Origin: an uncultured Acidimicrobiales bacterium
Lineage (GTDB): Bacteria; Actinomycetota; Acidimicrobiia; Acidimicrobiales; SZUA-35
NCBI GenBank assembly: GCA_937922045.1
Contig: CAKZXA010000010.1
Location: 35,325-99,324 of the forward strand
DNA: 64,000 nt
Reading direction: 5' to 3'
Numbering within the stretch: the first letter of the stretch is position 1; each line of letters opens with the position of its first letter. Shown here piece after piece: positions 1 to 64,000 of this stretch. Position numbers and translations under genes: made by a program. The notes under the pieces are model-generated. The model did not search any database. It was not told where the DNA came from and saw nothing but the letters and a program-made list of their open reading frames with translations.

Positions 1-1
1 C

Positions 2-520
2 ATGGTCATAACCGGGCTGGTCACCATTCTGGCCTGTCTCGCCCTTGTCACGAAGAACATGCGCTCCCTGGTGGCCGACCGAGTGGAGCGATCGGTCAAC
101 GCCATGTTGAGCAAGGGCGGCGGGTTCGTTGCCCTACTCCTTGGTCTCGTCATCACCATTGCGGTGCAGTCGTCGAGTATCACGACGTCGATTCTTATCC
201 CGCTAGCTGGAGCGGGAGTAATCAGCTTGCGCAACGCCTACCCGGTCACGCTTGGCGCCAACGTCGGCACGACGATCACGGCGCTCCTGGCTTCGCTCGC
301 TGCTTCAAGCCCCGAAGCGCTCACCGTCGCCCTGGCCCACACAACCTTCAATGTGTTCGGAATCGCTCTCCTCTACGTTGTGCCGCTGGCCAGAGATTGG
401 CCTGTGATCGCCTCAGAGCGGCTGGCCGATGTAGCCGTCGAGCGACGTACCACCGCAGTGGCCTATGTCGCTGTTGTGTTCATCGTGGTACCACTCCTCG
501 GCGTGGTGCTTCTCGGCTAG
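2..520 (+). CDS. Na+/phosphate cotransporter (PNaS/NptA family), 5'-truncated by window edge
   Basis: Signature VQSSSITTS and LGANVGTT motifs; hydrophobic; followed by a PhoU-domain gene. Confidence 0.9.
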   Translation: MVITGLVTILACLALVTKNMRSLVADRVERSVNAMLSKGGGFVALLLGLVITIAVQSSSITTSILIPLAGAGVISLRNAYPVTLGANVGTTITALLASLAASSPEALTVALAHTTFNVFGIALLYVVPLARDWPVIASERLADVAVERRTTAVAYVAVVFIVVPLLGVVLLG

Positions 521-541
521 CGGTCAACGAAAGGAAGTCCT

Positions 542-1225
542 GTGGTTCTCGCATTTTTCAAAGGAAATTCCGGTGAGGGGAACTTCGCTCACATCGTGGC
601 CAGGTCGGTTGCGATGCTGGGCGATGCGCGCCATTCGTTTGACCTGGCATCTCTTGCCTTGCTCTCCGGCGCCGACGCCTCCAACGTGGCTGAGGATGTG
701 TGGGCAACCGACGCCCGGATCAACCAGGCCGAACAAGAGCTGCGAAGCGAACTCGTCGTACATGTCGCCGTGCAAGGCTCGGCCGACATCGGCTCGGTGC
801 TCGGGTTCACCTTGCTGCTCAAGAAGATCGAACGAATCGGTGATCAAGCCAAGAACATCCTGGAACTGGCCGAACATGGCGTGTCGTTCGCCGACAGTCC
901 CGAGAACGAGCAGTTGTCGGCAGAACGCCAACAACTGTCGGGCTACTTCGCCGAAGCAGGCGACCTGCTCAGCATGCCCAACCCCGACATTGATTCGATT
1001 GATGAGTACGCCACACGAGTAAACGTTTCGGTCGCCTACTTCCAGTCGAAGATCGACGAGTTCATGAGTTCTGAGCGGCCGGGCTTCGAGGTCGTACCGC
1101 TGGCGATCTACTACCGCTTCCTGAGGCGCATCGCCGCCAACCTCGTCGGCGTCGTTCGCACCTCGGTCGACCCCGTCCCCCATTTGGATTATCTCGACGA
1201 CGGTGCCACCGACACCGACGACTAG
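542..1225 (+). CDS. PhoU-domain protein
   Basis: Helical repeat with KKIERIGDQAKNI motif; AAGGAAG SD; adjacent to Na/Pi transporter. Confidence 0.8.
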   Translation: MVLAFFKGNSGEGNFAHIVARSVAMLGDARHSFDLASLALLSGADASNVAEDVWATDARINQAEQELRSELVVHVAVQGSADIGSVLGFTLLLKKIERIGDQAKNILELAEHGVSFADSPENEQLSAERQQLSGYFAEAGDLLSMPNPDIDSIDEYATRVNVSVAYFQSKIDEFMSSERPGFEVVPLAIYYRFLRRIAANLVGVVRTSVDPVPHLDYLDDGATDTDD

Positions 1226-1244
1226 CCAACGCAGCTGATGAACG

Positions 1245-1805
1245 TTAGGAGCTGGACTCGTCTGGGTGCCGATGGTCATCTATGTACTGATGGACGGCGG
1301 TGTTTGACTCACCCTTGAGGCCGAGCGCCTTACGCAGCTTCACGAGTGCGCGGAGGTCGTCACCTTCGATAGACAAGGTGCGAACCACCTCGCCGGTCGT
1401 GTGTATCTCCACATCTGTTACTTCGGCTCTGAGATCGCCAAGCGTGAATCGACGGCGCCGTTTCGTGACCTGCACGGCGCGGGCGCCGTCGTGATCGTCG
1501 AGGCCTTTTAGGGCGTCGGTCAAGCTGAAGCTTTTCTTGCTGTGGAGACGATCAAGCTTGAGCGCTTCGTAGATCGACTCCAGCGGAGCTGGTACCGAAT
1601 CCGCACTTCGGTGGGTTTGCGATGTCCACGCCTCAAACCCTTTGTCTTCCGAGACGAGCTCCTTGGTCTTGAGCTTGTTGTCACGGATCTTGGCGTTGTA
1701 GTCAAGGTCGTCAACGATCAGGTAGCAGTCGTCGACTTCTTCGCGGGTCTCCGAGTCGGCGAGTTCGCGAATCATGTCGCGAGCCTTGGGGAATTTTCCC
1801 CACAC
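1245..1805 (-). CDS. Hypothetical protein, CYTH/triphosphate-tunnel-like
   Basis: D.Y ... KIRD.KLK.K ... V.KRRRRF ... EVT.V ... SIE pattern resembles the CYTH fold; phosphate-gene context; start uncertain. Confidence 0.5.
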   Translation of the reverse strand: MWGKFPKARDMIRELADSETREEVDDCYLIVDDLDYNAKIRDNKLKTKELVSEDKGFEAWTSQTHRSADSVPAPLESIYEALKLDRLHSKKSFSLTDALKGLDDHDGARAVQVTKRRRRFTLGDLRAEVTDVEIHTTGEVVRTLSIEGDDLRALVKLRKALGLKGESNTAVHQYIDDHRHPDESSS

Positions 1806-1971
1806 GCGGTATTCGTATCGTGCCGGTCGGGGCTGTTTTGAACGTGAGCCGATTCATACAGCATCTCACAGAACGTCTGTTTCGTCCTCACGGGACCGTT
1901 GCGACCCTGGTCGATCACGCCGGCGATAGCCGAGATGACAGGCCACCAACTATCGGCTACCAAAGAGGATC

Positions 1972-2046
1972 GTGACTACCTTTCTTCATGATCTGACCGA
2001 CCAGCTCAGCAGCGGTTGGGCCTCGCACGCCGGCAGCCGGCGATGA
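1972..2046 (+). CDS. 24-aa upstream ORF (VTTFLHDLTDQLSSGWASHAGSRR) coupled to the LLM gene
   Basis: AGAGGA SD before GTG 1972; its TGA overlaps ATG 2043 (ATGA). Confidence 0.35.
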   Translation: MTTFLHDLTDQLSSGWASHAGSRR

Positions 2047-3077
2047 CCTTGCGTGTCGGGGTTACGCCCCCAGGGATGGACCGAGCATCGCTCAACTATG
2101 TGCGAGATGCCGAACGGCTCGGCGCCGATTCTGTCTGGGTGCCAGAGGCGTGGATGTACGATGCCCTCACGCCGCTTGGGTATCTCGCCGCCATCACCGA
2201 CACGATCCGTCTCGCGACCGGAGCCGTACAGCTCGGAGCCCGTTCGCCAGCCTTGCTGGCGATGTCGGCGCTGGCCATGCAGGAAATGTCGGAAGGCCGG
2301 TTCATCCTGGGCGTTGGCACCAGCGGGCCCCAGGTCATGGAGGGGTGGCATGGTGTCCGTTTTGATCGGCCTATCAACCGCACCAGGGAAACGATCGACA
2401 TCATCCGCACTATCGCCTCCGGGGAGCGGCTCAACTACGAGGGCACGTCTTACACTCTTCCGCTCCCCGAGAGCCAGGGCCGGGCCTTGCGTTCCCCGGT
2501 CGCTGGTGCCGACATCCCGATCTACATCGCCTCGATGGGCCCGGCCAATCTCCGTCTCACCGGGGCCGTGTCCAATGGCTGGATCGGGACAGCCTTCATG
2601 CCCGAATCGGCCGAGGTGTTTCTCGATCCGATGCGCGAGGGAGCGGAGGCGGCTGGTCGAAGCGTGGACGAGATCGAACTCACGGTGGCCGCCGGTCTCG
2701 ATTTCACCGACGACATCGAGACGGCCGGCCGCCGTCACGCCGCCGGCTACGCCTTCACCATCGGCGCCATGGGCTCGACCTCCACCAATTTCTACAACCA
2801 GGTCTTTGGGCGTCAGGGATTCGCCGACGAGATCGCCGAGGTTCAGCGTCTCTGGCAGGCCGGCGACCGAGACGCTGCTGGCGCTGCGGTCCCCCTCGAA
2901 ATCGGACTCCACACCAACCTTGTCGGTGACGACACGGCCATCACCGAACGTTTACGCCGCTACCGCGCCTGTGGCATCGACACCCTCCGCGTCGGTATTG
3001 ACGGCGATGACATCGGCGGCCGGCTCGACGACCTGGCTCGGCTGCTCGACCTCGTGGCCGCCGTCAACGCTGAGTGA
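2043..3077 (+). CDS. LLM-class flavin/F420-dependent oxidoreductase
   Basis: AERLGADSVWVPEAW, GRFILGVGTSGPQVMEGWHG, PIYIASMGP motifs. Confidence 0.9.
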   Translation: MTLRVGVTPPGMDRASLNYVRDAERLGADSVWVPEAWMYDALTPLGYLAAITDTIRLATGAVQLGARSPALLAMSALAMQEMSEGRFILGVGTSGPQVMEGWHGVRFDRPINRTRETIDIIRTIASGERLNYEGTSYTLPLPESQGRALRSPVAGADIPIYIASMGPANLRLTGAVSNGWIGTAFMPESAEVFLDPMREGAEAAGRSVDEIELTVAAGLDFTDDIETAGRRHAAGYAFTIGAMGSTSTNFYNQVFGRQGFADEIAEVQRLWQAGDRDAAGAAVPLEIGLHTNLVGDDTAITERLRRYRACGIDTLRVGIDGDDIGGRLDDLARLLDLVAAVNAE

Positions 3078-3092
3078 AGGTCAGCTCGATCT

Positions 3093-3575
3093 TCAGCCCC
3101 AGACATCGTCGGCGATGGTCACGACGTGGGCGAGCTTGGCCCATTGCTCATCCTCGGTCATCACGTTGCCGTGAATCGTCGACGAGAACCCGCACTGAGG
3201 ACTAAGGCGGAGCTGGTCGAGCGGCACATAGCTCGCCGCCCGGTCGATCCGGGCCTTGACCTCGTCGGCCGTTTCGAGTTCAGGAAACTTCGACGTGATC
3301 AGCCCGAGCACCACCGTCTTGTCGCTGGGCACATGGCGCAGCGGTGCGAAATCGCCGGATCGTTCGTCGTCGTATTCGAGGAAGAAGGCGTCGACCTCAA
3401 GCTCGTTAAAGAGCACCTCCGACACGGGCTCGTAGCCTCCGCTCGCGAAGTAGGTGCTCTTGAAGTTGCCGCGGCAGAGATGGATGCCAACGGTGAGATC
3501 ATCGGGCCTTCCGGTCAGGGCGGCGTTGATGAGCGCTGCGTAGGTGCGGGGCAATTCGTCGGGGTTCTTGTTTCG
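3093..3575 (-). pseudogene. C-terminal fragment of cobalamin-independent methionine synthase II family (MetE catalytic domain)
   Basis: HLCRGNF, FFLEYDDERSGDF, LSPQCGFSS Zn-site motifs intact; N-terminal half replaced by the TetR gene end; no own start; boundary approximate. Confidence 0.75.
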
Positions 3576-4159
3576 TCCGGCCAGATCGAATCGATCTGAT
3601 CGAGGGCATCGACGGTGAGTTGGCGTAGGTCGGCTTCGGGTTGCCCGGCCGCCCAGAGCCCGACCAGAGCCGTGGTTACACCCACGAGGGTTCCGGCCAC
3701 GACGGCGGCGGCGAAGTGGCCATCTGGCCGGTGGGCGAGATCGGCGTGCACGATCGCTCCGTAGCGCAGCATCCAATGTTCTTGGAAGCGTCCGAGGCGG
3801 CTGCGGAGAAACTCGTTTTCTTGGGCGAGCTGCCAGGCGGGGAGGACCTGGTCGCCTGCTTCCTGAATCGATTCGCTGACGCCGATGACGGCTCGACGCA
3901 GGAATGAGCGCGTCGACTCGTCGGCTTGTCGTTCCGTCGCTAGCTCATCAAAATGCTCGAGCCAGATGAGGCCGTGCACGAAGACGAGATCTTCTTTTAG
4001 AGGAAAGTGCCGGTAGGCGGTTCGCCGCGACACGCCAGCAGCCTCAGCAACCGCCTCGACCGTGGTGGCGTCGTAGCCGTTCTCGATGAAAAGGGCGGTG
4101 GCGGCCGCCGCAATTTCGTTTCGTGTTTGACGGCGACGCCGCTCGTTTAGTGACTCCAC
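3515..4159 (-). CDS. TetR/AcrR family transcriptional regulator
   Basis: HTH LFIENGYDATTVEAVAEAAGVSRRTAYRHFPLKEDL; GTG 4159 chosen as start; tail runs into the metE fragment. Confidence 0.9.
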   Translation of the reverse strand: MESLNERRRRQTRNEIAAAATALFIENGYDATTVEAVAEAAGVSRRTAYRHFPLKEDLVFVHGLIWLEHFDELATERQADESTRSFLRRAVIGVSESIQEAGDQVLPAWQLAQENEFLRSRLGRFQEHWMLRYGAIVHADLAHRPDGHFAAAVVAGTLVGVTTALVGLWAAGQPEADLRQLTVDALDQIDSIWPDETRTPTNCPAPTQRSSTPP

Positions 4160-4218
4160 TGCCCGGTATCTATTCGTTCCACAATCAACCACGCTATCTC
4201 CGACACAAGACCGCTCAG

Positions 4219-4253
4219 GTGGCATTTTATGTCACTGTGGCACAACGTGCCAG
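4219..4253. promoter_or_regulatory. Tandem palindromic operator (TGGCA-N5-TGYCA x2), probable TetR site
   Basis: GTGGCAtttatTGTCAC-type site at 4219-4235 and GTGGCAcaacgTGCCAG at 4237-4253, 18-bp period, between divergent genes, just upstream of TACCAT -10 at 4261. Confidence 0.65.
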
Positions 4254-4273
4254 TCGTTGCTACCATCGAATGT

Positions 4274-4681
4274 ATGACCACAGCACAACAGATCCTGATC
4301 GGGTATGCCACGATCGCACTCTCGGCCGGCTTCCTGCTCGGTGTAATCCTCGGAGCGGTTCGGTCTAAACAGTCATCGGCACGGAACCTGGCAACCGCTC
4401 ACGTCGAGACGCTCCTGCAAGGCGCTGTGCTTCTCGGTGTAGCTTTCGCCCTCGGCCTCACTGACTTTGATGGCAGGCTAGCGACATGGGGAGCGACGCT
4501 ACTGGCGATCGGTTCTGCGATGCAGGCGGTTGGGGTCACCCTCAACTGGATCACCGGAACCGTCGACCAGTTCGCTGAACGCTCACCCGGCTTCTTGCTC
4601 AATAGCGCGAGCACATTCGCTGCCGTTCCCGGTTTGGCCATCCTGGCCTACGGAATCCTTAGCGCCGTGATCAGCCAGTGA
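4274..4681 (+). CDS. Small 4-TM membrane protein, styrene-oxide-isomerase (StyC)-like
   Basis: Four hydrophobic segments; AHVETLLQGAVLL resembles the AHLEGxxNG heme-ligand motif. Confidence 0.5.
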   Translation: MTTAQQILIGYATIALSAGFLLGVILGAVRSKQSSARNLATAHVETLLQGAVLLGVAFALGLTDFDGRLATWGATLLAIGSAMQAVGVTLNWITGTVDQFAERSPGFLLNSASTFAAVPGLAILAYGILSAVISQ

Positions 4682-5906
4682 TCAGCTGGTAGCTGCTGTT
4701 CATGATGAGATCGGCCGCATCCTGGCCCAAAGCGTCAGAGCACTTCACCCCGGCCCCGTTGCCAGCGACGACGACGAAGACTCCGTCGTCAACCTGCTCG
4801 ATCAGGGGGTAGCGGTCGGGCGAGTAGGTGATGATGCATGGCCGAGTCGTGAACGAGGTGAAGTTGAGGCCAGGCCATAGCGTTTGGAGCGCCGGACGGT
4901 AGAGCGGTAGATACTCGGTGTCGGGTTCGGACTCGAACCAGGATTGAATGTCGCCTAGAGCCTGGGGGCCGTCTCCGAAGGATCGATCACGATTGGTATT
5001 GGCCCCCATCTTCACGTACCAACGACCGTCCGGATACTGGAGAGGGCCAACCATATAGATGCCCTCAAGATCAGGGCTATCAACCAGGTATTTAACGGTT
5101 GGTGCTGTGGCCAGACGGACAGCGTCTCGCTCCGATACCTCGCCCAGGATGATCACCTCGGACTTCAGCTCCACCTCGACGGGCTGGCGGAGCAAGCCGT
5201 TGACGTTGGAGAAGGCACCAGCGGCGACCACCAGACGATCGGCCTCAACGACTCGGCCTGACGTCGTCTGCACTCGCCATCCGCCCCCGCTGATCTGGGT
5301 AGTGTCCACGGCAGTGCCGGTCACGAGCTGTGCTCCGTGGTCAGCTGCGACCTTGTTTTGGGCTGCGATCATGGCCAGGGGATCGACATGACCCGCCGGT
5401 GATGGCTCATACGCGACGTAGTGTGTCGCCGGAAAGTTGAGGTCGGGCCATCGTTCGCGCCAACCCTGGTCTCCTGGCGCGAAGTAGGTGTAGGCGACCC
5501 CGGTCGAATCCATGACGAGACGAGGGTCGGGGCTATGAGCGTCACCACCGATGGGCGCGCTGATAAGGCACCCGACGGGGGAATGGAAGGCGATCCCGGA
5601 CGCGTCTTCCAAGGCCTTGTAGTTAGCGACGGCCCTGGCCGTTGTCGCCGCCCATCGTTCATCGCGATCTTGCAACCTGGTCAAACGGGCCCGGTCGTTG
5701 TGCGATGAGTAGACGCGGCTGGGATCGCCATGTTCGACTACATGGTCGATAGTGCGATCGTCGACCGGCGCTGCGATTGAGGTTACGGCCAGGCCGCCCT
5801 CGGCCAGATGGCGAGAGGTTGCTGCGCCGAGGGGCCCGTTTCCGACGACGACGACATCGCTGCGCGTCGATTGCTTTTCTCGGCCACCGTTAGCGTTCCG
5901 CTCCAT
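4671..5906 (-). CDS. FAD-dependent oxidoreductase (DAO/sarcosine oxidase-like)
   Basis: VVVVGNGPLG Rossmann motif, VAAGAFS, C-terminal GNGAGVKCS. Confidence 0.85.
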   Translation of the reverse strand: MERNANGGREKQSTRSDVVVVGNGPLGAATSRHLAEGGLAVTSIAAPVDDRTIDHVVEHGDPSRVYSSHNDRARLTRLQDRDERWAATTARAVANYKALEDASGIAFHSPVGCLISAPIGGDAHSPDPRLVMDSTGVAYTYFAPGDQGWRERWPDLNFPATHYVAYEPSPAGHVDPLAMIAAQNKVAADHGAQLVTGTAVDTTQISGGGWRVQTTSGRVVEADRLVVAAGAFSNVNGLLRQPVEVELKSEVIILGEVSERDAVRLATAPTVKYLVDSPDLEGIYMVGPLQYPDGRWYVKMGANTNRDRSFGDGPQALGDIQSWFESEPDTEYLPLYRPALQTLWPGLNFTSFTTRPCIITYSPDRYPLIEQVDDGVFVVVAGNGAGVKCSDALGQDAADLIMNSSYQLITG

Positions 5907-5915
5907 GGCGGCAGC

Positions 5916-6320
5916 CTAGTTGACGTTGTCGATTTCAAAGACAAGCCGCACCAGCTGTTCGACCCCCAGAACGCGAAGGCCAAACCTCGTGAACACTCCG
6001 AGACGCACGTCGGCAGGCCCCTGGTCAGCTCGGTCCACCAGATCGGCTCGAGCAACGTTGCGCAGCTGATTCTTCTGTTCGAAAGAGGTCGGGCCAGCGA
6101 CCATATTGAGGTACCAATCGGTGCTGGTCCCATAGGTCAGGGCGATGTAGGCGGTGTTGTGATTGGGCGACGACAGGAGCCGTAGTGGGGTTCGATATCG
6201 ACACCCGGTGCGTCGGCCGCGGTGGTGAAGATAGCCGAACCCAGGGAGGCGAATGAACACCGGACCCAGAGCTCTATTGAGATGTCTGACCTGTCGGGCA
6301 AGCCGACGTGAACGTGGCAT
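5916..6320 (-). CDS. Deazaflavin (F420)-dependent nitroreductase family protein
   Basis: HRGRRTG.RYRTPL and LTYG..TDWYLN motifs. Confidence 0.8.
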   Translation of the reverse strand: MPRSRRLARQVRHLNRALGPVFIRLPGFGYLHHRGRRTGCRYRTPLRLLSSPNHNTAYIALTYGTSTDWYLNMVAGPTSFEQKNQLRNVARADLVDRADQGPADVRLGVFTRFGLRVLGVEQLVRLVFEIDNVN

Positions 6321-6449
6321 CAATTTTCCTGCCTGCTTCTAGCCGGAAATCCTAGTCGTTAGTAGGCCCACCGACGGGCCAGCGCGGTAGTGTGAGTAGG
6401 TGGCTGGCGAAGGACCGATAACTCACGTAGCGGTAGTTGAGGAGAGGTA

Positions 6450-7781
6450 ATGGAGTTTTTTGCTGAGGTGCCGGATCGGGTGGCCTACGCAGGGCAGGAG
6501 GCCAAACGAGACGGCCTCGCCTACCGTGTCTACGACCCCAACCGCACCGTGGCCGGTAAACGCATGGCCGACCACCTGCGGATCGCTGTCTGCTACTGGC
6601 ATAGCTTCAACTGGCCGGGATCCGACATCTTCGGCGCAGGAACCTTCGATCGGCCCTGGCTGAGTCCCGACGCCGATCCCATGGTGGCAGCGAAGGCCAA
6701 GCAAGATGCTGCCTTCGAGTTCTTCGCCAAACTTGGTGTTCCTTACTTCTGTTTCCACGATGTCGACATGGCCCCCGAAGGTGCGACGCTCAAGGAGAGC
6801 AAGTCCAACCTCGACGAGATGGTTGATCGAGCCGCAGGCAAGATGGAGGAGACAGGCGTCGGCCTCCTCTGGGGAACGGCCAATCTGTTCTCCCATCCTC
6901 GCTACGCAGCGGGCGCTGCCACCAACCCCGACCCAGAGGTTTTCGCCCACGGCGCCGCCCAGGTCCGCCACGCCCTTGAGGCAACCCACCGCCTCGGCGG
7001 TCAGAACTATGTGTTGTGGGGCGGCCGAGAAGGCTACGAAACCCTCCTCAACACTCGTATGAAGCGCGAGGCCGATCAGCTGGCCCGCTTCCTCGAGCTC
7101 GTTGCGAACCACAAGCGTTCGATCGGGTTTACCGGCACCCTGCTCATCGAACCGAAACCGCAGGAGCCGACGAAGCACCAGTACGACTACGACTGCGCCA
7201 CCGTGCACGGCTTCCTCGACCGCTACGACCTGCTCGGCGACTACTTCGTCAATATCGAGGTCAACCACGCCACCTTGGCCGGCCACTCGTTCCACCACGA
7301 GGTGGCCTACGCCGTCGATCACGGCATCTTCGGCTCGGTCGACGCCAACCGCGGTGATCCGCAGAACGGCTGGGACACCGATCAGTTTCCGAACTCGGTC
7401 GACGAGTTGTCGCTGGCGATGTTTGAGATTCTGCGCTCGGGTGGCTTTACCACCGGCGGCTTCAACTTCGACACCAAGCTCCGACGTCAATCGCTCGACC
7501 GCCTCGACCTGTTCCATGGTCACGTCGGAGGTATCGACACCCTGGCCCAATCGTTGCTGGTGGCCGAGGCGCTGCTCTACGACGGCACCTTGGAAGCCAC
7601 ACGCGATGGTCGTTACGCCGGGTGGCGAGGCGATCTTGGCCGCAAGATCCTCAATCCCAATACCACCATGGCGGAGATCGCCGACGCGGCGGTTGCCTCC
7701 AACCTCGATCCCAAGCCGGTCTCCGGCCGCCAAGAGGCGTTGGAGAATCGCGTCAATGAGGTCATCTGGGAAACAACCTAG
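6450..7781 (+). CDS. xylA: Xylose isomerase (class II)
   Basis: [40 protein letters not shown]; GAGGAGAGG SD. Confidence 0.97.
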
Positions 7782-7795
7782 GTGAGACCTAGGCC

Positions 7796-7837
7796 GTGAA
7801 CCCGAGGGAGTAGTAGTTCTAGCCAGTGAACCCGAGG
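7796..7837 (+). repeat. Intergenic direct repeat GTGAACCCGAGG x2 (30-bp period)
   Basis: Copies at 7796-7807 and 7826-7837; ACCTAGG around the xylA stop is also duplicated. Confidence 0.8.
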
Positions 7838-7852
7838 TAGTGGAGGTGGTCG

Positions 7853-8509
7853 ATGCTCGACCTTCGGCCAAGTTGCGAACACTGCGCATCCGACGTGCGG
7901 GCTGATGGGCCCGGAGCGTTTTGTTGCTCGTTCGAGTGCACCTTCTGTTCGTCATGCGCAGCCGACGTGTTCTCCTATGTCTGTCCCAATTGCACGGGTC
8001 CTCTCCTGCCCCGCCCATGGCGACCCGCGGAGCATCGAGAAAAGGCACCACCGTCAACCGATCGAGTGGAAAAGCCAGCCGACCTCAAGGCCCATCCCGC
8101 CAAGGTCGCCGCCGCCATTGCTCGTGATGGTCGCCCCGCCCACCTTTGGGAGATTGTCGTCGACTGCGGGAACCCACCAGCTCTCGCCACCTTCTACGGT
8201 GATCTGCTCGGTATTACCGCCACGACGCGGGGCGAAGGCTGGGCCTATGTCGAACCGGCGCCACGAGGCCCGCTCCAGGTTGTAGGGGGAGTGGGAGGGG
8301 TGCGCATCGCCTTCCAGAAGGTCCCCGAGCCACGCACAGGAAAGGTTCGGCTTCACCTCGATTTCGCCGCCGAGGATCTCGATGCCTTCGCTCGACGGGC
8401 GGTGGAGCTTGGCGGTCGACGGCTCGAAGACGTTCCCGATGACTCATCGGGGCCCTTCATCGTTTTGGCCGACCCCGAAGGCCACGAGTTCTGCGTGGTG
8501 ACCCCATGA
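7853..8509 (+). CDS. DUF1272 Cys-rich domain fused to VOC/glyoxalase domain
   Basis: N-term MLDLRPSCEHC...CSFECTFC..C...CPNC; C-term IAFQKVPE...RLHLD...LADPEGHEFC. Confidence 0.8.
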   Translation: MLDLRPSCEHCASDVRADGPGAFCCSFECTFCSSCAADVFSYVCPNCTGPLLPRPWRPAEHREKAPPSTDRVEKPADLKAHPAKVAAAIARDGRPAHLWEIVVDCGNPPALATFYGDLLGITATTRGEGWAYVEPAPRGPLQVVGGVGGVRIAFQKVPEPRTGKVRLHLDFAAEDLDAFARRAVELGGRRLEDVPDDSSGPFIVLADPEGHEFCVVTP

Positions 8510-8551
8510 CGGCAACCTCATGACGGCAACCTCATGACCGTAAACCGATGA
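8506..8551 (+). repeat. 14-nt ATGA tandem units encoding MTATS*, MTATS*, MTVNR*
   Basis: ATGA at 8506, 8520, 8534, 8548; first overlaps the upstream stop, last is the downstream start. Confidence 0.9.
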
Positions 8552-9021
8552 CGGCGCCGACCGGCTATCACCTGGCCCAGTTCAACGTGGCCAAAGGCAA
8601 GGGCCCGGCGGAAGACCCAAGTGCCGACGCAGTCATGCGCGAGTTCATGGACAACCTCGACCGGATCAACGAGCTGGCCGATGTCTCACCTGGATTCGTC
8701 TGGCGGCACCAGGATGCCTCAGGAAACTCGACTTCGATCGATGTTTTCGACGACCCCGATGTGCTCGTCAACCTGTCGGTCTGGGAGGACTATGAGTCTT
8801 TCCACGACTATGTCTACCGCTCCGACCACGTGGCCTTCCTGAGGCGGCGGGTCGAATGGTTCGAACCGGTGGAAGACCTGCCGGTCGGTGTTATGTGGTG
8901 GATCCCGGCTGGCACTGAACCATCGATCGAAGAATCGCTGGCCAAACTCCGCCACCTCGGCGAGCACGGGCCAGGCCCCGAAGCCTTCAATCGGCGTCAA
9001 CGCTTCGAACCACCAACCTAA
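8548..9021 (+). CDS. DUF3291 family protein
   Basis: HLAQFNVA, RINELAD.SPGFVWR, VNLSVW, WWIPAG, HGP...AF motifs. Confidence 0.85.
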   Translation: MTAPTGYHLAQFNVAKGKGPAEDPSADAVMREFMDNLDRINELADVSPGFVWRHQDASGNSTSIDVFDDPDVLVNLSVWEDYESFHDYVYRSDHVAFLRRRVEWFEPVEDLPVGVMWWIPAGTEPSIEESLAKLRHLGEHGPGPEAFNRRQRFEPPT

Positions 9022-9063
9022 AAGCTGCCCGGTGGCTAGGGGGCGGCCAGTACGATCGATGTC

Positions 9064-10668
9064 ATGATTCGCGATCAGCTGCTGGCTGCAGTCCACGACG
9101 CCCTCGTCCATCTCGGCGTTGACACCGTTCCCGATGGTGTCGTCGTAGAGCGTCCGGCCCGCCGCGAACATGGCGACTGGTCGACCAACGCTGCTCTCGT
9201 CTCAGCCAAGGCGGTCGGTAAGAACCCTCGCGAGCTGGGCCAGGCCTTGGCCGACCATCTCGACGCCAACCGACCCCCACACGTCGAGGCCCTCGAAATC
9301 GCCGGACCGGGGTTTGTAAACTTCAGGCTCGCCCCCACCTGGCTGCACGACGTGTTGATCGAGGTGATCGACGAGGGAGAGGCCGACTATGGCCGGCTCT
9401 CAATCGGTGATGGGCTTACGGTCAATATCGAGTTTGTCTCCGCCAACCCCACCGGCCCAATCCATGCTGGCGGTGGTCGTTGGGGTGCCTACGGCGATTC
9501 GCTGGCCAGGCTGATGGCTCGGTGCGGCTACGAGCCTCACACCGAGTTCTACATAAACGATCGCGGTGTGCAGACCGTGCTGTTTGGCCAATCTCTCGCC
9601 GCCGCCAAAGCCGGTGACGAAACACCCGAGAAGGGCTACAAAGGCGTCTACATCGACGACTGGGCGGCAGAGATGCCCGACGATGTCGATCCGACGACCT
9701 GGGGTATCGAACGCTCGCTCACCGACTCCCGGCTGGTCCTGGCCGACATGAACGTGGAGTTCGACACCTGGTCCTCTGAGAAGGCCTTGGTCGAGGCGGG
9801 AGCTGAAGCCGAAGTTCTCGACCGGCTGAAGCAGTCAGGCCTCGTCTACGACAAGGACGGAGCGACCTGGCTCAAGACCTCCGAGTATGGGGACACCGAC
9901 GATCGCGTCCTGATCAAGAGCGACGGTGAATACACCTACTTCACCCCCGACATCGCCTATCACCTCGACAAGTACAACCGGGGTGATCATCTGATCGATA
10001 TCCTCGGCGCCGACCATCACGGTTACGCGCCGCGGATGAGGGCGGCGCTTATCGCCCTCGGCAAGCCAGCCGAGTCCTACGAGGTGATCATCGGTCAGAA
10101 CGTGAAGCTGGTTCGAGACGGCACCGAGGTGAAGATGTCGAAGCGGGCTGGCGACATCGTCGAGATCCGCGATCTGATCGATGAGGTCGGTGCCGATGTT
10201 GCGCGGTTTGCCTACCTGCTTCAGTCGGTCGATTCGCCTCAAACCCTCGACCTTGATCTGTTATCAACACAGGCATCGGAGAATCCGGTCTTCTATGTGC
10301 AGTATGCCAATGCCCGAATCCACTCGATTGGACGGGAGGCGGCCGAGCGCGGCATCGAAAGGTCACCGCTGAGCGGCGTTGACCTGTCGGTTCTCGACCA
10401 CGAGCGCGAGCTCGAAGTGCTTCGCGTGTTGTCGTCCTTGCCTGAAGTGCTCGAGGTAGCGGTTAAAGAACGGGCTCCTCACAAGGTGACAACTTGGGTG
10501 CGTGAACTGGCCGCGGCCTTCCATGGTTTCTACCGTGACTGCCCGATCCTACGATCCGATATCGAACCAGAAACTCAACAGGCTCGACTGTGGCTGGCCG
10601 AGGCGTCCCGCGTCGGCCTCGCGATCGGACTCGATCTGCTCGGCGTTAGCGCTCCGGAGCACATGTAA
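9064..10668 (+). CDS. argS: Arginine--tRNA ligase
   Basis: EFVSANPTGPIHAG, GADHHGY, KMSKRAG, YVQYA.ARI. Confidence 0.97.
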   Translation: MIRDQLLAAVHDALVHLGVDTVPDGVVVERPARREHGDWSTNAALVSAKAVGKNPRELGQALADHLDANRPPHVEALEIAGPGFVNFRLAPTWLHDVLIEVIDEGEADYGRLSIGDGLTVNIEFVSANPTGPIHAGGGRWGAYGDSLARLMARCGYEPHTEFYINDRGVQTVLFGQSLAAAKAGDETPEKGYKGVYIDDWAAEMPDDVDPTTWGIERSLTDSRLVLADMNVEFDTWSSEKALVEAGAEAEVLDRLKQSGLVYDKDGATWLKTSEYGDTDDRVLIKSDGEYTYFTPDIAYHLDKYNRGDHLIDILGADHHGYAPRMRAALIALGKPAESYEVIIGQNVKLVRDGTEVKMSKRAGDIVEIRDLIDEVGADVARFAYLLQSVDSPQTLDLDLLSTQASENPVFYVQYANARIHSIGREAAERGIERSPLSGVDLSVLDHERELEVLRVLSSLPEVLEVAVKERAPHKVTTWVRELAAAFHGFYRDCPILRSDIEPETQQARLWLAEASRVGLAIGLDLLGVSAPEHM

Positions 10669-10866
10669 GACCTGGGTGCGCCCAAGGTCGGATAGCCCAT
10701 AGCCCTCGAGGTGCTTTTCGCCGCGTCTCAATCCTCAAGTTCGTCTTGGTGGTGGTCGTTATCACTACTGGGCGCAGTGCGACGCTGAGGATCGCAAAAC
10801 GCTCCACCTCTGTTTGGAGAGCACCTTGGGACGTAATCAACGCGGGCGCCCAGAAGGCGACCACCG

Positions 10867-11787
10867 ATGAGAGATCTTCTATCCGGCCGCGTTATGGCTG
10901 CGCTCTTTGCTCTGGTCATCGGCGGCGCTGGCGTCGCCGTGCTCGTGCGCTACGTGCAGACCAGCGAACAGCGCTCTCTCGCTGGCTATGAGCTGGTCGA
11001 AACCTACATCGTCGATGAACCCATCCCCGCTGGTACTCCGGCGGCTGAGATAGGCGCCCAGGTCAGCATCGACGAGGTTCCGCTAGTCTCCCGGCCCATA
11101 GATGCGGTCAACGACCTGACCCAGCTTGCCGACCTCGTCGCCACCGTTGATCTTGTGCCCGGTGAGCAGCTTCTCGCCTCCCGGTTCGACCGCCCCGATG
11201 ATGTGCGCACCGTGTTTGGCGGCACGACGGAGGTGCCGCCCGGTTTCCTGGAAGTAACGATTCAGGCTACCTCGGAGCGCGTGGTCGGTGGCCAGGTCTC
11301 ACCTGGTGATGTGGTTGCCCTCTTCGGCTCCTTCGAGGCCTTTCAAGCCGACGATGACCAGGTCAGCGGCTTGCTTCTCCGAAAAGCGTTGGTGACCAAC
11401 GTGCAGGCCTCGACCGCCGACATCTTTGATCAGGCCGATGAAGACGGCCGCAGCCGATCAGCACCAACCGTGGAGCTTCTGATCACCGTGGCCGTAAGCC
11501 CGGTCGACGCTACCCGGATCGTGTTCGCCAGTGAGTACGGCAATGTCTGGCTGGCCCGCGACACGGTCTTGGCCAGTGAAGCGCTTACACCGTCGATCTC
11601 CATCGACTCCGTCTTCGATGAAGGTGTCACAAGTGCGACGCCACCGGCCACGGATCAAGACGAGGTTGAAGACGGAGCGGTTGACGAAAAGCCATCCGAT
11701 CTGGCCTTTGAAGACGAAGGAACGGCCAGCGATGCCAGCACCGACGGTGCTGAAGAGATCGTTCAATCTGAGGAGCCGAGCGAGTGA
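10867..11787 (+). CDS. cpaB: Flp pilus assembly protein CpaB/RcpC
   Basis: N-terminal TM, SAF-like domain (IPAGT...LVPGEQLL..RF), GGQVSPGD.V; first gene of the tad operon. Confidence 0.85.
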   Translation: MRDLLSGRVMAALFALVIGGAGVAVLVRYVQTSEQRSLAGYELVETYIVDEPIPAGTPAAEIGAQVSIDEVPLVSRPIDAVNDLTQLADLVATVDLVPGEQLLASRFDRPDDVRTVFGGTTEVPPGFLEVTIQATSERVVGGQVSPGDVVALFGSFEAFQADDDQVSGLLLRKALVTNVQASTADIFDQADEDGRSRSAPTVELLITVAVSPVDATRIVFASEYGNVWLARDTVLASEALTPSISIDSVFDEGVTSATPPATDQDEVEDGAVDEKPSDLAFEDEGTASDASTDGAEEIVQSEEPSE

Positions 11788-12974
11788 AGGCACGAGTTGT
11801 AGTGCTAACCAATGCCGACGAGTTGAGCGAGCTTTCGGAACGTGTCAACCGAGAAGACTTCGACCTCGTGTTCGAGCCGTACGGTGGCGATGGTGCTGTA
11901 GACGACCTTGTTGGCCGCATAGCGTCTCTGCGTTGTGAGCTTGTCGTGTTCGGCTTCGATCTTCCTGAACAGGTGGTGCTCGCCGCCTCCACTGCACTCA
12001 CCGAGACTCATCCGGAGATCGGCTGCGTAGCCTATCGATCAGCCTCGCCTGAGTTCATCCTTCGAGCCCTACGCAGCGGCCTCGGCGACGTGATCAACCC
12101 CGATCACAACGGCCACTCAGAGTTGATCGAAACCCTGCGTCGAATGCTCAAATCTGGGGCTCTTCGCCGTGAACGGATGAGCATCATCCACGGCGCTGAT
12201 GATGACGGACGGATCATCACGGTAATCGGTCCGAAGGGTGGGGTTGGCAAGTCGACGATTGCGGTCAATCTCGCCTGCGCTCTAGCCACGGATGCACCGA
12301 ACGAGGTGGTGCTTGTCGATCTGGATCTCCAGGGCGGCGATGTGGCCGAGATGCTTCGCTTGGAAGTCACGTCCAACGTTGCCATGGCAGCGAGGTCTGG
12401 TGCGCTTCGAGATCCGGCCACCCTCAAACTCAGCCTGACCGCTCACAGCGCTGGCATGCTGGTCTTGCCGGCCCCGACCTCATTGGTCGAAGCAGGCCAG
12501 GTCGACCTGAGCGACTTGGCCGAACTCTTGGAGCTGCTCGGGCAACTCTTTCGTTTCGTGATTGTCGACACGGGGCCTGGCGCCCCCGACGCCGTCATCG
12601 CGGCGGTCAAGTCTTCAGGAGATGTCATCGCTGTGGTCAGCTCCGAGGTAGGTGGCATCCGATCGCTTGGGCGGTATCTGGTCGCACTCGAAGAGATCGG
12701 TTTGCAATGGCCTCGCACCCACTTTGTGTTGAACCGCCTCGACAGGCGCGCCGGGATGACCCGGGAGGACGTCGAGGCGACCCTCGGGCAGCCGGTAGAT
12801 GTGGTCGTCGAGTACGAACGCTCGGTACCAGCGGCGGGTAATCAGGGTGTGCCCTACATCCAAACCCGGCCCCGCGGCCGATTGACGGCAGGGATAGCCC
12901 AACTCGTCGATCGCTTGGCAACAACGAATGATGCTGATGTGCCGGTCGTTGCCAGGAAGGGCAGGTTTCGCTAG
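11784..12974 (+). CDS. cpaE: CpaE/TadZ receiver-MinD-like ATPase
   Basis: Degenerate receiver domain plus KGGVGKST Walker A, VDLDLQ.GD. Confidence 0.85.
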   Translation: MKARVVVLTNADELSELSERVNREDFDLVFEPYGGDGAVDDLVGRIASLRCELVVFGFDLPEQVVLAASTALTETHPEIGCVAYRSASPEFILRALRSGLGDVINPDHNGHSELIETLRRMLKSGALRRERMSIIHGADDDGRIITVIGPKGGVGKSTIAVNLACALATDAPNEVVLVDLDLQGGDVAEMLRLEVTSNVAMAARSGALRDPATLKLSLTAHSAGMLVLPAPTSLVEAGQVDLSDLAELLELLGQLFRFVIVDTGPGAPDAVIAAVKSSGDVIAVVSSEVGGIRSLGRYLVALEEIGLQWPRTHFVLNRLDRRAGMTREDVEATLGQPVDVVVEYERSVPAAGNQGVPYIQTRPRGRLTAGIAQLVDRLATTNDADVPVVARKGRFR

Positions 12975-12977
12975 ATC

Positions 12978-14363
12978 GTGGAACTTGCGCGGATGTTGGC
13001 CGAGGCCAAGAGCGGTGAGGTGCACCCCAAAGAGGACAACCCCGGCAAGAGCCGCCGCGACGATCGTGAAGCCGATAAGCCAACGGTGATCGAAACGCTG
13101 GGCGATCAGGTTCGCTCCCGCTTGATCGAAAACGTCGGTTCGGAACTGATCGATTCGGATCTTGACCAGGATGAGCTCCGGAAACGGGTAAGCGAAGAGC
13201 TTGAACAGCTGATCGAGTCCGAACGGCTGCCGCTGACCAGCAAAGAGCGGACCCAGATGGTTCTGGCCGTCACCGGCGACCTGATGGGGCTCGGCCCACT
13301 TGAACCCCTGCTCGAAGACATCGATGTCAGCGAGGTCATGGTCAACGGCACCGACGCTATCTATGTTGAACGCCACGGACGGATTGTGCTCACCGACGTG
13401 CGATTCCGTACCGAGAAGCATCTACGTCAGGTGATCGATCGGATCGTCGCCAGTGTCGGTCGTCGAGTCGACGAGACCTCGCCGATGGTGGATGCCCGAC
13501 TCTCCGACGGGTCTCGAGTAAATGCGATCATCCCGCCCTTAGCGGTTGACGGCTCCACACTGACGATTCGCAAGTTCAGCGCTACCGGCCTCGACGCCGA
13601 TGATCTGGTGAGCCGGGGAGCGCTATCTCGGGCCGCGGTTGACGTTTTGCAAGGCATGGTTGAGGGCAGCCTGAATATTTTAGTCGCCGGCGGAACCGGC
13701 ACCGGCAAGACGACCTTTCTCAACATGCTGTCGGGTTTCATCCCCAGCCATGAACGCATCGTCACGATCGAGGACGCAGTCGAGCTTCGCCTTCGTCAGC
13801 GGCATGTCATCCGGCTCGAATGTCGACCGGCAAATATCGAAGGCAAGGGCGAGGTCGGTATTCGTGACCTGGTGCGGAACAGTCTGCGCATGAGACCCGA
13901 TCGCGTCATCATCGGCGAGTGCCGTGGGGCCGAAGCCCTCGACATGCTCCAGGCGATGAACACCGGCCACGACGGATCCCTTACGACCTTGCATGCCAAC
14001 TCCCCGCGCGACGCCCTAGCTCGGATCGAGACCATGGTCATGTTCGCCGGCTTCGATCTTCCAACCCGCGCTATCCGGGAACAGATGGCATCCGCAATCG
14101 ACATTGTCGTTCATCTTGAACGCCTGCCGGATGGCAGGCGTGCGGTGGCCTCGATCACCGAGGTGATCGGCATGGAAAGCGATCAGATAACGCTGAATGA
14201 GCTGTTCGCCCTCCACTACGACAGCACCGCTCCCAATCGCGCTGATGGGTCTCCGAGCGGCCCAACCCTTCGCTCGACCGGGATACGGCCCTACTGTTCG
14301 GACACGTTGGCGAACAGGGGTGTGGTCTTCGACGCTTCACTCTTCGAGGCGAGTCCCTGGTGA
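12978..14363 (+). CDS. cpaF: CpaF/TadA pilus assembly ATPase
   Basis: [40 protein letters not shown]. Confidence 0.95.
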
Positions 14364-16201
14364 TCGCTCAAGATCGCGGTGAAGCGTTAGAGCTCGAGGT
14401 CGTCTCGGTCGACACCTCAACGCCCGGGATGCTTCGGCTGCGGTTACTAACACCAACCGATCACACCGGCAGCGTCGCAGCTGGGGATTTGCAGGCCTCG
14501 ATCGCCGGAGAGCCTGCTGATGCCACGATCCAGCCGGCAGTTGCCGATTCGATGCAGGTCGCCCTCGTGATCGACGTGTCGGGATCGATGCGAGGTGAAG
14601 CCATCGCTTCCGCCCGTGACTCTGTCGCCGACTTCGTTTCGCTGCTTCCGCCCTCCACGGAGATCGCAGTGATCTCCTTCGGCTCGACGGCCGAGGTCGT
14701 GCAGGGCGCAACCCTCAACCGGGATCCGGTTCTGAGCGCGATCGACGGTCTAGAAGCGGTGGGGGAGACGTCGTTGTACGACGGAGTGCTGGCAGCCATC
14801 CAGCTGCCAGCTGATGCTCAGCGCCTCCCTGTCGTCGTGCTCTCCGACGGCGGCGACACGACGAGCGCGGCTTCGCTCGATCAGGTTCTCGATGTGGTTG
14901 CGGCCTCGCCCCACCGAATCTACGGCATCTCTCTGCAGACCGATGAATCGAACCCTGAAGCCCTGGTGTCGTTAGCCGAGACGTCGGGAGGACAGGTGGT
15001 GGCCGCCGACAGCCCGGCCAAGATTGCCGAGCTCTACGCCACGTTGGCTGAGAGTCTTGCCAGCGAATATGAGGTGACGATTCCCATCGATAGGGAAGGC
15101 CCAGCGACGATCGCTCTGCAGCTGGACGATGGTGCGGCCCGGTTTGAATGGTCGGGCGTTGTCGATCTGCCGGAGATTGAAGGTCATGCGGCCGGCCTCA
15201 ACGTTGTAGCGGTTGAACCGGCGACGCGGGTTGTGCCCGAACCGGGATTGCTGGCCGGGCCGAACCTGCTCGGCCTCGGGGCGGGGCTTGTGGCTGCTGC
15301 CTTCTTGGCTCTTGTCGTCGGCTGGCTCGGTCGTTCGGGATCCAGCAATCGTCCAAGGCGGCGGAGGTTCGAATCCGCTGGTGTCAAGTCTCGCACCTTA
15401 CGGTTCGCTGATCTCCGCCGTGACACATCACAGGTGGTTGAGACAGCTATCCGTGGCACGGCGACCGACCGGCTGGCGGCCCAGCTCGATTCCGCCGGTT
15501 TGAAACTGCGGGTCGGCGAGATGATCCTGATCAATGCGGGCTCGACGCTGGCTGCGGGCCTGTTGGGGTTGAGTACCTTCGGCCTTGCTGGCCTCGTTGC
15601 CGGTATAGCCCTCGGATTGTCCTTGCCTCGGCTGCTGGTCCGCTTCCGGTGCTCTCGGCGGGCGAAGGCGTTCGAACGCCAGCTTCCCGACATCCTCGTC
15701 GCTTTGGCCAATGTGATGAAGGTCGGCTACTCGATGAACCGAGGTCTGGCCGCGGTGGCTCGCGAAGCAGAGGAACCAGCCAAGAGTGAGCTGAACCGAG
15801 CGGTTGTTGAGGCCCGCGTTGGCGGCGATCTCGTGAATGCTCTGCATGGAATCGCTGAGCGTATGGGCAGCGTCGACCTCGGATGGGTTGTCGATGCGAT
15901 CTCGATCAATATCACGGTTGGCGGTGAGCTGGCCTCTCTTCTGGAACGGGCGGCGGAGACCGTCCGTTCTCGGGCCACGCTGAGAGCCCAGGTGGCAGCC
16001 TTGACGGCTGAAGGGCGGATGTCGGCCTCTGTCCTGCTGCTGCTCCCACCAGCGCTCACCACCTTCATTGCCTTCTCGAACCCTCAGTACTTTGATGGGA
16101 TCTGGGCCCACCCCGCCTCGTATTGGCTGGCTGGAGCATCGGCCATGATGCTCGTCGTCGGCGGCTTGTGGATCAAGAAGATGGTCAATGCGGTCGGGTA
16201 G
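14360..16201 (+). CDS. tadB: vWA-domain fused TadB (T2SSF family)
   Basis: MIDAS DVSGS...T...LSDG in N-half; C-half QLPD.L, GG.LA..L...AETVR, LTAEGRMS. Confidence 0.85.
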   Translation: MIAQDRGEALELEVVSVDTSTPGMLRLRLLTPTDHTGSVAAGDLQASIAGEPADATIQPAVADSMQVALVIDVSGSMRGEAIASARDSVADFVSLLPPSTEIAVISFGSTAEVVQGATLNRDPVLSAIDGLEAVGETSLYDGVLAAIQLPADAQRLPVVVLSDGGDTTSAASLDQVLDVVAASPHRIYGISLQTDESNPEALVSLAETSGGQVVAADSPAKIAELYATLAESLASEYEVTIPIDREGPATIALQLDDGAARFEWSGVVDLPEIEGHAAGLNVVAVEPATRVVPEPGLLAGPNLLGLGAGLVAAAFLALVVGWLGRSGSSNRPRRRRFESAGVKSRTLRFADLRRDTSQVVETAIRGTATDRLAAQLDSAGLKLRVGEMILINAGSTLAAGLLGLSTFGLAGLVAGIALGLSLPRLLVRFRCSRRAKAFERQLPDILVALANVMKVGYSMNRGLAAVAREAEEPAKSELNRAVVEARVGGDLVNALHGIAERMGSVDLGWVVDAISINITVGGELASLLERAAETVRSRATLRAQVAALTAEGRMSASVLLLLPPALTTFIAFSNPQYFDGIWAHPASYWLAGASAMMLVVGGLWIKKMVNAVG

Positions 16202-16207
16202 GTTCTG

Positions 16208-17161
16208 ATGTCGATGACCGTATCCGAAGGCGTTCCCGGCCTCGCTCTGGCGGCAATCGTCGACGGAGGTCTCGTCACGGTGCTGGTTGCGTCTGCCGCC
16301 GTCGTCGGGTCGATTCCTCTGCTTGTGTTCGCTCTCTGGCCACGGGGTCGGGCCGCGGCGAAGGTCAAGGCCAAGCCTGGCTCTCACTACCGCCAAAATG
16401 AACTGCGCACATCCTTTGCCGATCGACTCGTGCTCCCGATCGTGCAAGATGTCACCCACTACGCTCGCCGCGTGACACCTCAAGGGGTCATCAACGCTTC
16501 CGCCGACCAATTGGCCATCGCAGGCCTTGCTGGATCTCGCGTCTTGGAAGCGATCTTGAGTCTCAAGGTGCTGTTTAGCCTGGCCGGTGGTATCGGAGCC
16601 TTTGTCGGTCTCGCCTCGGTGACAATGGTCAGTCGTCTCGCCTTTGCCGTCGGCGCCGGTTTGGTTGGTTTTGCTCTCCCCGATATGTACGTAAGGCGGC
16701 GGGCTTCAGCTAGGCGGGAGACCATTAGCCGCTCGCTGCCCGATGTTTTGGACCAGTTGGCGGTCATCATCGAGGCTGGCCTTGGCTTCGACGCTGCTCT
16801 TTCTCGAATTGTTCAGAGCTCATCGGGCCCCTTGATCGACGAGTTCGCCCGCGCCTTGCAATCGATGCGCTTGGGTAAGAGCCGCTCAGAGTCGCTCCAG
16901 AAGATTGCCGAACGCACCGACGTGGTGGAGGTGCGCCAGTTCGTTGGCGCTATCAAGCAGGCTGACAGCCTTGGTGTGCCGGTGGCGCGTGTTGTTCGCA
17001 CCCAGGCCGACCATATGCGTCAGCTGAAGCGACTGGCCGCTGAAGAAAAGGCGATGCGACTTCCGGTGAAGCTCACCTTACCCATGGTCTTGTGCATGCT
17101 TCCCTCACTGTTCATCGTCCTCATCGGACCTGTGGTCATCCGAGCGATGCAGAGCCTGTAG
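16208..17161 (+). CDS. tadC: TadC (T2SSF family)
   Basis: LPDVLD...IEAGLGFDAAL, AEEKA..LPVKL..P. Confidence 0.9.
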   Translation: MSMTVSEGVPGLALAAIVDGGLVTVLVASAAVVGSIPLLVFALWPRGRAAAKVKAKPGSHYRQNELRTSFADRLVLPIVQDVTHYARRVTPQGVINASADQLAIAGLAGSRVLEAILSLKVLFSLAGGIGAFVGLASVTMVSRLAFAVGAGLVGFALPDMYVRRRASARRETISRSLPDVLDQLAVIIEAGLGFDAALSRIVQSSSGPLIDEFARALQSMRLGKSRSESLQKIAERTDVVEVRQFVGAIKQADSLGVPVARVVRTQADHMRQLKRLAAEEKAMRLPVKLTLPMVLCMLPSLFIVLIGPVVIRAMQSL

Positions 17162-17202
17162 CGCTCAGTCGGCGACAAACGCTCGGTCACGTCCACCGCT
17201 TG

Positions 17203-18258
17203 TCAGGGTGAGAGGCCGATGCAGTCGGCCAATACCTGGCCACAGACACGTTTGGCATCGGCGTCCCAGTTGTCTGAGACAAAGCCTGGTTCAAACCGGA
17301 TGGTCAACGAACGGCTGGCTTGGGCGCCGCGCACCTGGAAATCGATCAGTTCGCCAGGAGCGACGCCGACGGCCCTGAAGGTCAGGTTTGCGCCCTGACC
17401 TTCAACACCGCGGTAGATGATGAAGGGAACCGTCCCTAGGTTCGACAGTGTCTCTAACTCACTCTGCAGACTTGAAGATAGGACACCGGGGTTGCCGTCG
17501 ATACAGCCGACCGGATCTACCGAGCAGGGGGTGGTGGATGAGGAGGTAAAGAGGTCGCCGTCATAGCCGCTTTCGATCCAGTTGCCGACAGCACCCGTCG
17601 AGTTTGCTCCTCCGTCAAAGTCGAGGAGTCCCCAGTTGCCTGGGTTCCTACCGCCTCGAGCAGTGCAGGAGTCGACGTTGGTCGATGCGTCGAGGGTAAT
17701 GACCACGACGACTTCGTCGACAGGGTTGGACAACCATGCTTGGAGATCAGGATTGCCATCAGCGCAAAAGGCGAAAGGCCGGATCCCCCGATAAATCTGT
17801 CGGCCCCACATAGCGGCCGTGGATGAGGTCGAGACACCCGACTCGAGACCCAGAATCTGACCGAGGCCGTAATTGACGGTGGTTGAGGAATGGACTTCAA
17901 CCACACCACTGCGTCGGTTGCCAGCCAGGGTGACGTCGCAGGTGAAGGACGTGTTTTGAGGAGCGTTGAGTTCGACATACACACGGGCCTCTGTGCACCC
18001 ATCGCCTCCGGCGCCATAGACAGCTGCGGCTGCGCTAGCACCGGCATCGGTGGCGGTCACGAGCGCCCGTCGTTCGCTCCAGAGGCGGCCTGATTCAATC
18101 GCCAGGCCTCCCAAGCCGACGATCGCGGTTAGGCAGACCAGCACGATGATGAATGACGCCCCCCGCTCTGTCTCGGCGTCGTCGGCTGTCTCGGCGTGAT
18201 CCGCGGTCTCGTCGTCTACCTGGGTTCCAACGGGCCGTGGAGCGCAGCCTATTCGCAT
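17203..18258 (-). CDS. TadG-like pilus assembly protein
   Basis: ERGA + hydrophobic helix + ATDAGASAAA Tad N-terminal motif; PGNWGLLDFDGG domain. Confidence 0.75.
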   Translation of the reverse strand: MRIGCAPRPVGTQVDDETADHAETADDAETERGASFIIVLVCLTAIVGLGGLAIESGRLWSERRALVTATDAGASAAAAVYGAGGDGCTEARVYVELNAPQNTSFTCDVTLAGNRRSGVVEVHSSTTVNYGLGQILGLESGVSTSSTAAMWGRQIYRGIRPFAFCADGNPDLQAWLSNPVDEVVVVITLDASTNVDSCTARGGRNPGNWGLLDFDGGANSTGAVGNWIESGYDGDLFTSSSTTPCSVDPVGCIDGNPGVLSSSLQSELETLSNLGTVPFIIYRGVEGQGANLTFRAVGVAPGELIDFQVRGAQASRSLTIRFEPGFVSDNWDADAKRVCGQVLADCIGLSP

Positions 18259-18635
18259 CGGAAGGTACCGGCGCCGGACAGCGAGACGGTCTGCCCGGCC
18301 AGGAAGGGGATGTCGAGCTCAGCGGTTGTTTGCAACTCCACCTTCACCGGCTCACCACGGCGGCCGTCGCATGGTTCATCGCCGCCAGGGCTAATAATGA
18401 TCGTAGGGTTCGACTCGCCGCCGGCGCTGAGGGCGCGGTTGATGGCCAACTGAATGTCGACGCTTGTGGAGGATGGGAAAGAAGCGGTGCGCGCCCCTTC
18501 CCTGGCCGCGGCTTGAAGTGTTTGTTGTTGCAGGAGAAGAAAGCTGATCTGCACGACGCCGAGGGTGAGCATGATGAGCAAGGGGGCCACAAACGCGAAC
18601 TCGATGATGACCGCTCCTTTTTCATCTGTGCGCAT
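18249..18635 (-). CDS. tadE: TadE family pseudopilin
   Basis: EKG/AVIIEFAFVAPLL ... AAREGAR ... C-terminal RCE. Confidence 0.9.
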   Translation of the reverse strand: MRTDEKGAVIIEFAFVAPLLIMLTLGVVQISFLLLQQQTLQAAAREGARTASFPSSTSVDIQLAINRALSAGGESNPTIIISPGGDEPCDGRRGEPVKVELQTTAELDIPFLAGQTVSLSGAGTFRCE

Positions 18636-18758
18636 CGTTCCGCTTCGGCGCGAACTGCGCTGTTCTTTAGGTTTCTCGGGGTCAGAGCCTCGGTCTCGTC
18701 AGCCTTCGTTTCATGATCGCAGGCTTCAATCTCAGCCGAAACGACCGACTGGACTCAC

Positions 18759-21635
18759 ATGATTCGCTCGTCTCGCGCCCTTCTTGTCGCCATCGTGGTT
18801 TTGGTCGGCACCGCGTGGGCTCCCGGTGCAGGCGCCGAGGCCTCCAAGAGGGTCAACCTTGCCGTGGCGCCTGGTGATCTCGTCGCTGAACAAGCTCTCC
18901 GAAGTTGGCAGGTTATCGATCTTCAGCCAGCCGAGGAATCGACCCTGCCTGATTGGGATGTACTGGTATGGGATTTCGCTGAGATCAATGGGGTTATGTA
19001 TGTTGGCGGCCGGTTTCAAACCGTCCGCAAATATTCAGGGGCGACCGAGCACGATCAGGCCTTTCTCGCCGCCTTTGACGTAAACACCGGCGAATGGGTT
19101 TCCACCTTTCGTCCCCAGCTCGATGACGGCGTGTATGCCCTTGCCGCCAGTCCCGACGGCTCGCGCCTGCTCGTCGGCGGTGAGTTCTCCAACGTCAATG
19201 GCCAGCCACTGACCTCGGGGTTCGTTGCTCTCGACCCCTTCACCGGCGAGCCCGACCCGTCGTGGAAGGCATCGGTCACCGAGGAGCTAGAAGATGTATC
19301 GGTGCACGAGATTGTGGTCGACCCCGTCGGTGATCATGTCTACATCGCCGGAAACTTTAGCCACGTTGAAAGCTCGGTGGCGAATAGCCGGACGAGACGC
19401 TACAACATCGCTCGACTTAACGGCTCGACCGGAGCGCTAGACCGCGACTGGAACCTGACGGCTGGCGGCGGCAGGGTATTGGCCATGGCGCTTAGTCCCG
19501 ACGGTGCTGAACTCTATGTCGGCGGCTTCTTCACCGCATTGGGCCAGACCGAGAACACCAAGTGGGCGGCGATGGCCAGAACGGTCGACGCTTCGGTGAC
19601 CCCACTTGCGACCCCGTTGCCAGCCAACCTGAAGTCCTTCGTCTTCGACATTGTTGCCACCGAAACGAGAGTCTTTTTCGCCACCGAACGGCACCGACTC
19701 TGGGTGTATGACCGCGGTGATCGCTCCTCGATAGCGACCTACTGGACCCATGGGCACGGTGGCGATCCTCAGGCCCTGCTCGATGACGGAAATGTCGTGT
19801 GGATGGGCGGGCATCATCACGGCTACGTGATCGACTTGGAAGGCGACGGCACCCGCTACCAGACCCAATGGTTGTCGGCCGTCGACCGTGAAAACGGGCG
19901 TCCGTTGACCGGCTGGACGGCACGGCTTGGCATGAAAGATGGGATCTTCGCCCTAGCCCGAGACTCCAAAGGCCAGCTTTGGGTCGGCGGAGATCCGACC
20001 TCATCGGGCACCGTCCCGGTGCGAGGCTTCGCTGTCTTTCCCCCGCGCGCCGATGAGAACGAGGTGAATGTGGCCCGAGGCCGGATCGCCCGTCAGTCAT
20101 CGGTTGGCGACGCCGGTATCGCTGATGGCGGCAAGGGGGAACCGGAGAAGCGTTGTGATGATGAGGTGAATGACCTCGTTGGTCCGGCGGCCCAGGCGGT
20201 CGACGGCAAGATCGGTGGCGGGGTCTACGAATGCTCGTACTCTGCCACCGCTCTCGAGGCTTCTCCCTGGTGGCAGATCGATCTTGGATCGGAGCGAGAG
20301 GTCGACGCGGTGCGGATCTGGAATCTCCATGGAACAGATCGCTCCGCCGATCTGGCCGATGTGCGACTTGCCGTGTCCAACGACTTCGGCGCTATCGACT
20401 CGACCGACCTCGCCGCTCTCGAAGCCGACCCAGCGGTCGATGTCCAAACCATCGACGGTGAGATCGGGTGGGTCCACGAGGTACCGGTTGGTGTCCGCGG
20501 GCGGTATGTCCGAATCTTCATGAACCCGGATGAGCCAACCCAGCTGCGATTGGCCGAGGTAGAAGTTCTCGATCTTCCCGGGATAACGCCTCAACGCGAA
20601 CAGGACGACTCGATGCTGATCGAGGAAGCCAGCACGTGGTTCTACACCGACACCGCCGAGGCTCCGCCCCAGGACTGGGCAAGCCGAACATTCGACGCGG
20701 GGGCCTGGACAGCCGGTGTCGCTCCGCTGGGATTCGGCGACGACGACCTGGCGACCCTTACCAACTCGGGGATTCCAACAACGTATTTCCGCCACAATTT
20801 CGATCTCGCCGATCCAGCTGCGGTAAAGGGACTCAGTCTCGACTTGATGGCCGACGATGGTGCCATCGTCTTTATGAACGGTGTTGAGGTCTTCCGGCTC
20901 CGTATGCCAGCGGGTCCGGTCGATCACGCCGCCGGGTCGGCCGAAACGGTCTGGGGCGCAGCCGAGCGGGCGTGGACGACCGTCGCTCTCCCGGTCGACG
21001 ACCTGGTAGCCGGTCTCAATACTCTCGCGGTCGAGGTTCACAACAACTGGTATGGCGGCGGGGACCTTCGGTTCGACGCGGCGCTCAACCGGGTTGGTGA
21101 CGAGGTGGAGCCGCCTCTCGTCGATCAGTTGCTGATTCCCGAGGACGCCGAATGGCGCTACCTCGATACGGGGGTCTATCCCGGTGACCAGTGGACGGCT
21201 CTCCCGTTTGATGATGCCAGCTGGGGTTTGGGCCGCGGCCAGTTCGGGTATGGCGATGGTGACGAAGTCACCGTGGTCGAGGAAGGCCCGGTTCCCGACC
21301 GACACATAACCCATTGGTTCCGGACACGCTTTGACCTCACCGACCCCGAGGACATCGCTTCACTCGACGTAAGCCTGCTTCGCGACGATGGAGCTGTCGT
21401 CTACGTCAACGGGGTCGAGATCGTTCGATCGAATATGCCTGATGGCGTCATCGACGACAACACACCGGCCTCGACCTACGCCTGGGGGATTGGCGAATCG
21501 GTCTATCATCGCTCAGCGGCACGAGCCTCAGTGCTCGTCGAGGGCACCAACGTGGTGGCGGTAGAGGTGCACTCTGCCGACAGTGGCAGCAGCGATCTCA
21601 GCTTCGGTCTCAAACTTGTAGGAGTAGCCCCGTGA
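18759..21635 (+). CDS. Large secreted protein: beta-propeller + F5/8C/fucolectin-like domain + two repeated beta-sandwich domains
   Basis: Signal peptide; repeated YVGGxF strands; NVARG..ARQSS...AVDG...PWWQIDLG...LAEVEV; two W.Y...GxG...DDGA.V..NG.E...AVEVH...DL.F repeats. Confidence 0.75.
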   Translation: MIRSSRALLVAIVVLVGTAWAPGAGAEASKRVNLAVAPGDLVAEQALRSWQVIDLQPAEESTLPDWDVLVWDFAEINGVMYVGGRFQTVRKYSGATEHDQAFLAAFDVNTGEWVSTFRPQLDDGVYALAASPDGSRLLVGGEFSNVNGQPLTSGFVALDPFTGEPDPSWKASVTEELEDVSVHEIVVDPVGDHVYIAGNFSHVESSVANSRTRRYNIARLNGSTGALDRDWNLTAGGGRVLAMALSPDGAELYVGGFFTALGQTENTKWAAMARTVDASVTPLATPLPANLKSFVFDIVATETRVFFATERHRLWVYDRGDRSSIATYWTHGHGGDPQALLDDGNVVWMGGHHHGYVIDLEGDGTRYQTQWLSAVDRENGRPLTGWTARLGMKDGIFALARDSKGQLWVGGDPTSSGTVPVRGFAVFPPRADENEVNVARGRIARQSSVGDAGIADGGKGEPEKRCDDEVNDLVGPAAQAVDGKIGGGVYECSYSATALEASPWWQIDLGSEREVDAVRIWNLHGTDRSADLADVRLAVSNDFGAIDSTDLAALEADPAVDVQTIDGEIGWVHEVPVGVRGRYVRIFMNPDEPTQLRLAEVEVLDLPGITPQREQDDSMLIEEASTWFYTDTAEAPPQDWASRTFDAGAWTAGVAPLGFGDDDLATLTNSGIPTTYFRHNFDLADPAAVKGLSLDLMADDGAIVFMNGVEVFRLRMPAGPVDHAAGSAETVWGAAERAWTTVALPVDDLVAGLNTLAVEVHNNWYGGGDLRFDAALNRVGDEVEPPLVDQLLIPEDAEWRYLDTGVYPGDQWTALPFDDASWGLGRGQFGYGDGDEVTVVEEGPVPDRHITHWFRTRFDLTDPEDIASLDVSLLRDDGAVVYVNGVEIVRSNMPDGVIDDNTPASTYAWGIGESVYHRSAARASVLVEGTNVVAVEVHSADSGSSDLSFGLKLVGVAP

Positions 21636-22225
21636 GATCATCGAGAGCAGTCCTCTTCCTCATCGTGCTAGCGGTCACAATCGCTGGTTGCACGCAGGCC
21701 GCCGACAACGCGGATGGAAGTGCAGCCGAGCAGGTCGGCGACGAGATACCGCTTCAGTCTGAGGCGACCGCATCGTCGCTCCCGGAATCGACCCCGACCG
21801 ACGGCGGGTCGCCGGTTGAGGCAGGCGATCCCGGACAACTGATCACCGAGCCAGTAGATGTGATGACGGCCGAGCTTGGCTTCTCGGAAGAATCGGCCGC
21901 GGCGCCGGAGACCGATGAGCGGGGACTCATCGACGACGGCGAGCCGGAGGCTGTCGAGGTCGAGGCTGATCAGATCAACCTCGATGTCCAGGAGTCAGTG
22001 CTTTGCGCCACCGTTGAATTCTCCCTCGATGCCTATCGCGATGGGATGGAGAACGCCGACAACGAACAGCTCGCCATGCTTGCGACCTACAAGGTGTCTC
22101 GTGTCACCGACGCTCTCGGACTGGCCGTTGGTCAGGCTGTCGCTGAGTCGGACCCTTCGGGTGATCCTGGGCCTGGTCTCGCTGAGGCGATGGCCGCCTG
22201 CGAGTCGAACGGCTACGAGCGCTAG
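21632..22225 (+). CDS. Acidic lipoprotein, hypothetical
   Basis: Lipobox IAGC after hydrophobic stretch; GTGA-coupled to the upstream gene. Confidence 0.7.
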   Translation: MRSSRAVLFLIVLAVTIAGCTQAADNADGSAAEQVGDEIPLQSEATASSLPESTPTDGGSPVEAGDPGQLITEPVDVMTAELGFSEESAAAPETDERGLIDDGEPEAVEVEADQINLDVQESVLCATVEFSLDAYRDGMENADNEQLAMLATYKVSRVTDALGLAVGQAVAESDPSGDPGPGLAEAMAACESNGYER

Positions 22226-22232
22226 GTTCTCG

Positions 22233-23342
22233 TCAGCCGGCCTCTGCAGCCAGAAGCCTCGTCTTGCGGTCGGCGCCCCAGCGATAGCCGCCAGGCTTTC
22301 CATCGGCACGTATGACGCGATGACAGGGCACGATGAGGGCGACCTTGTTGGCCGCACAGGCATTGGCCACCGCTCGGTGAGCGCTTGGTCGGCCTAACGA
22401 TCGCGCTATGTCGCCGTAGGACGCGACGTCGCCGGTTGGAAGAGAACGCAGCGCCTCCCAAACCGCAACCTGAAAAGCCGTGCCCTGCACGTCGAGCGGC
22501 AGATCGACAGCCGCAGAGGGCCTACCCGCTGCTAGCTCCACCACGAGTGAAACCAGTTCGGCCAGGCCGTCGGGGTCCTCGATCACCTCGGCCTGCGGGT
22601 GCTCATCGATCAGGGCGGACCGCATGGATTCAACCTCGTCTTCGTGGCCTAGCCGAACCGAGCAAACGCCGCGTGCTGTGGCTGCCACCTGGACCACGCC
22701 AAGGGCACAAGGTGCGATGGCGTAGCCGATAGTGGTAGCCGACGCCCCGTCTCGCAAGACACCAGGTGTCATGCCAAGACGAGAAGCACCGTGTTCATAG
22801 AAGGCTCGCAGAGAACCAAAACCAGCATCGAAGGCGGCATTGGTTACCTCGCTTCCGGCCACTAGGGAACGCCGGGCCCGGTCGGCTCGTACAGACCGGC
22901 CGTAGGCGGCTGGCGTAACGCCTGTGACCGACTTGAAGGTACGGCTCAAGTGGCGGGCCGACCAACCGACGTCACCCGCCAATGCAGCGACCGTCGGTGC
23001 CTCGCCGTGACACTCGAGCCGGCGGCAGATGTCGGCGATGGTGGCGACCGATGGATCAGCGGTGGTGGCTTCGGTCGGTCGACAGCGCTTACAGGCCCGA
23101 TAGCCAGCTGCCTTGGCTTCGTCGCAGGCACCAAAGAACTCGATGTTGCTGCGCAGAGGCGTACGGGCTGGGCAGCCCGGTCGGCAGAAGACCCCGGTGG
23201 TACGCACGCCGTAGATGAAGAGGCTGATGGCAGCCGAATCTCGCCTTTCGATGACGGCCCACCGCGCATCATCGAGTTCGGTTTCGACGGCCGTATCGGC
23301 TTCGGCTGTGCCAGTGCTCATGATGTCGTTGCCAGTGCTCAT
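22233..23342 (-). CDS. ada: Bifunctional Ada transcriptional activator / O6-methylguanine-DNA methyltransferase
   Basis: GVFCRPGC and CKRC Zn site, AraC HTH, PCHRV active site. Confidence 0.93.
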   Translation of the reverse strand: MSTGNDIMSTGTAEADTAVETELDDARWAVIERRDSAAISLFIYGVRTTGVFCRPGCPARTPLRSNIEFFGACDEAKAAGYRACKRCRPTEATTADPSVATIADICRRLECHGEAPTVAALAGDVGWSARHLSRTFKSVTGVTPAAYGRSVRADRARRSLVAGSEVTNAAFDAGFGSLRAFYEHGASRLGMTPGVLRDGASATTIGYAIAPCALGVVQVAATARGVCSVRLGHEDEVESMRSALIDEHPQAEVIEDPDGLAELVSLVVELAAGRPSAAVDLPLDVQGTAFQVAVWEALRSLPTGDVASYGDIARSLGRPSAHRAVANACAANKVALIVPCHRVIRADGKPGGYRWGADRKTRLLAAEAG

Positions 23343-23348
23343 GATGTC
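23310..23348 (-). repeat. 21-nt in-frame duplication of the MFS/ada ATGA junction
   Basis: Minus strand gacatcATGAgcactggcaacgacatcATGAgcactggc giving MSTGNDI-MSTG. Confidence 0.85.
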
Positions 23349-24550
23349 AAGGTATGTGACGGGCGGCCGAGGCGCTTCCCGAAGAGAGACATCAAACCCA
23401 GAATTGGCCCAGGCAGGAGCAGCCAGAAGAGATAGCGGGGGTCGAGGTGGTCGGCGGCCAGATCAACCAACTGAATACTGACGACAGTGATGGCGAAGCC
23501 GATCGAGGTCACGATGGTGAGAGCGGTACCGACGTAGGCGGGTGGTGCAAAGCGAGCGTTGAGCGCTGAGTACTGAGGAGAGTCGCCAACGACCGTGATT
23601 CCCCAGATCACAAGGATGGTGAGGAGGGTGGTGCGACCCCACCCAAAGAGCCAGGGCGAGATCGCGCAGCACAGACCTGAGACCGCAAGCTGGCCTCCGG
23701 CCACAGCGCGGCTGCCGAACCGGTCCGACAGCACGCCGCCGACGGCGCAGCCGACAGCGCCAGCAACGATCACGATGAACGACCAGGCCGACACATCGAC
23801 CAGAACGTCACCGACCGCCCCCGACAAGCCATGAATCTCATTGAAGCGGCCCAGCCACCAGGGGAGGAACGCCCAGAAGGCGTAGAGCTCCCACATATGA
23901 CCGAAGTAGCCGAAGGCTGAAGACCGGAACTCGACCGAGCGAAAGATCTGAGGCACCGCTGACCACTCGAACGACGAGCCCGTCGAGAGGAAGGGACCGT
24001 CGGGCACCGCCACGAGCATGGCGATGCCTCCGGCCGCAGCGAGCAAGGACACGCTGATGAGCACCCACCGCCAATCGAGGTCGGTGCCGCTGGCTCGAAG
24101 CAGATGGGGAAAGGCGGTGCCAGCCACCAGGGCGCCGACGAGATAGCCGAGGGCGCGGCCCAAGCCGCCATCGTGCCAGCCCGCCGCGATCGTCATGCCG
24201 ACGGGGTACACGCCAGCCAGGAAAAATCCGGTGGCGAATCGAAGAATGAGGAGGGCGAGGAGGCTGTGAGGGCTGAAAACAACCGCCAAGGTAGAGACTG
24301 CCGCCGACACCACCGCGGTGAAGAAGATGACCCTTGGCGAGAACCGGTCGACCAGCACGGCGATAGCCGAGACCAAGGTTCCGATGATGAACCCGATCTG
24401 TACCGAAGAAGTGACGAGGCCGAGCGAGCCTTCGTCGAGTCCCCAATCTTGGGTCAGATCATCGATCACCGCATTTCCGGCAAACCAGAGCGAGGTTGCG
24501 GCGAACTGAGAGAAGATGATGACCGGCACGATCCTGCGAGGACGTTCCAT
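23339..24550 (-). CDS. MFS transporter
   Basis: ~12 TM; SLWF, VQ.GFI.G, LAGVYP.GM, GYFGHMWELYA, DSPQYS; start could be 24586. Confidence 0.9.
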   Translation of the reverse strand: MERPRRIVPVIIFSQFAATSLWFAGNAVIDDLTQDWGLDEGSLGLVTSSVQIGFIIGTLVSAIAVLVDRFSPRVIFFTAVVSAAVSTLAVVFSPHSLLALLILRFATGFFLAGVYPVGMTIAAGWHDGGLGRALGYLVGALVAGTAFPHLLRASGTDLDWRWVLISVSLLAAAGGIAMLVAVPDGPFLSTGSSFEWSAVPQIFRSVEFRSSAFGYFGHMWELYAFWAFLPWWLGRFNEIHGLSGAVGDVLVDVSAWSFIVIVAGAVGCAVGGVLSDRFGSRAVAGGQLAVSGLCCAISPWLFGWGRTTLLTILVIWGITVVGDSPQYSALNARFAPPAYVGTALTIVTSIGFAITVVSIQLVDLAADHLDPRYLFWLLLPGPILGLMSLFGKRLGRPSHTLTS

Positions 24551-24669
24551 ACCAGTACGAACCCCACGGGTCGACATCTTATTCACCGTTGTCGATTCAC
24601 CGTTCTTGGATCCACCTGTTCCAGGATAGGAGATGGTCGGCCCTGGGGCCGAAGCCCTACGATGGCGCC

Positions 24670-25941
24670 ATGTCGTTTCGTATCCGCCCCGACGGCCGCC
24701 CCGATGCCGGATGGCGTGTCGACACCGACCGCTTCGAGCGGTTCAGCCAGGTCGATGATGTGTTCAACCGGTCGTGGTGGGACGAGACGGTTCGATCGCC
24801 GGAGACCGAGAGGTTCTTTCAGAGTTATCGTCGCCCACTGGAAACGTGGCGCAAGGCTCGTGGATTTCGCCGGAAGGATTACGCCCTGCGCAATGCCTCA
24901 TGGCACGGCGCCGATATTTTCGCTGAGTTGAAAGAAGCCGAAGGACGTCGCGATGGGTTCCTCGATCCACTGTCGGCGTTGCGCGAGGCCTCCGACGAGA
25001 AGGAAGACGTCGGGTCTCCGGAAGACGCAGCAGCCGAAATCAAACAGGTGGCCTTGACCTTCGGCGCTGACCTGGTGGGAGTGGCCGAATCCGACCGGCG
25101 GTGGGTCTACACCGAACGCTATTCGCTCCAGCAGGGTAAGGGAAAGCCAAACCCGCTCGACGAGTCGCTCGATCGGGTTATCGTTCTCGGCCAGGCAATG
25201 GATGCCTCCATGATCGCCACCGCTCCTTCGGCGCTGGCTGGCGCTGCCACCGGTCTCGGCTATTCCCAAGACGCGATCGTCTTGCTGGCCTTGTCGCAGT
25301 ACATCCGAAATCTCGGCTACCAGGCGGTGCCGACTCTCAACGACACCGCTCTGGCCATTCCCTATGCCATCAAGGCTGGCCTCGGTGAGTATGGGCGCCA
25401 CGGGCTCGTGATTACCCCCGAACATGGGTCCAACGTGCGGTTCGGCAAGATCTTTACCGACCTTCCCCTTGCGCTCGACCAACCCATCCGGTTCGGTGTT
25501 GAAGAGATGTGCAACCTCTGTCGGGCTTGCAGCACCGCATGTCCCGCTTCGGCCATTCCTGCTAGCGAGCCTTCCGCGGAGATCCACAACCGGTCGAACA
25601 TCGTTGGCATCGAGAAGTGGAGCGTCGACGGCGAGGCCTGCTTCGACTACTGGGCCAAGATCAACAGTGACTGCTCGGTGTGCATTCGGGTCTGTCCGTA
25701 CACCCGTGATTTCTCCCAACGACGCAACAAGGTGTGGGCCCGGCTCGCCGATTCACGCCTTCGTCGACTCGCTCTGTGGCTCGATCGCCGATCGGGTCGA
25801 GGGGGCCGGGTCAGCCCGATCGATTGGTGGCCGTCTTCTTCGGAGGCTTCGTCGTCGGGGAAGTCGACGCCTGTGCAGGTTTCGCTGCGGTCTTCCCCTC
25901 CCGATTCTTCGCCTTCTTCTTCGACGCCTTCGGCGTTGTAG
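24670..25941 (+). CDS. Reductive dehalogenase-like cobalamin/2x[4Fe-4S] protein (no TAT signal)
   Basis: FGADLVGV; AIKAGLGEYGRHGLVITPEHG..VRFGKIFTDLPL; CNLCRACSTACP and C-x10-CSVCIRVCPY. Confidence 0.85.
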   Translation: MSFRIRPDGRPDAGWRVDTDRFERFSQVDDVFNRSWWDETVRSPETERFFQSYRRPLETWRKARGFRRKDYALRNASWHGADIFAELKEAEGRRDGFLDPLSALREASDEKEDVGSPEDAAAEIKQVALTFGADLVGVAESDRRWVYTERYSLQQGKGKPNPLDESLDRVIVLGQAMDASMIATAPSALAGAATGLGYSQDAIVLLALSQYIRNLGYQAVPTLNDTALAIPYAIKAGLGEYGRHGLVITPEHGSNVRFGKIFTDLPLALDQPIRFGVEEMCNLCRACSTACPASAIPASEPSAEIHNRSNIVGIEKWSVDGEACFDYWAKINSDCSVCIRVCPYTRDFSQRRNKVWARLADSRLRRLALWLDRRSGRGGRVSPIDWWPSSSEASSSGKSTPVQVSLRSSPPDSSPSSSTPSAL

Positions 25942-27547
25942 CCTGCGTCTTCTTCGACGCCTTCACCGCTGGCTTCTTTGCTGATCCCGGCTTGGCTGTG
26001 CGGCGCTTGGTCGTCTTCAACTCTGGGGGCGGTGGCCCGCCAGGTCGTTCGGCAGCAGGCTCGGAGCCTCCGCTTGGCGAAAGGCCAGCGAGTCCCAGCA
26101 GCTCGTTCAGCTCGTCGTGCAAGAGGTTCATAAGATCGTCGAGATCGGGGACCACATTGGCTGCCGCGAGCAGCCCGACATCCAGCCAGTCGACATAGGA
26201 CTGCACGGTGATGTTGAGTCCCTGGCCATCGGTCACGATCGAGATCGGATAAAAGTGCTTCATCCGGGCTCCACCGAAATACAGCGGCGTGCGAGGGCCG
26301 GGAACATTCGAGATGACCACGTTGGCTACTCCCGCTATCCGATCGGCCAGGCGCAGCCGAGACGACAGCAAGGCGGCCTGGTGACTGAGTGCAGGTGGCG
26401 CCACTTGAGCCACATCGATCAAGGTGTCGGCAGGCAAGAGCTCATGCTGTTTCTTCGCAGCCACCATGGTTTCGTGAAGAGCGGCGAGGCGAGCCTTCGG
26501 GTCGGCTTCGTTGGTCGGAATTGGCACAAAGAGACTCGACACCCGGTTGGTCCACGGATCGGCCTCATCACCTGAGCGGATCGACACCGGAATCATCGAG
26601 ACGAGAGGCTCGTCGGGTAGGGCGTCATGGCCAACCAGGTAACGGCGCAGCCCCCCGGTGCAGATGGCCATAACCACATCATTGATCGTGCAGCCGAAGG
26701 CGTTCTTGAGAGCCTTGATATCGGCGAGTGGAAAGGAACGATAGGAGAAGAGACGTTCTGCGGTGATGGTCTGGTTCAGCGGTGTTGCTGGGGCCGCTGC
26801 CGTCGGTAGACCGGGAAGGCGATCCGATGATCGACGAGGAGCAGGAGTAACACCCGGTATCCCCCGACGGATCGCGTCGGCCATGAGGTTCAGCACGGGC
26901 GCCACGATCTCGGCATTGCTCGCCACCTCACGTAGAAGCTTGATCTGAAGCCGGGCGATCTTGCGAGGGGCGCCCACCAGCTGGCGGCCGGTGCGGGCTA
27001 GGAGTTCGGCGTCGGTCGGAATCGGCTCTGATCTGAGCTCGGGAACAGGTTCGGTCGAAATGTCGTGATCGGCTTCGCCGTCCAGCAGCATGATCGTCAT
27101 CTGGGCGCCGACCGCTCCGTCCACGGCCGCGTGGTGAATCTTGGTCAGAACTGCGAACGTTTCGTTGGGTAGGCCCTCGATCACATAGACCTCCCACAGG
27201 GGACGCTTGCGATCGAGCGGGCGTGCCACCAGCCGAGCCACCAGTTCCTGAAGTTGGGCTGGCTCGCCCGGTGGAGGAACCGCTATGTGGCGAACATGAA
27301 AGTTGAGGTCAAAGTCGGGATCGGTGACCCAATAGGGATGGTCAAGACCGAACGGCACCTCCACGAGGCGGCGCCGAAAAGGGGTTGCTCGATCCAGGCG
27401 CCGCAAGATCTGCGCCTTGTAGGCCTGGTACGGATTGAAATCCTCGGCCTCGGGCCGTTCATAGACGATTAGCGAACTTACGTGGCCGAACGTCGTGGCG
27501 GTCTCCATGCTAAGGAAGGCGCTATCGAGACCGGTGAGTTGCAACAC
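25811..27547 (-). CDS. WS/DGAT wax ester/triacylglycerol synthase with basic C-terminal tail
   Basis: LTGLD..FL..E, PLDR.RPLWE, HHAAVDG catalytic motif, ISNVPGP. Confidence 0.93.
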   Translation of the reverse strand: MLQLTGLDSAFLSMETATTFGHVSSLIVYERPEAEDFNPYQAYKAQILRRLDRATPFRRRLVEVPFGLDHPYWVTDPDFDLNFHVRHIAVPPPGEPAQLQELVARLVARPLDRKRPLWEVYVIEGLPNETFAVLTKIHHAAVDGAVGAQMTIMLLDGEADHDISTEPVPELRSEPIPTDAELLARTGRQLVGAPRKIARLQIKLLREVASNAEIVAPVLNLMADAIRRGIPGVTPAPRRSSDRLPGLPTAAAPATPLNQTITAERLFSYRSFPLADIKALKNAFGCTINDVVMAICTGGLRRYLVGHDALPDEPLVSMIPVSIRSGDEADPWTNRVSSLFVPIPTNEADPKARLAALHETMVAAKKQHELLPADTLIDVAQVAPPALSHQAALLSSRLRLADRIAGVANVVISNVPGPRTPLYFGGARMKHFYPISIVTDGQGLNITVQSYVDWLDVGLLAAANVVPDLDDLMNLLHDELNELLGLAGLSPSGGSEPAAERPGGPPPPELKTTKRRTAKPGSAKKPAVKASKKTQATTPKASKKKAKNREGKTAAKPAQASTSPTTKPPKKTATNRSG

Positions 27548-27756
27548 GTTGTGTTCCCCTGACGACCGTTGTTGTGATGGAGCCCACACCGCGTTTCCTC
27601 GCGTGCCCGCTGTGGCCAACCTAGTCGTTGGTTTACTATCGAGCCATTGGCTTCTGTGGTGAATGTTGCCAGGGTTCGTCGCGTGAGCGCTCGCTTTTGT
27701 ACGCTACGGGGTCTGATGGCTATGAGGCGGAACTTCCACTATCACGACGAGCTCAG

Positions 27757-28797
27757 GTGAGTGCGCCGCGGGTGGCATTGGTGCTCGGCGGCGGCGGAAT
27801 CGCTGGCTATTCGTTCCACACGGCCTCCCTCGGAGCGATCCAGGAGGTAACGGGTTGGGACCCCCGCACCGCAGATCTTGTCATCGGAACCAGCGCCGGT
27901 TCATCGATTGGGGCCCTGATCGCAGGCCGTGTTTCCGTGGCCGACATGCTGGCCCGAATCCTCACCGTGCCCACCGACCCGGCAGGTATGGCGAAGTTGC
28001 GAAGCATCAGCGGCCGAGGCTTGTCCGCCCCCTTCCTGTTCGGCCTCACCGGACCCCGCATGGCTCTTCGAGAAGTAACCCGTTTCCCGAAAGTCGACCC
28101 TCTTCGTTTGGTCACCGGATTGTTGCCTCAGGGAGCGGTGCAAACCGAAATTCTCGGTGAGGACGCCGAGGTTCTGCACGGCGACACCTGGCCGGCCCAG
28201 CCTCTCTGGATCACCGCCGTGGACACGTCATCGGGTGCACGCGTTGTTTTCGGGCGAGACCGCTTCGACGTGCCCGTGCATCAGGCGGTGGAGGCGAGCT
28301 GTGCGGTGCCAGCCCTGTTCCAGCCGGTAGGGATCGACGGCGACACCTTCGTCGATGGGGGCGTGGAATCGGCGACAAACGCCGACCTTGTGCTCGAGTC
28401 TGACGGCGCCGGTGCTCCCGACTGTGATTTCGACCTCGTGGTGATTCTTTCGCCTTTGTCGGAACGGCGAAAGCTGCGCATGCCGAGCGCCAACTCGGTC
28501 CTGCGGGTGCTTCCCACCATCCAACTCCACCGAGAGGTCGGCACTATTAGAAAGACAGGAACCCCGGTGCTGATCATCGAACCGAACGGTGCCGTGGTTC
28601 GCGCCACCGGGCCAAACCCGATGGATCCCACCAAGCTGATCTCGGTGATGGTCGAATCGTCAACGTCAGCCTTCGACACCCTGGCCAAACCCGCACTTGA
28701 AGGTCACGTCGAACTTCTTACTCAATGCGCAGCGGCCACCGAGACCCCACCCGACGTTCCATTCCCTCAGCCGCAAACCACCCAGATTCGTCCCTAG
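27757..28797 (+). CDS. Patatin-like phospholipase
   Basis: LGGGG..G, GTSAG nucleophile elbow, ASCAVP, DGG. Confidence 0.9.
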   Translation: MSAPRVALVLGGGGIAGYSFHTASLGAIQEVTGWDPRTADLVIGTSAGSSIGALIAGRVSVADMLARILTVPTDPAGMAKLRSISGRGLSAPFLFGLTGPRMALREVTRFPKVDPLRLVTGLLPQGAVQTEILGEDAEVLHGDTWPAQPLWITAVDTSSGARVVFGRDRFDVPVHQAVEASCAVPALFQPVGIDGDTFVDGGVESATNADLVLESDGAGAPDCDFDLVVILSPLSERRKLRMPSANSVLRVLPTIQLHREVGTIRKTGTPVLIIEPNGAVVRATGPNPMDPTKLISVMVESSTSAFDTLAKPALEGHVELLTQCAAATETPPDVPFPQPQTTQIRP

Positions 28798-28834
28798 ACG
28801 AGCTGTTCACGAGACGACGATACGACAACCAACT

Positions 28835-30160
28835 ATGGAACGACTCACCCCAGAAGACACCACCTTCCTTCATTTGGAGAATGAAGTCAGCGCTATGCAT
28901 TCGGTGTCGGTCGCCATCTTTGATGGCCCCGAACCGGCGTTTGACGATGTGCGGGTGCTCTTGGGCGAGCGGGTCGGCTTTGTGCCGCGCTTTCGCCAGC
29001 GTGTGGTGGAAGTGCCTTTCGGTCTCGAACGGCCGGTCTGGCTCAACAGCCCGCAGTTTCGCCTCGACTATCACCTGCGCCACTCGGCCCTCCCCGACCC
29101 CAGCGGGGAGGCTCTGACCAACCTTGTTTCGCGTGTTCTTTCTCAACGCCTCGACCGGGGCAAGCCACTATGGGAGCTCTGGATTGTTTCGGGCCTGGCC
29201 GATGGACGGTGGGCCATTCTGGCCAAGGCCCACCACGCCATCATCGACGGTGTCTCAGGAATCGATCCCCTGGCCGTTGTGTTCGACGAGTTCGTCGTCG
29301 ACGGTCTCGTACCGCCCCCGTGGGAGCCCGATGATCTGCCCACCGACTCTGCCTTGGTAAACAAGGCGATGGTCGACCTTCTGACGAAGCCTTCGGAACA
29401 GCTTCGCCTCGTTCGACGCTTCAGCCGGTTGCCCAACGACATCGTGCGCTCGGCCCAACGGTTCGGGCCCGGCGCCGGCACCGCCACATCGGGGGGAGCC
29501 GAAAGCCCCCATCGCGTCTGGTCGACGGTGCCCATTCCCTTTGACGTGGTTCGGGAGCAGCGGATCGATTCCGACGTCTCCACCAACGACGTCTTGCTGA
29601 CCTATGTCGCCATGGGGCTACGCGCACTCGCCGACCAGGGTCGTCCGTGGAACGGTCGGGAAGCGACGGCGCTGGTGCCCTACGCCGTCGGGCCCGGTGG
29701 TGTGTTCACCAACGAGGTGGCGTCTCGCCTTGCTCGCCTACCGCTAGGTCCGGCCGACTTCACCCAAACCCTACGCCTCGTCGCCGACCAGGGTGGATCT
29801 GAAGTAAGGGGTCGAGATCAGCGACGGCGGGTTCCGGCTGCAGCTATGACGGCCCGACGAGGCCTCTCAGCCTCCACCATCGCCGCGCTCGGGGTGCGGC
29901 GGGTGACCCGCGACGCCCGCGGCAAGGCCGACACTGTAGCGGTGAACGCTCCCGGTCCGCGGGAGGCTCTGTCGGTCATGGGGCGCCCGATGGTATCGCT
30001 GGCGTCGGCGATCCCGTTGGCTGGCGGTGTGCCGGTGTCGTTCAGCATCGTTTCCTATGTCGACCATTTCACCATCGGTGTGACCACCGATCTCGACTCA
30101 GGGCTCGACCCTGTCGCCGTAACCGACGCCATCGCTGTCGCTGCGCTTCACGAAAGCTAG
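28835..30160 (+). CDS. WS/DGAT family O-acyltransferase
   Basis: MERLTPED..FL.LE, RLDRGKPLWE, HHAIIDG. Confidence 0.88.
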   Translation: MERLTPEDTTFLHLENEVSAMHSVSVAIFDGPEPAFDDVRVLLGERVGFVPRFRQRVVEVPFGLERPVWLNSPQFRLDYHLRHSALPDPSGEALTNLVSRVLSQRLDRGKPLWELWIVSGLADGRWAILAKAHHAIIDGVSGIDPLAVVFDEFVVDGLVPPPWEPDDLPTDSALVNKAMVDLLTKPSEQLRLVRRFSRLPNDIVRSAQRFGPGAGTATSGGAESPHRVWSTVPIPFDVVREQRIDSDVSTNDVLLTYVAMGLRALADQGRPWNGREATALVPYAVGPGGVFTNEVASRLARLPLGPADFTQTLRLVADQGGSEVRGRDQRRRVPAAAMTARRGLSASTIAALGVRRVTRDARGKADTVAVNAPGPREALSVMGRPMVSLASAIPLAGGVPVSFSIVSYVDHFTIGVTTDLDSGLDPVAVTDAIAVAALHES

Positions 30161-30303
30161 AGGGCATCGTAGACCGCCCGTTCGAAGCTAGCGAAGGCGT
30201 CGAGGCTCAGGTTGTGGCTGGATCGGCGAAACAGGCGTAGGTCCGGTTACAGACGCAGGTCCAACGAGTCGGCGTTTGGAGAGCTACAGCTAGCCTCAAA
30301 CCA

Positions 30304-31575
30304 ATGAGTGTTCTTCCCTGGCATCTGCTGCCCGAGACCTCTTCGGTCGATGCTGACGGACGGCTCAGTGTCGGTGGCTGCGACGTCATCGACCTGGCCC
30401 ACGAATTTGGAACGCCGCTCTTCGTCTACGACGAGCAACATCTACGCTCACGATGCCGTGAGGCAGTCGATGCCTTTGGCGCCCACGCAACCTATGCCTC
30501 TAAATCCTTCCTCTGCCGGGCCATGGCTCGGCTGGTTCATGAGGAAGGTATGGGTATCGATGTCGCCACCGGCGGCGAATTGCACGTGGCCCTCGCCGCC
30601 GGGGTGCCAGCCGACCGCCTTGTGATGCACGGCAACAACAAGTCGTTTGAAGAGTTGGCGCAGGCTCGGAAGGTCGGGGTCAACCGCATCGTCGTCGACA
30701 GCTTCCAGGAGCTCGATCGGCTCGAGTCGCTCTATCAGGCCGATGGCTTCGCGCCCAAGATTCTTCTTCGGGTCACCCCAGGGGTGAAGGCCGAAACCCA
30801 TGAGTACATCGCCACTGGACAAGACGATTCCAAGTTTGGTTTTACGGTGTCGACCGGGCTCGCCCGAGAGGCGGTGGAAAAGGCGCTCGCATCCCCAGCG
30901 GTCGAGCTGATGGGGATCCACGCCCACATTGGTTCCCAAGTATTTCGCGTCGACTCCTTTGGTGCTGCGGTTGAAGTCTTGGGCTCGTTTGCCAAGCCCT
31001 TCGACTTGCCCGAATTGGTCGTGGGTGGCGGACTCGGTGTTGCCTACGTCGAGGGAGAGGAAGCACCCAGCATTTCTCAATGGTCGGGCATTCTGAAAAA
31101 GGCGGTCGCTGATGGAGGCATTTCGTCTGCCATCGGGATCGAACCAGGCCGTTCGATCACGGCCGCTGCTGCCCTGACCCTCTATACGGTCGGCACGGTC
31201 AAGGAACTCGAAGGGATTCGCACCTACGTTGCGGTCGACGGGGGCATGAGCGACAATCCCCGTCCGGTGCTTTACGGATCCGGTTATGAGGCGTTCCTAC
31301 CGCGAGCGACCACCGCTGATCGGTCCCGTCCGGTGCGTATCGTCGGCAAGCACTGCGAATCGGGCGACCTGCTGGTTCGCGAGGGTAAGGTCCCGACCGA
31401 CCTTGCGGTTGGCGACATCCTGGCCACACCGGTCACGGGTGCCTACGGTCATTCGATGGGTTCCAACTACAACAAGGTCTTGCGCCCTCCCGTGGTGTTT
31501 TGTAATGACGGCGACGCCCGATTGGTCGTGCGCCGCGAGACCTACGAAGACTTATTGGTAACAGACCTCGGCTGA
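30304..31575 (+). CDS. lysA: Diaminopimelate decarboxylase
   Basis: YASKSF PLP lysine, HAHIGSQ, EPGRS, GKHCESGD, GAY. Confidence 0.96.
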   Translation: MSVLPWHLLPETSSVDADGRLSVGGCDVIDLAHEFGTPLFVYDEQHLRSRCREAVDAFGAHATYASKSFLCRAMARLVHEEGMGIDVATGGELHVALAAGVPADRLVMHGNNKSFEELAQARKVGVNRIVVDSFQELDRLESLYQADGFAPKILLRVTPGVKAETHEYIATGQDDSKFGFTVSTGLAREAVEKALASPAVELMGIHAHIGSQVFRVDSFGAAVEVLGSFAKPFDLPELVVGGGLGVAYVEGEEAPSISQWSGILKKAVADGGISSAIGIEPGRSITAAAALTLYTVGTVKELEGIRTYVAVDGGMSDNPRPVLYGSGYEAFLPRATTADRSRPVRIVGKHCESGDLLVREGKVPTDLAVGDILATPVTGAYGHSMGSNYNKVLRPPVVFCNDGDARLVVRRETYEDLLVTDLG

Positions 31576-31593
31576 AGCTAATAGGCTTGCCCG

Positions 31594-32955
31594 GTGAGTT
31601 CTGAGAATCCAGCGTTGGCGAGCGAGACGGGGACCGGCAGCGGGCCCAAGGCGGTGACGGTTCGGGTCGGCATTCTGGGCTGCGGCAATGTGGGCGCGCC
31701 CCTGGTCGAACTGATCGGGCAGCGCAACGATGCGATCGAAGCCGCAACCGGCATCCGTTTCGAGGTGGCCGCAGTAGCGGTTCGCAATACATCGAAGCCA
31801 CGGGAACCGGCTATCGACGAGAGCCTTCTTACCACCGTCGCTAACTCGGTCGTCACCGACCCAAGCATCGATGTCGTGGTTGAGGTGATCGGTGGTATCG
31901 AACCGGCCCGTTCCCTGATCGCCGAGGCCCTAAAGGGCGGCAAACCTGTGGTCACGGCAAACAAGGAGTTGTTGGCCAACGTCGGTGTTGAACTTTATGA
32001 AATCGCTGACGCCAACGGTGTCGATCTGCTTTTCGAGGCGGCCGCCGCTGGTGCGATCCCGATCGTTCGCCCCCTGCGCGAGTCACTACTCGGCGAAGAC
32101 ATCCAGCGCTTGATGGGCATCGTCAATGGCACCACGAACTACATTCTGACCCGCATGACCGAGGACGGCGCTTCCTATGCCGAAGCCCTGGCCGAAGCCC
32201 AACAGCGCGGCTATGCAGAACGAGACCCGACGGCTGACGTCGAAGGCTATGACGCCGGGGCGAAGGCTGCCATCATGGCGTCGATCGCTTTCGGTACCAC
32301 GGTTGTGGCCGGCGATGTTTACCACGAGGGCATCGCCAACATCACGCAGGAAGACATCGCCTTCGCCAAGCACTTTGGTTACACGATCAAGCTCTTGGCC
32401 ATCGCTGAGCGATTCGCCGATGATGAAGGCTTCGAGGTCGGGGTCACCGTGTATCCGGCCATGGTGGACGAAACCCACCCTCTGGCTTCGGTGCGGGGCT
32501 CCTTCAATGCGGTCTTCGTCGAGGGTGCGGCGGCGGGTGATCTCATGTTCTATGGACGAGGAGCGGGTGGCTACCCGACGGCCTCAGCGGTGCTGGGTGA
32601 CCTCATCGATGCTTCAGCCAACAAAACTCGCGGTAGTTTCCGACCCGTGCCCGCTGGCCCCCGAGCGAGGATCCGTCCAGTCGATGCCTTGGGTTCGGCC
32701 TTCTATTTCAATGTCGAGGTCGACGACACGCCCGGTGTGCTAGCGGCTGTCTCCGGTGCGTTTGGCCGCCATGGGGTATCCATCCGTTCTATGGAACAAC
32801 AAGTTGTTTCCGAAGGCGACGAGTTGGGCCGGGCGCGCATTGCTTTCATCACCCACGAAGCGGTTGAGAGGGATGTGCAGGCCACCCTGGCTGAACTCCA
32901 GGATCTCGATGCGGTGTTTCGGATTCACAGCGTGCTCCGGGTGATCGAATCATGA
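31594..32955 (+). CDS. hom: Homoserine dehydrogenase (with ACT domain)
   Basis: GCGNVG, VTANK, GIVNGTTNYIL, DVEGYDA..K, GRGAGG.PTASAV. Confidence 0.96.
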   Translation: MSSENPALASETGTGSGPKAVTVRVGILGCGNVGAPLVELIGQRNDAIEAATGIRFEVAAVAVRNTSKPREPAIDESLLTTVANSVVTDPSIDVVVEVIGGIEPARSLIAEALKGGKPVVTANKELLANVGVELYEIADANGVDLLFEAAAAGAIPIVRPLRESLLGEDIQRLMGIVNGTTNYILTRMTEDGASYAEALAEAQQRGYAERDPTADVEGYDAGAKAAIMASIAFGTTVVAGDVYHEGIANITQEDIAFAKHFGYTIKLLAIAERFADDEGFEVGVTVYPAMVDETHPLASVRGSFNAVFVEGAAAGDLMFYGRGAGGYPTASAVLGDLIDASANKTRGSFRPVPAGPRARIRPVDALGSAFYFNVEVDDTPGVLAAVSGAFGRHGVSIRSMEQQVVSEGDELGRARIAFITHEAVERDVQATLAELQDLDAVFRIHSVLRVIES

Positions 32956-32983
32956 GGTTTGTGTCATGAGGTTTGTGTCATGA
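32952..32983 (+). repeat. 14-nt ATGA tandem units encoding MRFVS* x2 at the hom/thrC junction
   Basis: ATGAGGTTTGTGTC x2 then ATGA; ATG at 32952, 32966, 32980. Confidence 0.9.
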
Positions 32984-34386
32984 GCGATGCCTCAGAGCGG
33001 CCGTTGACCTACACCTCGACCCGAGGATCCGCCCCTGAGCTTGGGTTCGGCGATGTGCTTCTGGCCGGGCTTGCGGTCGATGGCGGACTCTACTGTCCAA
33101 CGACAGTCCCTGAGCTTCCAACCGTCACCGCCGAGATGTCGTACCAGGAAGCGGCTGCAGCCATCATGGCTCCCTACGTCGCTGGCACGTTCGACGTCGG
33201 CACGGTCCGGACCATGGCCGACGACGCCTACCGCTCGTTTCGCTCGCCGTCGGTCTGCCCCGTGCACGAGTTGGCCTCAGGCCGCCACCTGCTCGACCTA
33301 ACGCAAGGCCCGACCTTGGCGTTCAAAGACGTGGCCCTTCAGATGGTTGGACGCATGCTGGATGCCCAACTTGAACGTAGGGGTGAACGGGTCACCGTTA
33401 TCGGCGCCACGTCGGGCGACACCGGTTCGGCTGCGATCGAGGCCTTGGCTAACAACAGAAATGTTGATGTCGTCATCCTCCACCCGCTCGACCGTGTTTC
33501 GGAGGTGCAGCGCCGGCAGATGACCACCGTGGTCGCTTCCAACATTAGCAATGTGGCCATCGAGGGGACCTTCGACGATTGTCAGGACCTGGTGAAGGCA
33601 GCCTTCGCCGACGAGGTGTTGCGGCAGGAGATGAATCTCGCCGCGGTGAACTCGATCAACTGGGCCAGAGTCATGGCCCAGATCGTCTACTACGTCACGT
33701 CGGCTCGAGCCGTCCGTCCCGACGGTGGCCCCGTTTCGTTCGCTGTGCCGACGGGAAACTTCGGCAACATCTTGGCCGGCTGGTATGCCAAGCGAATGGG
33801 ACTCAGCGTCGACCGGCTGATCATCGCCTCCAACCGAAACGATGTCCTTACTCGATTCTTCGAAACCGGCAGGCTGATCATCGAGTCGGTAGAGCCGTCG
33901 CTGAGCCCGAGCATGGACATTCAGATTTCGTCCAATTTCGAGCGGCTCCTCTGGGAAGCCAGCGGACGCGATGGTGACGCCATCGTCGACCTGCTGGCGG
34001 CCCTACGCAGCGAGGGACGCGTCGACGTGCCTGAGGCTTGGTGTGATGCCATCCGCGCCGAATTCGATGGCTACCGCCTCGACGATGAGGGCATCCTGGC
34101 TGAGATCGCCTCGGTCTCATCGGATTCGGAGCTGCTGATCGACCCCCACACCGCGGTTGGAACCTATGCTGCTCGAAGAGCCCAGGCCGACGGTGTGAAG
34201 AGCCCGATCATCGTTCTGTCGACGGCAGACCCGGCAAAGTTCCCCGACGCGGTTGAGCGAGCGGTCGGTGCCCGCCCTGAGCTCCCCGCCCACCTGAGCG
34301 AGTTGTTAACCCGTTCCGAGCGATTCGAGACGATGACGAACGATCTGGATGCGATCGCCGCCAAGCTTCGGTCGCTGCGAAGCTGA
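32980..34386 (+). CDS. thrC: Threonine synthase
   Basis: YTSTRG, GPTLAFKD, ATSGDTG, NSINWAR, VPTGNFGN. Confidence 0.96.
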   Translation: MSDASERPLTYTSTRGSAPELGFGDVLLAGLAVDGGLYCPTTVPELPTVTAEMSYQEAAAAIMAPYVAGTFDVGTVRTMADDAYRSFRSPSVCPVHELASGRHLLDLTQGPTLAFKDVALQMVGRMLDAQLERRGERVTVIGATSGDTGSAAIEALANNRNVDVVILHPLDRVSEVQRRQMTTVVASNISNVAIEGTFDDCQDLVKAAFADEVLRQEMNLAAVNSINWARVMAQIVYYVTSARAVRPDGGPVSFAVPTGNFGNILAGWYAKRMGLSVDRLIIASNRNDVLTRFFETGRLIIESVEPSLSPSMDIQISSNFERLLWEASGRDGDAIVDLLAALRSEGRVDVPEAWCDAIRAEFDGYRLDDEGILAEIASVSSDSELLIDPHTAVGTYAARRAQADGVKSPIIVLSTADPAKFPDAVERAVGARPELPAHLSELLTRSERFETMTNDLDAIAAKLRSLRS

Positions 34387-34659
34387 GTTCTGGCGGGTCG
34401 TCGTGTGGGAGCCGACGGTGGATGGATGCCGCTGAACCGAGAAGTTTGCTGGTAGTCTCGGTACGGAGGCTGTGGACAGGCGAACAAGGAGCTCATCGGA
34501 GTTCGATGTCGCTTTGTCTAGTAGGCCGTCTGGCACACGTTCGGGGATGTCGTGCGACGCCCCTCCATCGGTCCTGGTCTGAGTAGATCATGTTCTGGTG
34601 TGCCGCCACCTCGTAGTCCTCCCCGCCTGTTTACTGTCAATTTTTGTGAGGAAAAGCTC

Positions 34660-36543
34660 GTGAGTGATCAACTCGTTGTTGAGCGTGAAGGTCTTGAAAA
34701 AAAGGATAAGACTGAGCTTCAAACCATCGTTTCTGCCCTTGGAGGCTCGGCTCCGGCCCGAATGAAGAAGGCGGAGCTGATCGATCAGATCCTCGAGCTT
34801 TCCGGTGCTAGCGCCAGAGTCGAAGGCGGTTCTGACGACGCCCCAGCCGAACCGGAGATAGACAACGGAGCCGGTGAATCCGGCGAGATCGAATCCGGCG
34901 ACATCGAATCGGGCGAGATCGAAAGTGGTGCTCCTAGCGTCGCTGAAGCCGGAGGTCGTGGCGCCAAGGTGATCGAAGAGGCCATCGCTGATGACCATCC
35001 GATTGGACCCGACGGTGAACCACTGGCCGACTGGGAGATCAAGGTGCTGGCCGAGGGTGGCGAATTGCCGACCCACGGCAAGGACGGCCGTCGTAAGCAG
35101 CGTCAGCGCAATCGCGGCCAGAACAAGTCGGATAACGGCGGCAAGCAGTCCGGCGATCAGAGGTCGCAGCGAAACAGCCAACGAGGCGATGGCGGAGGAA
35201 AGAACGCCAACAACGCTGGCAATAACAGCGGTGGGAACAACAACGCCGGCAATAACAACGGTGGAAACAACAACGCTGGAAACAACAAGGCGACGAACGA
35301 CGCTAAGAACGATGATGATGACGACGATGGCAACAGCCGCCGGTCGCGCCGTCGTCGGGGGCGGGGTCGTGATAGAGACGACGCTGGCGACGATGCCATC
35401 ACCAATGAGCAGACCCGGGTCGAGGGTTATCTCGACCTCCGGGACGAGGGCTATGCCTTCCTCAGGGTGAACGGCTTTCTGCCCAGTCGCGATGATGCCT
35501 ACGTTTCGGTAAAACAGGTTCGTCAGTTCAAGCTGCGCAAGGGCGATCACCTCATCGGCTTTTCGAGGCCTGCCAACCGCAACGAGAAGAACCCGGCCCT
35601 GCACGAGGTTGAATCGATCAACGGTCTCACTCCGTCGGAGATGAAGACCCGTGTCGACTTCGAAGACCTGACGGCACTGTTCCCCACCGAACGTCTGGTG
35701 CTCGAAACCAAAGACGAGCCGCTCGATATGACGGCGCGCATCATCGATCTGCTGGCACCGATCGGCAAGGGCCAACGCGGCCTGATCGTGTCGCCCCCTA
35801 AGGCGGGCAAGACGTCGATCATGAAAGCCATCGCACGAGCGATCGAAGCGAACAACCCTGAGGTCGAACTGCTGGTGCTGCTCGTCGACGAGCGACCCGA
35901 AGAGGTGACCGAAATGAAGCGTCACCTGTCGGCTGGCGAGGTTGTGTCGTCGACCTTCGATCGACCCCCCGAAGAGCACACCGCCGTTGCTGAAATCACG
36001 CTCGAACGAGCCAAGCGCATGACCGAGAACGGCAAGGACGTTGTCCTCATCGTTGACGGTATGACTCGGTTGGCACGGGCCTACAACATGGCGGCCCCCC
36101 AGTCTGGCCGTTCCCTCTCTGGCGGTATCGACGCTGCCGCCCTCTATCCGCCAAAGCGTTTTCTCGGCGCAGCTCGCAACGTTGAAGAAGGTGGCTCGTT
36201 GACAATTCTCGCCACCGCTCTGGTCGAGACCGGCTCAAAGATGGACGAGGCTATCTTTGAGGAGTTCACCGGCACGAGCAATATGGAATTGCGGCTCGAT
36301 CGAAGCCTGGCGGAGAAGCGCATCTTCCCCGCAATCGACGTTGACGGCTCCTCAACTCGCAGTGAAGAGTTGCTGCGCGACGATCGGGAGGTCGAAGCCT
36401 CTTGGAAGCTACGCCGAATGATCTCGGAGATGCGTAGCTCCGACGACGGTGGTGGCGCCGCAAGCGGTATTCAGATGCTGGTCGAACGGCTTGGCCAGTC
36501 CAAGACCAACGACGACTTCCTCGACGACATCCGGAAGTACTAA
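34660..36543 (+). CDS. rho: Transcription termination factor Rho with long N-terminal insertion
   Basis: [49 protein letters not shown]. Confidence 0.96.
35209..35289 (+). repeat. Asn/Gly low-complexity coding repeat in the Rho insertion
   Basis: [27 protein letters not shown], 30-nt period; ESG(E/D)I x3 repeat also at 34876-34920. Confidence 0.85.
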
Positions 36544-36692
36544 GCGGCCTGCAGCATCGACGTTGGAAGAATCAGCTACCGAATCTGGTCCCGCAAGGTG
36601 GTTTCGTTCACTCGGGACGGCAAACTAGTTAGTCGAATCCGCCGGGCTGCCGATACGCAGCGACCCTGGCAAGAGAAGTGAGTCTGAATCAA

Positions 36693-36977
36693 ATGAAGCC
36701 CGATATTCACCCCAACTATCGTCCTGTTGTGTTCATGGACCAGTCAGCCGACTTTTCGTTCCTGACCCGTTCCACCATTGAAACCAGCGAGACCATCGAG
36801 TGGGAAGACGGCAACACCTACCCTCTGCACAAGGTCGACATCAGTTCGGCCAGCCACCCTTTCTTCACCGGACAGATGAAGATCGTGGATACGGCCGGTC
36901 GTGTCGAGCGGTTCGAACGTCGCTACGGTCGTCGTCCCAAGGACGAAGCAGCAGACGCCGAATCGGCCGACAGCTAG
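36693..36977 (+). CDS. rpmE2: 50S ribosomal protein L31 type B (Zn-free)
   Basis: [35 protein letters not shown]; no Cys. Confidence 0.95.
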
Positions 36978-37021
36978 TCCCGAGGCTCCTTCTGAATTCG
37001 TCCGCCTCATCTGGTGCTCAG

Positions 37022-38116
37022 ATGGCCGATGCCAGCCTGGTCGCTGGCAAGCTGCGAGGGCTCATTCGCATCTTCAGCGGCGTTTCCGCCGATGCGATCA
37101 AGGCGAGCTACGCCACCAACAAGAACGACGTTGAACCCGGCTGTCTTCACGATGGCCGGGCCTACTTTTTGGGCCGCTCGGTTCGCGATCTGGGACCAGC
37201 GGTCATGTGGGCTCGAACCCGGTCGACCGATGCGCTCACGATCTTCGCCGAGGCCGACCTGGCCGCTGACCTCGCTCGCCGAGCGGCCCAACTGAACGGC
37301 ACGGCCGAGGTCGAGGTGGTTGAGATCACCCCAGGCTCAGGCAACACACCAGGCTCAGGCAACACACCGGCCGAGCCAACGCTTCGTCCTGCCTTGCCCC
37401 GCCCGCTCGCACTCCCAGCGGTCCTTCCCGATTCGCACCTCGCCTTCATCGACGTTCTGACCGAAGCCGGGATCCGTCCGGTGGTGGAGTTCGACCGGCT
37501 GCTCGGTGAGATCGCTGGCCTCGAAGTGGCTCGTGTCGTCGACGATGTAACCGCTGCAGTACCCGGCCTGGGCCAGGGTGTGCGGTTGGAGATTGGTGTC
37601 GGACTCGCCGACCGCGAACTGCAACACTATGTGCACGGTGCTACAGATCTGATGACGAACCTCCGTCGGGTGGCGGCGGCGGTTACCGAACACCGCCACG
37701 TCGGCGCGGGTTTTCACCCCCTTGGCCGGATCGGTCGCCAGCGGTGGCTGCGTTCGATTTTGCTGGAGCAACCGGATCTTGTGGGCGCCGTCGATCTCGA
37801 ACCCGTCGCCGCCTTACGGCCGAGCGCAACCGTGCTCGACGATTCGCCCGCGGCGGCCGTTTGCGTCGATCGCAACGTGGTGGCTGTTTGCCAGGTGGGC
37901 GTCGACCTCGACTTCGTGCCTGAGGCTCTGGAGTATCGCCATCGCCATGATCCAGCCGCCCGGCTGATGCTGGTGTTGCCTGAGCGAGACCGGCGGTTCA
38001 CCACCGCCCATCTGTCAGCGATGGTGGGCGAGCGCTTGGGGGAGGGTGTCGACATCGTGTGCCCTGATCTCCCGTGGTCTGGTGGCGTGGACGCTAGCCT
38101 GCATAGGGATGCTTGA
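37022..38116 (+). CDS. Hypothetical protein between rpmE and prfA
   Basis: Long ORF filling the gap with normal codon style; overlaps the prfA start; internal 18-nt tandem repeat at 37331-37366. Confidence 0.7.
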   Translation: MADASLVAGKLRGLIRIFSGVSADAIKASYATNKNDVEPGCLHDGRAYFLGRSVRDLGPAVMWARTRSTDALTIFAEADLAADLARRAAQLNGTAEVEVVEITPGSGNTPGSGNTPAEPTLRPALPRPLALPAVLPDSHLAFIDVLTEAGIRPVVEFDRLLGEIAGLEVARVVDDVTAAVPGLGQGVRLEIGVGLADRELQHYVHGATDLMTNLRRVAAAVTEHRHVGAGFHPLGRIGRQRWLRSILLEQPDLVGAVDLEPVAALRPSATVLDDSPAAAVCVDRNVVAVCQVGVDLDFVPEALEYRHRHDPAARLMLVLPERDRRFTTAHLSAMVGERLGEGVDIVCPDLPWSGGVDASLHRDA

Positions 38117-39182
38117 ACGACTCAGCGCGTTAGAAGACGAATTTCGGGAGCTTGAGGCTCGCCTCGCCGATCCCGAGATCGTCGCCGACAATAAGCGGTT
38201 CGTGGAGATGTCCCGTCGCTACTCGGCGCTGGGGGAAATCGTCTCGGTTGGTGCGAAGCTGCGCGAACGTCACGACGACGTGGCCACCATCAAGGAGTTG
38301 ATGGGAGAGGCCGAAGCCGATGAACGAGACGATCTGCGTTCGGAGTCATCGGCGGCCGAGATCGAGATCGAGAAGCTCGAGGAGCAGCTCCGAGTTTTGC
38401 TCGTTCCGAAAGACCCGAATGACGGTCGCAACGTGATCGTGGAGATCCGTGGTGCCGAGGGTGGTGAGGAGGCGAACCTCTTTGCCCGTGATCTGTTCGA
38501 GATGTTTAAGGCGTTCGCCGCGTCGAAGAGCTGGAAGTTCGAGATGATGAACTCCAGCGTCAGCGACATGGGTGGGTTCGACGAGGTTACCTTCATGCTG
38601 AAGGGTGATGAGGTCTGGACCCGAATGAAATTTGAGGCTGGGCCGCATCGCGTCCAGCGGGTTCCGGTCACCGAATCGCAGGGCCGGGTGCATACGTCAT
38701 CGGCTACTGTCACGGTTCTACCCGAGGCCGAGGAAGTCGACATCGCCATCGACATGAATGAGTTGCGTTTCGATACCTACCGTTCCTCGGGTGCCGGTGG
38801 TCAGCATGTCAACACCACCGACTCGGCTGTACGCGTCACCCACCTGCCAACCGGCCTTGTCGTGTCGATGCAGGACGAAAAGAGCCAGCTTCAGAACCGT
38901 GAACGTGCGCTCAAGGTGCTTCGGTCCCGCCTGCTACAACAGGAGCAGCAGCGTATCCAGGATGAGCAGTCGGCGGCACGGCGTGATCAGACCGGGGGCG
39001 GTGGCCGCTCCGAAAAGATCCGCACGTATAACTACAAGGAGAATCGGGTGACCGACCATCGTCTCAGCCTGACGATCCACAAGCTCGACCGTGTTCTGGG
39101 TGGCGAGCTCGACGAGATCAGCGATGCCCTCGTGCAGGATGAGCGGACCCGCCAGCTCCAGTCCGAGTCCGATTCCGAGTAG
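38109..39182 (+). CDS. prfA: Peptide chain release factor 1
   Basis: PVT anticodon motif (RVPVTES), GAGGQHVN, IRTYN. Confidence 0.97.
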   Translation: MLERLSALEDEFRELEARLADPEIVADNKRFVEMSRRYSALGEIVSVGAKLRERHDDVATIKELMGEAEADERDDLRSESSAAEIEIEKLEEQLRVLLVPKDPNDGRNVIVEIRGAEGGEEANLFARDLFEMFKAFAASKSWKFEMMNSSVSDMGGFDEVTFMLKGDEVWTRMKFEAGPHRVQRVPVTESQGRVHTSSATVTVLPEAEEVDIAIDMNELRFDTYRSSGAGGQHVNTTDSAVRVTHLPTGLVVSMQDEKSQLQNRERALKVLRSRLLQQEQQRIQDEQSAARRDQTGGGGRSEKIRTYNYKENRVTDHRLSLTIHKLDRVLGGELDEISDALVQDERTRQLQSESDSE

Positions 39183-39198
39183 TACAGATCAGCGTTCC

Positions 39199-40092
39199 AT
39201 GGTTGTTTGGCAGAACGTTGTGACCGAGGCGGTGACGCTGCTGGCTGAGGCTGGTGTAGCCGATCCGGACCTGAGCGCTACCTGCATCGGTCAACGAGCC
39301 ACCGGGGCTGAAGGCGCTGAGTGGCTTGAGGAGTTGCGAGCGCCGGTGAGCGAGCGTCACCTCGCTGCCTTTGATGCCATGGTTGAGCGCCGTCGAGGCG
39401 GTGAGCCACTGCAGTACGTCGTTGCCGGTTGGGGGTTTCGCTATCTCGACCTGTTCCTGGATGCAAGGGTTCTCATCCCGCGGCCTGAAACAGAGACCAT
39501 CGCTGGCGCTGCCATCGCTGAAGTGCGCCGCTTGGCGCTCGCCCGACCGGCTTCAGCCGAAGGGCCGGTGAGAGTCGCCGATCTGGGTACTGGCTCTGGT
39601 GCCATCGGCCTGTCGATCGCGGCCGAATGTGGGCCGGAGATCGATCGTTTGGATGTTTGGCTTACCGACGTGTCGGCCGATGCTTTGGCGGTGGCTCGCG
39701 CCAACCTTGCGGGTCTGGGTCGATCCGGCGGAAGTGTTCGCCTGGCTGAGGGGGATTGGTTCGATGCTCTTCCCGATGCGTTGCGCGCCGGCTTTAACGT
39801 GCTTGTCTCGAACCCGCCATATGTGGCTGACGATGATGAGATTGAACCCCAGGTGGCAGTGTGGGAACCGCCAACCGCTCTCTATGCCGACGACAGCGGC
39901 ACCGCTCATCTCCGCCACCTCGTCGAGACGGCCGCCGACTGGTTGGTGGACGATGGGGCGCTGATTCTGGAGATGGCGCCATCTCACGTGGACATGCTCG
40001 CAGCTATGGCAGGAGAGCGGTTCGCCGAGGTCGACATACTCGTGGACCTGGCTGATCGGCAGCGAGGCATCACCGCCCGCGATCCGGGGTGA
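39199..40092 (+). CDS. prmC: Release factor glutamine methyltransferase
   Basis: EPLQY, VLIPRPETE, DLGTGSGAI, SNPPY. Confidence 0.95.
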   Translation: MVVWQNVVTEAVTLLAEAGVADPDLSATCIGQRATGAEGAEWLEELRAPVSERHLAAFDAMVERRRGGEPLQYVVAGWGFRYLDLFLDARVLIPRPETETIAGAAIAEVRRLALARPASAEGPVRVADLGTGSGAIGLSIAAECGPEIDRLDVWLTDVSADALAVARANLAGLGRSGGSVRLAEGDWFDALPDALRAGFNVLVSNPPYVADDDEIEPQVAVWEPPTALYADDSGTAHLRHLVETAADWLVDDGALILEMAPSHVDMLAAMAGERFAEVDILVDLADRQRGITARDPG

Positions 40093-40155
40093 GCATCATG
40101 GGGCGTCAGTACAAACGCTGCGTTCGACCGGCTGCCCTACGTCTGAGGCCGGTCT

Positions 40156-40731
40156 CTAGTCGAGGCCGTCTTTCAGCCGTCGGATGCCAGCACGCGTAGC
40201 CTCGACCGGATCAAAGTCCTCCGGGTCGAGTGCCCACATCAACAACATGGCTTGGAGCACGCCACCAACGGCCGAAGCGACGGTCATCGCTTCCATCTCA
40301 CGGCCGGGGCCCAACCGTTCGAGAAAGTTCGCGGCGACATTGAGTTCGGTGTCGTAGATGATGTGCAGAACCTGGGGGAAGATCTCAGGCGCTTCGGTTA
40401 GGACCATCCACTCGGAACGCCGACCGACCCCGGGCACAAGCTCGAGCATGTCGTCTTCTTCGGCCAGCGCTATGCAGACCTCTAGGGGTGACTCGGTCAT
40501 CGGCCGATCCAGCACCCGCTGCTTCAGAAGCTCGCACCTTCGCCGAAACGGGGCGAGCGCCATTTCTTCCTTGGTGCTGAAGTAGCGAAAGAGAGTGCTT
40601 TCAGACACGCCAGCTCGTTCGGCGATATCGACCGTTCGCGAAGCCCCATAGCCCCACTCCTCGAACATCTCGAAAGCAGCGAGTTCAAGGTCGCGCCTCG
40701 TCTGCTCCTTCTTTTGTTCCCGAAGTCCCAT
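40156..40731 (-). CDS. TetR/AcrR family transcriptional regulator
   Basis: MGLREQKKEQTR...DIAERAGVSESTLFRYFSTKE. Confidence 0.92.
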   Translation of the reverse strand: MGLREQKKEQTRRDLELAAFEMFEEWGYGASRTVDIAERAGVSESTLFRYFSTKEEMALAPFRRRCELLKQRVLDRPMTESPLEVCIALAEEDDMLELVPGVGRRSEWMVLTEAPEIFPQVLHIIYDTELNVAANFLERLGPGREMEAMTVASAVGGVLQAMLLMWALDPEDFDPVEATRAGIRRLKDGLD

Positions 40732-41026
40732 TGCAGACAGGAGGGTAGCCGTCGATGCGAGGATGCCTCAGATTCTTGAGCAAACTTGACGGATTATTGT
40801 GGGAGCGACTCGCACATTTGGTACAGTCTGGTTACTCCAAATCGTCTTTGTTGACGGATGGCAGTGGCTGGCGGTTCTGGCGGTTCTGGCGGATCGTAGA
40901 GGTGTTTTCTTCTTGGTGCGCCACGGATCTGAAGCCGTGGCCTGCCATCTCAACACACAGCTCGAACGGTTTGCTCGGATGTCTTCGAGCATCTCCGCCG
41001 ATCAAACCTTCGGGTTCGATCGGTCT

Positions 41027-41078
41027 TCGTACTGGCACCCTCGACCGGGACCGGCACCGATCTCGGGTGCCAGTGCGA
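41027..41078. repeat. Long imperfect inverted repeat (REP-like or terminator-like)
   Basis: TCGTACTGGCACCC (41027-40) pairs with GGGTGCCAGTGCGA (41065-78), one G-U. Confidence 0.7.
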
Positions 41079-41162
41079 GCCTTTCCTTGACGGTGCGTCA
41101 TGCGGTGGTATCGATCGGAGACCACTCGCAGCTGTGATCGCCAACTGCTAGCGTTGTGGCCA

Positions 41163-41597
41163 ATGTTTAATCGGCACGACAAACTCGATGTGGGATGGCT
41201 AGCTCAGGTCGGTTTCTTCGCCGGATTTACGCCGGCTGAACTCGAAGCTGTGGCTGACCTTGGTCAGCGTTGCGACGTCTCAGCTGGAACGATCCTGTTG
41301 GACCAGGGCGACTATGGATCTCGTTGCTATGTGCTGGTGAGCGGAACCGCAACCGTCTCCATCCGCGGTGAGTTTGTTACCTCCGTTGGCCCGGGAACGA
41401 TGGTTGGCGAAATGGCGCTTATCGAGCATCGTCCGCGGAACGCAACCGTGATCGCCGAAACCGACATGGCGCTCGTGTCGTACGATACGGCGGAGTTCCG
41501 GAAGCTTCTGGATGCGAGCCCAACCGCGGCCGAGAGGGTCAACGCTCTTCTCGCCGCCCGCTTGGCTGTCAACGCCAGTCGCGACGGCGCCACCTAG
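41163..41597 (+). CDS. Stand-alone cyclic-nucleotide-binding domain protein
   Basis: QGD.G...Y.LVSG, GPG..VGEMALI..RPRNATV. Confidence 0.9.
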   Translation: MFNRHDKLDVGWLAQVGFFAGFTPAELEAVADLGQRCDVSAGTILLDQGDYGSRCYVLVSGTATVSIRGEFVTSVGPGTMVGEMALIEHRPRNATVIAETDMALVSYDTAEFRKLLDASPTAAERVNALLAARLAVNASRDGAT

Positions 41598-41642
41598 TGG
41601 CGCGGGCCAGCCTCCCGGCGGCTCGACCTGTACGCTGGTGCC

Positions 41643-42089
41643 ATGCGAATCGCCGTCGGTTCCGATCATGCTGGCTTCCAGCTGAAATCAACCATTTCCG
41701 CTCACTTGAGTGAAGCCGGTCACGAGGTTGTTGATCTCGGGACCTCCACTACTGAGTCTGTCGACTACCCCGACTATGGGCGAGCGGTGGGCGAAGCGGT
41801 AGCTGGCGGCGGGGTCGATACCGGAATCGCGATCTGCGGATCGGGTATCGGTATCTGTATGGCCGCCAACAAGGTCAAGGGGGTCAGAGCTGCAACGGTC
41901 CACGACGTGACCTCGGCTCGATTGACCCGGCTGCACAACGACGCGAACGTCTTGTGTCTTGGCGAACGGTTTCTTGGTGTTCAGGTTGCGCTCGACGCCG
42001 TTGACACGTTCTTGGCAACGCCATTCGAGGGGGGACGTCATGCGCGTCGAGTTGGCAAAATCGAACAGTTGGGGCCCGTAACCGGCTAG
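41643..42089 (+). CDS. rpiB: Ribose-5-phosphate isomerase B
   Basis: GSDHAG, VDYPDY, CGSGIG, HNDANVL, FEGGRH. Confidence 0.96.
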   Translation: MRIAVGSDHAGFQLKSTISAHLSEAGHEVVDLGTSTTESVDYPDYGRAVGEAVAGGGVDTGIAICGSGIGICMAANKVKGVRAATVHDVTSARLTRLHNDANVLCLGERFLGVQVALDAVDTFLATPFEGGRHARRVGKIEQLGPVTG

Positions 42090-42154
42090 CAACGGCAATC
42101 CGGTTACGCTGTCGACAGCAGTCGATCTACCGTAGAGTTCTTAGGAGCTAAAGA

Positions 42155-43402
42155 ATGCCATGGCCAACCCTTCCGGACGATGACATCGTGCGGCTCACCG
42201 AAGCTGAGGTGATCCGTCAGAACACGGCGCTGCAGCTTATCGCTTCGGAAAACTTCGCCTCGCCGGCGGTGATGCGGGCAACGGGCTCGGTCTTCACCAA
42301 CAAGTACTCCGAGGGTTACCCAGGCCGCCGCTACTATGGCGGCAATCAGGTCGTCGACGAGGTCGAGGAGCTAGCCCGTACGCGGGTTTGCGCCCTGTTC
42401 GGTGCCGATCATGCCAACGTGCAACCCCATGCTGGCGCCAATGCCAACATGGCGGTTTATCAGGCTCTTTTGGAGCCCGGTGACACGGTCCTAGGTCTCA
42501 GCCTCGATCACGGTGGCCACCTGACCCACGGTTCTCCCGTGAACTCGTCGGGTTTGATGTACAACTTCATCGGCTACCGCGTTTCGGAAAGCGATGAGCG
42601 GCTTGAGATGGATGCGGTGGCTGAGCTTGCCGCCAAACACCGCCCCAAACTGATCGTCGCTGGCGCAACCGCCTATCCTCGCACCATCGAGCCGGAGCCT
42701 TTCCGCAAGGTGGCCGACGAGGTCGGGGCTCTCCTGATGTTCGATGCAGCCCACATTGCTGGCTTGATCGCCGGCGGCGTGCATCCCAATCCGGTGCCGT
42801 TCTGTGACGTCGTTACCTTCACCACCCACAAGACGTTGCGCGGTCCTCGTGGCGGTTGCATCTTGAGCACATCTGAGCACGCCGCCGCGATAGACAAGGC
42901 GGTGTTTCCCGGCCAGCAGGGTGGGCCACAAGAGCATTCGATAGCGGCCAAGGCTGTTGCTTTCGCCGAGGCGTCGACCGAAGAGTTCAAGGTCTATTCA
43001 GCGCAGATCGTGGCCAACGCATCGGCGCTAGCCGAGGCTCTCGCCGGCGAGGGGTTCCGCCTGGTCTCAGGCGGCACCGACAATCATCTCATGCTGGTCG
43101 ATTTGCGCAGCTTTGACGAAGAGCTGACCGGCAAGGAAGCCCAGATCGTGCTCGATGAAGCGGGCATCACACTCAATCGAAACTCCATCCCTGACGATCC
43201 GCGGTCGCCGTTTGTGACCTCCGGGTTGCGTATCGGCACGCCAGCGGTGACGACCCAGGGTATGAAAGAGCCAGAGATGGCGGAGATCGCCCGTCTGATG
43301 GCGGCTACCCTTCGACAGCGCACCGATGCTGCCGCTGTCGCTTCCCTGCGGGAGGAAGTTCGCAACCTTTGCGAGCCATTCGCTCCGTATCCGGAAATGT
43401 AG
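42155..43402 (+). CDS. glyA: Serine hydroxymethyltransferase
   Basis: [39 protein letters not shown]. Confidence 0.97.
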
Positions 43403-43410
43403 GTAGATCG

Positions 43411-44865
43411 ATGGCGGGCACAGCGGCGGCTGCGACTTCAAAACATTCGACTCTGATCGTCGGACTCGTTGGTGTGCTTTTCGGGGTATTGGTTCTGGCC
43501 GTGCTTTACGCGTCGCCAGCCGCGGCCCATACCGATCTCGCCTCTACCGACCCGCCAGACCGCGCCCAAATCGCTGACCCGGTAGCGTCGGTCACGCTCA
43601 CCTTTACCGGTGAGGTGACCATGCACGACCCTGGTGTCGAGGTTTTGTCGCCCAATGGTGTTGTTGTCACTCCCACCCGGATTGAAAAAGGCAGTGCTGG
43701 CGTTTTCGTGGCCTTCTTTGAACCGCCGTTGGACGACGGAACCTTCGGACTCCGCTGGTCGGTTTCAGCGGCCGACGCCCACCTCATCTCGGGAGGCCTG
43801 TCGTTCTCCGTTGAAGGTGCCAACGCTGAAGCCTCCGACGCTGTCGATGGCGAGACCGGTGATGGCGACGACGATGAGGCTTCATCTACCGTGACGTCGA
43901 GTCCGTCTTCGACCACGACCACGACCACGACCACGCCGGTGTCGTCTACAACGACCGAAGCGGAGCCGGATCGACAAGATGAGGACGATCAGGTCGAGGT
44001 GGCTGCTCCTGCCGCCATGCTCGACTTTTACAATGAGGCTCTTCCTCGATGGACGCGCGCTGTCCGTCAGGCTGGTCGAACCGCAGGCACACTTGGGTCG
44101 CTGGTCGCTGTCGGTGCACTGATCTTCTCCGCTCGAGTCCTTCGGGACGATCGGCTCGCAACGGAGCGTCCTGCGGTCAGAGATATGGCAGCGGTCGCTG
44201 GCGCTGTCGCCTCCATCGGTGCGGTCGGGGAGGTCGTGGCGCTATCCGAGGCCTTGAGCATCATGGACCTGGCTGGGGTACAGCTCGGCCTAGCCTTGGC
44301 GCTGCGCTTTGCCGGCGGCGCTCTATGCTCGACCAGCGGACGTTGGTTGGGCGCCCTCCTCCTCGTCGCCTCTTGGGGCGTCGATGGACACAGCGCAACG
44401 ATTGAGCCTCGGATCCAGATGGTTGGTGCATCGATAGTCCACGGGCTCGTCGCCGCCGTATGGGTCGGGGGGATTGTGGCCTTGGTGCAGGTGTGTCGTC
44501 GGCGCCGGTCGCTGCTTGGCGTCGTTGGTGCTCGTTTCTCCGGGATCGCCGCCGCCAGCCTTGCGGTAGCTGCGCTTTCGGGTTCCGGCTTGGCCATCCT
44601 GATTACCGCCGAGCAAGAAGAGAGCTTTTGGGAGACGCTGACCACCACCCCGTGGGGTCTGATCTTGCTAGGCAAGCTCGTGGTGGTTCTGGCCGCTGTC
44701 TGTATCGGCGCCTACAACCGCTGGATCTTGATCCGCAACCTCACGATCGATGCCTCGATGGCCTCGTCGAGGCATTTCGCGAAAGTGGTGAGCATCGAGG
44801 CCGCCGTACTGCTGGTCGTTGCAACTATCACATCATTCCTCATCGTGGCTTCGCCGTTGGGCTAG
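43411..44865 (+). CDS. CopC-CopD fusion copper transport protein
   Basis: Signal peptide ending AAAH; CopC WSVSAADAH; Thr-rich linker; CopD GH...H....WVGG, WG.IL..KL. Confidence 0.85.
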   Translation: MAGTAAAATSKHSTLIVGLVGVLFGVLVLAVLYASPAAAHTDLASTDPPDRAQIADPVASVTLTFTGEVTMHDPGVEVLSPNGVVVTPTRIEKGSAGVFVAFFEPPLDDGTFGLRWSVSAADAHLISGGLSFSVEGANAEASDAVDGETGDGDDDEASSTVTSSPSSTTTTTTTTPVSSTTTEAEPDRQDEDDQVEVAAPAAMLDFYNEALPRWTRAVRQAGRTAGTLGSLVAVGALIFSARVLRDDRLATERPAVRDMAAVAGAVASIGAVGEVVALSEALSIMDLAGVQLGLALALRFAGGALCSTSGRWLGALLLVASWGVDGHSATIEPRIQMVGASIVHGLVAAVWVGGIVALVQVCRRRRSLLGVVGARFSGIAAASLAVAALSGSGLAILITAEQEESFWETLTTTPWGLILLGKLVVVLAAVCIGAYNRWILIRNLTIDASMASSRHFAKVVSIEAAVLLVVATITSFLIVASPLG

Positions 44866-45104
44866 TTCTGCCCCTCGTCGGTCGGTGAGCCATACGTGGC
44901 GGGGTACAAGGGGGAACAGGGGAACGTTTGAAAGGCGGCGTCGGTTTGCGGCCTGCACCGCGGCCAGGACTGCCGTCGGTCGCTGTACCCAGTTCGATGG
45001 TCCCGAGGTCATCTTTGACGACGGGGATCATGTGGTCGTTCTCTTCACGAATGCGACTTAGGGGCTGCGGGACGGCGTCGAACATGCTACGTTGACGGCG
45101 GCCC

Positions 45105-46217
45105 ATGAGACCCGCCCTCTCGTCGTACTTGGTCGTCGCTGCGGTCACCGCCGTCGTGACGCTGGCACTTATCCCTCTCGTTCGCCTCATCGCTCATGCG
45201 ACAGGCTTGTTGGCTGAACCAGATGCACGTCGGTTTCATGCGAAGCCAACCCCGATTCTTGGCGGCGCGGCCATGTATGTCGGCTTTGTTGCCGGTCTCG
45301 CCACCGCCTGGCGGTCGGGCTGGTTTGCGCCTTCGTTTGACGGATCGACCGAGCCGGTCGCTGTTCTGGCCTGCGCCACCGTCGCCTGCCTCGTCGGACT
45401 CGTCGATGATGTGCTCGATATCTCAGCTCCGGCGAAGACAGCCGGTGTATCGCTGGCCGCCGTTCTTCTCGCCCTCGGCGGCGTCAGTATCATCTGGTTT
45501 CGGATCCCCTTCCTCGACGTTTTTGTCCTTCCCGCCGACCTGACCTTGCTGTTGTCGGTCGTGTGGGTTTTGGGTATGGCCAACGCCGTCAACTTCATCG
45601 ATGGGCTGGATGGTCTGGCTGGCGGCATCGTGGGTATCGGCGCATTGGCCTTCATGCTCTATGGGGTGCGCATGGGACAGGTCGAGCTGCTCTTCCCAAG
45701 CAATATCGGCCCACTGATAGCGGCCCTGGTCGTTGGCATGTGTTTGGGCTTCTTGCCGTGGAACGTCTTTCCGGCCCAGATCTTCATGGGCGACAGTGGT
45801 TCGTTGCTCCTCGGGAGCTTGATGGCAGCATCGACGATGGCGGTCGGCGGGCGAACCCCCGATCCGTTCAGTGGTCAAACGTTTTTCTTCTATGCGCCCC
45901 TCGCTATCCCCCTGCTGATCCTGGGGGTTCCTGTGCTCGACACGGCCTTCGCCATCGTCCGCCGTGCGACGCATCGCCAAGGTCTTGCGACAGCGGACAA
46001 AGACCATCTCCACCACCGACTGGTGCGGCTGGGCCATGGCCATCGGCGTAGCGTCGGGATTCTTTGGGCCTGGACAGCCTTGTTGTCAGCCTTCGTGCTT
46101 TACCCCACCTACAATGAGGGCCAAGGTGACGGTGTGGTGCCCATTGGGGTCGGCATGCTGGCCCTGTTGTTGTACACCCTGTTCCATCCGGGCATCCGTA
46201 TAGGACAGGTCCGGTAA
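45105..46217 (+). CDS. wecA: MraY-family polyprenyl-phosphate GlcNAc-1-P transferase (WecA/TagO)
   Basis: GLVDD, NAVNFIDGLDGLA, IFMGDSG, DKDHLHHRL; canonical position before atp. Confidence 0.88.
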   Translation: MRPALSSYLVVAAVTAVVTLALIPLVRLIAHATGLLAEPDARRFHAKPTPILGGAAMYVGFVAGLATAWRSGWFAPSFDGSTEPVAVLACATVACLVGLVDDVLDISAPAKTAGVSLAAVLLALGGVSIIWFRIPFLDVFVLPADLTLLLSVVWVLGMANAVNFIDGLDGLAGGIVGIGALAFMLYGVRMGQVELLFPSNIGPLIAALVVGMCLGFLPWNVFPAQIFMGDSGSLLLGSLMAASTMAVGGRTPDPFSGQTFFFYAPLAIPLLILGVPVLDTAFAIVRRATHRQGLATADKDHLHHRLVRLGHGHRRSVGILWAWTALLSAFVLYPTYNEGQGDGVVPIGVGMLALLLYTLFHPGIRIGQVR

Positions 46218-46297
46218 CGATCTAAGCGCCCCATGGCAGGGTTGGTGGCAGCCGTCGAGGTTGCGGTCAGAGCCCAGCAGGGAGCGAGGAGAGACTC

Positions 46298-46594
46298 GTG
46301 GACGGATCGCAAAGCCCAAACGGTACGAACGGTCAAGCGGTAGACGCTGGGCCCGATTCGATGACTCGAGATATGGCTCAAGGTGTGAGCGGGTATGAAC
46401 TTGTCTTGTCCGGTGTCGTCTTTGCTCTGGCTGGCGTCTGGATCGACAAGAAACTCGAAACCACCCCCCTCTTTATCCTGGTCCTCTCGGTTCTCGGCTT
46501 TGGCGGTTCGGCCTTGAATATCTACTACCGCTACAACCGTGAGATGCGTGAACACGAAGCCGAAGCCGCGGCTCGCCGAAAGGGTCCAGCATGA
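46298..46594 (+). CDS. AtpZ/AtpI family small membrane protein
   Basis: Two TM with G.WID..L.T.P.F motif; position before the atp genes. Confidence 0.8.
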   Translation: MDGSQSPNGTNGQAVDAGPDSMTRDMAQGVSGYELVLSGVVFALAGVWIDKKLETTPLFILVLSVLGFGGSALNIYYRYNREMREHEAEAAARRKGPA

Positions 46595-46622
46595 GGGATA
46601 CGGCATGAGGGATACGGCATGA
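46591..46622 (+). repeat. 14-nt ATGA tandem units encoding MRDTA* x2 at the atpZ/atpI junction
   Basis: ATGAGGGATACGGC x2 then ATGA; ATG at 46591, 46605, 46619. Confidence 0.9.
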
Positions 46623-47152
46623 GGATCGAAGGCGACGCGCCCGAGGCCCAGATCGCCTGGGATATCGTTCGTCGAGGTCTGATGGTCGCGCCCTTTGCGG
46701 TTGGCCTGGTCTGGCTGGTTGCCGATCGGCCGAATGCACTGTCGGTCGGCTTCGGCATCGGTATCGTGCTGGCCAACCTTCTTTTGTCGGCTTACCTCTT
46801 GCGGTGGGCGGCTCGGATCTCGCTCGGGCTGGTGGCCTCGGTTTCGATCGGCGGCTACGTCATGCGGCTGGCACTGATCTTTCTCGCCGTGTGGTTTGTG
46901 AAAGACATGGCGTGGGTACGCATGCTGCCTCTCGGTCTTGCGATTATTGCCACTCACCTTGGGCTCCTCGTTTGGGAGTTGCGCTACGTTTCGGGCACCT
47001 ATGCTCACCCTGGCTTGAAACCGTCGACCCGACGACCGGCCGCCGGGTACCGGGGCCAGTGGCAGCAGGCGGTAAACGCCCGCCACGAAGATCAGAAGAA
47101 ACGCAACAAAATTGAACGAGTGAGTGGCGAGAAGGCCACGGAAGCGACGTAG
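46619..47152 (+). CDS. atpI: ATP synthase subunit I
   Basis: Four TM segments, position between the atpZ-like gene and atpB. Confidence 0.75.
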   Translation: MRIEGDAPEAQIAWDIVRRGLMVAPFAVGLVWLVADRPNALSVGFGIGIVLANLLLSAYLLRWAARISLGLVASVSIGGYVMRLALIFLAVWFVKDMAWVRMLPLGLAIIATHLGLLVWELRYVSGTYAHPGLKPSTRRPAAGYRGQWQQAVNARHEDQKKRNKIERVSGEKATEAT

Positions 47153-47489
47153 AAATCGGGATGATCACGATGAAAATGCATACAGAACAGATGTAGGCAG
47201 TCTTGATCTCACCGATGCTTACAGATGTCGTGTAGCGACCGATGGGGCAGATGGAGATCATCTCCATTTGGCCTTTGGTTGCTACGGAACCAAAACAAGA
47301 TGGAAATCGGTATGGCAGAAGGCCTTGATTCCGGAACAATCGACTAGGTTTTGCCCGCAGCGACATGTTGGACCAGAAGCTTGCCCAACGATCTTGCTGC
47401 CTGACTCGGTCGTAGCCCCAGTCTTCAAAGCATTTGCCTGAAGATCGCGCAACTACCACGAAGAACAACACAACAGGAGCCCTCAGGAC

Positions 47490-48242
47490 GTGTTCGGACT
47501 CGAGTACCCCCCAATTGACAACCTGGTCGTATGGCCCGATGCCTTGTTTGAAGGAACCATTCTTGGTTTCAACAAGATCGCGCTGATCAGCCTGCTGGCC
47601 ATGTTGATTCCGGCTGCCATCTTTTTCTTCTCCAAGAAGGACCTGGTACCTCGCGGCCTGCAGAACGTGGCCGAAGGCGCCGTCGAGCTTGTCGAGAAAG
47701 AGGTCATCCTCCCGGCTATCGGTCCTGACGGCCTTCGGTACCTGCCCCTGCTGCTGAGTGTCTTTCTCTTCGTCTTCTTCGGCAACATCTTCGAAGTCAT
47801 TCCTGTCTTCCAGATGCCAGCCAACGCCCGTATGGCCAACCCGATGTTCCTGGCCCTGATGGTGCTCGTCGTCTTCACCTTCATCGGCTTCAAATACAAC
47901 GGTGCGAAGTTCTTCACCGATATCGCCTGGCCTCCGGATGTTCCAGTCGGGCTCCGCCCCCTGGTCGGCTTCATCGAACTGCTCTCAACGTTCATCCTGC
48001 GCCCCTTCGGTCTGGCTGTCCGTCTCTTCGCCAACATGCTCGCCGGCCACATCTTGCTGGTCACCTTCGGCGTACTCTGTATCGCTGTCGCCTCGGGCTG
48101 GCTGTTCCCGCTCCTGGCCTTGACCTTCCCCATGCTGGTTCTGCTCACCGGATTCGAGATCTTCGTCTCGTTCTTGCAAGCCTTCGTGTTCGCCCTGCTA
48201 ACCGCCGTCTACATCGGCCTTTCTCTCCACCCGGCCCACTAG
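47490..48242 (+). CDS. atpB: ATP synthase F0 subunit a
   Basis: PRGLQN, RPFGLAVRLFANMLAGH, LQAFVF.LLT..Y. Confidence 0.96.
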   Translation: MFGLEYPPIDNLVVWPDALFEGTILGFNKIALISLLAMLIPAAIFFFSKKDLVPRGLQNVAEGAVELVEKEVILPAIGPDGLRYLPLLLSVFLFVFFGNIFEVIPVFQMPANARMANPMFLALMVLVVFTFIGFKYNGAKFFTDIAWPPDVPVGLRPLVGFIELLSTFILRPFGLAVRLFANMLAGHILLVTFGVLCIAVASGWLFPLLALTFPMLVLLTGFEIFVSFLQAFVFALLTAVYIGLSLHPAH

Positions 48243-48349
48243 CCTCAGGAGAGTTGCTCGACGCTGTCGCAGCCTGCGCACCGTCGCCTAGAAATACCTT
48301 TTAGTTCTCGTTAACCCAAGCAAGCGTCCGCCGGGAATCCGGTGGGTAA

Positions 48350-48664
<315 letters not shown>

Positions 48665-48673
48665 GAGCATCGG

Positions 48674-49204
48674 ATGCTTCTCCTACTAGCAGCAGAGGCA
48701 GCGGAGGAGGCCGGCGAAGCCGCCAGCAACCCGATTCTGCCCGACATGAGCGAGATGGTCTGGGGCGTGCTTTCTTTCGCCCTGCTCTATGCCTTGATCA
48801 ACTACGTTCTGTTACCCCCGATCCTGCGGGCTCGCAATGATCGAGCAGCCACAATCCAGGCCGATCGCGATGCAGCTGAAGCTGCTCGTGCCCGGGCCGT
48901 CTCGGCCTCGGCCGAGGTCGACGATCAGTTGTCCGGTGTTCGCGCCGAGGCCGCTGAGCTCGTCGATGAGGCTCGAGCCGAAGCAGAAGCAGAGCGTCAA
49001 CGTCTCGTGGCCCGCGCCGAGCGCGAGGTCAACGCCATGCAAGAGATCGCCGACGGCGAGATCGAGCGTGAGCGTGAAGAGGCGATGGTCTCGCTGCGAC
49101 CGCAGGTTGCCGATCTGGCCGCCGACGCTGCCTCCCGTGTCATGGGCCGCAGCGTTGATGCCAGCGCAGCCGGCCCGGCCATCGACCGCGTCATGAACAG
49201 CTGA
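48674..49204 (+). CDS. atpF: ATP synthase F0 subunit b/b' (first copy)
   Basis: NPILP, single TM, coiled coil. Confidence 0.88.
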   Translation: MLLLLAAEAAEEAGEAASNPILPDMSEMVWGVLSFALLYALINYVLLPPILRARNDRAATIQADRDAAEAARARAVSASAEVDDQLSGVRAEAAELVDEARAEAEAERQRLVARAEREVNAMQEIADGEIEREREEAMVSLRPQVADLAADAASRVMGRSVDASAAGPAIDRVMNS

Positions 49205-49214
49205 GGTAAACAAC

Positions 49215-49775
49215 ATGAACCTAGCTCTACAAACCGCATTCATGGAGACTGCGTTTCTCATCGGCGCAGAGGAGCCAAACAGTTTCTTGCTGGCTGGCGA
49301 CAAGAAAGAGATCTACTGGGGATCGGCCGCTTTCTTCGTGCTGATGGCCCTGGTGGTCTGGAAAGGCCTCGGCCCGATCAAGGCCGCTATGGCCAACCGC
49401 ACCGCTGGCATCGAGGCCGAACTAGCCGAGGCGAAGGCCGATCGTGAAGCCGCCGAGCGTGCGCTGACCGAATCGTCGGCCGACCTGCCCGATCTGGCCC
49501 AAGAGGAAGCTCGCATTCGGCGTGAAGCCGAAGAGACCGCGACCAAGCTCAAGGCCGACCTCATCGCCAAAGCGGAGATCGAAGCCGAGAGCGTTCGTGA
49601 GCGTGGCCAGGCCGAAGTCGCAAATCGCAAGCGTCAGGCTCAGGCCGACCTTTCAGCCAAGATGGCCGAAGCTACTCGCGATGGTGCCGAAGCCGCGGTC
49701 CGTGATGGCCTCGACTCGGGCGCCCAGGTCGATCTGATCGAGAAGTACATCAACGAGGTGGGTCAGCTGTCATGA
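49215..49775 (+). CDS. atpF: ATP synthase F0 subunit b (second copy)
   Basis: Single TM, coiled coil, C-terminal Q.DLIEKYI. Confidence 0.88.
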   Translation: MNLALQTAFMETAFLIGAEEPNSFLLAGDKKEIYWGSAAFFVLMALVVWKGLGPIKAAMANRTAGIEAELAEAKADREAAERALTESSADLPDLAQEEARIRREAEETATKLKADLIAKAEIEAESVRERGQAEVANRKRQAQADLSAKMAEATRDGAEAAVRDGLDSGAQVDLIEKYINEVGQLS

Positions 49776-50296
49776 CGAGTCATATCGCTGGATACGCCCA
49801 AGCCTTTCTCTCGGTAGCCCGAGCCGAAGGCAACGTAGATGTCACCCGCTCGCAGCTGGGCGACGTAAGCCGCGCCATTGCGGGCAACGATGAGCTCAGC
49901 TCCTCGTTAAACAACAATCTGCTTCCTGCCGCCACCCGCATCCAGATCGTCGACGACATCCTCGACGGCAAGGCGAGCGATACGGTTCGCTCTCTTGTCT
50001 CGATGGTTGTTGGTGCCGGTCGCGGGCGAGACCTTGGTGCGATCGTTCAAGCCTTTAGTGATCAGGCAGCGGCCTCATCCGGCAAGCGCGTGGCCACGGT
50101 CCGTACTGCGGTGGCGCTTACCGACGACCAGAAACAACGCTTGGCCCACGCCCTGAAGGCGCAGGCTGGCGGCGAGGTCGAACTCGAAAACATCGTTGAT
50201 CCCGATGTTGTTGGTGGCGCTGTCACCACCATTGGCGACACGATCATTGACGGCTCTGTACGCAGCCGATTGAATCAACTGCGCGACACCTTGTAA
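49772..50296 (+). CDS. atpH: ATP synthase F1 subunit delta
   Basis: YAQA, V.TAV.L, VDPDVVGG...IGD.IIDGSVR. Confidence 0.95.
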   Translation: MTSHIAGYAQAFLSVARAEGNVDVTRSQLGDVSRAIAGNDELSSSLNNNLLPAATRIQIVDDILDGKASDTVRSLVSMVVGAGRGRDLGAIVQAFSDQAAASSGKRVATVRTAVALTDDQKQRLAHALKAQAGGEVELENIVDPDVVGGAVTTIGDTIIDGSVRSRLNQLRDTL

Positions 50297-50362
50297 CCCG
50301 TCGCTCGTTACCCCTGCCCAACAAGAACTCCTAGAACACCTGCCGAGAAGAGAGAACACCAG

Positions 50363-51982
50363 ATGGCACTGTCCTTTGATCCAAGTGAGATCACCAGCGC
50401 GCTGAGGAAGAACCTCGACAGCCTCGACACCGATGTGCACAGCTCAACGGTTGGTCGTGTGGCCGAGGTCGGCGACGGTATCGCCCGTGTGAGCGGCTTG
50501 CCGAACGCTGCGGTTAACGAGATGCTGCGTTTCGCCGATGGCACCATCGGTCTTGCCCTCAACCTCGACGAGGACACGATCGGTGCTGTGGTCTTGGGCG
50601 ACGTCAACGCGATCGCTGAGGGGCAGCCGGTGGAAGCCACCGGTGAGATCCTCTCGGTTCCTGTCGGCGACGGCGTCATCGGACGCGTTGTCAACATGTT
50701 GGGCGAGCCCATCGACGGCAAGGGTCCACTCACCGATGTTGAGCCCCGCCGTATGGAGATTCAGGCCCCGGGTATCACCGGCCGCCAGCCGGTGCATGAG
50801 CCCATGCAGACCGGCATCAAGGCCGTCGACTCGCTGATTCCGATCGGCCGTGGCCAGCGCGAGCTGATCATCGGCGACCGCAAGACGGGCAAGACGACGA
50901 TCGCCATCGACACCATCCTGGCTCAAAAGGGCCTTGGCGTGAAGTGCATCTATGTCGCCATCGGCCAGAAGGGCTCGACGGTCGCTCAGACGGTTGCCCT
51001 GCTGGAAGAGCACGGAGCCATGGACTACACGGTTGCCGTGGTGGCCCCGGCCTCCGACCCTGCTCCGTTCAAGTTCCTCGCTCCTTACTCCGGCTGCGCA
51101 ATCGGGCAGCATTGGATGGAAAACGGCGACCACGCACTCATCGTTTACGATGATCTTTCGAAGCAGGCCGAGGCTTATCGCCAGGTTTCGCTCTTGCTCC
51201 GTCGTCCTCCGGGCCGTGAGGCCTACCCCGGCGACGTCTTCTACCTCCATAGCCGTCTCCTCGAACGAGCGGCCAAGCTCAGCGATGAGCTCGGCGCTGG
51301 CTCGATGACCGCTCTGCCGGTCATCGAGACCAAGGCTGGCGACGGCTCGGCCTACATTCCGACCAACGTGATCTCGATTACCGACGGACAGATCTTCCTC
51401 CAGGACGACATGTTCAAGTCGGGTATTCGTCCCGCCGTCGATGTGGGTATCTCGGTCTCCCGAGTTGGTTCGGCCGCTCAGATCAAGGCCATGAAGAACG
51501 CTGTCGGTACGCTCAAGTCCGATCTGCAGCAGTTCCGTGATCTTGCCGCCTTCGCCGCTTTCGGTTCCGACCTCGACCCTGTATCCCAGGCCCAGCTCGA
51601 TCGGGGCTACCGTCTCACCGAGCTCCTGAAGCAGGGCATCAATGCACCGGTTCCCGTCGAGGAACAGGTCGTTGTGCTCTACGCCGGAACCCGTGGCTAT
51701 CTCGATGGGGTTGAAGTCGTCGATGTCGGTCGCTACGAGTCTGAGTTGCTCGAATGGTTCAATGCACGCCACGGCGACATGTTCGACTCGATTCGCTCAA
51801 ACGGTACGGTCCCTGATGAGGAAGCCCTTGAGGCTGCCATCGCCGCCTTTACCGACCAGTTCCAGGGCACCAAGACCACGGACTCATCACCTGAGGCCGA
51901 GGCTCAAGCCGATGCGACGACCCGAATGGTCGACGCGACGAACACACTGCCCGAAGAAGACGTCTCCCGAGTGGATCAGTAA
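50363..51982 (+). CDS. atpA: ATP synthase F1 subunit alpha
   Basis: [37 protein letters not shown]. Confidence 0.98.
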
Positions 51983-51984
51983 TC

Positions 51985-52025
51985 ATGCGGACCGAAACGT
52001 CGCAACCAGGAAGTGAGAACGCCTA

Positions 52026-52026
<1 letters not shown>
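51985..52026 (+). other. 13-aa bridging mini-ORF between atpA and atpG
   Basis: ATG 2 nt after the atpA TAA; MRTETSQPGSENA*; TAG overlaps the atpG GTG (TAGTG). Confidence 0.35.
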
Positions 52027-54453
<2,427 letters not shown>

Positions 54454-54455
54454 AC

Positions 54456-54530
54456 GTGTCGTCGCCGACGGCTCCGAAACGTTTACCACGAGTTTGCCTT
54501 TGGCAAACATCGGCGATGGGAGACTTCTGA
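54456..54530 (+). other. 24-aa bridging mini-ORF between atpD and atpC, containing a hairpin
   Basis: GTG 2 nt after the atpD TAA; TGA overlaps the atpC ATG (TGATG); GTTTGCC-TTT-GGCAAAC hairpin 54492-54508. Confidence 0.35.
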
Positions 54531-54943
54531 TGGCTATGCAGATCGAGTTTGTTTCACCAGAGGACATCCTCTATTCGGGTGAGGGCACCCAGGTGGTTGC
54601 CCGTACCCGAGGTGGCGGCGAGCTTGCCTTCCTCACGGGCCATGAACCCTTCATCGGGTCGCTTGTACCGTGCGAGGTCAGGGTTACCGAAGCCAGCGGT
54701 GATGTGAAACGATTCGCCGTGCGCGGCGGTTTCGTATCGGTTACCAGGGCGGAGGTCACGGTGCTGTCCGAAGCTGCCATTCCGGCTGGTGACATCGACG
54801 TCTCCCAGGCCCAGGCCGATCTGGCGGCTGCTCAAGCCGCCGAGGTCGAGAATCCCGAAGATCCATACGCTCGGGAAGATCGAGTGTGGGCTGAGCTTCG
54901 GCTTCAAGCGGCCGGCCAGGGCGACGCAAGCGTCGCTCATTAG
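54530..54943 (+). CDS. atpC: ATP synthase F1 subunit epsilon
   Basis: VSPE, GEL..L.GH.P, V.GGF, VTVL.E; GGGAGA SD. Confidence 0.95.
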   Translation: MAMQIEFVSPEDILYSGEGTQVVARTRGGGELAFLTGHEPFIGSLVPCEVRVTEASGDVKRFAVRGGFVSVTRAEVTVLSEAAIPAGDIDVSQAQADLAAAQAAEVENPEDPYAREDRVWAELRLQAAGQGDASVAH

Positions 54944-55066
54944 TCACACGTCGACGGCGGCTTAGTCGCCGAACCAACGACATCAATCGAAAATCGGGGT
55001 CGGTTCCGCGAGCTTCAGAGTTCAGGGCCCGGCCCCGATGTGTTTTGACAGCACCTCGGCACGGCT

Positions 55067-55372
55067 TCAGGTGATGAATCGAAGCCCAGCGGTGACCAGG
55101 GCGGCGGCGGCCACGACAAGGGCGAGCGGCGCTCGTCGCCAGACCAAGAATCCGGCAACGGCTAGGCCAGCGGCCCGCTCGTCGATGACGACTCGGTCTC
55201 CGATCGTGAAGGTCAGTTGCACGATTACACCGGCCACGACTGCGGCTGGTAGTAGATCGGCCAGAACAGCCAGCCTGGAGCGTTGAGCGAGCAGTGGCCC
55301 GGCGAGGAACATGCCGGACAGGCGCTGGGCGGCAACGCCCGCTGACAAGGCGAGTATGATCAGCCAGCTCAT
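55067..55372 (-). CDS. AzlD-domain branched-chain amino acid exporter small subunit
   Basis: Small hydrophobic protein, LLPAAVVA, WRRAP; ATGA-coupled to the AzlC gene. Confidence 0.8.
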   Translation of the reverse strand: MSWLIILALSAGVAAQRLSGMFLAGPLLAQRSRLAVLADLLPAAVVAGVIVQLTFTIGDRVVIDERAAGLAVAGFLVWRRAPLALVVAAAALVTAGLRFIT

Positions 55373-56067
55373 GGTGCATCCTCCGTCGATGTCTTCCTGG
55401 CCAGGAGGAAGGCGGCAGCGGCCCCTAGGGCGCTCAGAAGGATCGGAACGCCGCCAGGGGTGAACGGAATGGCCATCACGCAAATCGCAGCACCGAGCAA
55501 GGCCGCCGTGAGCCCATCTCGACGTCGCAAGAGGGCGCCGATGATGGCTAACAAGGCGGCTGGAAAGACAGCATCGAGGCCGAGAGCAGCGCTGTTCTCG
55601 GTCACGTTGCCGAGCAGGATGCCAACCACGCAGCCCGTCCACCATCCGATCATGAGCGATGCGGTTACTCGCCAGAAAACTCGGCGAACGTTGTCGGGCT
55701 CGGCTTGTTGTATGGCAAGGGCAACGTTGGGGTCGAAACAGTTGACGGCGGCCGCCGCCCGCTCGAGCGGTGGTCCTTCGTAGCGAGAGCCCAGGCTGGA
55801 GGCCAGAATGCCGAACCGTGAGGCTACGAGCCATCCACTCAGCACGCCGACGAGAGCCGAACCGTCGGCGGCCTGCACCGCCAGATAGGCGAGTTGGGTG
55901 GTCGCTGAGTAGATGAGGAGGGCGGCCGTCATTGTGCGGGCCGCGGAGACCCCAGCCTCGACCATGGCCACGCTCACCGTCACACCAACCGCAAAGTAGG
56001 CGAAGGTAAAGGTGGCGTAGTCGCCCGCCCCCGGGACGGGCGTCGTCGGTGTTGCCGCTGTGCTCAA
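55369..56067 (-). CDS. AzlC family exporter permease
   Basis: Multi-TM, LIYSA..Q, LGLDAVFPA..LA; start uncertain. Confidence 0.8.
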   Translation of the reverse strand: MSTAATPTTPVPGAGDYATFTFAYFAVGVTVSVAMVEAGVSAARTMTAALLIYSATTQLAYLAVQAADGSALVGVLSGWLVASRFGILASSLGSRYEGPPLERAAAAVNCFDPNVALAIQQAEPDNVRRVFWRVTASLMIGWWTGCVVGILLGNVTENSAALGLDAVFPAALLAIIGALLRRRDGLTAALLGAAICVMAIPFTPGGVPILLSALGAAAAFLLARKTSTEDAP

Positions 56068-56199
56068 GGTGGGCTCAGGGTACGACAGTGGAGCGGTGTC
56101 GGCAAGGAGCGATGGGTTGTTCGGGTTGCAGCGGTGCCCGGGGGAGCGACCGCTGCCATCGGGTTCGGTGTCGGGCTTCTGGGGCACTAGGTTTGCGGG

Positions 56200-57774
56200 A
56201 TGGATGTACGAACCTTGATGCGACGGTCGGCGCAGTTTCACGCCCACTATCCGGCGATCGTCGAAGCAGGACTGAGCGAGACCCGCCGCCTCACCTACCA
56301 GCAGGCGTGGGAGCGCGGTTTACGCCTGGCCAACGGCTTGCTCGCCCTCGGTTTAGAACCGGGGGACCGCGTTGGCGTGTTGGAGGACAACACGCTCGAA
56401 TCGGTCGACTTCTTCTGTGGCACGGCGGCGGCCAATCTGGTGCGGGTACCGCTCTATCCACGCAACAGCAGCGAAGCTCACGAACATATGCTTTCGCACA
56501 CGGGTTGTCGCGCCGTTGTTGTCTCAGCCTCGCATGCGGCAGCCGTTGCTGGCCTGGTCGACACCGTCGATGGTCTGGACCATGTCCTTGTCCGAGACGA
56601 GAGCTACGAGGACTGGCTGGCGGCCCAACCAGCGACCGACCCCGACCCCGAGGTAGCCGAGGACGACTGGTTCATCATCCGTCACACCGGCGGCACGACC
56701 GGCCTGGCCAAAGGGGTGGGTTACACCCACAAGATGTGGCTCGACGCCGGTCGGGACTGGTTCTACAACTTTCCACCGGTCGAGTTGGGAGATGTGTGCC
56801 AGCACGCCGGACCGATCTCCCATGGCTCGGGCTACCTGTTCACCCCGATGTGGCTTTCGGGCGGGACGAACCTGCTGATTCCCAACTTCGAGCCTGACCA
56901 CGTCATCGAGGTTATGGAACGGGAGCACGTGGCCTACGGTTTCCTCGTGCCAGCCATGCTCAACGCGCTCGTACGCCACGACTCGGCCCGCTCGCGCGAT
57001 TGGTCAGCGCTCAAATGCGTCCAGATCGGGGGCGCCCCAACCGTCGACGACACAGCCCTGCTGGCTCGCGACGTGCTTGGGCCGGTCCTCTATCAGGGCT
57101 ACGGCCAGACCGAAGCGGTGCCTATCACCATGATGGGCCCAGCCGAATGGTTCAGCCAGATCGAAGGATCAAACCCTCTCCGCTCGGCGGGACGGCCACT
57201 TCCCTTCGGAGATCTGGCCATCGTCGATCCTGAGTCGACCGGTGAACGGATCGAGGAGCTGCCGGTTGGGGCTGAGGGCGAGATCGCCATTCGCTGCGAC
57301 GGCCAGATGATGGGGTTTTGGAACAACCCGGAAGCGACCGCCGAACGGATGCGGGATGGCTGGGTTCTCACCGGCGACATCGGCATGCTGGACCAGAACG
57401 GCTATCTCTACGTGCTTGACCGCAAGGACGACATGATCATCTCCGGCGGATTCAATATCTGGCCCGCCGAATTGGAGAATGTCCTGACCGATCATCCAGC
57501 GGTGGCTGAGGCCGCTGTGTTCGGCGTGCCGAGCGAGCGCTGGGGAGAGACCCCTCACGCCGTTGTGTGTCTGAACGTCGGCGTGGATCCGAGCGAGGTC
57601 GACACCGATGAACTCATCGCTCTGTGCGCCGATCGGCTTGGTTCTTACAAGAAACCGTCGATAGTGGAACTAACCACCGAACCGTTACCCAAGTCGCCGG
57701 TAGGCAAACTCGCTCGCAAAGTGCTGCGAGAGCCACACTGGGCGGGTCACGACCGGCGGGTAGCAGGCAACTAG
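56200..57774 (+). CDS. AMP-binding acyl-CoA ligase
   Basis: HTGGTTGLAKG, YGQTE, TGD, DRKDDMIISGG, PKSPVGK. Confidence 0.92.
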   Translation: MDVRTLMRRSAQFHAHYPAIVEAGLSETRRLTYQQAWERGLRLANGLLALGLEPGDRVGVLEDNTLESVDFFCGTAAANLVRVPLYPRNSSEAHEHMLSHTGCRAVVVSASHAAAVAGLVDTVDGLDHVLVRDESYEDWLAAQPATDPDPEVAEDDWFIIRHTGGTTGLAKGVGYTHKMWLDAGRDWFYNFPPVELGDVCQHAGPISHGSGYLFTPMWLSGGTNLLIPNFEPDHVIEVMEREHVAYGFLVPAMLNALVRHDSARSRDWSALKCVQIGGAPTVDDTALLARDVLGPVLYQGYGQTEAVPITMMGPAEWFSQIEGSNPLRSAGRPLPFGDLAIVDPESTGERIEELPVGAEGEIAIRCDGQMMGFWNNPEATAERMRDGWVLTGDIGMLDQNGYLYVLDRKDDMIISGGFNIWPAELENVLTDHPAVAEAAVFGVPSERWGETPHAVVCLNVGVDPSEVDTDELIALCADRLGSYKKPSIVELTTEPLPKSPVGKLARKVLREPHWAGHDRRVAGN

Positions 57775-57870
57775 GAACTAGGATGATGCAGTCGTAAGAG
57801 GCGACATCCCAGCTGCTGACACCACAGCTACTACCACAGTCACTAGGCAGACAGTAAGGACGCTGAACCA

Positions 57871-58848
57871 ATGATCTCTGGATGGGTTTCCCCGGGGCGA
57901 GACTTGGCCCTTGAGCTGGTTCGTACCACAGAGGCCGCGGCTATTGCCGGGGCCCGCTGGCTCGGCCGAGGCGACAAGATCGCCGCTGACCAGGCCGCCG
58001 TCGATGCTATGCGCGCTGTGCTGAGCGATGTGCAGATGGAAGGCACCGTCATCATCGGTGAAGGCGAGAAAGACGAAGCCCCGATGCTCTACAACGGGGA
58101 GGTCGTCGGCAACGGCCAGGCTCCCCACGTCGATGTCGCTGTCGACCCTATCGATGGCACCACCCTCACCGCCACCGGCCGTGACGGGGCCATCGCGGTG
58201 ATCGCGGTAGCCGAACGGGGCACCATGTTCGATCCGGGTCCCGCCGTCTATATGGAAAAGCTTGCCGTCGGCCCAGAGGGTGCAGGCATCGTCGACATTC
58301 GCCTGCCGGTCGACAAGAACCTGCGAGCGTTGGCCAAGGCCAGAGGCAAATCGATTCGCGATCTGAACGCCATGGTTTTGGATCGGCCTCGCCACGCCCA
58401 GCTGATCGCCGACATCCGCACCACCGGCGCCCGAATCACGCTCATCCAAGACGGCGACGTGGCCGGGGCCATCGCAACCGCCTGGCCGGAGTCGGGAGTC
58501 GACATCCTCTTCGGCATCGGTGGCACCCCTGAAGGTGTGATTGCGGCCGCTGCGCTGAAGAGCATGGGTGGCGATCTGCAAGGCAGGCTCTGGCCTCGTA
58601 ACGAGGAGGAGCGCGAGGCGGTTGAGGACGCCGGCTTCGACGTGGACAAGATCATCGGTCTCGACGACCTGATCTCGTCGGACAACTGCTTCTTTGCGGC
58701 CACAGGTATCAGCAGCGGCTCCCTTTTGAAGGGCGTGACCTTCGGAACGTCATCGGTAACAACCCAATCGCTGGTCATGCGCGCTAGCTCTGGAACGGTA
58801 CGGCTCATCGAAGCCTTTCACCGTCCAGAAAAGGTAGCGAAGCTCTAA
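57871..58848 (+). CDS. glpX: Fructose-1,6-bisphosphatase class II
   Basis: LELVRTTEAAA, IGEGEKDEAPML, VDPIDGT, GGTPEGV. Confidence 0.96.
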   Translation: MISGWVSPGRDLALELVRTTEAAAIAGARWLGRGDKIAADQAAVDAMRAVLSDVQMEGTVIIGEGEKDEAPMLYNGEVVGNGQAPHVDVAVDPIDGTTLTATGRDGAIAVIAVAERGTMFDPGPAVYMEKLAVGPEGAGIVDIRLPVDKNLRALAKARGKSIRDLNAMVLDRPRHAQLIADIRTTGARITLIQDGDVAGAIATAWPESGVDILFGIGGTPEGVIAAAALKSMGGDLQGRLWPRNEEEREAVEDAGFDVDKIIGLDDLISSDNCFFAATGISSGSLLKGVTFGTSSVTTQSLVMRASSGTVRLIEAFHRPEKVAKL

Positions 58849-58900
58849 ACCGTCGAAGCCAAATGGCCGCAATGGGTGTCGTGCAGTAAAACGTACGGCT

Positions 58901-60385
58901 ATGACATCGGCGATCACCACGGCCAAGAAAATGCCAAGCGGAACAGTTGCGCGCCTCTTCGCTGCGTCGGCCTCAACCATCGTCGACGATGAAGGCACGA
59001 TTGAGGCTGCCGCTCTTGTGGCCGAAGGCGCCCAGTGGGCGGCTCAATGGCGCGATGCAGGCCTACAGCCCGGTGATCGTGTTGCCCTCTGGCAGGCGAA
59101 CAGTCGAACCTATCTGCGGGCCTTGCTGGCGTGCAGTGTTGGCGGCTACGTTGCTGTCTCGGTCAACACCCGATGGAGCGACCAGGAGGCCACACGCCTC
59201 ATGGAGCGCTCAGGAGCGGCCGCGCTGATTGCCGATCGAGAGGGCACGAGTGGGCTTACCCCTGTCGTCGCTTTCGACCCGGCGGCGGTTGCCGTGGCCG
59301 AAGCGGCATGGGCAGACGCCGAGAGCCCGTTTGTGATCTTCACTACCTCAGGCACCACCGGCGAGCCCAAGATGGTACTGCACCGCCAGCGGTCGATCGC
59401 CGTCCACGGCCCTGAGGCGGCCGACGCTCTTGGCTACAAGCCCGATCAGCAGGTGCTGGTGGCCATGCCGCTTTGCGGAGTGTTCGGTCTTTCCAGCTTC
59501 ACCGCGGCGGTAGCCGGAGGCGCCACGATCCATCTTCCCTCCAAGATCGACCCCGTCGACATGGCGGCCCTTGTCGAACGGGAACAGATCTGGTCGGTGA
59601 ACGCCTCCGACGATTTCTATCATCGCGTCCTCGACACCGAACACGATCTGTCGACGATTGGTTTGGGCGGCTTTGCCCGATTCAACACGAGTCTCGATGG
59701 CATCGTGGAACGGGCTGAGCAGCGAGGGGTTCGACTAGTCGGGCTGTATGGCATGAGCGAAGTTCAGGCCCTCTTCAGCGCCCGCCAGAGTGCCCTGCCG
59801 ATAGCCGAGCGGCAGATGCCAGGAGGAACCGTTGTGAGCCCCGACGGTGGTGCTCGCGTGGTTGACGGCGAGCTCCAGGTTCGCGGCCCGAGCATGTTTG
59901 CCGGCTATCTACACGAAGGGGGCGCCAGCATCGACGAGGCCAAGACAGCGCTCGCCTTCACCGATGACGGCTGGTTCCGAACCGGTGACGCTGCTGTCGA
60001 GCAGGACCCCGTCGGCGATTCCGATACCTTCGTCTTCACCGCGCGCATGGGCGATGTGTTGCGCATCGGCGGTTTTCTTGTCTCTCCCAGCGAGATCGAG
60101 CGGGTCATCCTGGGGCTTGACGGGATCGTCGAAGCTCAGGTGGTGGCCGTCGACCGCCCAACCGGGGCTCGTCCGGTGGCCTTCATCACCGGTTCAAACC
60201 CTCCTGAAGAGTCAGCGGTCATCGCCCACTGTCGGAACGAGTTGGCCACCTTCAAGTGCCCCGTCCGGGTGGTTCACCTTGAGCGCATGCCGATCACGCC
60301 ATCGGCCAACGGCACCAAGATCCAGAAGGTCACGTTGCGCGAGCAGGGAGCGGCCCTCCTCGATGCTGAGAGGTACACCACATGA
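58901..60385 (+). CDS. AMP-binding acyl-CoA synthetase
   Basis: TTSGTTGEPK, YGMSE, WFRTGD, C-terminal lysine motif. Confidence 0.88.
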   Translation: MTSAITTAKKMPSGTVARLFAASASTIVDDEGTIEAAALVAEGAQWAAQWRDAGLQPGDRVALWQANSRTYLRALLACSVGGYVAVSVNTRWSDQEATRLMERSGAAALIADREGTSGLTPVVAFDPAAVAVAEAAWADAESPFVIFTTSGTTGEPKMVLHRQRSIAVHGPEAADALGYKPDQQVLVAMPLCGVFGLSSFTAAVAGGATIHLPSKIDPVDMAALVEREQIWSVNASDDFYHRVLDTEHDLSTIGLGGFARFNTSLDGIVERAEQRGVRLVGLYGMSEVQALFSARQSALPIAERQMPGGTVVSPDGGARVVDGELQVRGPSMFAGYLHEGGASIDEAKTALAFTDDGWFRTGDAAVEQDPVGDSDTFVFTARMGDVLRIGGFLVSPSEIERVILGLDGIVEAQVVAVDRPTGARPVAFITGSNPPEESAVIAHCRNELATFKCPVRVVHLERMPITPSANGTKIQKVTLREQGAALLDAERYTT

Positions 60386-61227
60386 AGTTTGGTTTTGTTC
60401 TCCCCAACAACTGGGGACTCGAAGACCCAGCGTTCGTCATCGATCTCGCGGTCGAAGCCGAAGAACGGGGCTTTGATTCAGTGTGGGTCAATCATCACAT
60501 CGCCAACGTTGGTTACATCGGTGATCGGCTTGGTTCGCGTCCCTACTACGACGCCCTGACCGTGCTCACGTGGGCTGCGGCCCGCACCACCGAGGTGGGT
60601 CTCGGAACATCGGTCTTGGTCGTTCCTTACCTTCATCCGCTGGTGACGGCGAAGGCGCTAGCCACAATCGATCAGCTCAGCGGCGGACGGGTCATCGCCG
60701 GCCTCGGTGTTGGCTCACTTCCGGAGGAGAATGAGGTGCTTGGCCTCGACTACGAGAACCGGGGTGCCTACGCCGACGAGTTCATCGAGGTGATGCGAGC
60801 CGCCTGGTCTGAAGGGTTGTCGTCGCACCACGGCCCGCTCTTCGGCTTCGAGGAAGTGGCCATTGCGCCCAACCCGGCCCAGAATCCGCTGCCGATCTGG
60901 GTCGGCGGTTCCGGCGCCCGCGCCCGAAGCCGCGCCGTGACCTACGGCCAGGGCTGGCACCCTTTGTGCTCGCTCGAAGGGCTGAAACGGCGCATGCCCA
61001 CCCTCGACGATGCCCTTGCCGCCGCCGGTCGTTCCCGCACCAAGTCTGGCCCTGATGGAGGTTTCGTTGTGGCGCCCCGGGTCGATGTGTCAGCACTAGC
61101 GGACACTGCAGCAGTGAACGCTTGGCACGAGGCCGGCGCCGACCAATTGATTGTGATGACGAACACGGCGGACCCCGACGAGATCCGGGCTGGCCTGGCC
61201 CATGCGGCCGGACTGCTAGGCGACTGA
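60382..61227 (+). CDS. LLM-class (probable F420-dependent) oxidoreductase
   Basis: AEERGFDSVWV.HH, AKALATIDQLSGGR, PIWVGG. Confidence 0.9.
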   Translation: MKFGFVLPNNWGLEDPAFVIDLAVEAEERGFDSVWVNHHIANVGYIGDRLGSRPYYDALTVLTWAAARTTEVGLGTSVLVVPYLHPLVTAKALATIDQLSGGRVIAGLGVGSLPEENEVLGLDYENRGAYADEFIEVMRAAWSEGLSSHHGPLFGFEEVAIAPNPAQNPLPIWVGGSGARARSRAVTYGQGWHPLCSLEGLKRRMPTLDDALAAAGRSRTKSGPDGGFVVAPRVDVSALADTAAVNAWHEAGADQLIVMTNTADPDEIRAGLAHAAGLLGD

Positions 61228-61284
61228 GGCAGGGCGGTCAACCGGCGGCAGTCAACCAGGGCTGTTTCGCATAGGCTGACGGTC

Positions 61285-62343
61285 GTGAGCGGCTCGAGCG
61301 GGTTCTATATTCCATCGCTCGACGGCCTTCGAGCCGTATCGATAGCCATCGTTTTCGTGTCGCACGCCGGTTTGACCATGATCCCTGGTGGTTTTGGCGT
61401 CACGGTGTTTTTCTTCCTGAGCGGCTACCTCATCACCACCTTGCTTCGCCGAGAGTTCGAAGCGACCGGCACGGTTAGCTTTCGCAAGTTCTACTGGCGG
61501 CGAGTGTGGCGGATCTTTCCACCGATGTACACCGCCTTGGTGTTCGCCACTGCCGTGTCGCTTGCCGGTCTCACGCTCGGCACGCCGACCGTTGAGGCCG
61601 TTTCGCTCCAAGCCCTACATCTCACCAACTACGCCATCATCGACGGCCAAAGCGGGGATATGCCCTTTGGCAGCCAGGTGTTCTGGTCCCTCGCTATCGA
61701 GGAGCACTTCTACCTGCTGTTTCCGGTTGTGGCCCTGTTCCTGCTGCGCCGATTCGATCGACGGCACCAGGCCCTAGCCCTTCTTGCGACGTGTGGCCTT
61801 GTGCTTTGTTGGCGGATCGCGCTGGTGACGGCGTTCGGCGCTTCGCCCGATCGAATCTTCTACGCCACCGACACACGAATCGACGCCATCCTGTTCGGCT
61901 GTGCCATGGGTCTATACCACAACCCGATGCTCGACGGAGGAGCGCTCTGGTCGAAACGCAAGGCCCTCGGTGCCGCTGCTGCCTCAACGTTGGTCGTGGT
62001 CGTAACCATGGTGGTGCGCCACGACCTGTTCCGCGAAACCCTGAGGTACTCGATCCAGTCGATGGCCCTAGCCCCCTTGTTCTACGCTGCCATTCAACAC
62101 CCTGGTCTAGGGCCGTTTCGCTGGCTCAACCTTAAGCCGGTGAGGTTCGTCGGGGTGTTGAGCTACTCGCTGTACCTCGTCCATCACGTCGTCATTCTGG
62201 CGATCTGGAAGTTCCAACCCACGATTCCAACACCGATCATGATCGTGGTGGCCGGACCGATTGCGCTGGCCTTGGCCTACGTGATCTACCGCGTCGTTGA
62301 GCAGCCATCGGCACGAATCCGTCGGCGGTACGCGTCGATGTAG
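61285..62343 (+). CDS. Acyltransferase-3 (OafA-like) membrane O-acyltransferase
   Basis: LDGLRA, GV..FF.LSGYLIT, FY.RR..RI.P, WSLAIEEHFY, SYSLYL.H. Confidence 0.92.
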   Translation: MSGSSGFYIPSLDGLRAVSIAIVFVSHAGLTMIPGGFGVTVFFFLSGYLITTLLRREFEATGTVSFRKFYWRRVWRIFPPMYTALVFATAVSLAGLTLGTPTVEAVSLQALHLTNYAIIDGQSGDMPFGSQVFWSLAIEEHFYLLFPVVALFLLRRFDRRHQALALLATCGLVLCWRIALVTAFGASPDRIFYATDTRIDAILFGCAMGLYHNPMLDGGALWSKRKALGAAAASTLVVVVTMVVRHDLFRETLRYSIQSMALAPLFYAAIQHPGLGPFRWLNLKPVRFVGVLSYSLYLVHHVVILAIWKFQPTIPTPIMIVVAGPIALALAYVIYRVVEQPSARIRRRYASM

Positions 62344-62357
62344 GCGCGCCACGATGG

Positions 62358-63200
62358 CTACTCAGGGATGACGGTTGAGGCGACATCGGGTGAGGCCTCG
62401 GGATAGCGCATCTTGAGCGCCTTCAAGGTCTGGATGATGATCTCCGAGACGACGATATTGCGATACCACTTGCGGTTGGCGGGTACGACATACCAGGGAG
62501 CGGATTCGGTGCTTGTCCGCTGCAGAGCGTCTTGGAAGGCGTCCTGGTAGTCGTCCCAACGGGAGCGGGCCTGCATGTCAGCCGGTTCGAACTTCCAGTT
62601 CTTGTCGGCCTCGTCGAGGCGGGCCTGGAAACGCTCCCTTTGTTCCTCTTTGGAGATGTGCAGAAAGATCTTGATGATGGTGGTGCCCTCGTCGGCCAAC
62701 ATCTGTTCGAAGTTGACGATGTGGTCGTAGCGTTTCTCCCAGCGCTTGGCTGGGACCAGCTCTTCAACGCGCACGACGAGAACGTCCTCGTAGTGGCTGC
62801 GGTTGAAGATGACCAGCTCACCATTTCCTGGCACCTCGGAGTGAATGCGCCAGAGATAGTCGTGCGAGAGTTCTAGCGACGACGGCTTCTTAAAGGCTGC
62901 GACCCTGACGCCACTAGGATTCACGCCGTCGAAGACGTGCTTGATGGTTGAATCTTTGCCCCCGGCATCCATGGCTTGGAGTACGACGAGGACTCGGTGT
63001 TTACCTTCGGCCCACAGGAGCTCCTGGAGCTCTTCTAGCTCACTGTTGAGTGCGGCAGCGTACTGCTTGCCACCGTCCTTGTCGGAGGATTCCCAAAAGT
63101 GGGTTATCTCGGGGTCGATGTCGGCAAGGTCGAGACCTTTGCCCGGCTTGACCCGAAAGTGGTCGATATCGAACGGCGTCAACGCTTTTTGGGCAGCCAT
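62358..63200 (-). CDS. ppk2: Polyphosphate kinase 2 family (class III-like)
   Basis: QAMDAGGKDSTI, FK.P...EL.HDYLWR, FNRSHYEDVLVVRV, PWYVVPANRKW. Confidence 0.92.
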   Translation of the reverse strand: MAAQKALTPFDIDHFRVKPGKGLDLADIDPEITHFWESSDKDGGKQYAAALNSELEELQELLWAEGKHRVLVVLQAMDAGGKDSTIKHVFDGVNPSGVRVAAFKKPSSLELSHDYLWRIHSEVPGNGELVIFNRSHYEDVLVVRVEELVPAKRWEKRYDHIVNFEQMLADEGTTIIKIFLHISKEEQRERFQARLDEADKNWKFEPADMQARSRWDDYQDAFQDALQRTSTESAPWYVVPANRKWYRNIVVSEIIIQTLKALKMRYPEASPDVASTVIPE

Positions 63201-63288
63201 GAGTCTGAGCTTAACCGGGTTAACCGCTACCGTTGAACGAGTGACATACGCTGGCACCACAAACGCTTCTCGTTCCACCGTCGAGGGC

Positions 63289-63993
63289 GTGGTTGTGGCC
63301 GAACTCGAAATCCTGCATTCGCGGCCGATCGCTCCCACTCGTCGCGTCTCGCTCGGCATGCGAAACCTACCGATCGACCCTGCGCCCGGAGCCGGAGGCC
63401 TGCTGTTGGCAGCCATCGTGGCCCACAACGCACCGAAGATCGAACCGGAGCTTCGCGAAGATCTGGTCTCGGTTATGGAGACACTCGCCGCTGGGCATGG
63501 CGTGGTGCAACCACGGGTACGCCACCGTTTCCAATCCGACCGTGTCGGCCTCGCCCTTAGCCCCCAGCGGCTGATGGCGGTAAACGGCCAGCTAGCCTTC
63601 GACTTCGAGGACACGCTCGGACGTCCGGTTCAGCTCGCGCTGGGCGCCGTCTACGCTGCTGGGTCGCTTCCGGTTGAGACACGGACCCCCATCTTTGAAG
63701 CCTTAACCTCAGCCCTCGTTTGGGCCCGTCCGGTAGACGCCGCATTCATCTCGGCCATCACCGGCGGTGAGTCGGCCAGCCTGGTCGATCTGCGAGCCTG
63801 GAACGATCCGTTGGCCTGGGCCATGGAAACGCTGGAGATCAGCAGCGATGAGACCCCATCGAAGCGTGTCGTGCAACGCCGCTTTCGAGCGATGCTGCGG
63901 GACGCTCACCCCGATCATGGAGGCCAGGATGGAGCCGCCGCAGCCCGGATCGCCGAGCTCACCGAAGCCCGCCGCATCCTGTTGAACTCATGA
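63289..63993 (+). CDS. Hypothetical protein with C-terminal J domain
   Basis: C-terminal VQRRFRAMLRDAHPDHGG...IAELTEARRIL with HPD motif; start uncertain. Confidence 0.75.
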   Translation: MVVAELEILHSRPIAPTRRVSLGMRNLPIDPAPGAGGLLLAAIVAHNAPKIEPELREDLVSVMETLAAGHGVVQPRVRHRFQSDRVGLALSPQRLMAVNGQLAFDFEDTLGRPVQLALGAVYAAGSLPVETRTPIFEALTSALVWARPVDAAFISAITGGESASLVDLRAWNDPLAWAMETLEISSDETPSKRVVQRRFRAMLRDAHPDHGGQDGAAAARIAELTEARRILLNS

Positions 63994-64000
63994 GCAAGGC

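Follow-up and report, generated by a model that had tools for sequence, protein, structure and literature searches.

Why does the tetranucleotide ATGA recur every 14 nt at three gene junctions of one bacterial contig, and is this arrangement used by the cell or only tolerated? The window, the whole stretch of 64,000 nucleotides that was analysed, comes from an uncultured Acidimicrobiales bacterium. The first-pass annotation had described, at each of the three junctions, a chain of pentapeptide mini-ORFs that each stop on the next ATGA, in units unrelated between loci. Direct reading of the positions bore out all of these points. TRF returned a period-14 array of 2.5-2.7 copies at every site, each mini-ORF terminates on the TGA within the following ATGA, and the units of different loci have no sequence in common. 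Genes were placed by ORF lists and Pfam, and genome-wide gene calls were obtained with our own crude caller.

The three arrays lie on the plus strand. At site 1 (8506..8551), ATGA stands at 8506, 8520, 8534 and 8548; two identical 14-nt units are followed by one diverged unit and then by the ATGA of the gene itself, giving three 5-codon mini-ORFs (MTATS, MTATS and MTVNR). The third unit has kept its ATGA while 5 of its 10 other bases have changed, and 7 of the 10 payload positions of the unit agree with the flanking sequence. The upstream gene (7853..8509, plus strand; Pfam DUF1272 and Glyoxalase_6) has its TGA inside the first ATGA, and the downstream gene (8548..9021, plus strand; Pfam DUF3291, domain from residue 9) starts on the last. 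Site 2 (32952..32983; ATGA at 32952, 32966 and 32980) consists of two identical 14-nt units, encodes MRFVS twice, and separates hom, encoding homoserine dehydrogenase (31594..32955, plus strand; ORF list and Pfam), whose stop falls inside the first ATGA, from thrC, encoding threonine synthase (32980..34386, plus strand). The thrC frame is open from the last ATGA, with Thr_synth_N beginning at residue 10, and its N-terminus is about 6-8 residues longer than that of relatives' thrC. Each unit carries GAGG 8 nt upstream of the following ATG, and the minus strand also shows an ATGA array, TCATGA being palindromic. Site 3 (46591..46622; ATGA at 46591, 46605 and 46619) likewise has two identical 14-nt units, here reading MRDTA twice, with GAGG after each ATGA and 8 nt upstream of the next ATG. 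It follows an AtpZ-like small membrane protein gene (46298..46594, plus strand; Pfam ATPase_gene1) that stops inside the first ATGA, and its last ATGA is the start of a gene for an AtpI-like protein (46619..47152, plus strand; a weak ATP-synt_I match, 20.4 bits against a cut-off of 25.1).

Thus, the proposal that the upstream stop lies in the first ATGA and that the last ATGA is the downstream start holds at the three window sites; across loci, the stop is not a general feature, and the anchor common to the arrays is the downstream start codon. A related event occurs in the same window on the minus strand, where an ATGA junction between the stop of an MFS transporter gene and the start of an Ada-type methyltransferase gene has undergone a 21-nt tandem duplication (23309..23348). 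Its period is 0 mod 3 and the second ATG lies in frame 7 codons downstream, which fits a sieve acting on reading frame.

The arrays are not products of chance. For ATGA triplets at any single spacing, 0.45 occurrences are expected in the genome, and 8 were observed at spacing 14 (6 loci); exact adjacent 14-mer repeats are expected about 0.02 times per genome by our own arithmetic, and 27 were found. In G000, the genome that carries the window and the only one for which the tandem-repeat period spectrum was computed, these 27 exact period-14 arrays comprise 14 at gene edges and 13 in intergenic DNA, and none inside coding sequence. Other periods are similarly common (27 arrays at 11 nt and 20 at 13 nt), and the genome is full of 10-17-nt tandem duplications, many with stop codons at the 3' ends of genes. 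Among near-perfect start-region duplications of period 2 mod 3 at called G000 starts, 11 of 12 close the spare ORF at +4; NTGA makes up 1659 of the 4107 called starts, for which our own binomial calculation gives a probability of about 4e-4. A histogram of uORF distances before NTGA starts in G000 was nearly flat, with no genome-wide preference for 14 nt (ATG-only counts: 32 at 14 nt, 22 at 11 nt, 19 at 17 nt and 34 at 8 nt), so the surplus at 14 nt is roughly what the arrays contribute.

The pattern extends to related genomes. In-phase ATGA triplets were counted in 25 same-genus genomes, which are related and not independent samples, against a reversed-pattern control, and gave 75 matches at spacing 14 (control 5), 31 at 17 (control 7), 18 at 11 (control 1) and 17 at 13 (control 15). 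The predicted peak at 14 nt was therefore found, and periods of 1 mod 3 stayed close to the control or did not occur. ATGG at the same spacing gave 27 matches (control 17), 7 of them the opposite strand of ATGA arrays, and among called G000 starts ATGG is two-thirds as frequent as ATGA (661 vs 994). GTGA at spacing 14 showed no clear enrichment in these genomes (44 vs 35 in the reversed control), and about 20 of its matches appear tandem. Of 47 spacing-14 loci in the genus, 38 were examined for context, and at 23 of these a real ORF starts on the last ATGA; Pfam domains were found in 19 of 20 such ORFs, and in 17 the best match starts between residues 5 and 26. The genes downstream of arrays include thrC, an atpI-like gene, carA, thiolase, PFOR, SDR and LysR/LacI regulators. 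Of 36 tandem-like array rows, 26 have a payload that extends into the flanking sequence, with agreement at 7 or more of 10 positions (mean for shuffled payloads, 4.1), and the array L049 of a relative is an exact triplication of its own junction. Units that are specific to their locus and run on into its flanks indicate local tandem duplication and not a mobile element.

Copy number, which had been singled out for comparison, differs between strains. Logan contigs of metagenome runs, of which X1 and X2 are possible source runs of the assembly, were compared at sites 2 and 3 over 14.6 kb listed; X4 and X5 contributed small shares, X4 in short pieces only. Contigs of X1, X2 and X3 span site 2 without gaps and carry the same two units, and those of X2 span site 3 intact. 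The strain in X3 (~99% identical) has one extra unit at site 3, with 14 nt inserted behind 46586; among the indels listed over the 14.6 kb, only this one and a 1-nt insertion at 37348, present in minor contigs only, have lengths not divisible by three. The copy number at site 3 thus drifts by slippage. In relatives, hom/thrC is joined by a plain in-frame 4-nt NTGA overlap at 18 of 25 loci and atpZ/atpI at 18 of 20, so the window arrays at these two junctions are young 28-nt insertions. Duplication of the thrC start is common to G001 and G016, and G001 has lost the upstream ATGA; hom/thrC arrays arose independently in three lineages, represented by the window, G016/G001 and G115.

We consider it probable that these arrays are slippage duplications of ATGA starts or junctions that survive a reading-frame sieve, the spare ATGs being closed by the next TGA. 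The host lineage, uncultured marine Acidimicrobiales, would have genomes prone to tandem duplications of 10-17 nt in non-coding DNA, and an array would begin as a young local duplication of a 14-nt stretch across an ancestral ATGA stop/start overlap, likely by a slipped-strand or microhomology-mediated mechanism. At gene starts, such duplications would persist only on passing the sieve. With A as the fourth base and a period of 2 mod 3, a spare ATG would open a 5-codon ORF ending on the TGA of the next ATGA; consequently, the upstream and downstream proteins would be unchanged and no out-of-frame ribosome would run across the true start. The downstream gene would then be translated by serial termination-reinitiation, and at sites 2 and 3 initiation may also be direct, since GAGG lies 8 nt before the next ATG. 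Drift in copy number probably alters downstream expression somewhat, which would be a by-product and not a selected device. Neutral junction duplication, tolerated at periods of 0 or 2 mod 3, had been offered earlier as the alternative to a relay, and it is favoured by the absence of arrays in most relatives, the decay in G001, the ordinary genes downstream, the other duplications in the genome and the period-21 junction.

Several observations count against duplication plus sieve. Exact period-14 arrays cover an NTGA start and one upstream period in 4 of 27 cases in G000, whereas 0.63 would be expected on average if arrays fell at random in non-coding DNA and 14-nt gene edges (P = 0.0035), an excess of about 6-fold. 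Three of the six ATGA period-14 loci in the genome fall within 38 kb of one contig, the diverged unit of site 1 has retained its ATGA, and ATGAGG units are over-represented among arrays (8 of 47, against 2.2% of ATGA starts). The array in G134 reaches at least 12 units between genes that presumably require expression. Finally, the preference for 14 over 11 and 17 in the raw genus counts is not accounted for by the sieve; G000 itself has equal numbers at 11 and 14 (27 each).

The most serious rival is a selected translational rheostat, in which a slippage-variable number of relay ORFs or GAGG units would set ribosome delivery in a heritable and reversible manner. Some of the evidence agrees with it, including the polymorphism at site 3, the excess at NTGA starts, the ATGA still held by the diverged site 1 unit and the independent origins of hom/thrC arrays. 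In addition, ATGA is the top in-phase 4-mer of G000 period-14 arrays (6 of 43), and 5-12 or more units precede carA, thiolase and PFOR-type genes. A strong SD-like site stands before the first ATG alone at three loci (L069, L072 and C62 of G000), where the true start would depend on the relay; no general rule emerged from the SD-like strength of the first ATG relative to the last, which was stronger at 10 and weaker at 13 of 23 loci. Against a rheostat stand the lack of array conservation at orthologous junctions and the decay of the upstream ATGA in G001. The genes downstream are also housekeeping, ordinary metabolic or regulatory genes and not of surface or contingency type, and the sieve predicts every sequence signature too. 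The relay proposal of the first-pass annotation fared unevenly: the ATGA peak at 14 nt and the copy-number difference stood, and the evidence that discriminates leans to tolerated duplication. Neither the frame signature nor copy-number variation separates the two, because both readings predict them. A tuning role is possible in view of the surplus of arrays at NTGA starts and the polymorphic copy number, and a selected rheostat as such strikes us as having perhaps a quarter of the weight of the matter on its side. A bolder form, somewhat less likely again, is that Acidimicrobiia use locally generated, slippage-variable 14-nt ATGA arrays as reversible, heritable translation dials on ordinary operon genes; this would require unusually efficient serial reinitiation through up to a dozen or more consecutive 5-codon ORFs, with a period set by ribosome geometry, 14 nt being the least length that accommodates a start, a stop and the Shine-Dalgarno-to-start spacing. 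Taken together, the array pattern recurs across the class and looks more like frame-filtered junk than like a proven control device.

The remaining explanations are far less probable. One is that the repeats are arrays of binding sites for an RNA- or DNA-binding regulator, or form a regulatory RNA structure; in other bacteria, tandem direct repeats before starts have been proposed to be regulator sites (the TAACTGA repeats, in the available part of PMC4679880). Across our loci only ATGA is held in common, which makes regulator sites improbable, and a role for RNA structure was rejected, as the predicted folding of the three junctions was no better than that of shuffles (z = 0.15, -0.34 and 0.15). 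Insertion of a MIRU-like mobile or templated element, bringing 10 nt and a 4-nt ATGA target duplication to start codons, is more doubtful still. ATGA does bound each unit here, and according to the accessible portions of PMC12548453 and PMC3184786, MIRUs insert at start codons, have an internal ORF with -4 nt coupling and show direct repeats of a tetranucleotide. Units of different loci share no sequence, measure 14 nt and not the 40-100 bp of MIRUs, and match their own flanks far above random, on which ground a mobile origin was rejected. Weakest of all is an assembly or polishing artefact: assemblies break at tandem repeats, the contigs of X1 and X3 stop within site 3 and contigs terminate at the G134 and G137 arrays. 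We nevertheless rejected it because Logan contigs of three runs agree on two units at site 2, site 3 is intact in X2 and differs by exactly one unit in X3, and comparable arrays are present in dozens of genomes assembled separately.

Should the chains be translated in the way their sequence implies, they would offer dozens of natural constructs that place 1 to 12 or more successive reinitiation steps before identifiable genes, and thereby a ready test of the efficiency and processivity of bacterial termination-reinitiation. If the arrays are merely tolerated, a whole bacterial class has a distinctive mutational habit of short duplication. The arrays show a reading-frame sieve at gene boundaries, beyond gene interiors; for annotation, they flag true start codons, and they also break assemblies built from short reads.

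Among known systems, phase-variable contingency loci switch or grade expression through changes in repeat length and are associated with surface, restriction or host-interaction genes. The arrays resemble them in a tract length that varies in populations (here at site 3) and differ in their downstream genes, which belong to none of these groups. The closest precedent is the mycobacterial MIRU. No description of 14-nt start/stop-phased arrays was found in a search of mostly open-access main texts; the earlier view that no such system had been described nevertheless needs correcting, since the ORF within a MIRU is coupled to a gene start at -4 nt (available part of PMC12548453). MIRU-VNTRs, such as the senX3-regX3 intergenic repeats (Supply et al. 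1997), are a dispersed family with 40-100-bp units of common sequence that are thought to be mobile, and their 77- and 53-bp units vary in number between H37Rv and CDC1551 (as given in the available parts of PMC12548453, PMC3184786 and PMC4213456, which cite Supply et al.). By our own arithmetic, 77 and 53 are 2 mod 3, as is 14. Both systems have tandem intercistronic repeats in an actinobacterial operon, a short ORF per unit that overlaps the flanking stop and start (-4 nt), and a unit number that varies between strains. In contrast to MIRUs, the arrays lack a dispersed family sequence, their units are locus-unique, derived from the local junction and found in Acidimicrobiia, and a 14-nt unit falls outside the size range of about 40-100 bp.

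Termination-reinitiation pairs (ATGA/TGATG; PMC6728339, PMC10666635 and PMC12548453) share the stop/start ATGA, each array step being a classic -4 overlap. The ancestral junctions here are such single overlaps, and the arrays differ by placing overlaps in series through 5-codon ORFs, a chain for which the available portions of these three texts contain no experiments that we could find. Short uORFs in mycobacteria bring ribosomes to the downstream gene with which they are coupled (Shell et al. 2015, cited in the available part of PMC12548453) and are likewise non-functional short ORFs coupled to a main start, whereas the uORFs here come from tandem duplication of the start region and vary in number. 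TAACTGA heptamers, repeated directly upstream of starts in Beggiatoaceae and cyanobacteria (available part of PMC4679880), are also short tandem repeats with stop codons directly before start codons; they constitute a single conserved heptamer genome-wide, whereas the payloads here are unrelated and every unit has a start codon. Borg elements carry pervasive, recent, locus-unique tandem repeats whose units within ORFs are all divisible by three, and they resemble our arrays in being young repeats pervasive in one genome type with frame selection visible; Borg repeats are amino-acid repeats or intergenic, and the start/stop-phased class is not mentioned in the available part of PMC9879509. With slippage-generated tandem duplications in the broad VNTR sense, the arrays share head-to-tail units and a period that is continued by the flanks.

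The three 14-nt ATGA arrays of the window were read directly from the sequence and lie where the first-pass annotation had placed them. ATGA occurs at 8506, 8520, 8534 and 8548 (site 1), at 32952, 32966 and 32980 (site 2, hom/thrC), and at 46591, 46605 and 46619 (site 3, atpZ/atpI), and TRF called a period of 14 for all three. ORF lists and Pfam assigned the flanking genes to a DUF1272+Glyoxalase_6 protein and a DUF3291 protein (site 1), homoserine dehydrogenase and threonine synthase (site 2), and an ATPase_gene1 (AtpZ-like) protein followed by a weak ATP-synt_I match (site 3). Because a 14-nt period is 2 mod 3, the frame opened by each ATG closes after five codons on the TGA of the next ATGA; the resulting peptides match those listed earlier. 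The window is part of contig C10 of a 4.88-Mb genome, G000 (61% G+C, 128 contigs), whose nearest named records are MAGs of uncultured Acidimicrobiales or Acidimicrobiia, and the runs containing the window's sequence are marine metagenomes.

Logan contigs of three metagenome runs, aligned to window 32500-47100, demonstrated more than one unit at sites 2 and 3: site 2 is crossed gap-free by contigs of X1, X2 and X3, and site 3 is spanned intact by an X2 contig, with independence limited by the origin of all runs in one study and by X1 and X2 being possible sources of the assembly. The copy-number difference sought by the first-pass annotation was found as well, as X3 represents a strain with scattered SNPs and an additional 14 nt behind 46586, which is one further in-phase unit at site 3. 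The remaining strain indels in these 14.6 kb are +15, +9, -12 and, in minor contigs of X2 and X4 only, an insertion of 1 nt at 37348. The three larger X3 indels, all multiples of three, sit within ~110 nt (43811-43921), at and beside a hexamer repeat (43910-43935).

Equally spaced ATGA triplets, expected at 0.45 per spacing in G000, number eight at spacing 14, representing six loci (sites 1-3 and arrays on contigs C62, C73 and C83), three at spacing 11, one at 17, and none at 7, 10, 13 or 16. ATGA is also the commonest in-phase 4-mer among the tandem-like period-14 arrays of this genome (6/43), and it is in phase in 0 of 59 tandem-like period-13 arrays. Across 25 genomes of the genus, with the reversed pattern as control, ATGA gave 75 hits at spacing 14 (47 loci in 17 genomes; control 5), 31 at spacing 17 (control 7), 18 at spacing 11 (control 1) and 17 at spacing 13 (control 15). 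At spacing 14, ATGG gave 27 hits, seven of them the opposite strand of ATGA arrays (control 17), and GTGA gave 44 (control 35). The scan proposed in the first-pass annotation thus returned a peak at 14 and weak 1 mod 3 spacings, in G000 and in the genus; both are predicted by its hypothesis of a rheostat-like relay of five-codon mini-ORFs and also by its alternative, a reading-frame sieve under which neutral junction duplications are tolerated only at a period of 0 or 2 mod 3. Period-13 ATGA arrays of 4-5 units do exist (L061-L063, at G003:C13:2747692, G003:C13:1308619 and G018:C4:2004596); two of them run up to the start of a real gene (481 and 133 codons), and their spare ORFs terminate either two units further on or at an internal TGA.

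Exact tandem duplications in G000 number 27 at period 14, 27 at 11, 20 at 13, eight at 16 and five at 17. According to a rough gene caller built from codon log-odds (4107 genes, 88.7% coding), the period-14 arrays comprise none within genes, 14 touching a gene edge and 13 intergenic. Many arrays of 10-16 nt lie at the 3' end of a gene and include its stop codon, often TAG; in examples at C121:9761, C14:90373, C32:75371 and C1:100189 the gene terminates within the first copy, leaving the later ones silent. In the window, an ATGA junction on the minus strand is duplicated in tandem with a 21-nt unit (23309-23348); the genes on either side encode an MFS transporter (23339..24586) and an Ada-type methyltransferase (22233..23342). 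The duplication has a period of 0 mod 3 and a second ATG in frame, so that either seven N-terminal residues are repeated or two in-frame starts are available. Together with three of the six period-14 ATGA arrays of G000, this duplication falls within 38 kb of C10 (8506-46622). An imperfect 15/30-nt tandem repeat of 5.4 copies (35208-35288) runs in frame inside a long ORF (34600..36543).

The context of 38 of the 47 genus loci was inspected. In 23 of them, the last ATGA is the start of an ORF that has 100 codons or more and scores positive for coding (for one, a Pfam match stands in place of the score). Nineteen of 20 such ORFs matched a Pfam family, with the best-scoring match beginning at residues 5-26 in 17 of the 19; the exceptions are a kynureninase-type ORF (from residue 339) and an ABC permease ORF (from 249). 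The families include nitronate monooxygenase, kynureninase, LysR, LacI, ABC permease, SDR, thiolase, PFOR, carA, enoyl-CoA hydratase and XdhC, and such ordinary genes count against a conserved device. A long upstream gene also stops in the first ATGA in only 6/38 loci (L049, L059, L070 and the window's three). As a general class, the arrays duplicate the start-codon region in tandem, and the junction relay is the subset whose start was already stop-overlapped. At L046 (G018:C4:959831-962862), two divergent genes flank an array built on the palindrome TCATGA; the last ATG of each strand opens an ORF, one for an enoyl-CoA hydratase, the other 261 codons long and lacking a Pfam match.

Of 151 Acidimicrobiia genomes from beyond the genus, 39 had a match. 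A close look at 12 regions from nine genomes revealed full relays in G076 and G109, and in G134 a single 14-nt ATGA array with no fewer than 12 units, split over the ends of contigs C16 and C49 (L185/L186); its first ATGA holds the stop of a 351-codon frame, and its last is the start of a 245-codon ORF. In a phylum sample, 19/121 genomes matched, a tally that includes the unpublished genome G205, on which no result depends; hits outside Acidimicrobiia were mostly single and not repeat-like. G074 carries a 7-nt unit beginning ATGA in tandem at ~11 loci; this heptamer array is dispersed, in contrast to the 14-mers, which are unique to their locus.

In relatives, the hom TGA lies inside an ATGA, GTGA or TTGA whose start is in frame with thrC at 18 of 25 loci having both genes, and atpZ/atpI shows the same plain 4-nt NTGA overlap at 18/20. 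Because most relatives' loci carry plain overlaps, the window arrays at these junctions are insertions of 28 nt into overlaps that were ancestrally 4 nt long; DNA identity to the nearest relatives is only ~65-68%, so the age of insertion cannot be fixed finely. Arrays are missing at the orthologous junctions in most relatives, in G016 the thrC start carries a duplication of 14 nt, and G001 keeps that duplication with the upstream ATGA mutated away, all of which counts against a conserved device. In another Acidimicrobiales family, hom/thrC bears an independent 14-nt in-phase array (L195, G115:C8:304700-307800); by our reading of the sequence, hom stops in a CTGA, four ATGA units follow, and a GTGA opens the thrC-like frame. 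That brings the separate events at hom/thrC to three (window, G016/G001 and G115).

The 10 bases after each ATGA were compared with the sequence after the last and before the first ATGA. Twenty-six of 36 tandem-like rows match their flanks at 7 or more of 10 positions, four at 10/10, against an average of 4.1 for shuffled payloads; sites 1, 2 and 3 score 7, 6 and 7. Local duplication, then divergence and re-expansion, fits these matches. Among near-perfect start-region duplications in G000, 12 at called starts have a period of 2 mod 3 (three, three, five and one at periods 8, 11, 14 and 17), and the spare ORF ends at +4, on an NTGA start, in 11 of them (binomial ~4e-4 by our calculation, with NTGA at 1659/4107 called starts). 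Called ATGG starts are two-thirds as frequent as ATGA starts (661 vs 994), yet ATGG arrays are few. Taken together, the arrays are probably frame-sieved slippage duplications of ATGA starts or junctions, crossed by putative reinitiation and, at two sites, aided by a putative unit-borne SD-like element. Slippage would duplicate the start or junction, the frame sieve would decide its persistence, and translation would pass across by reinitiation, carried at those two sites also by the SD-like element.

Several points lie outside what the sieve explains. When the 27 exact period-14 arrays were randomly placed in non-coding DNA plus 14-nt gene edges, arrays covering an NTGA start and one period averaged 0.63, against four observed (P = 0.0035; site 1 would be a fifth). 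The others are the clustering of half the G000 loci in 38 kb, the genus excess of period 14 over 11 and 17 (11 and 14 being equal overall in G000), and ATGAGG units in 8/47 genus arrays vs 2.2% of ATGA starts. On these grounds, selection may also play a part, or starts may be a mutational hot spot. Pairing scored with a generic anti-SD motif is stronger before following ATGs than before the first at site 2 (-6.3 vs -3.8 kcal/mol) and site 3 (-6.1 vs -4.5 kcal/mol), and for this reason duplication may have supplied thrC and the atpI-like gene with their own ribosome-binding sites. At L069, L072 and the C62 array of G000, the sole strong SD-like site precedes the first ATG, the opposite arrangement, and the 23 arrays scored follow no general rule. 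No RNA structure was predicted at the junctions, which counts against a conserved device.

The interpretation in the first-pass annotation is partly supported: the spacing peak, the weak 1 mod 3 class and the strain difference in copy number agree with a tuning role of the arrays, and the sieve shares these predictions. Most relatives lack the arrays, and a selected tuning role is possible but less likely than the sieve. A dispersed element of the MIRU type was rejected, because payloads match their own flanks and units from different loci have no sequence in common.

The first-pass annotation knew of no description of such a system. For the 14-nt locus-unique form, its start-codon anchoring and its spread through Acidimicrobiia, our literature search likewise found none. 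The principle itself, coupled ORFs carried by repeats whose number varies, is already in print: in mycobacterial MIRUs the repeat is described as containing an internal ORF that is coupled to the gene start at -4 nt (PMC12548453), tetranucleotide direct repeats and ORFs that overlap the neighbouring genes are noted for them (PMC3184786), and the senX3-regX3 repeats measure 77 and 53 bp and vary in number between strains (PMC4213456). By our arithmetic, both senX3-regX3 unit lengths are 2 mod 3, as is 14.
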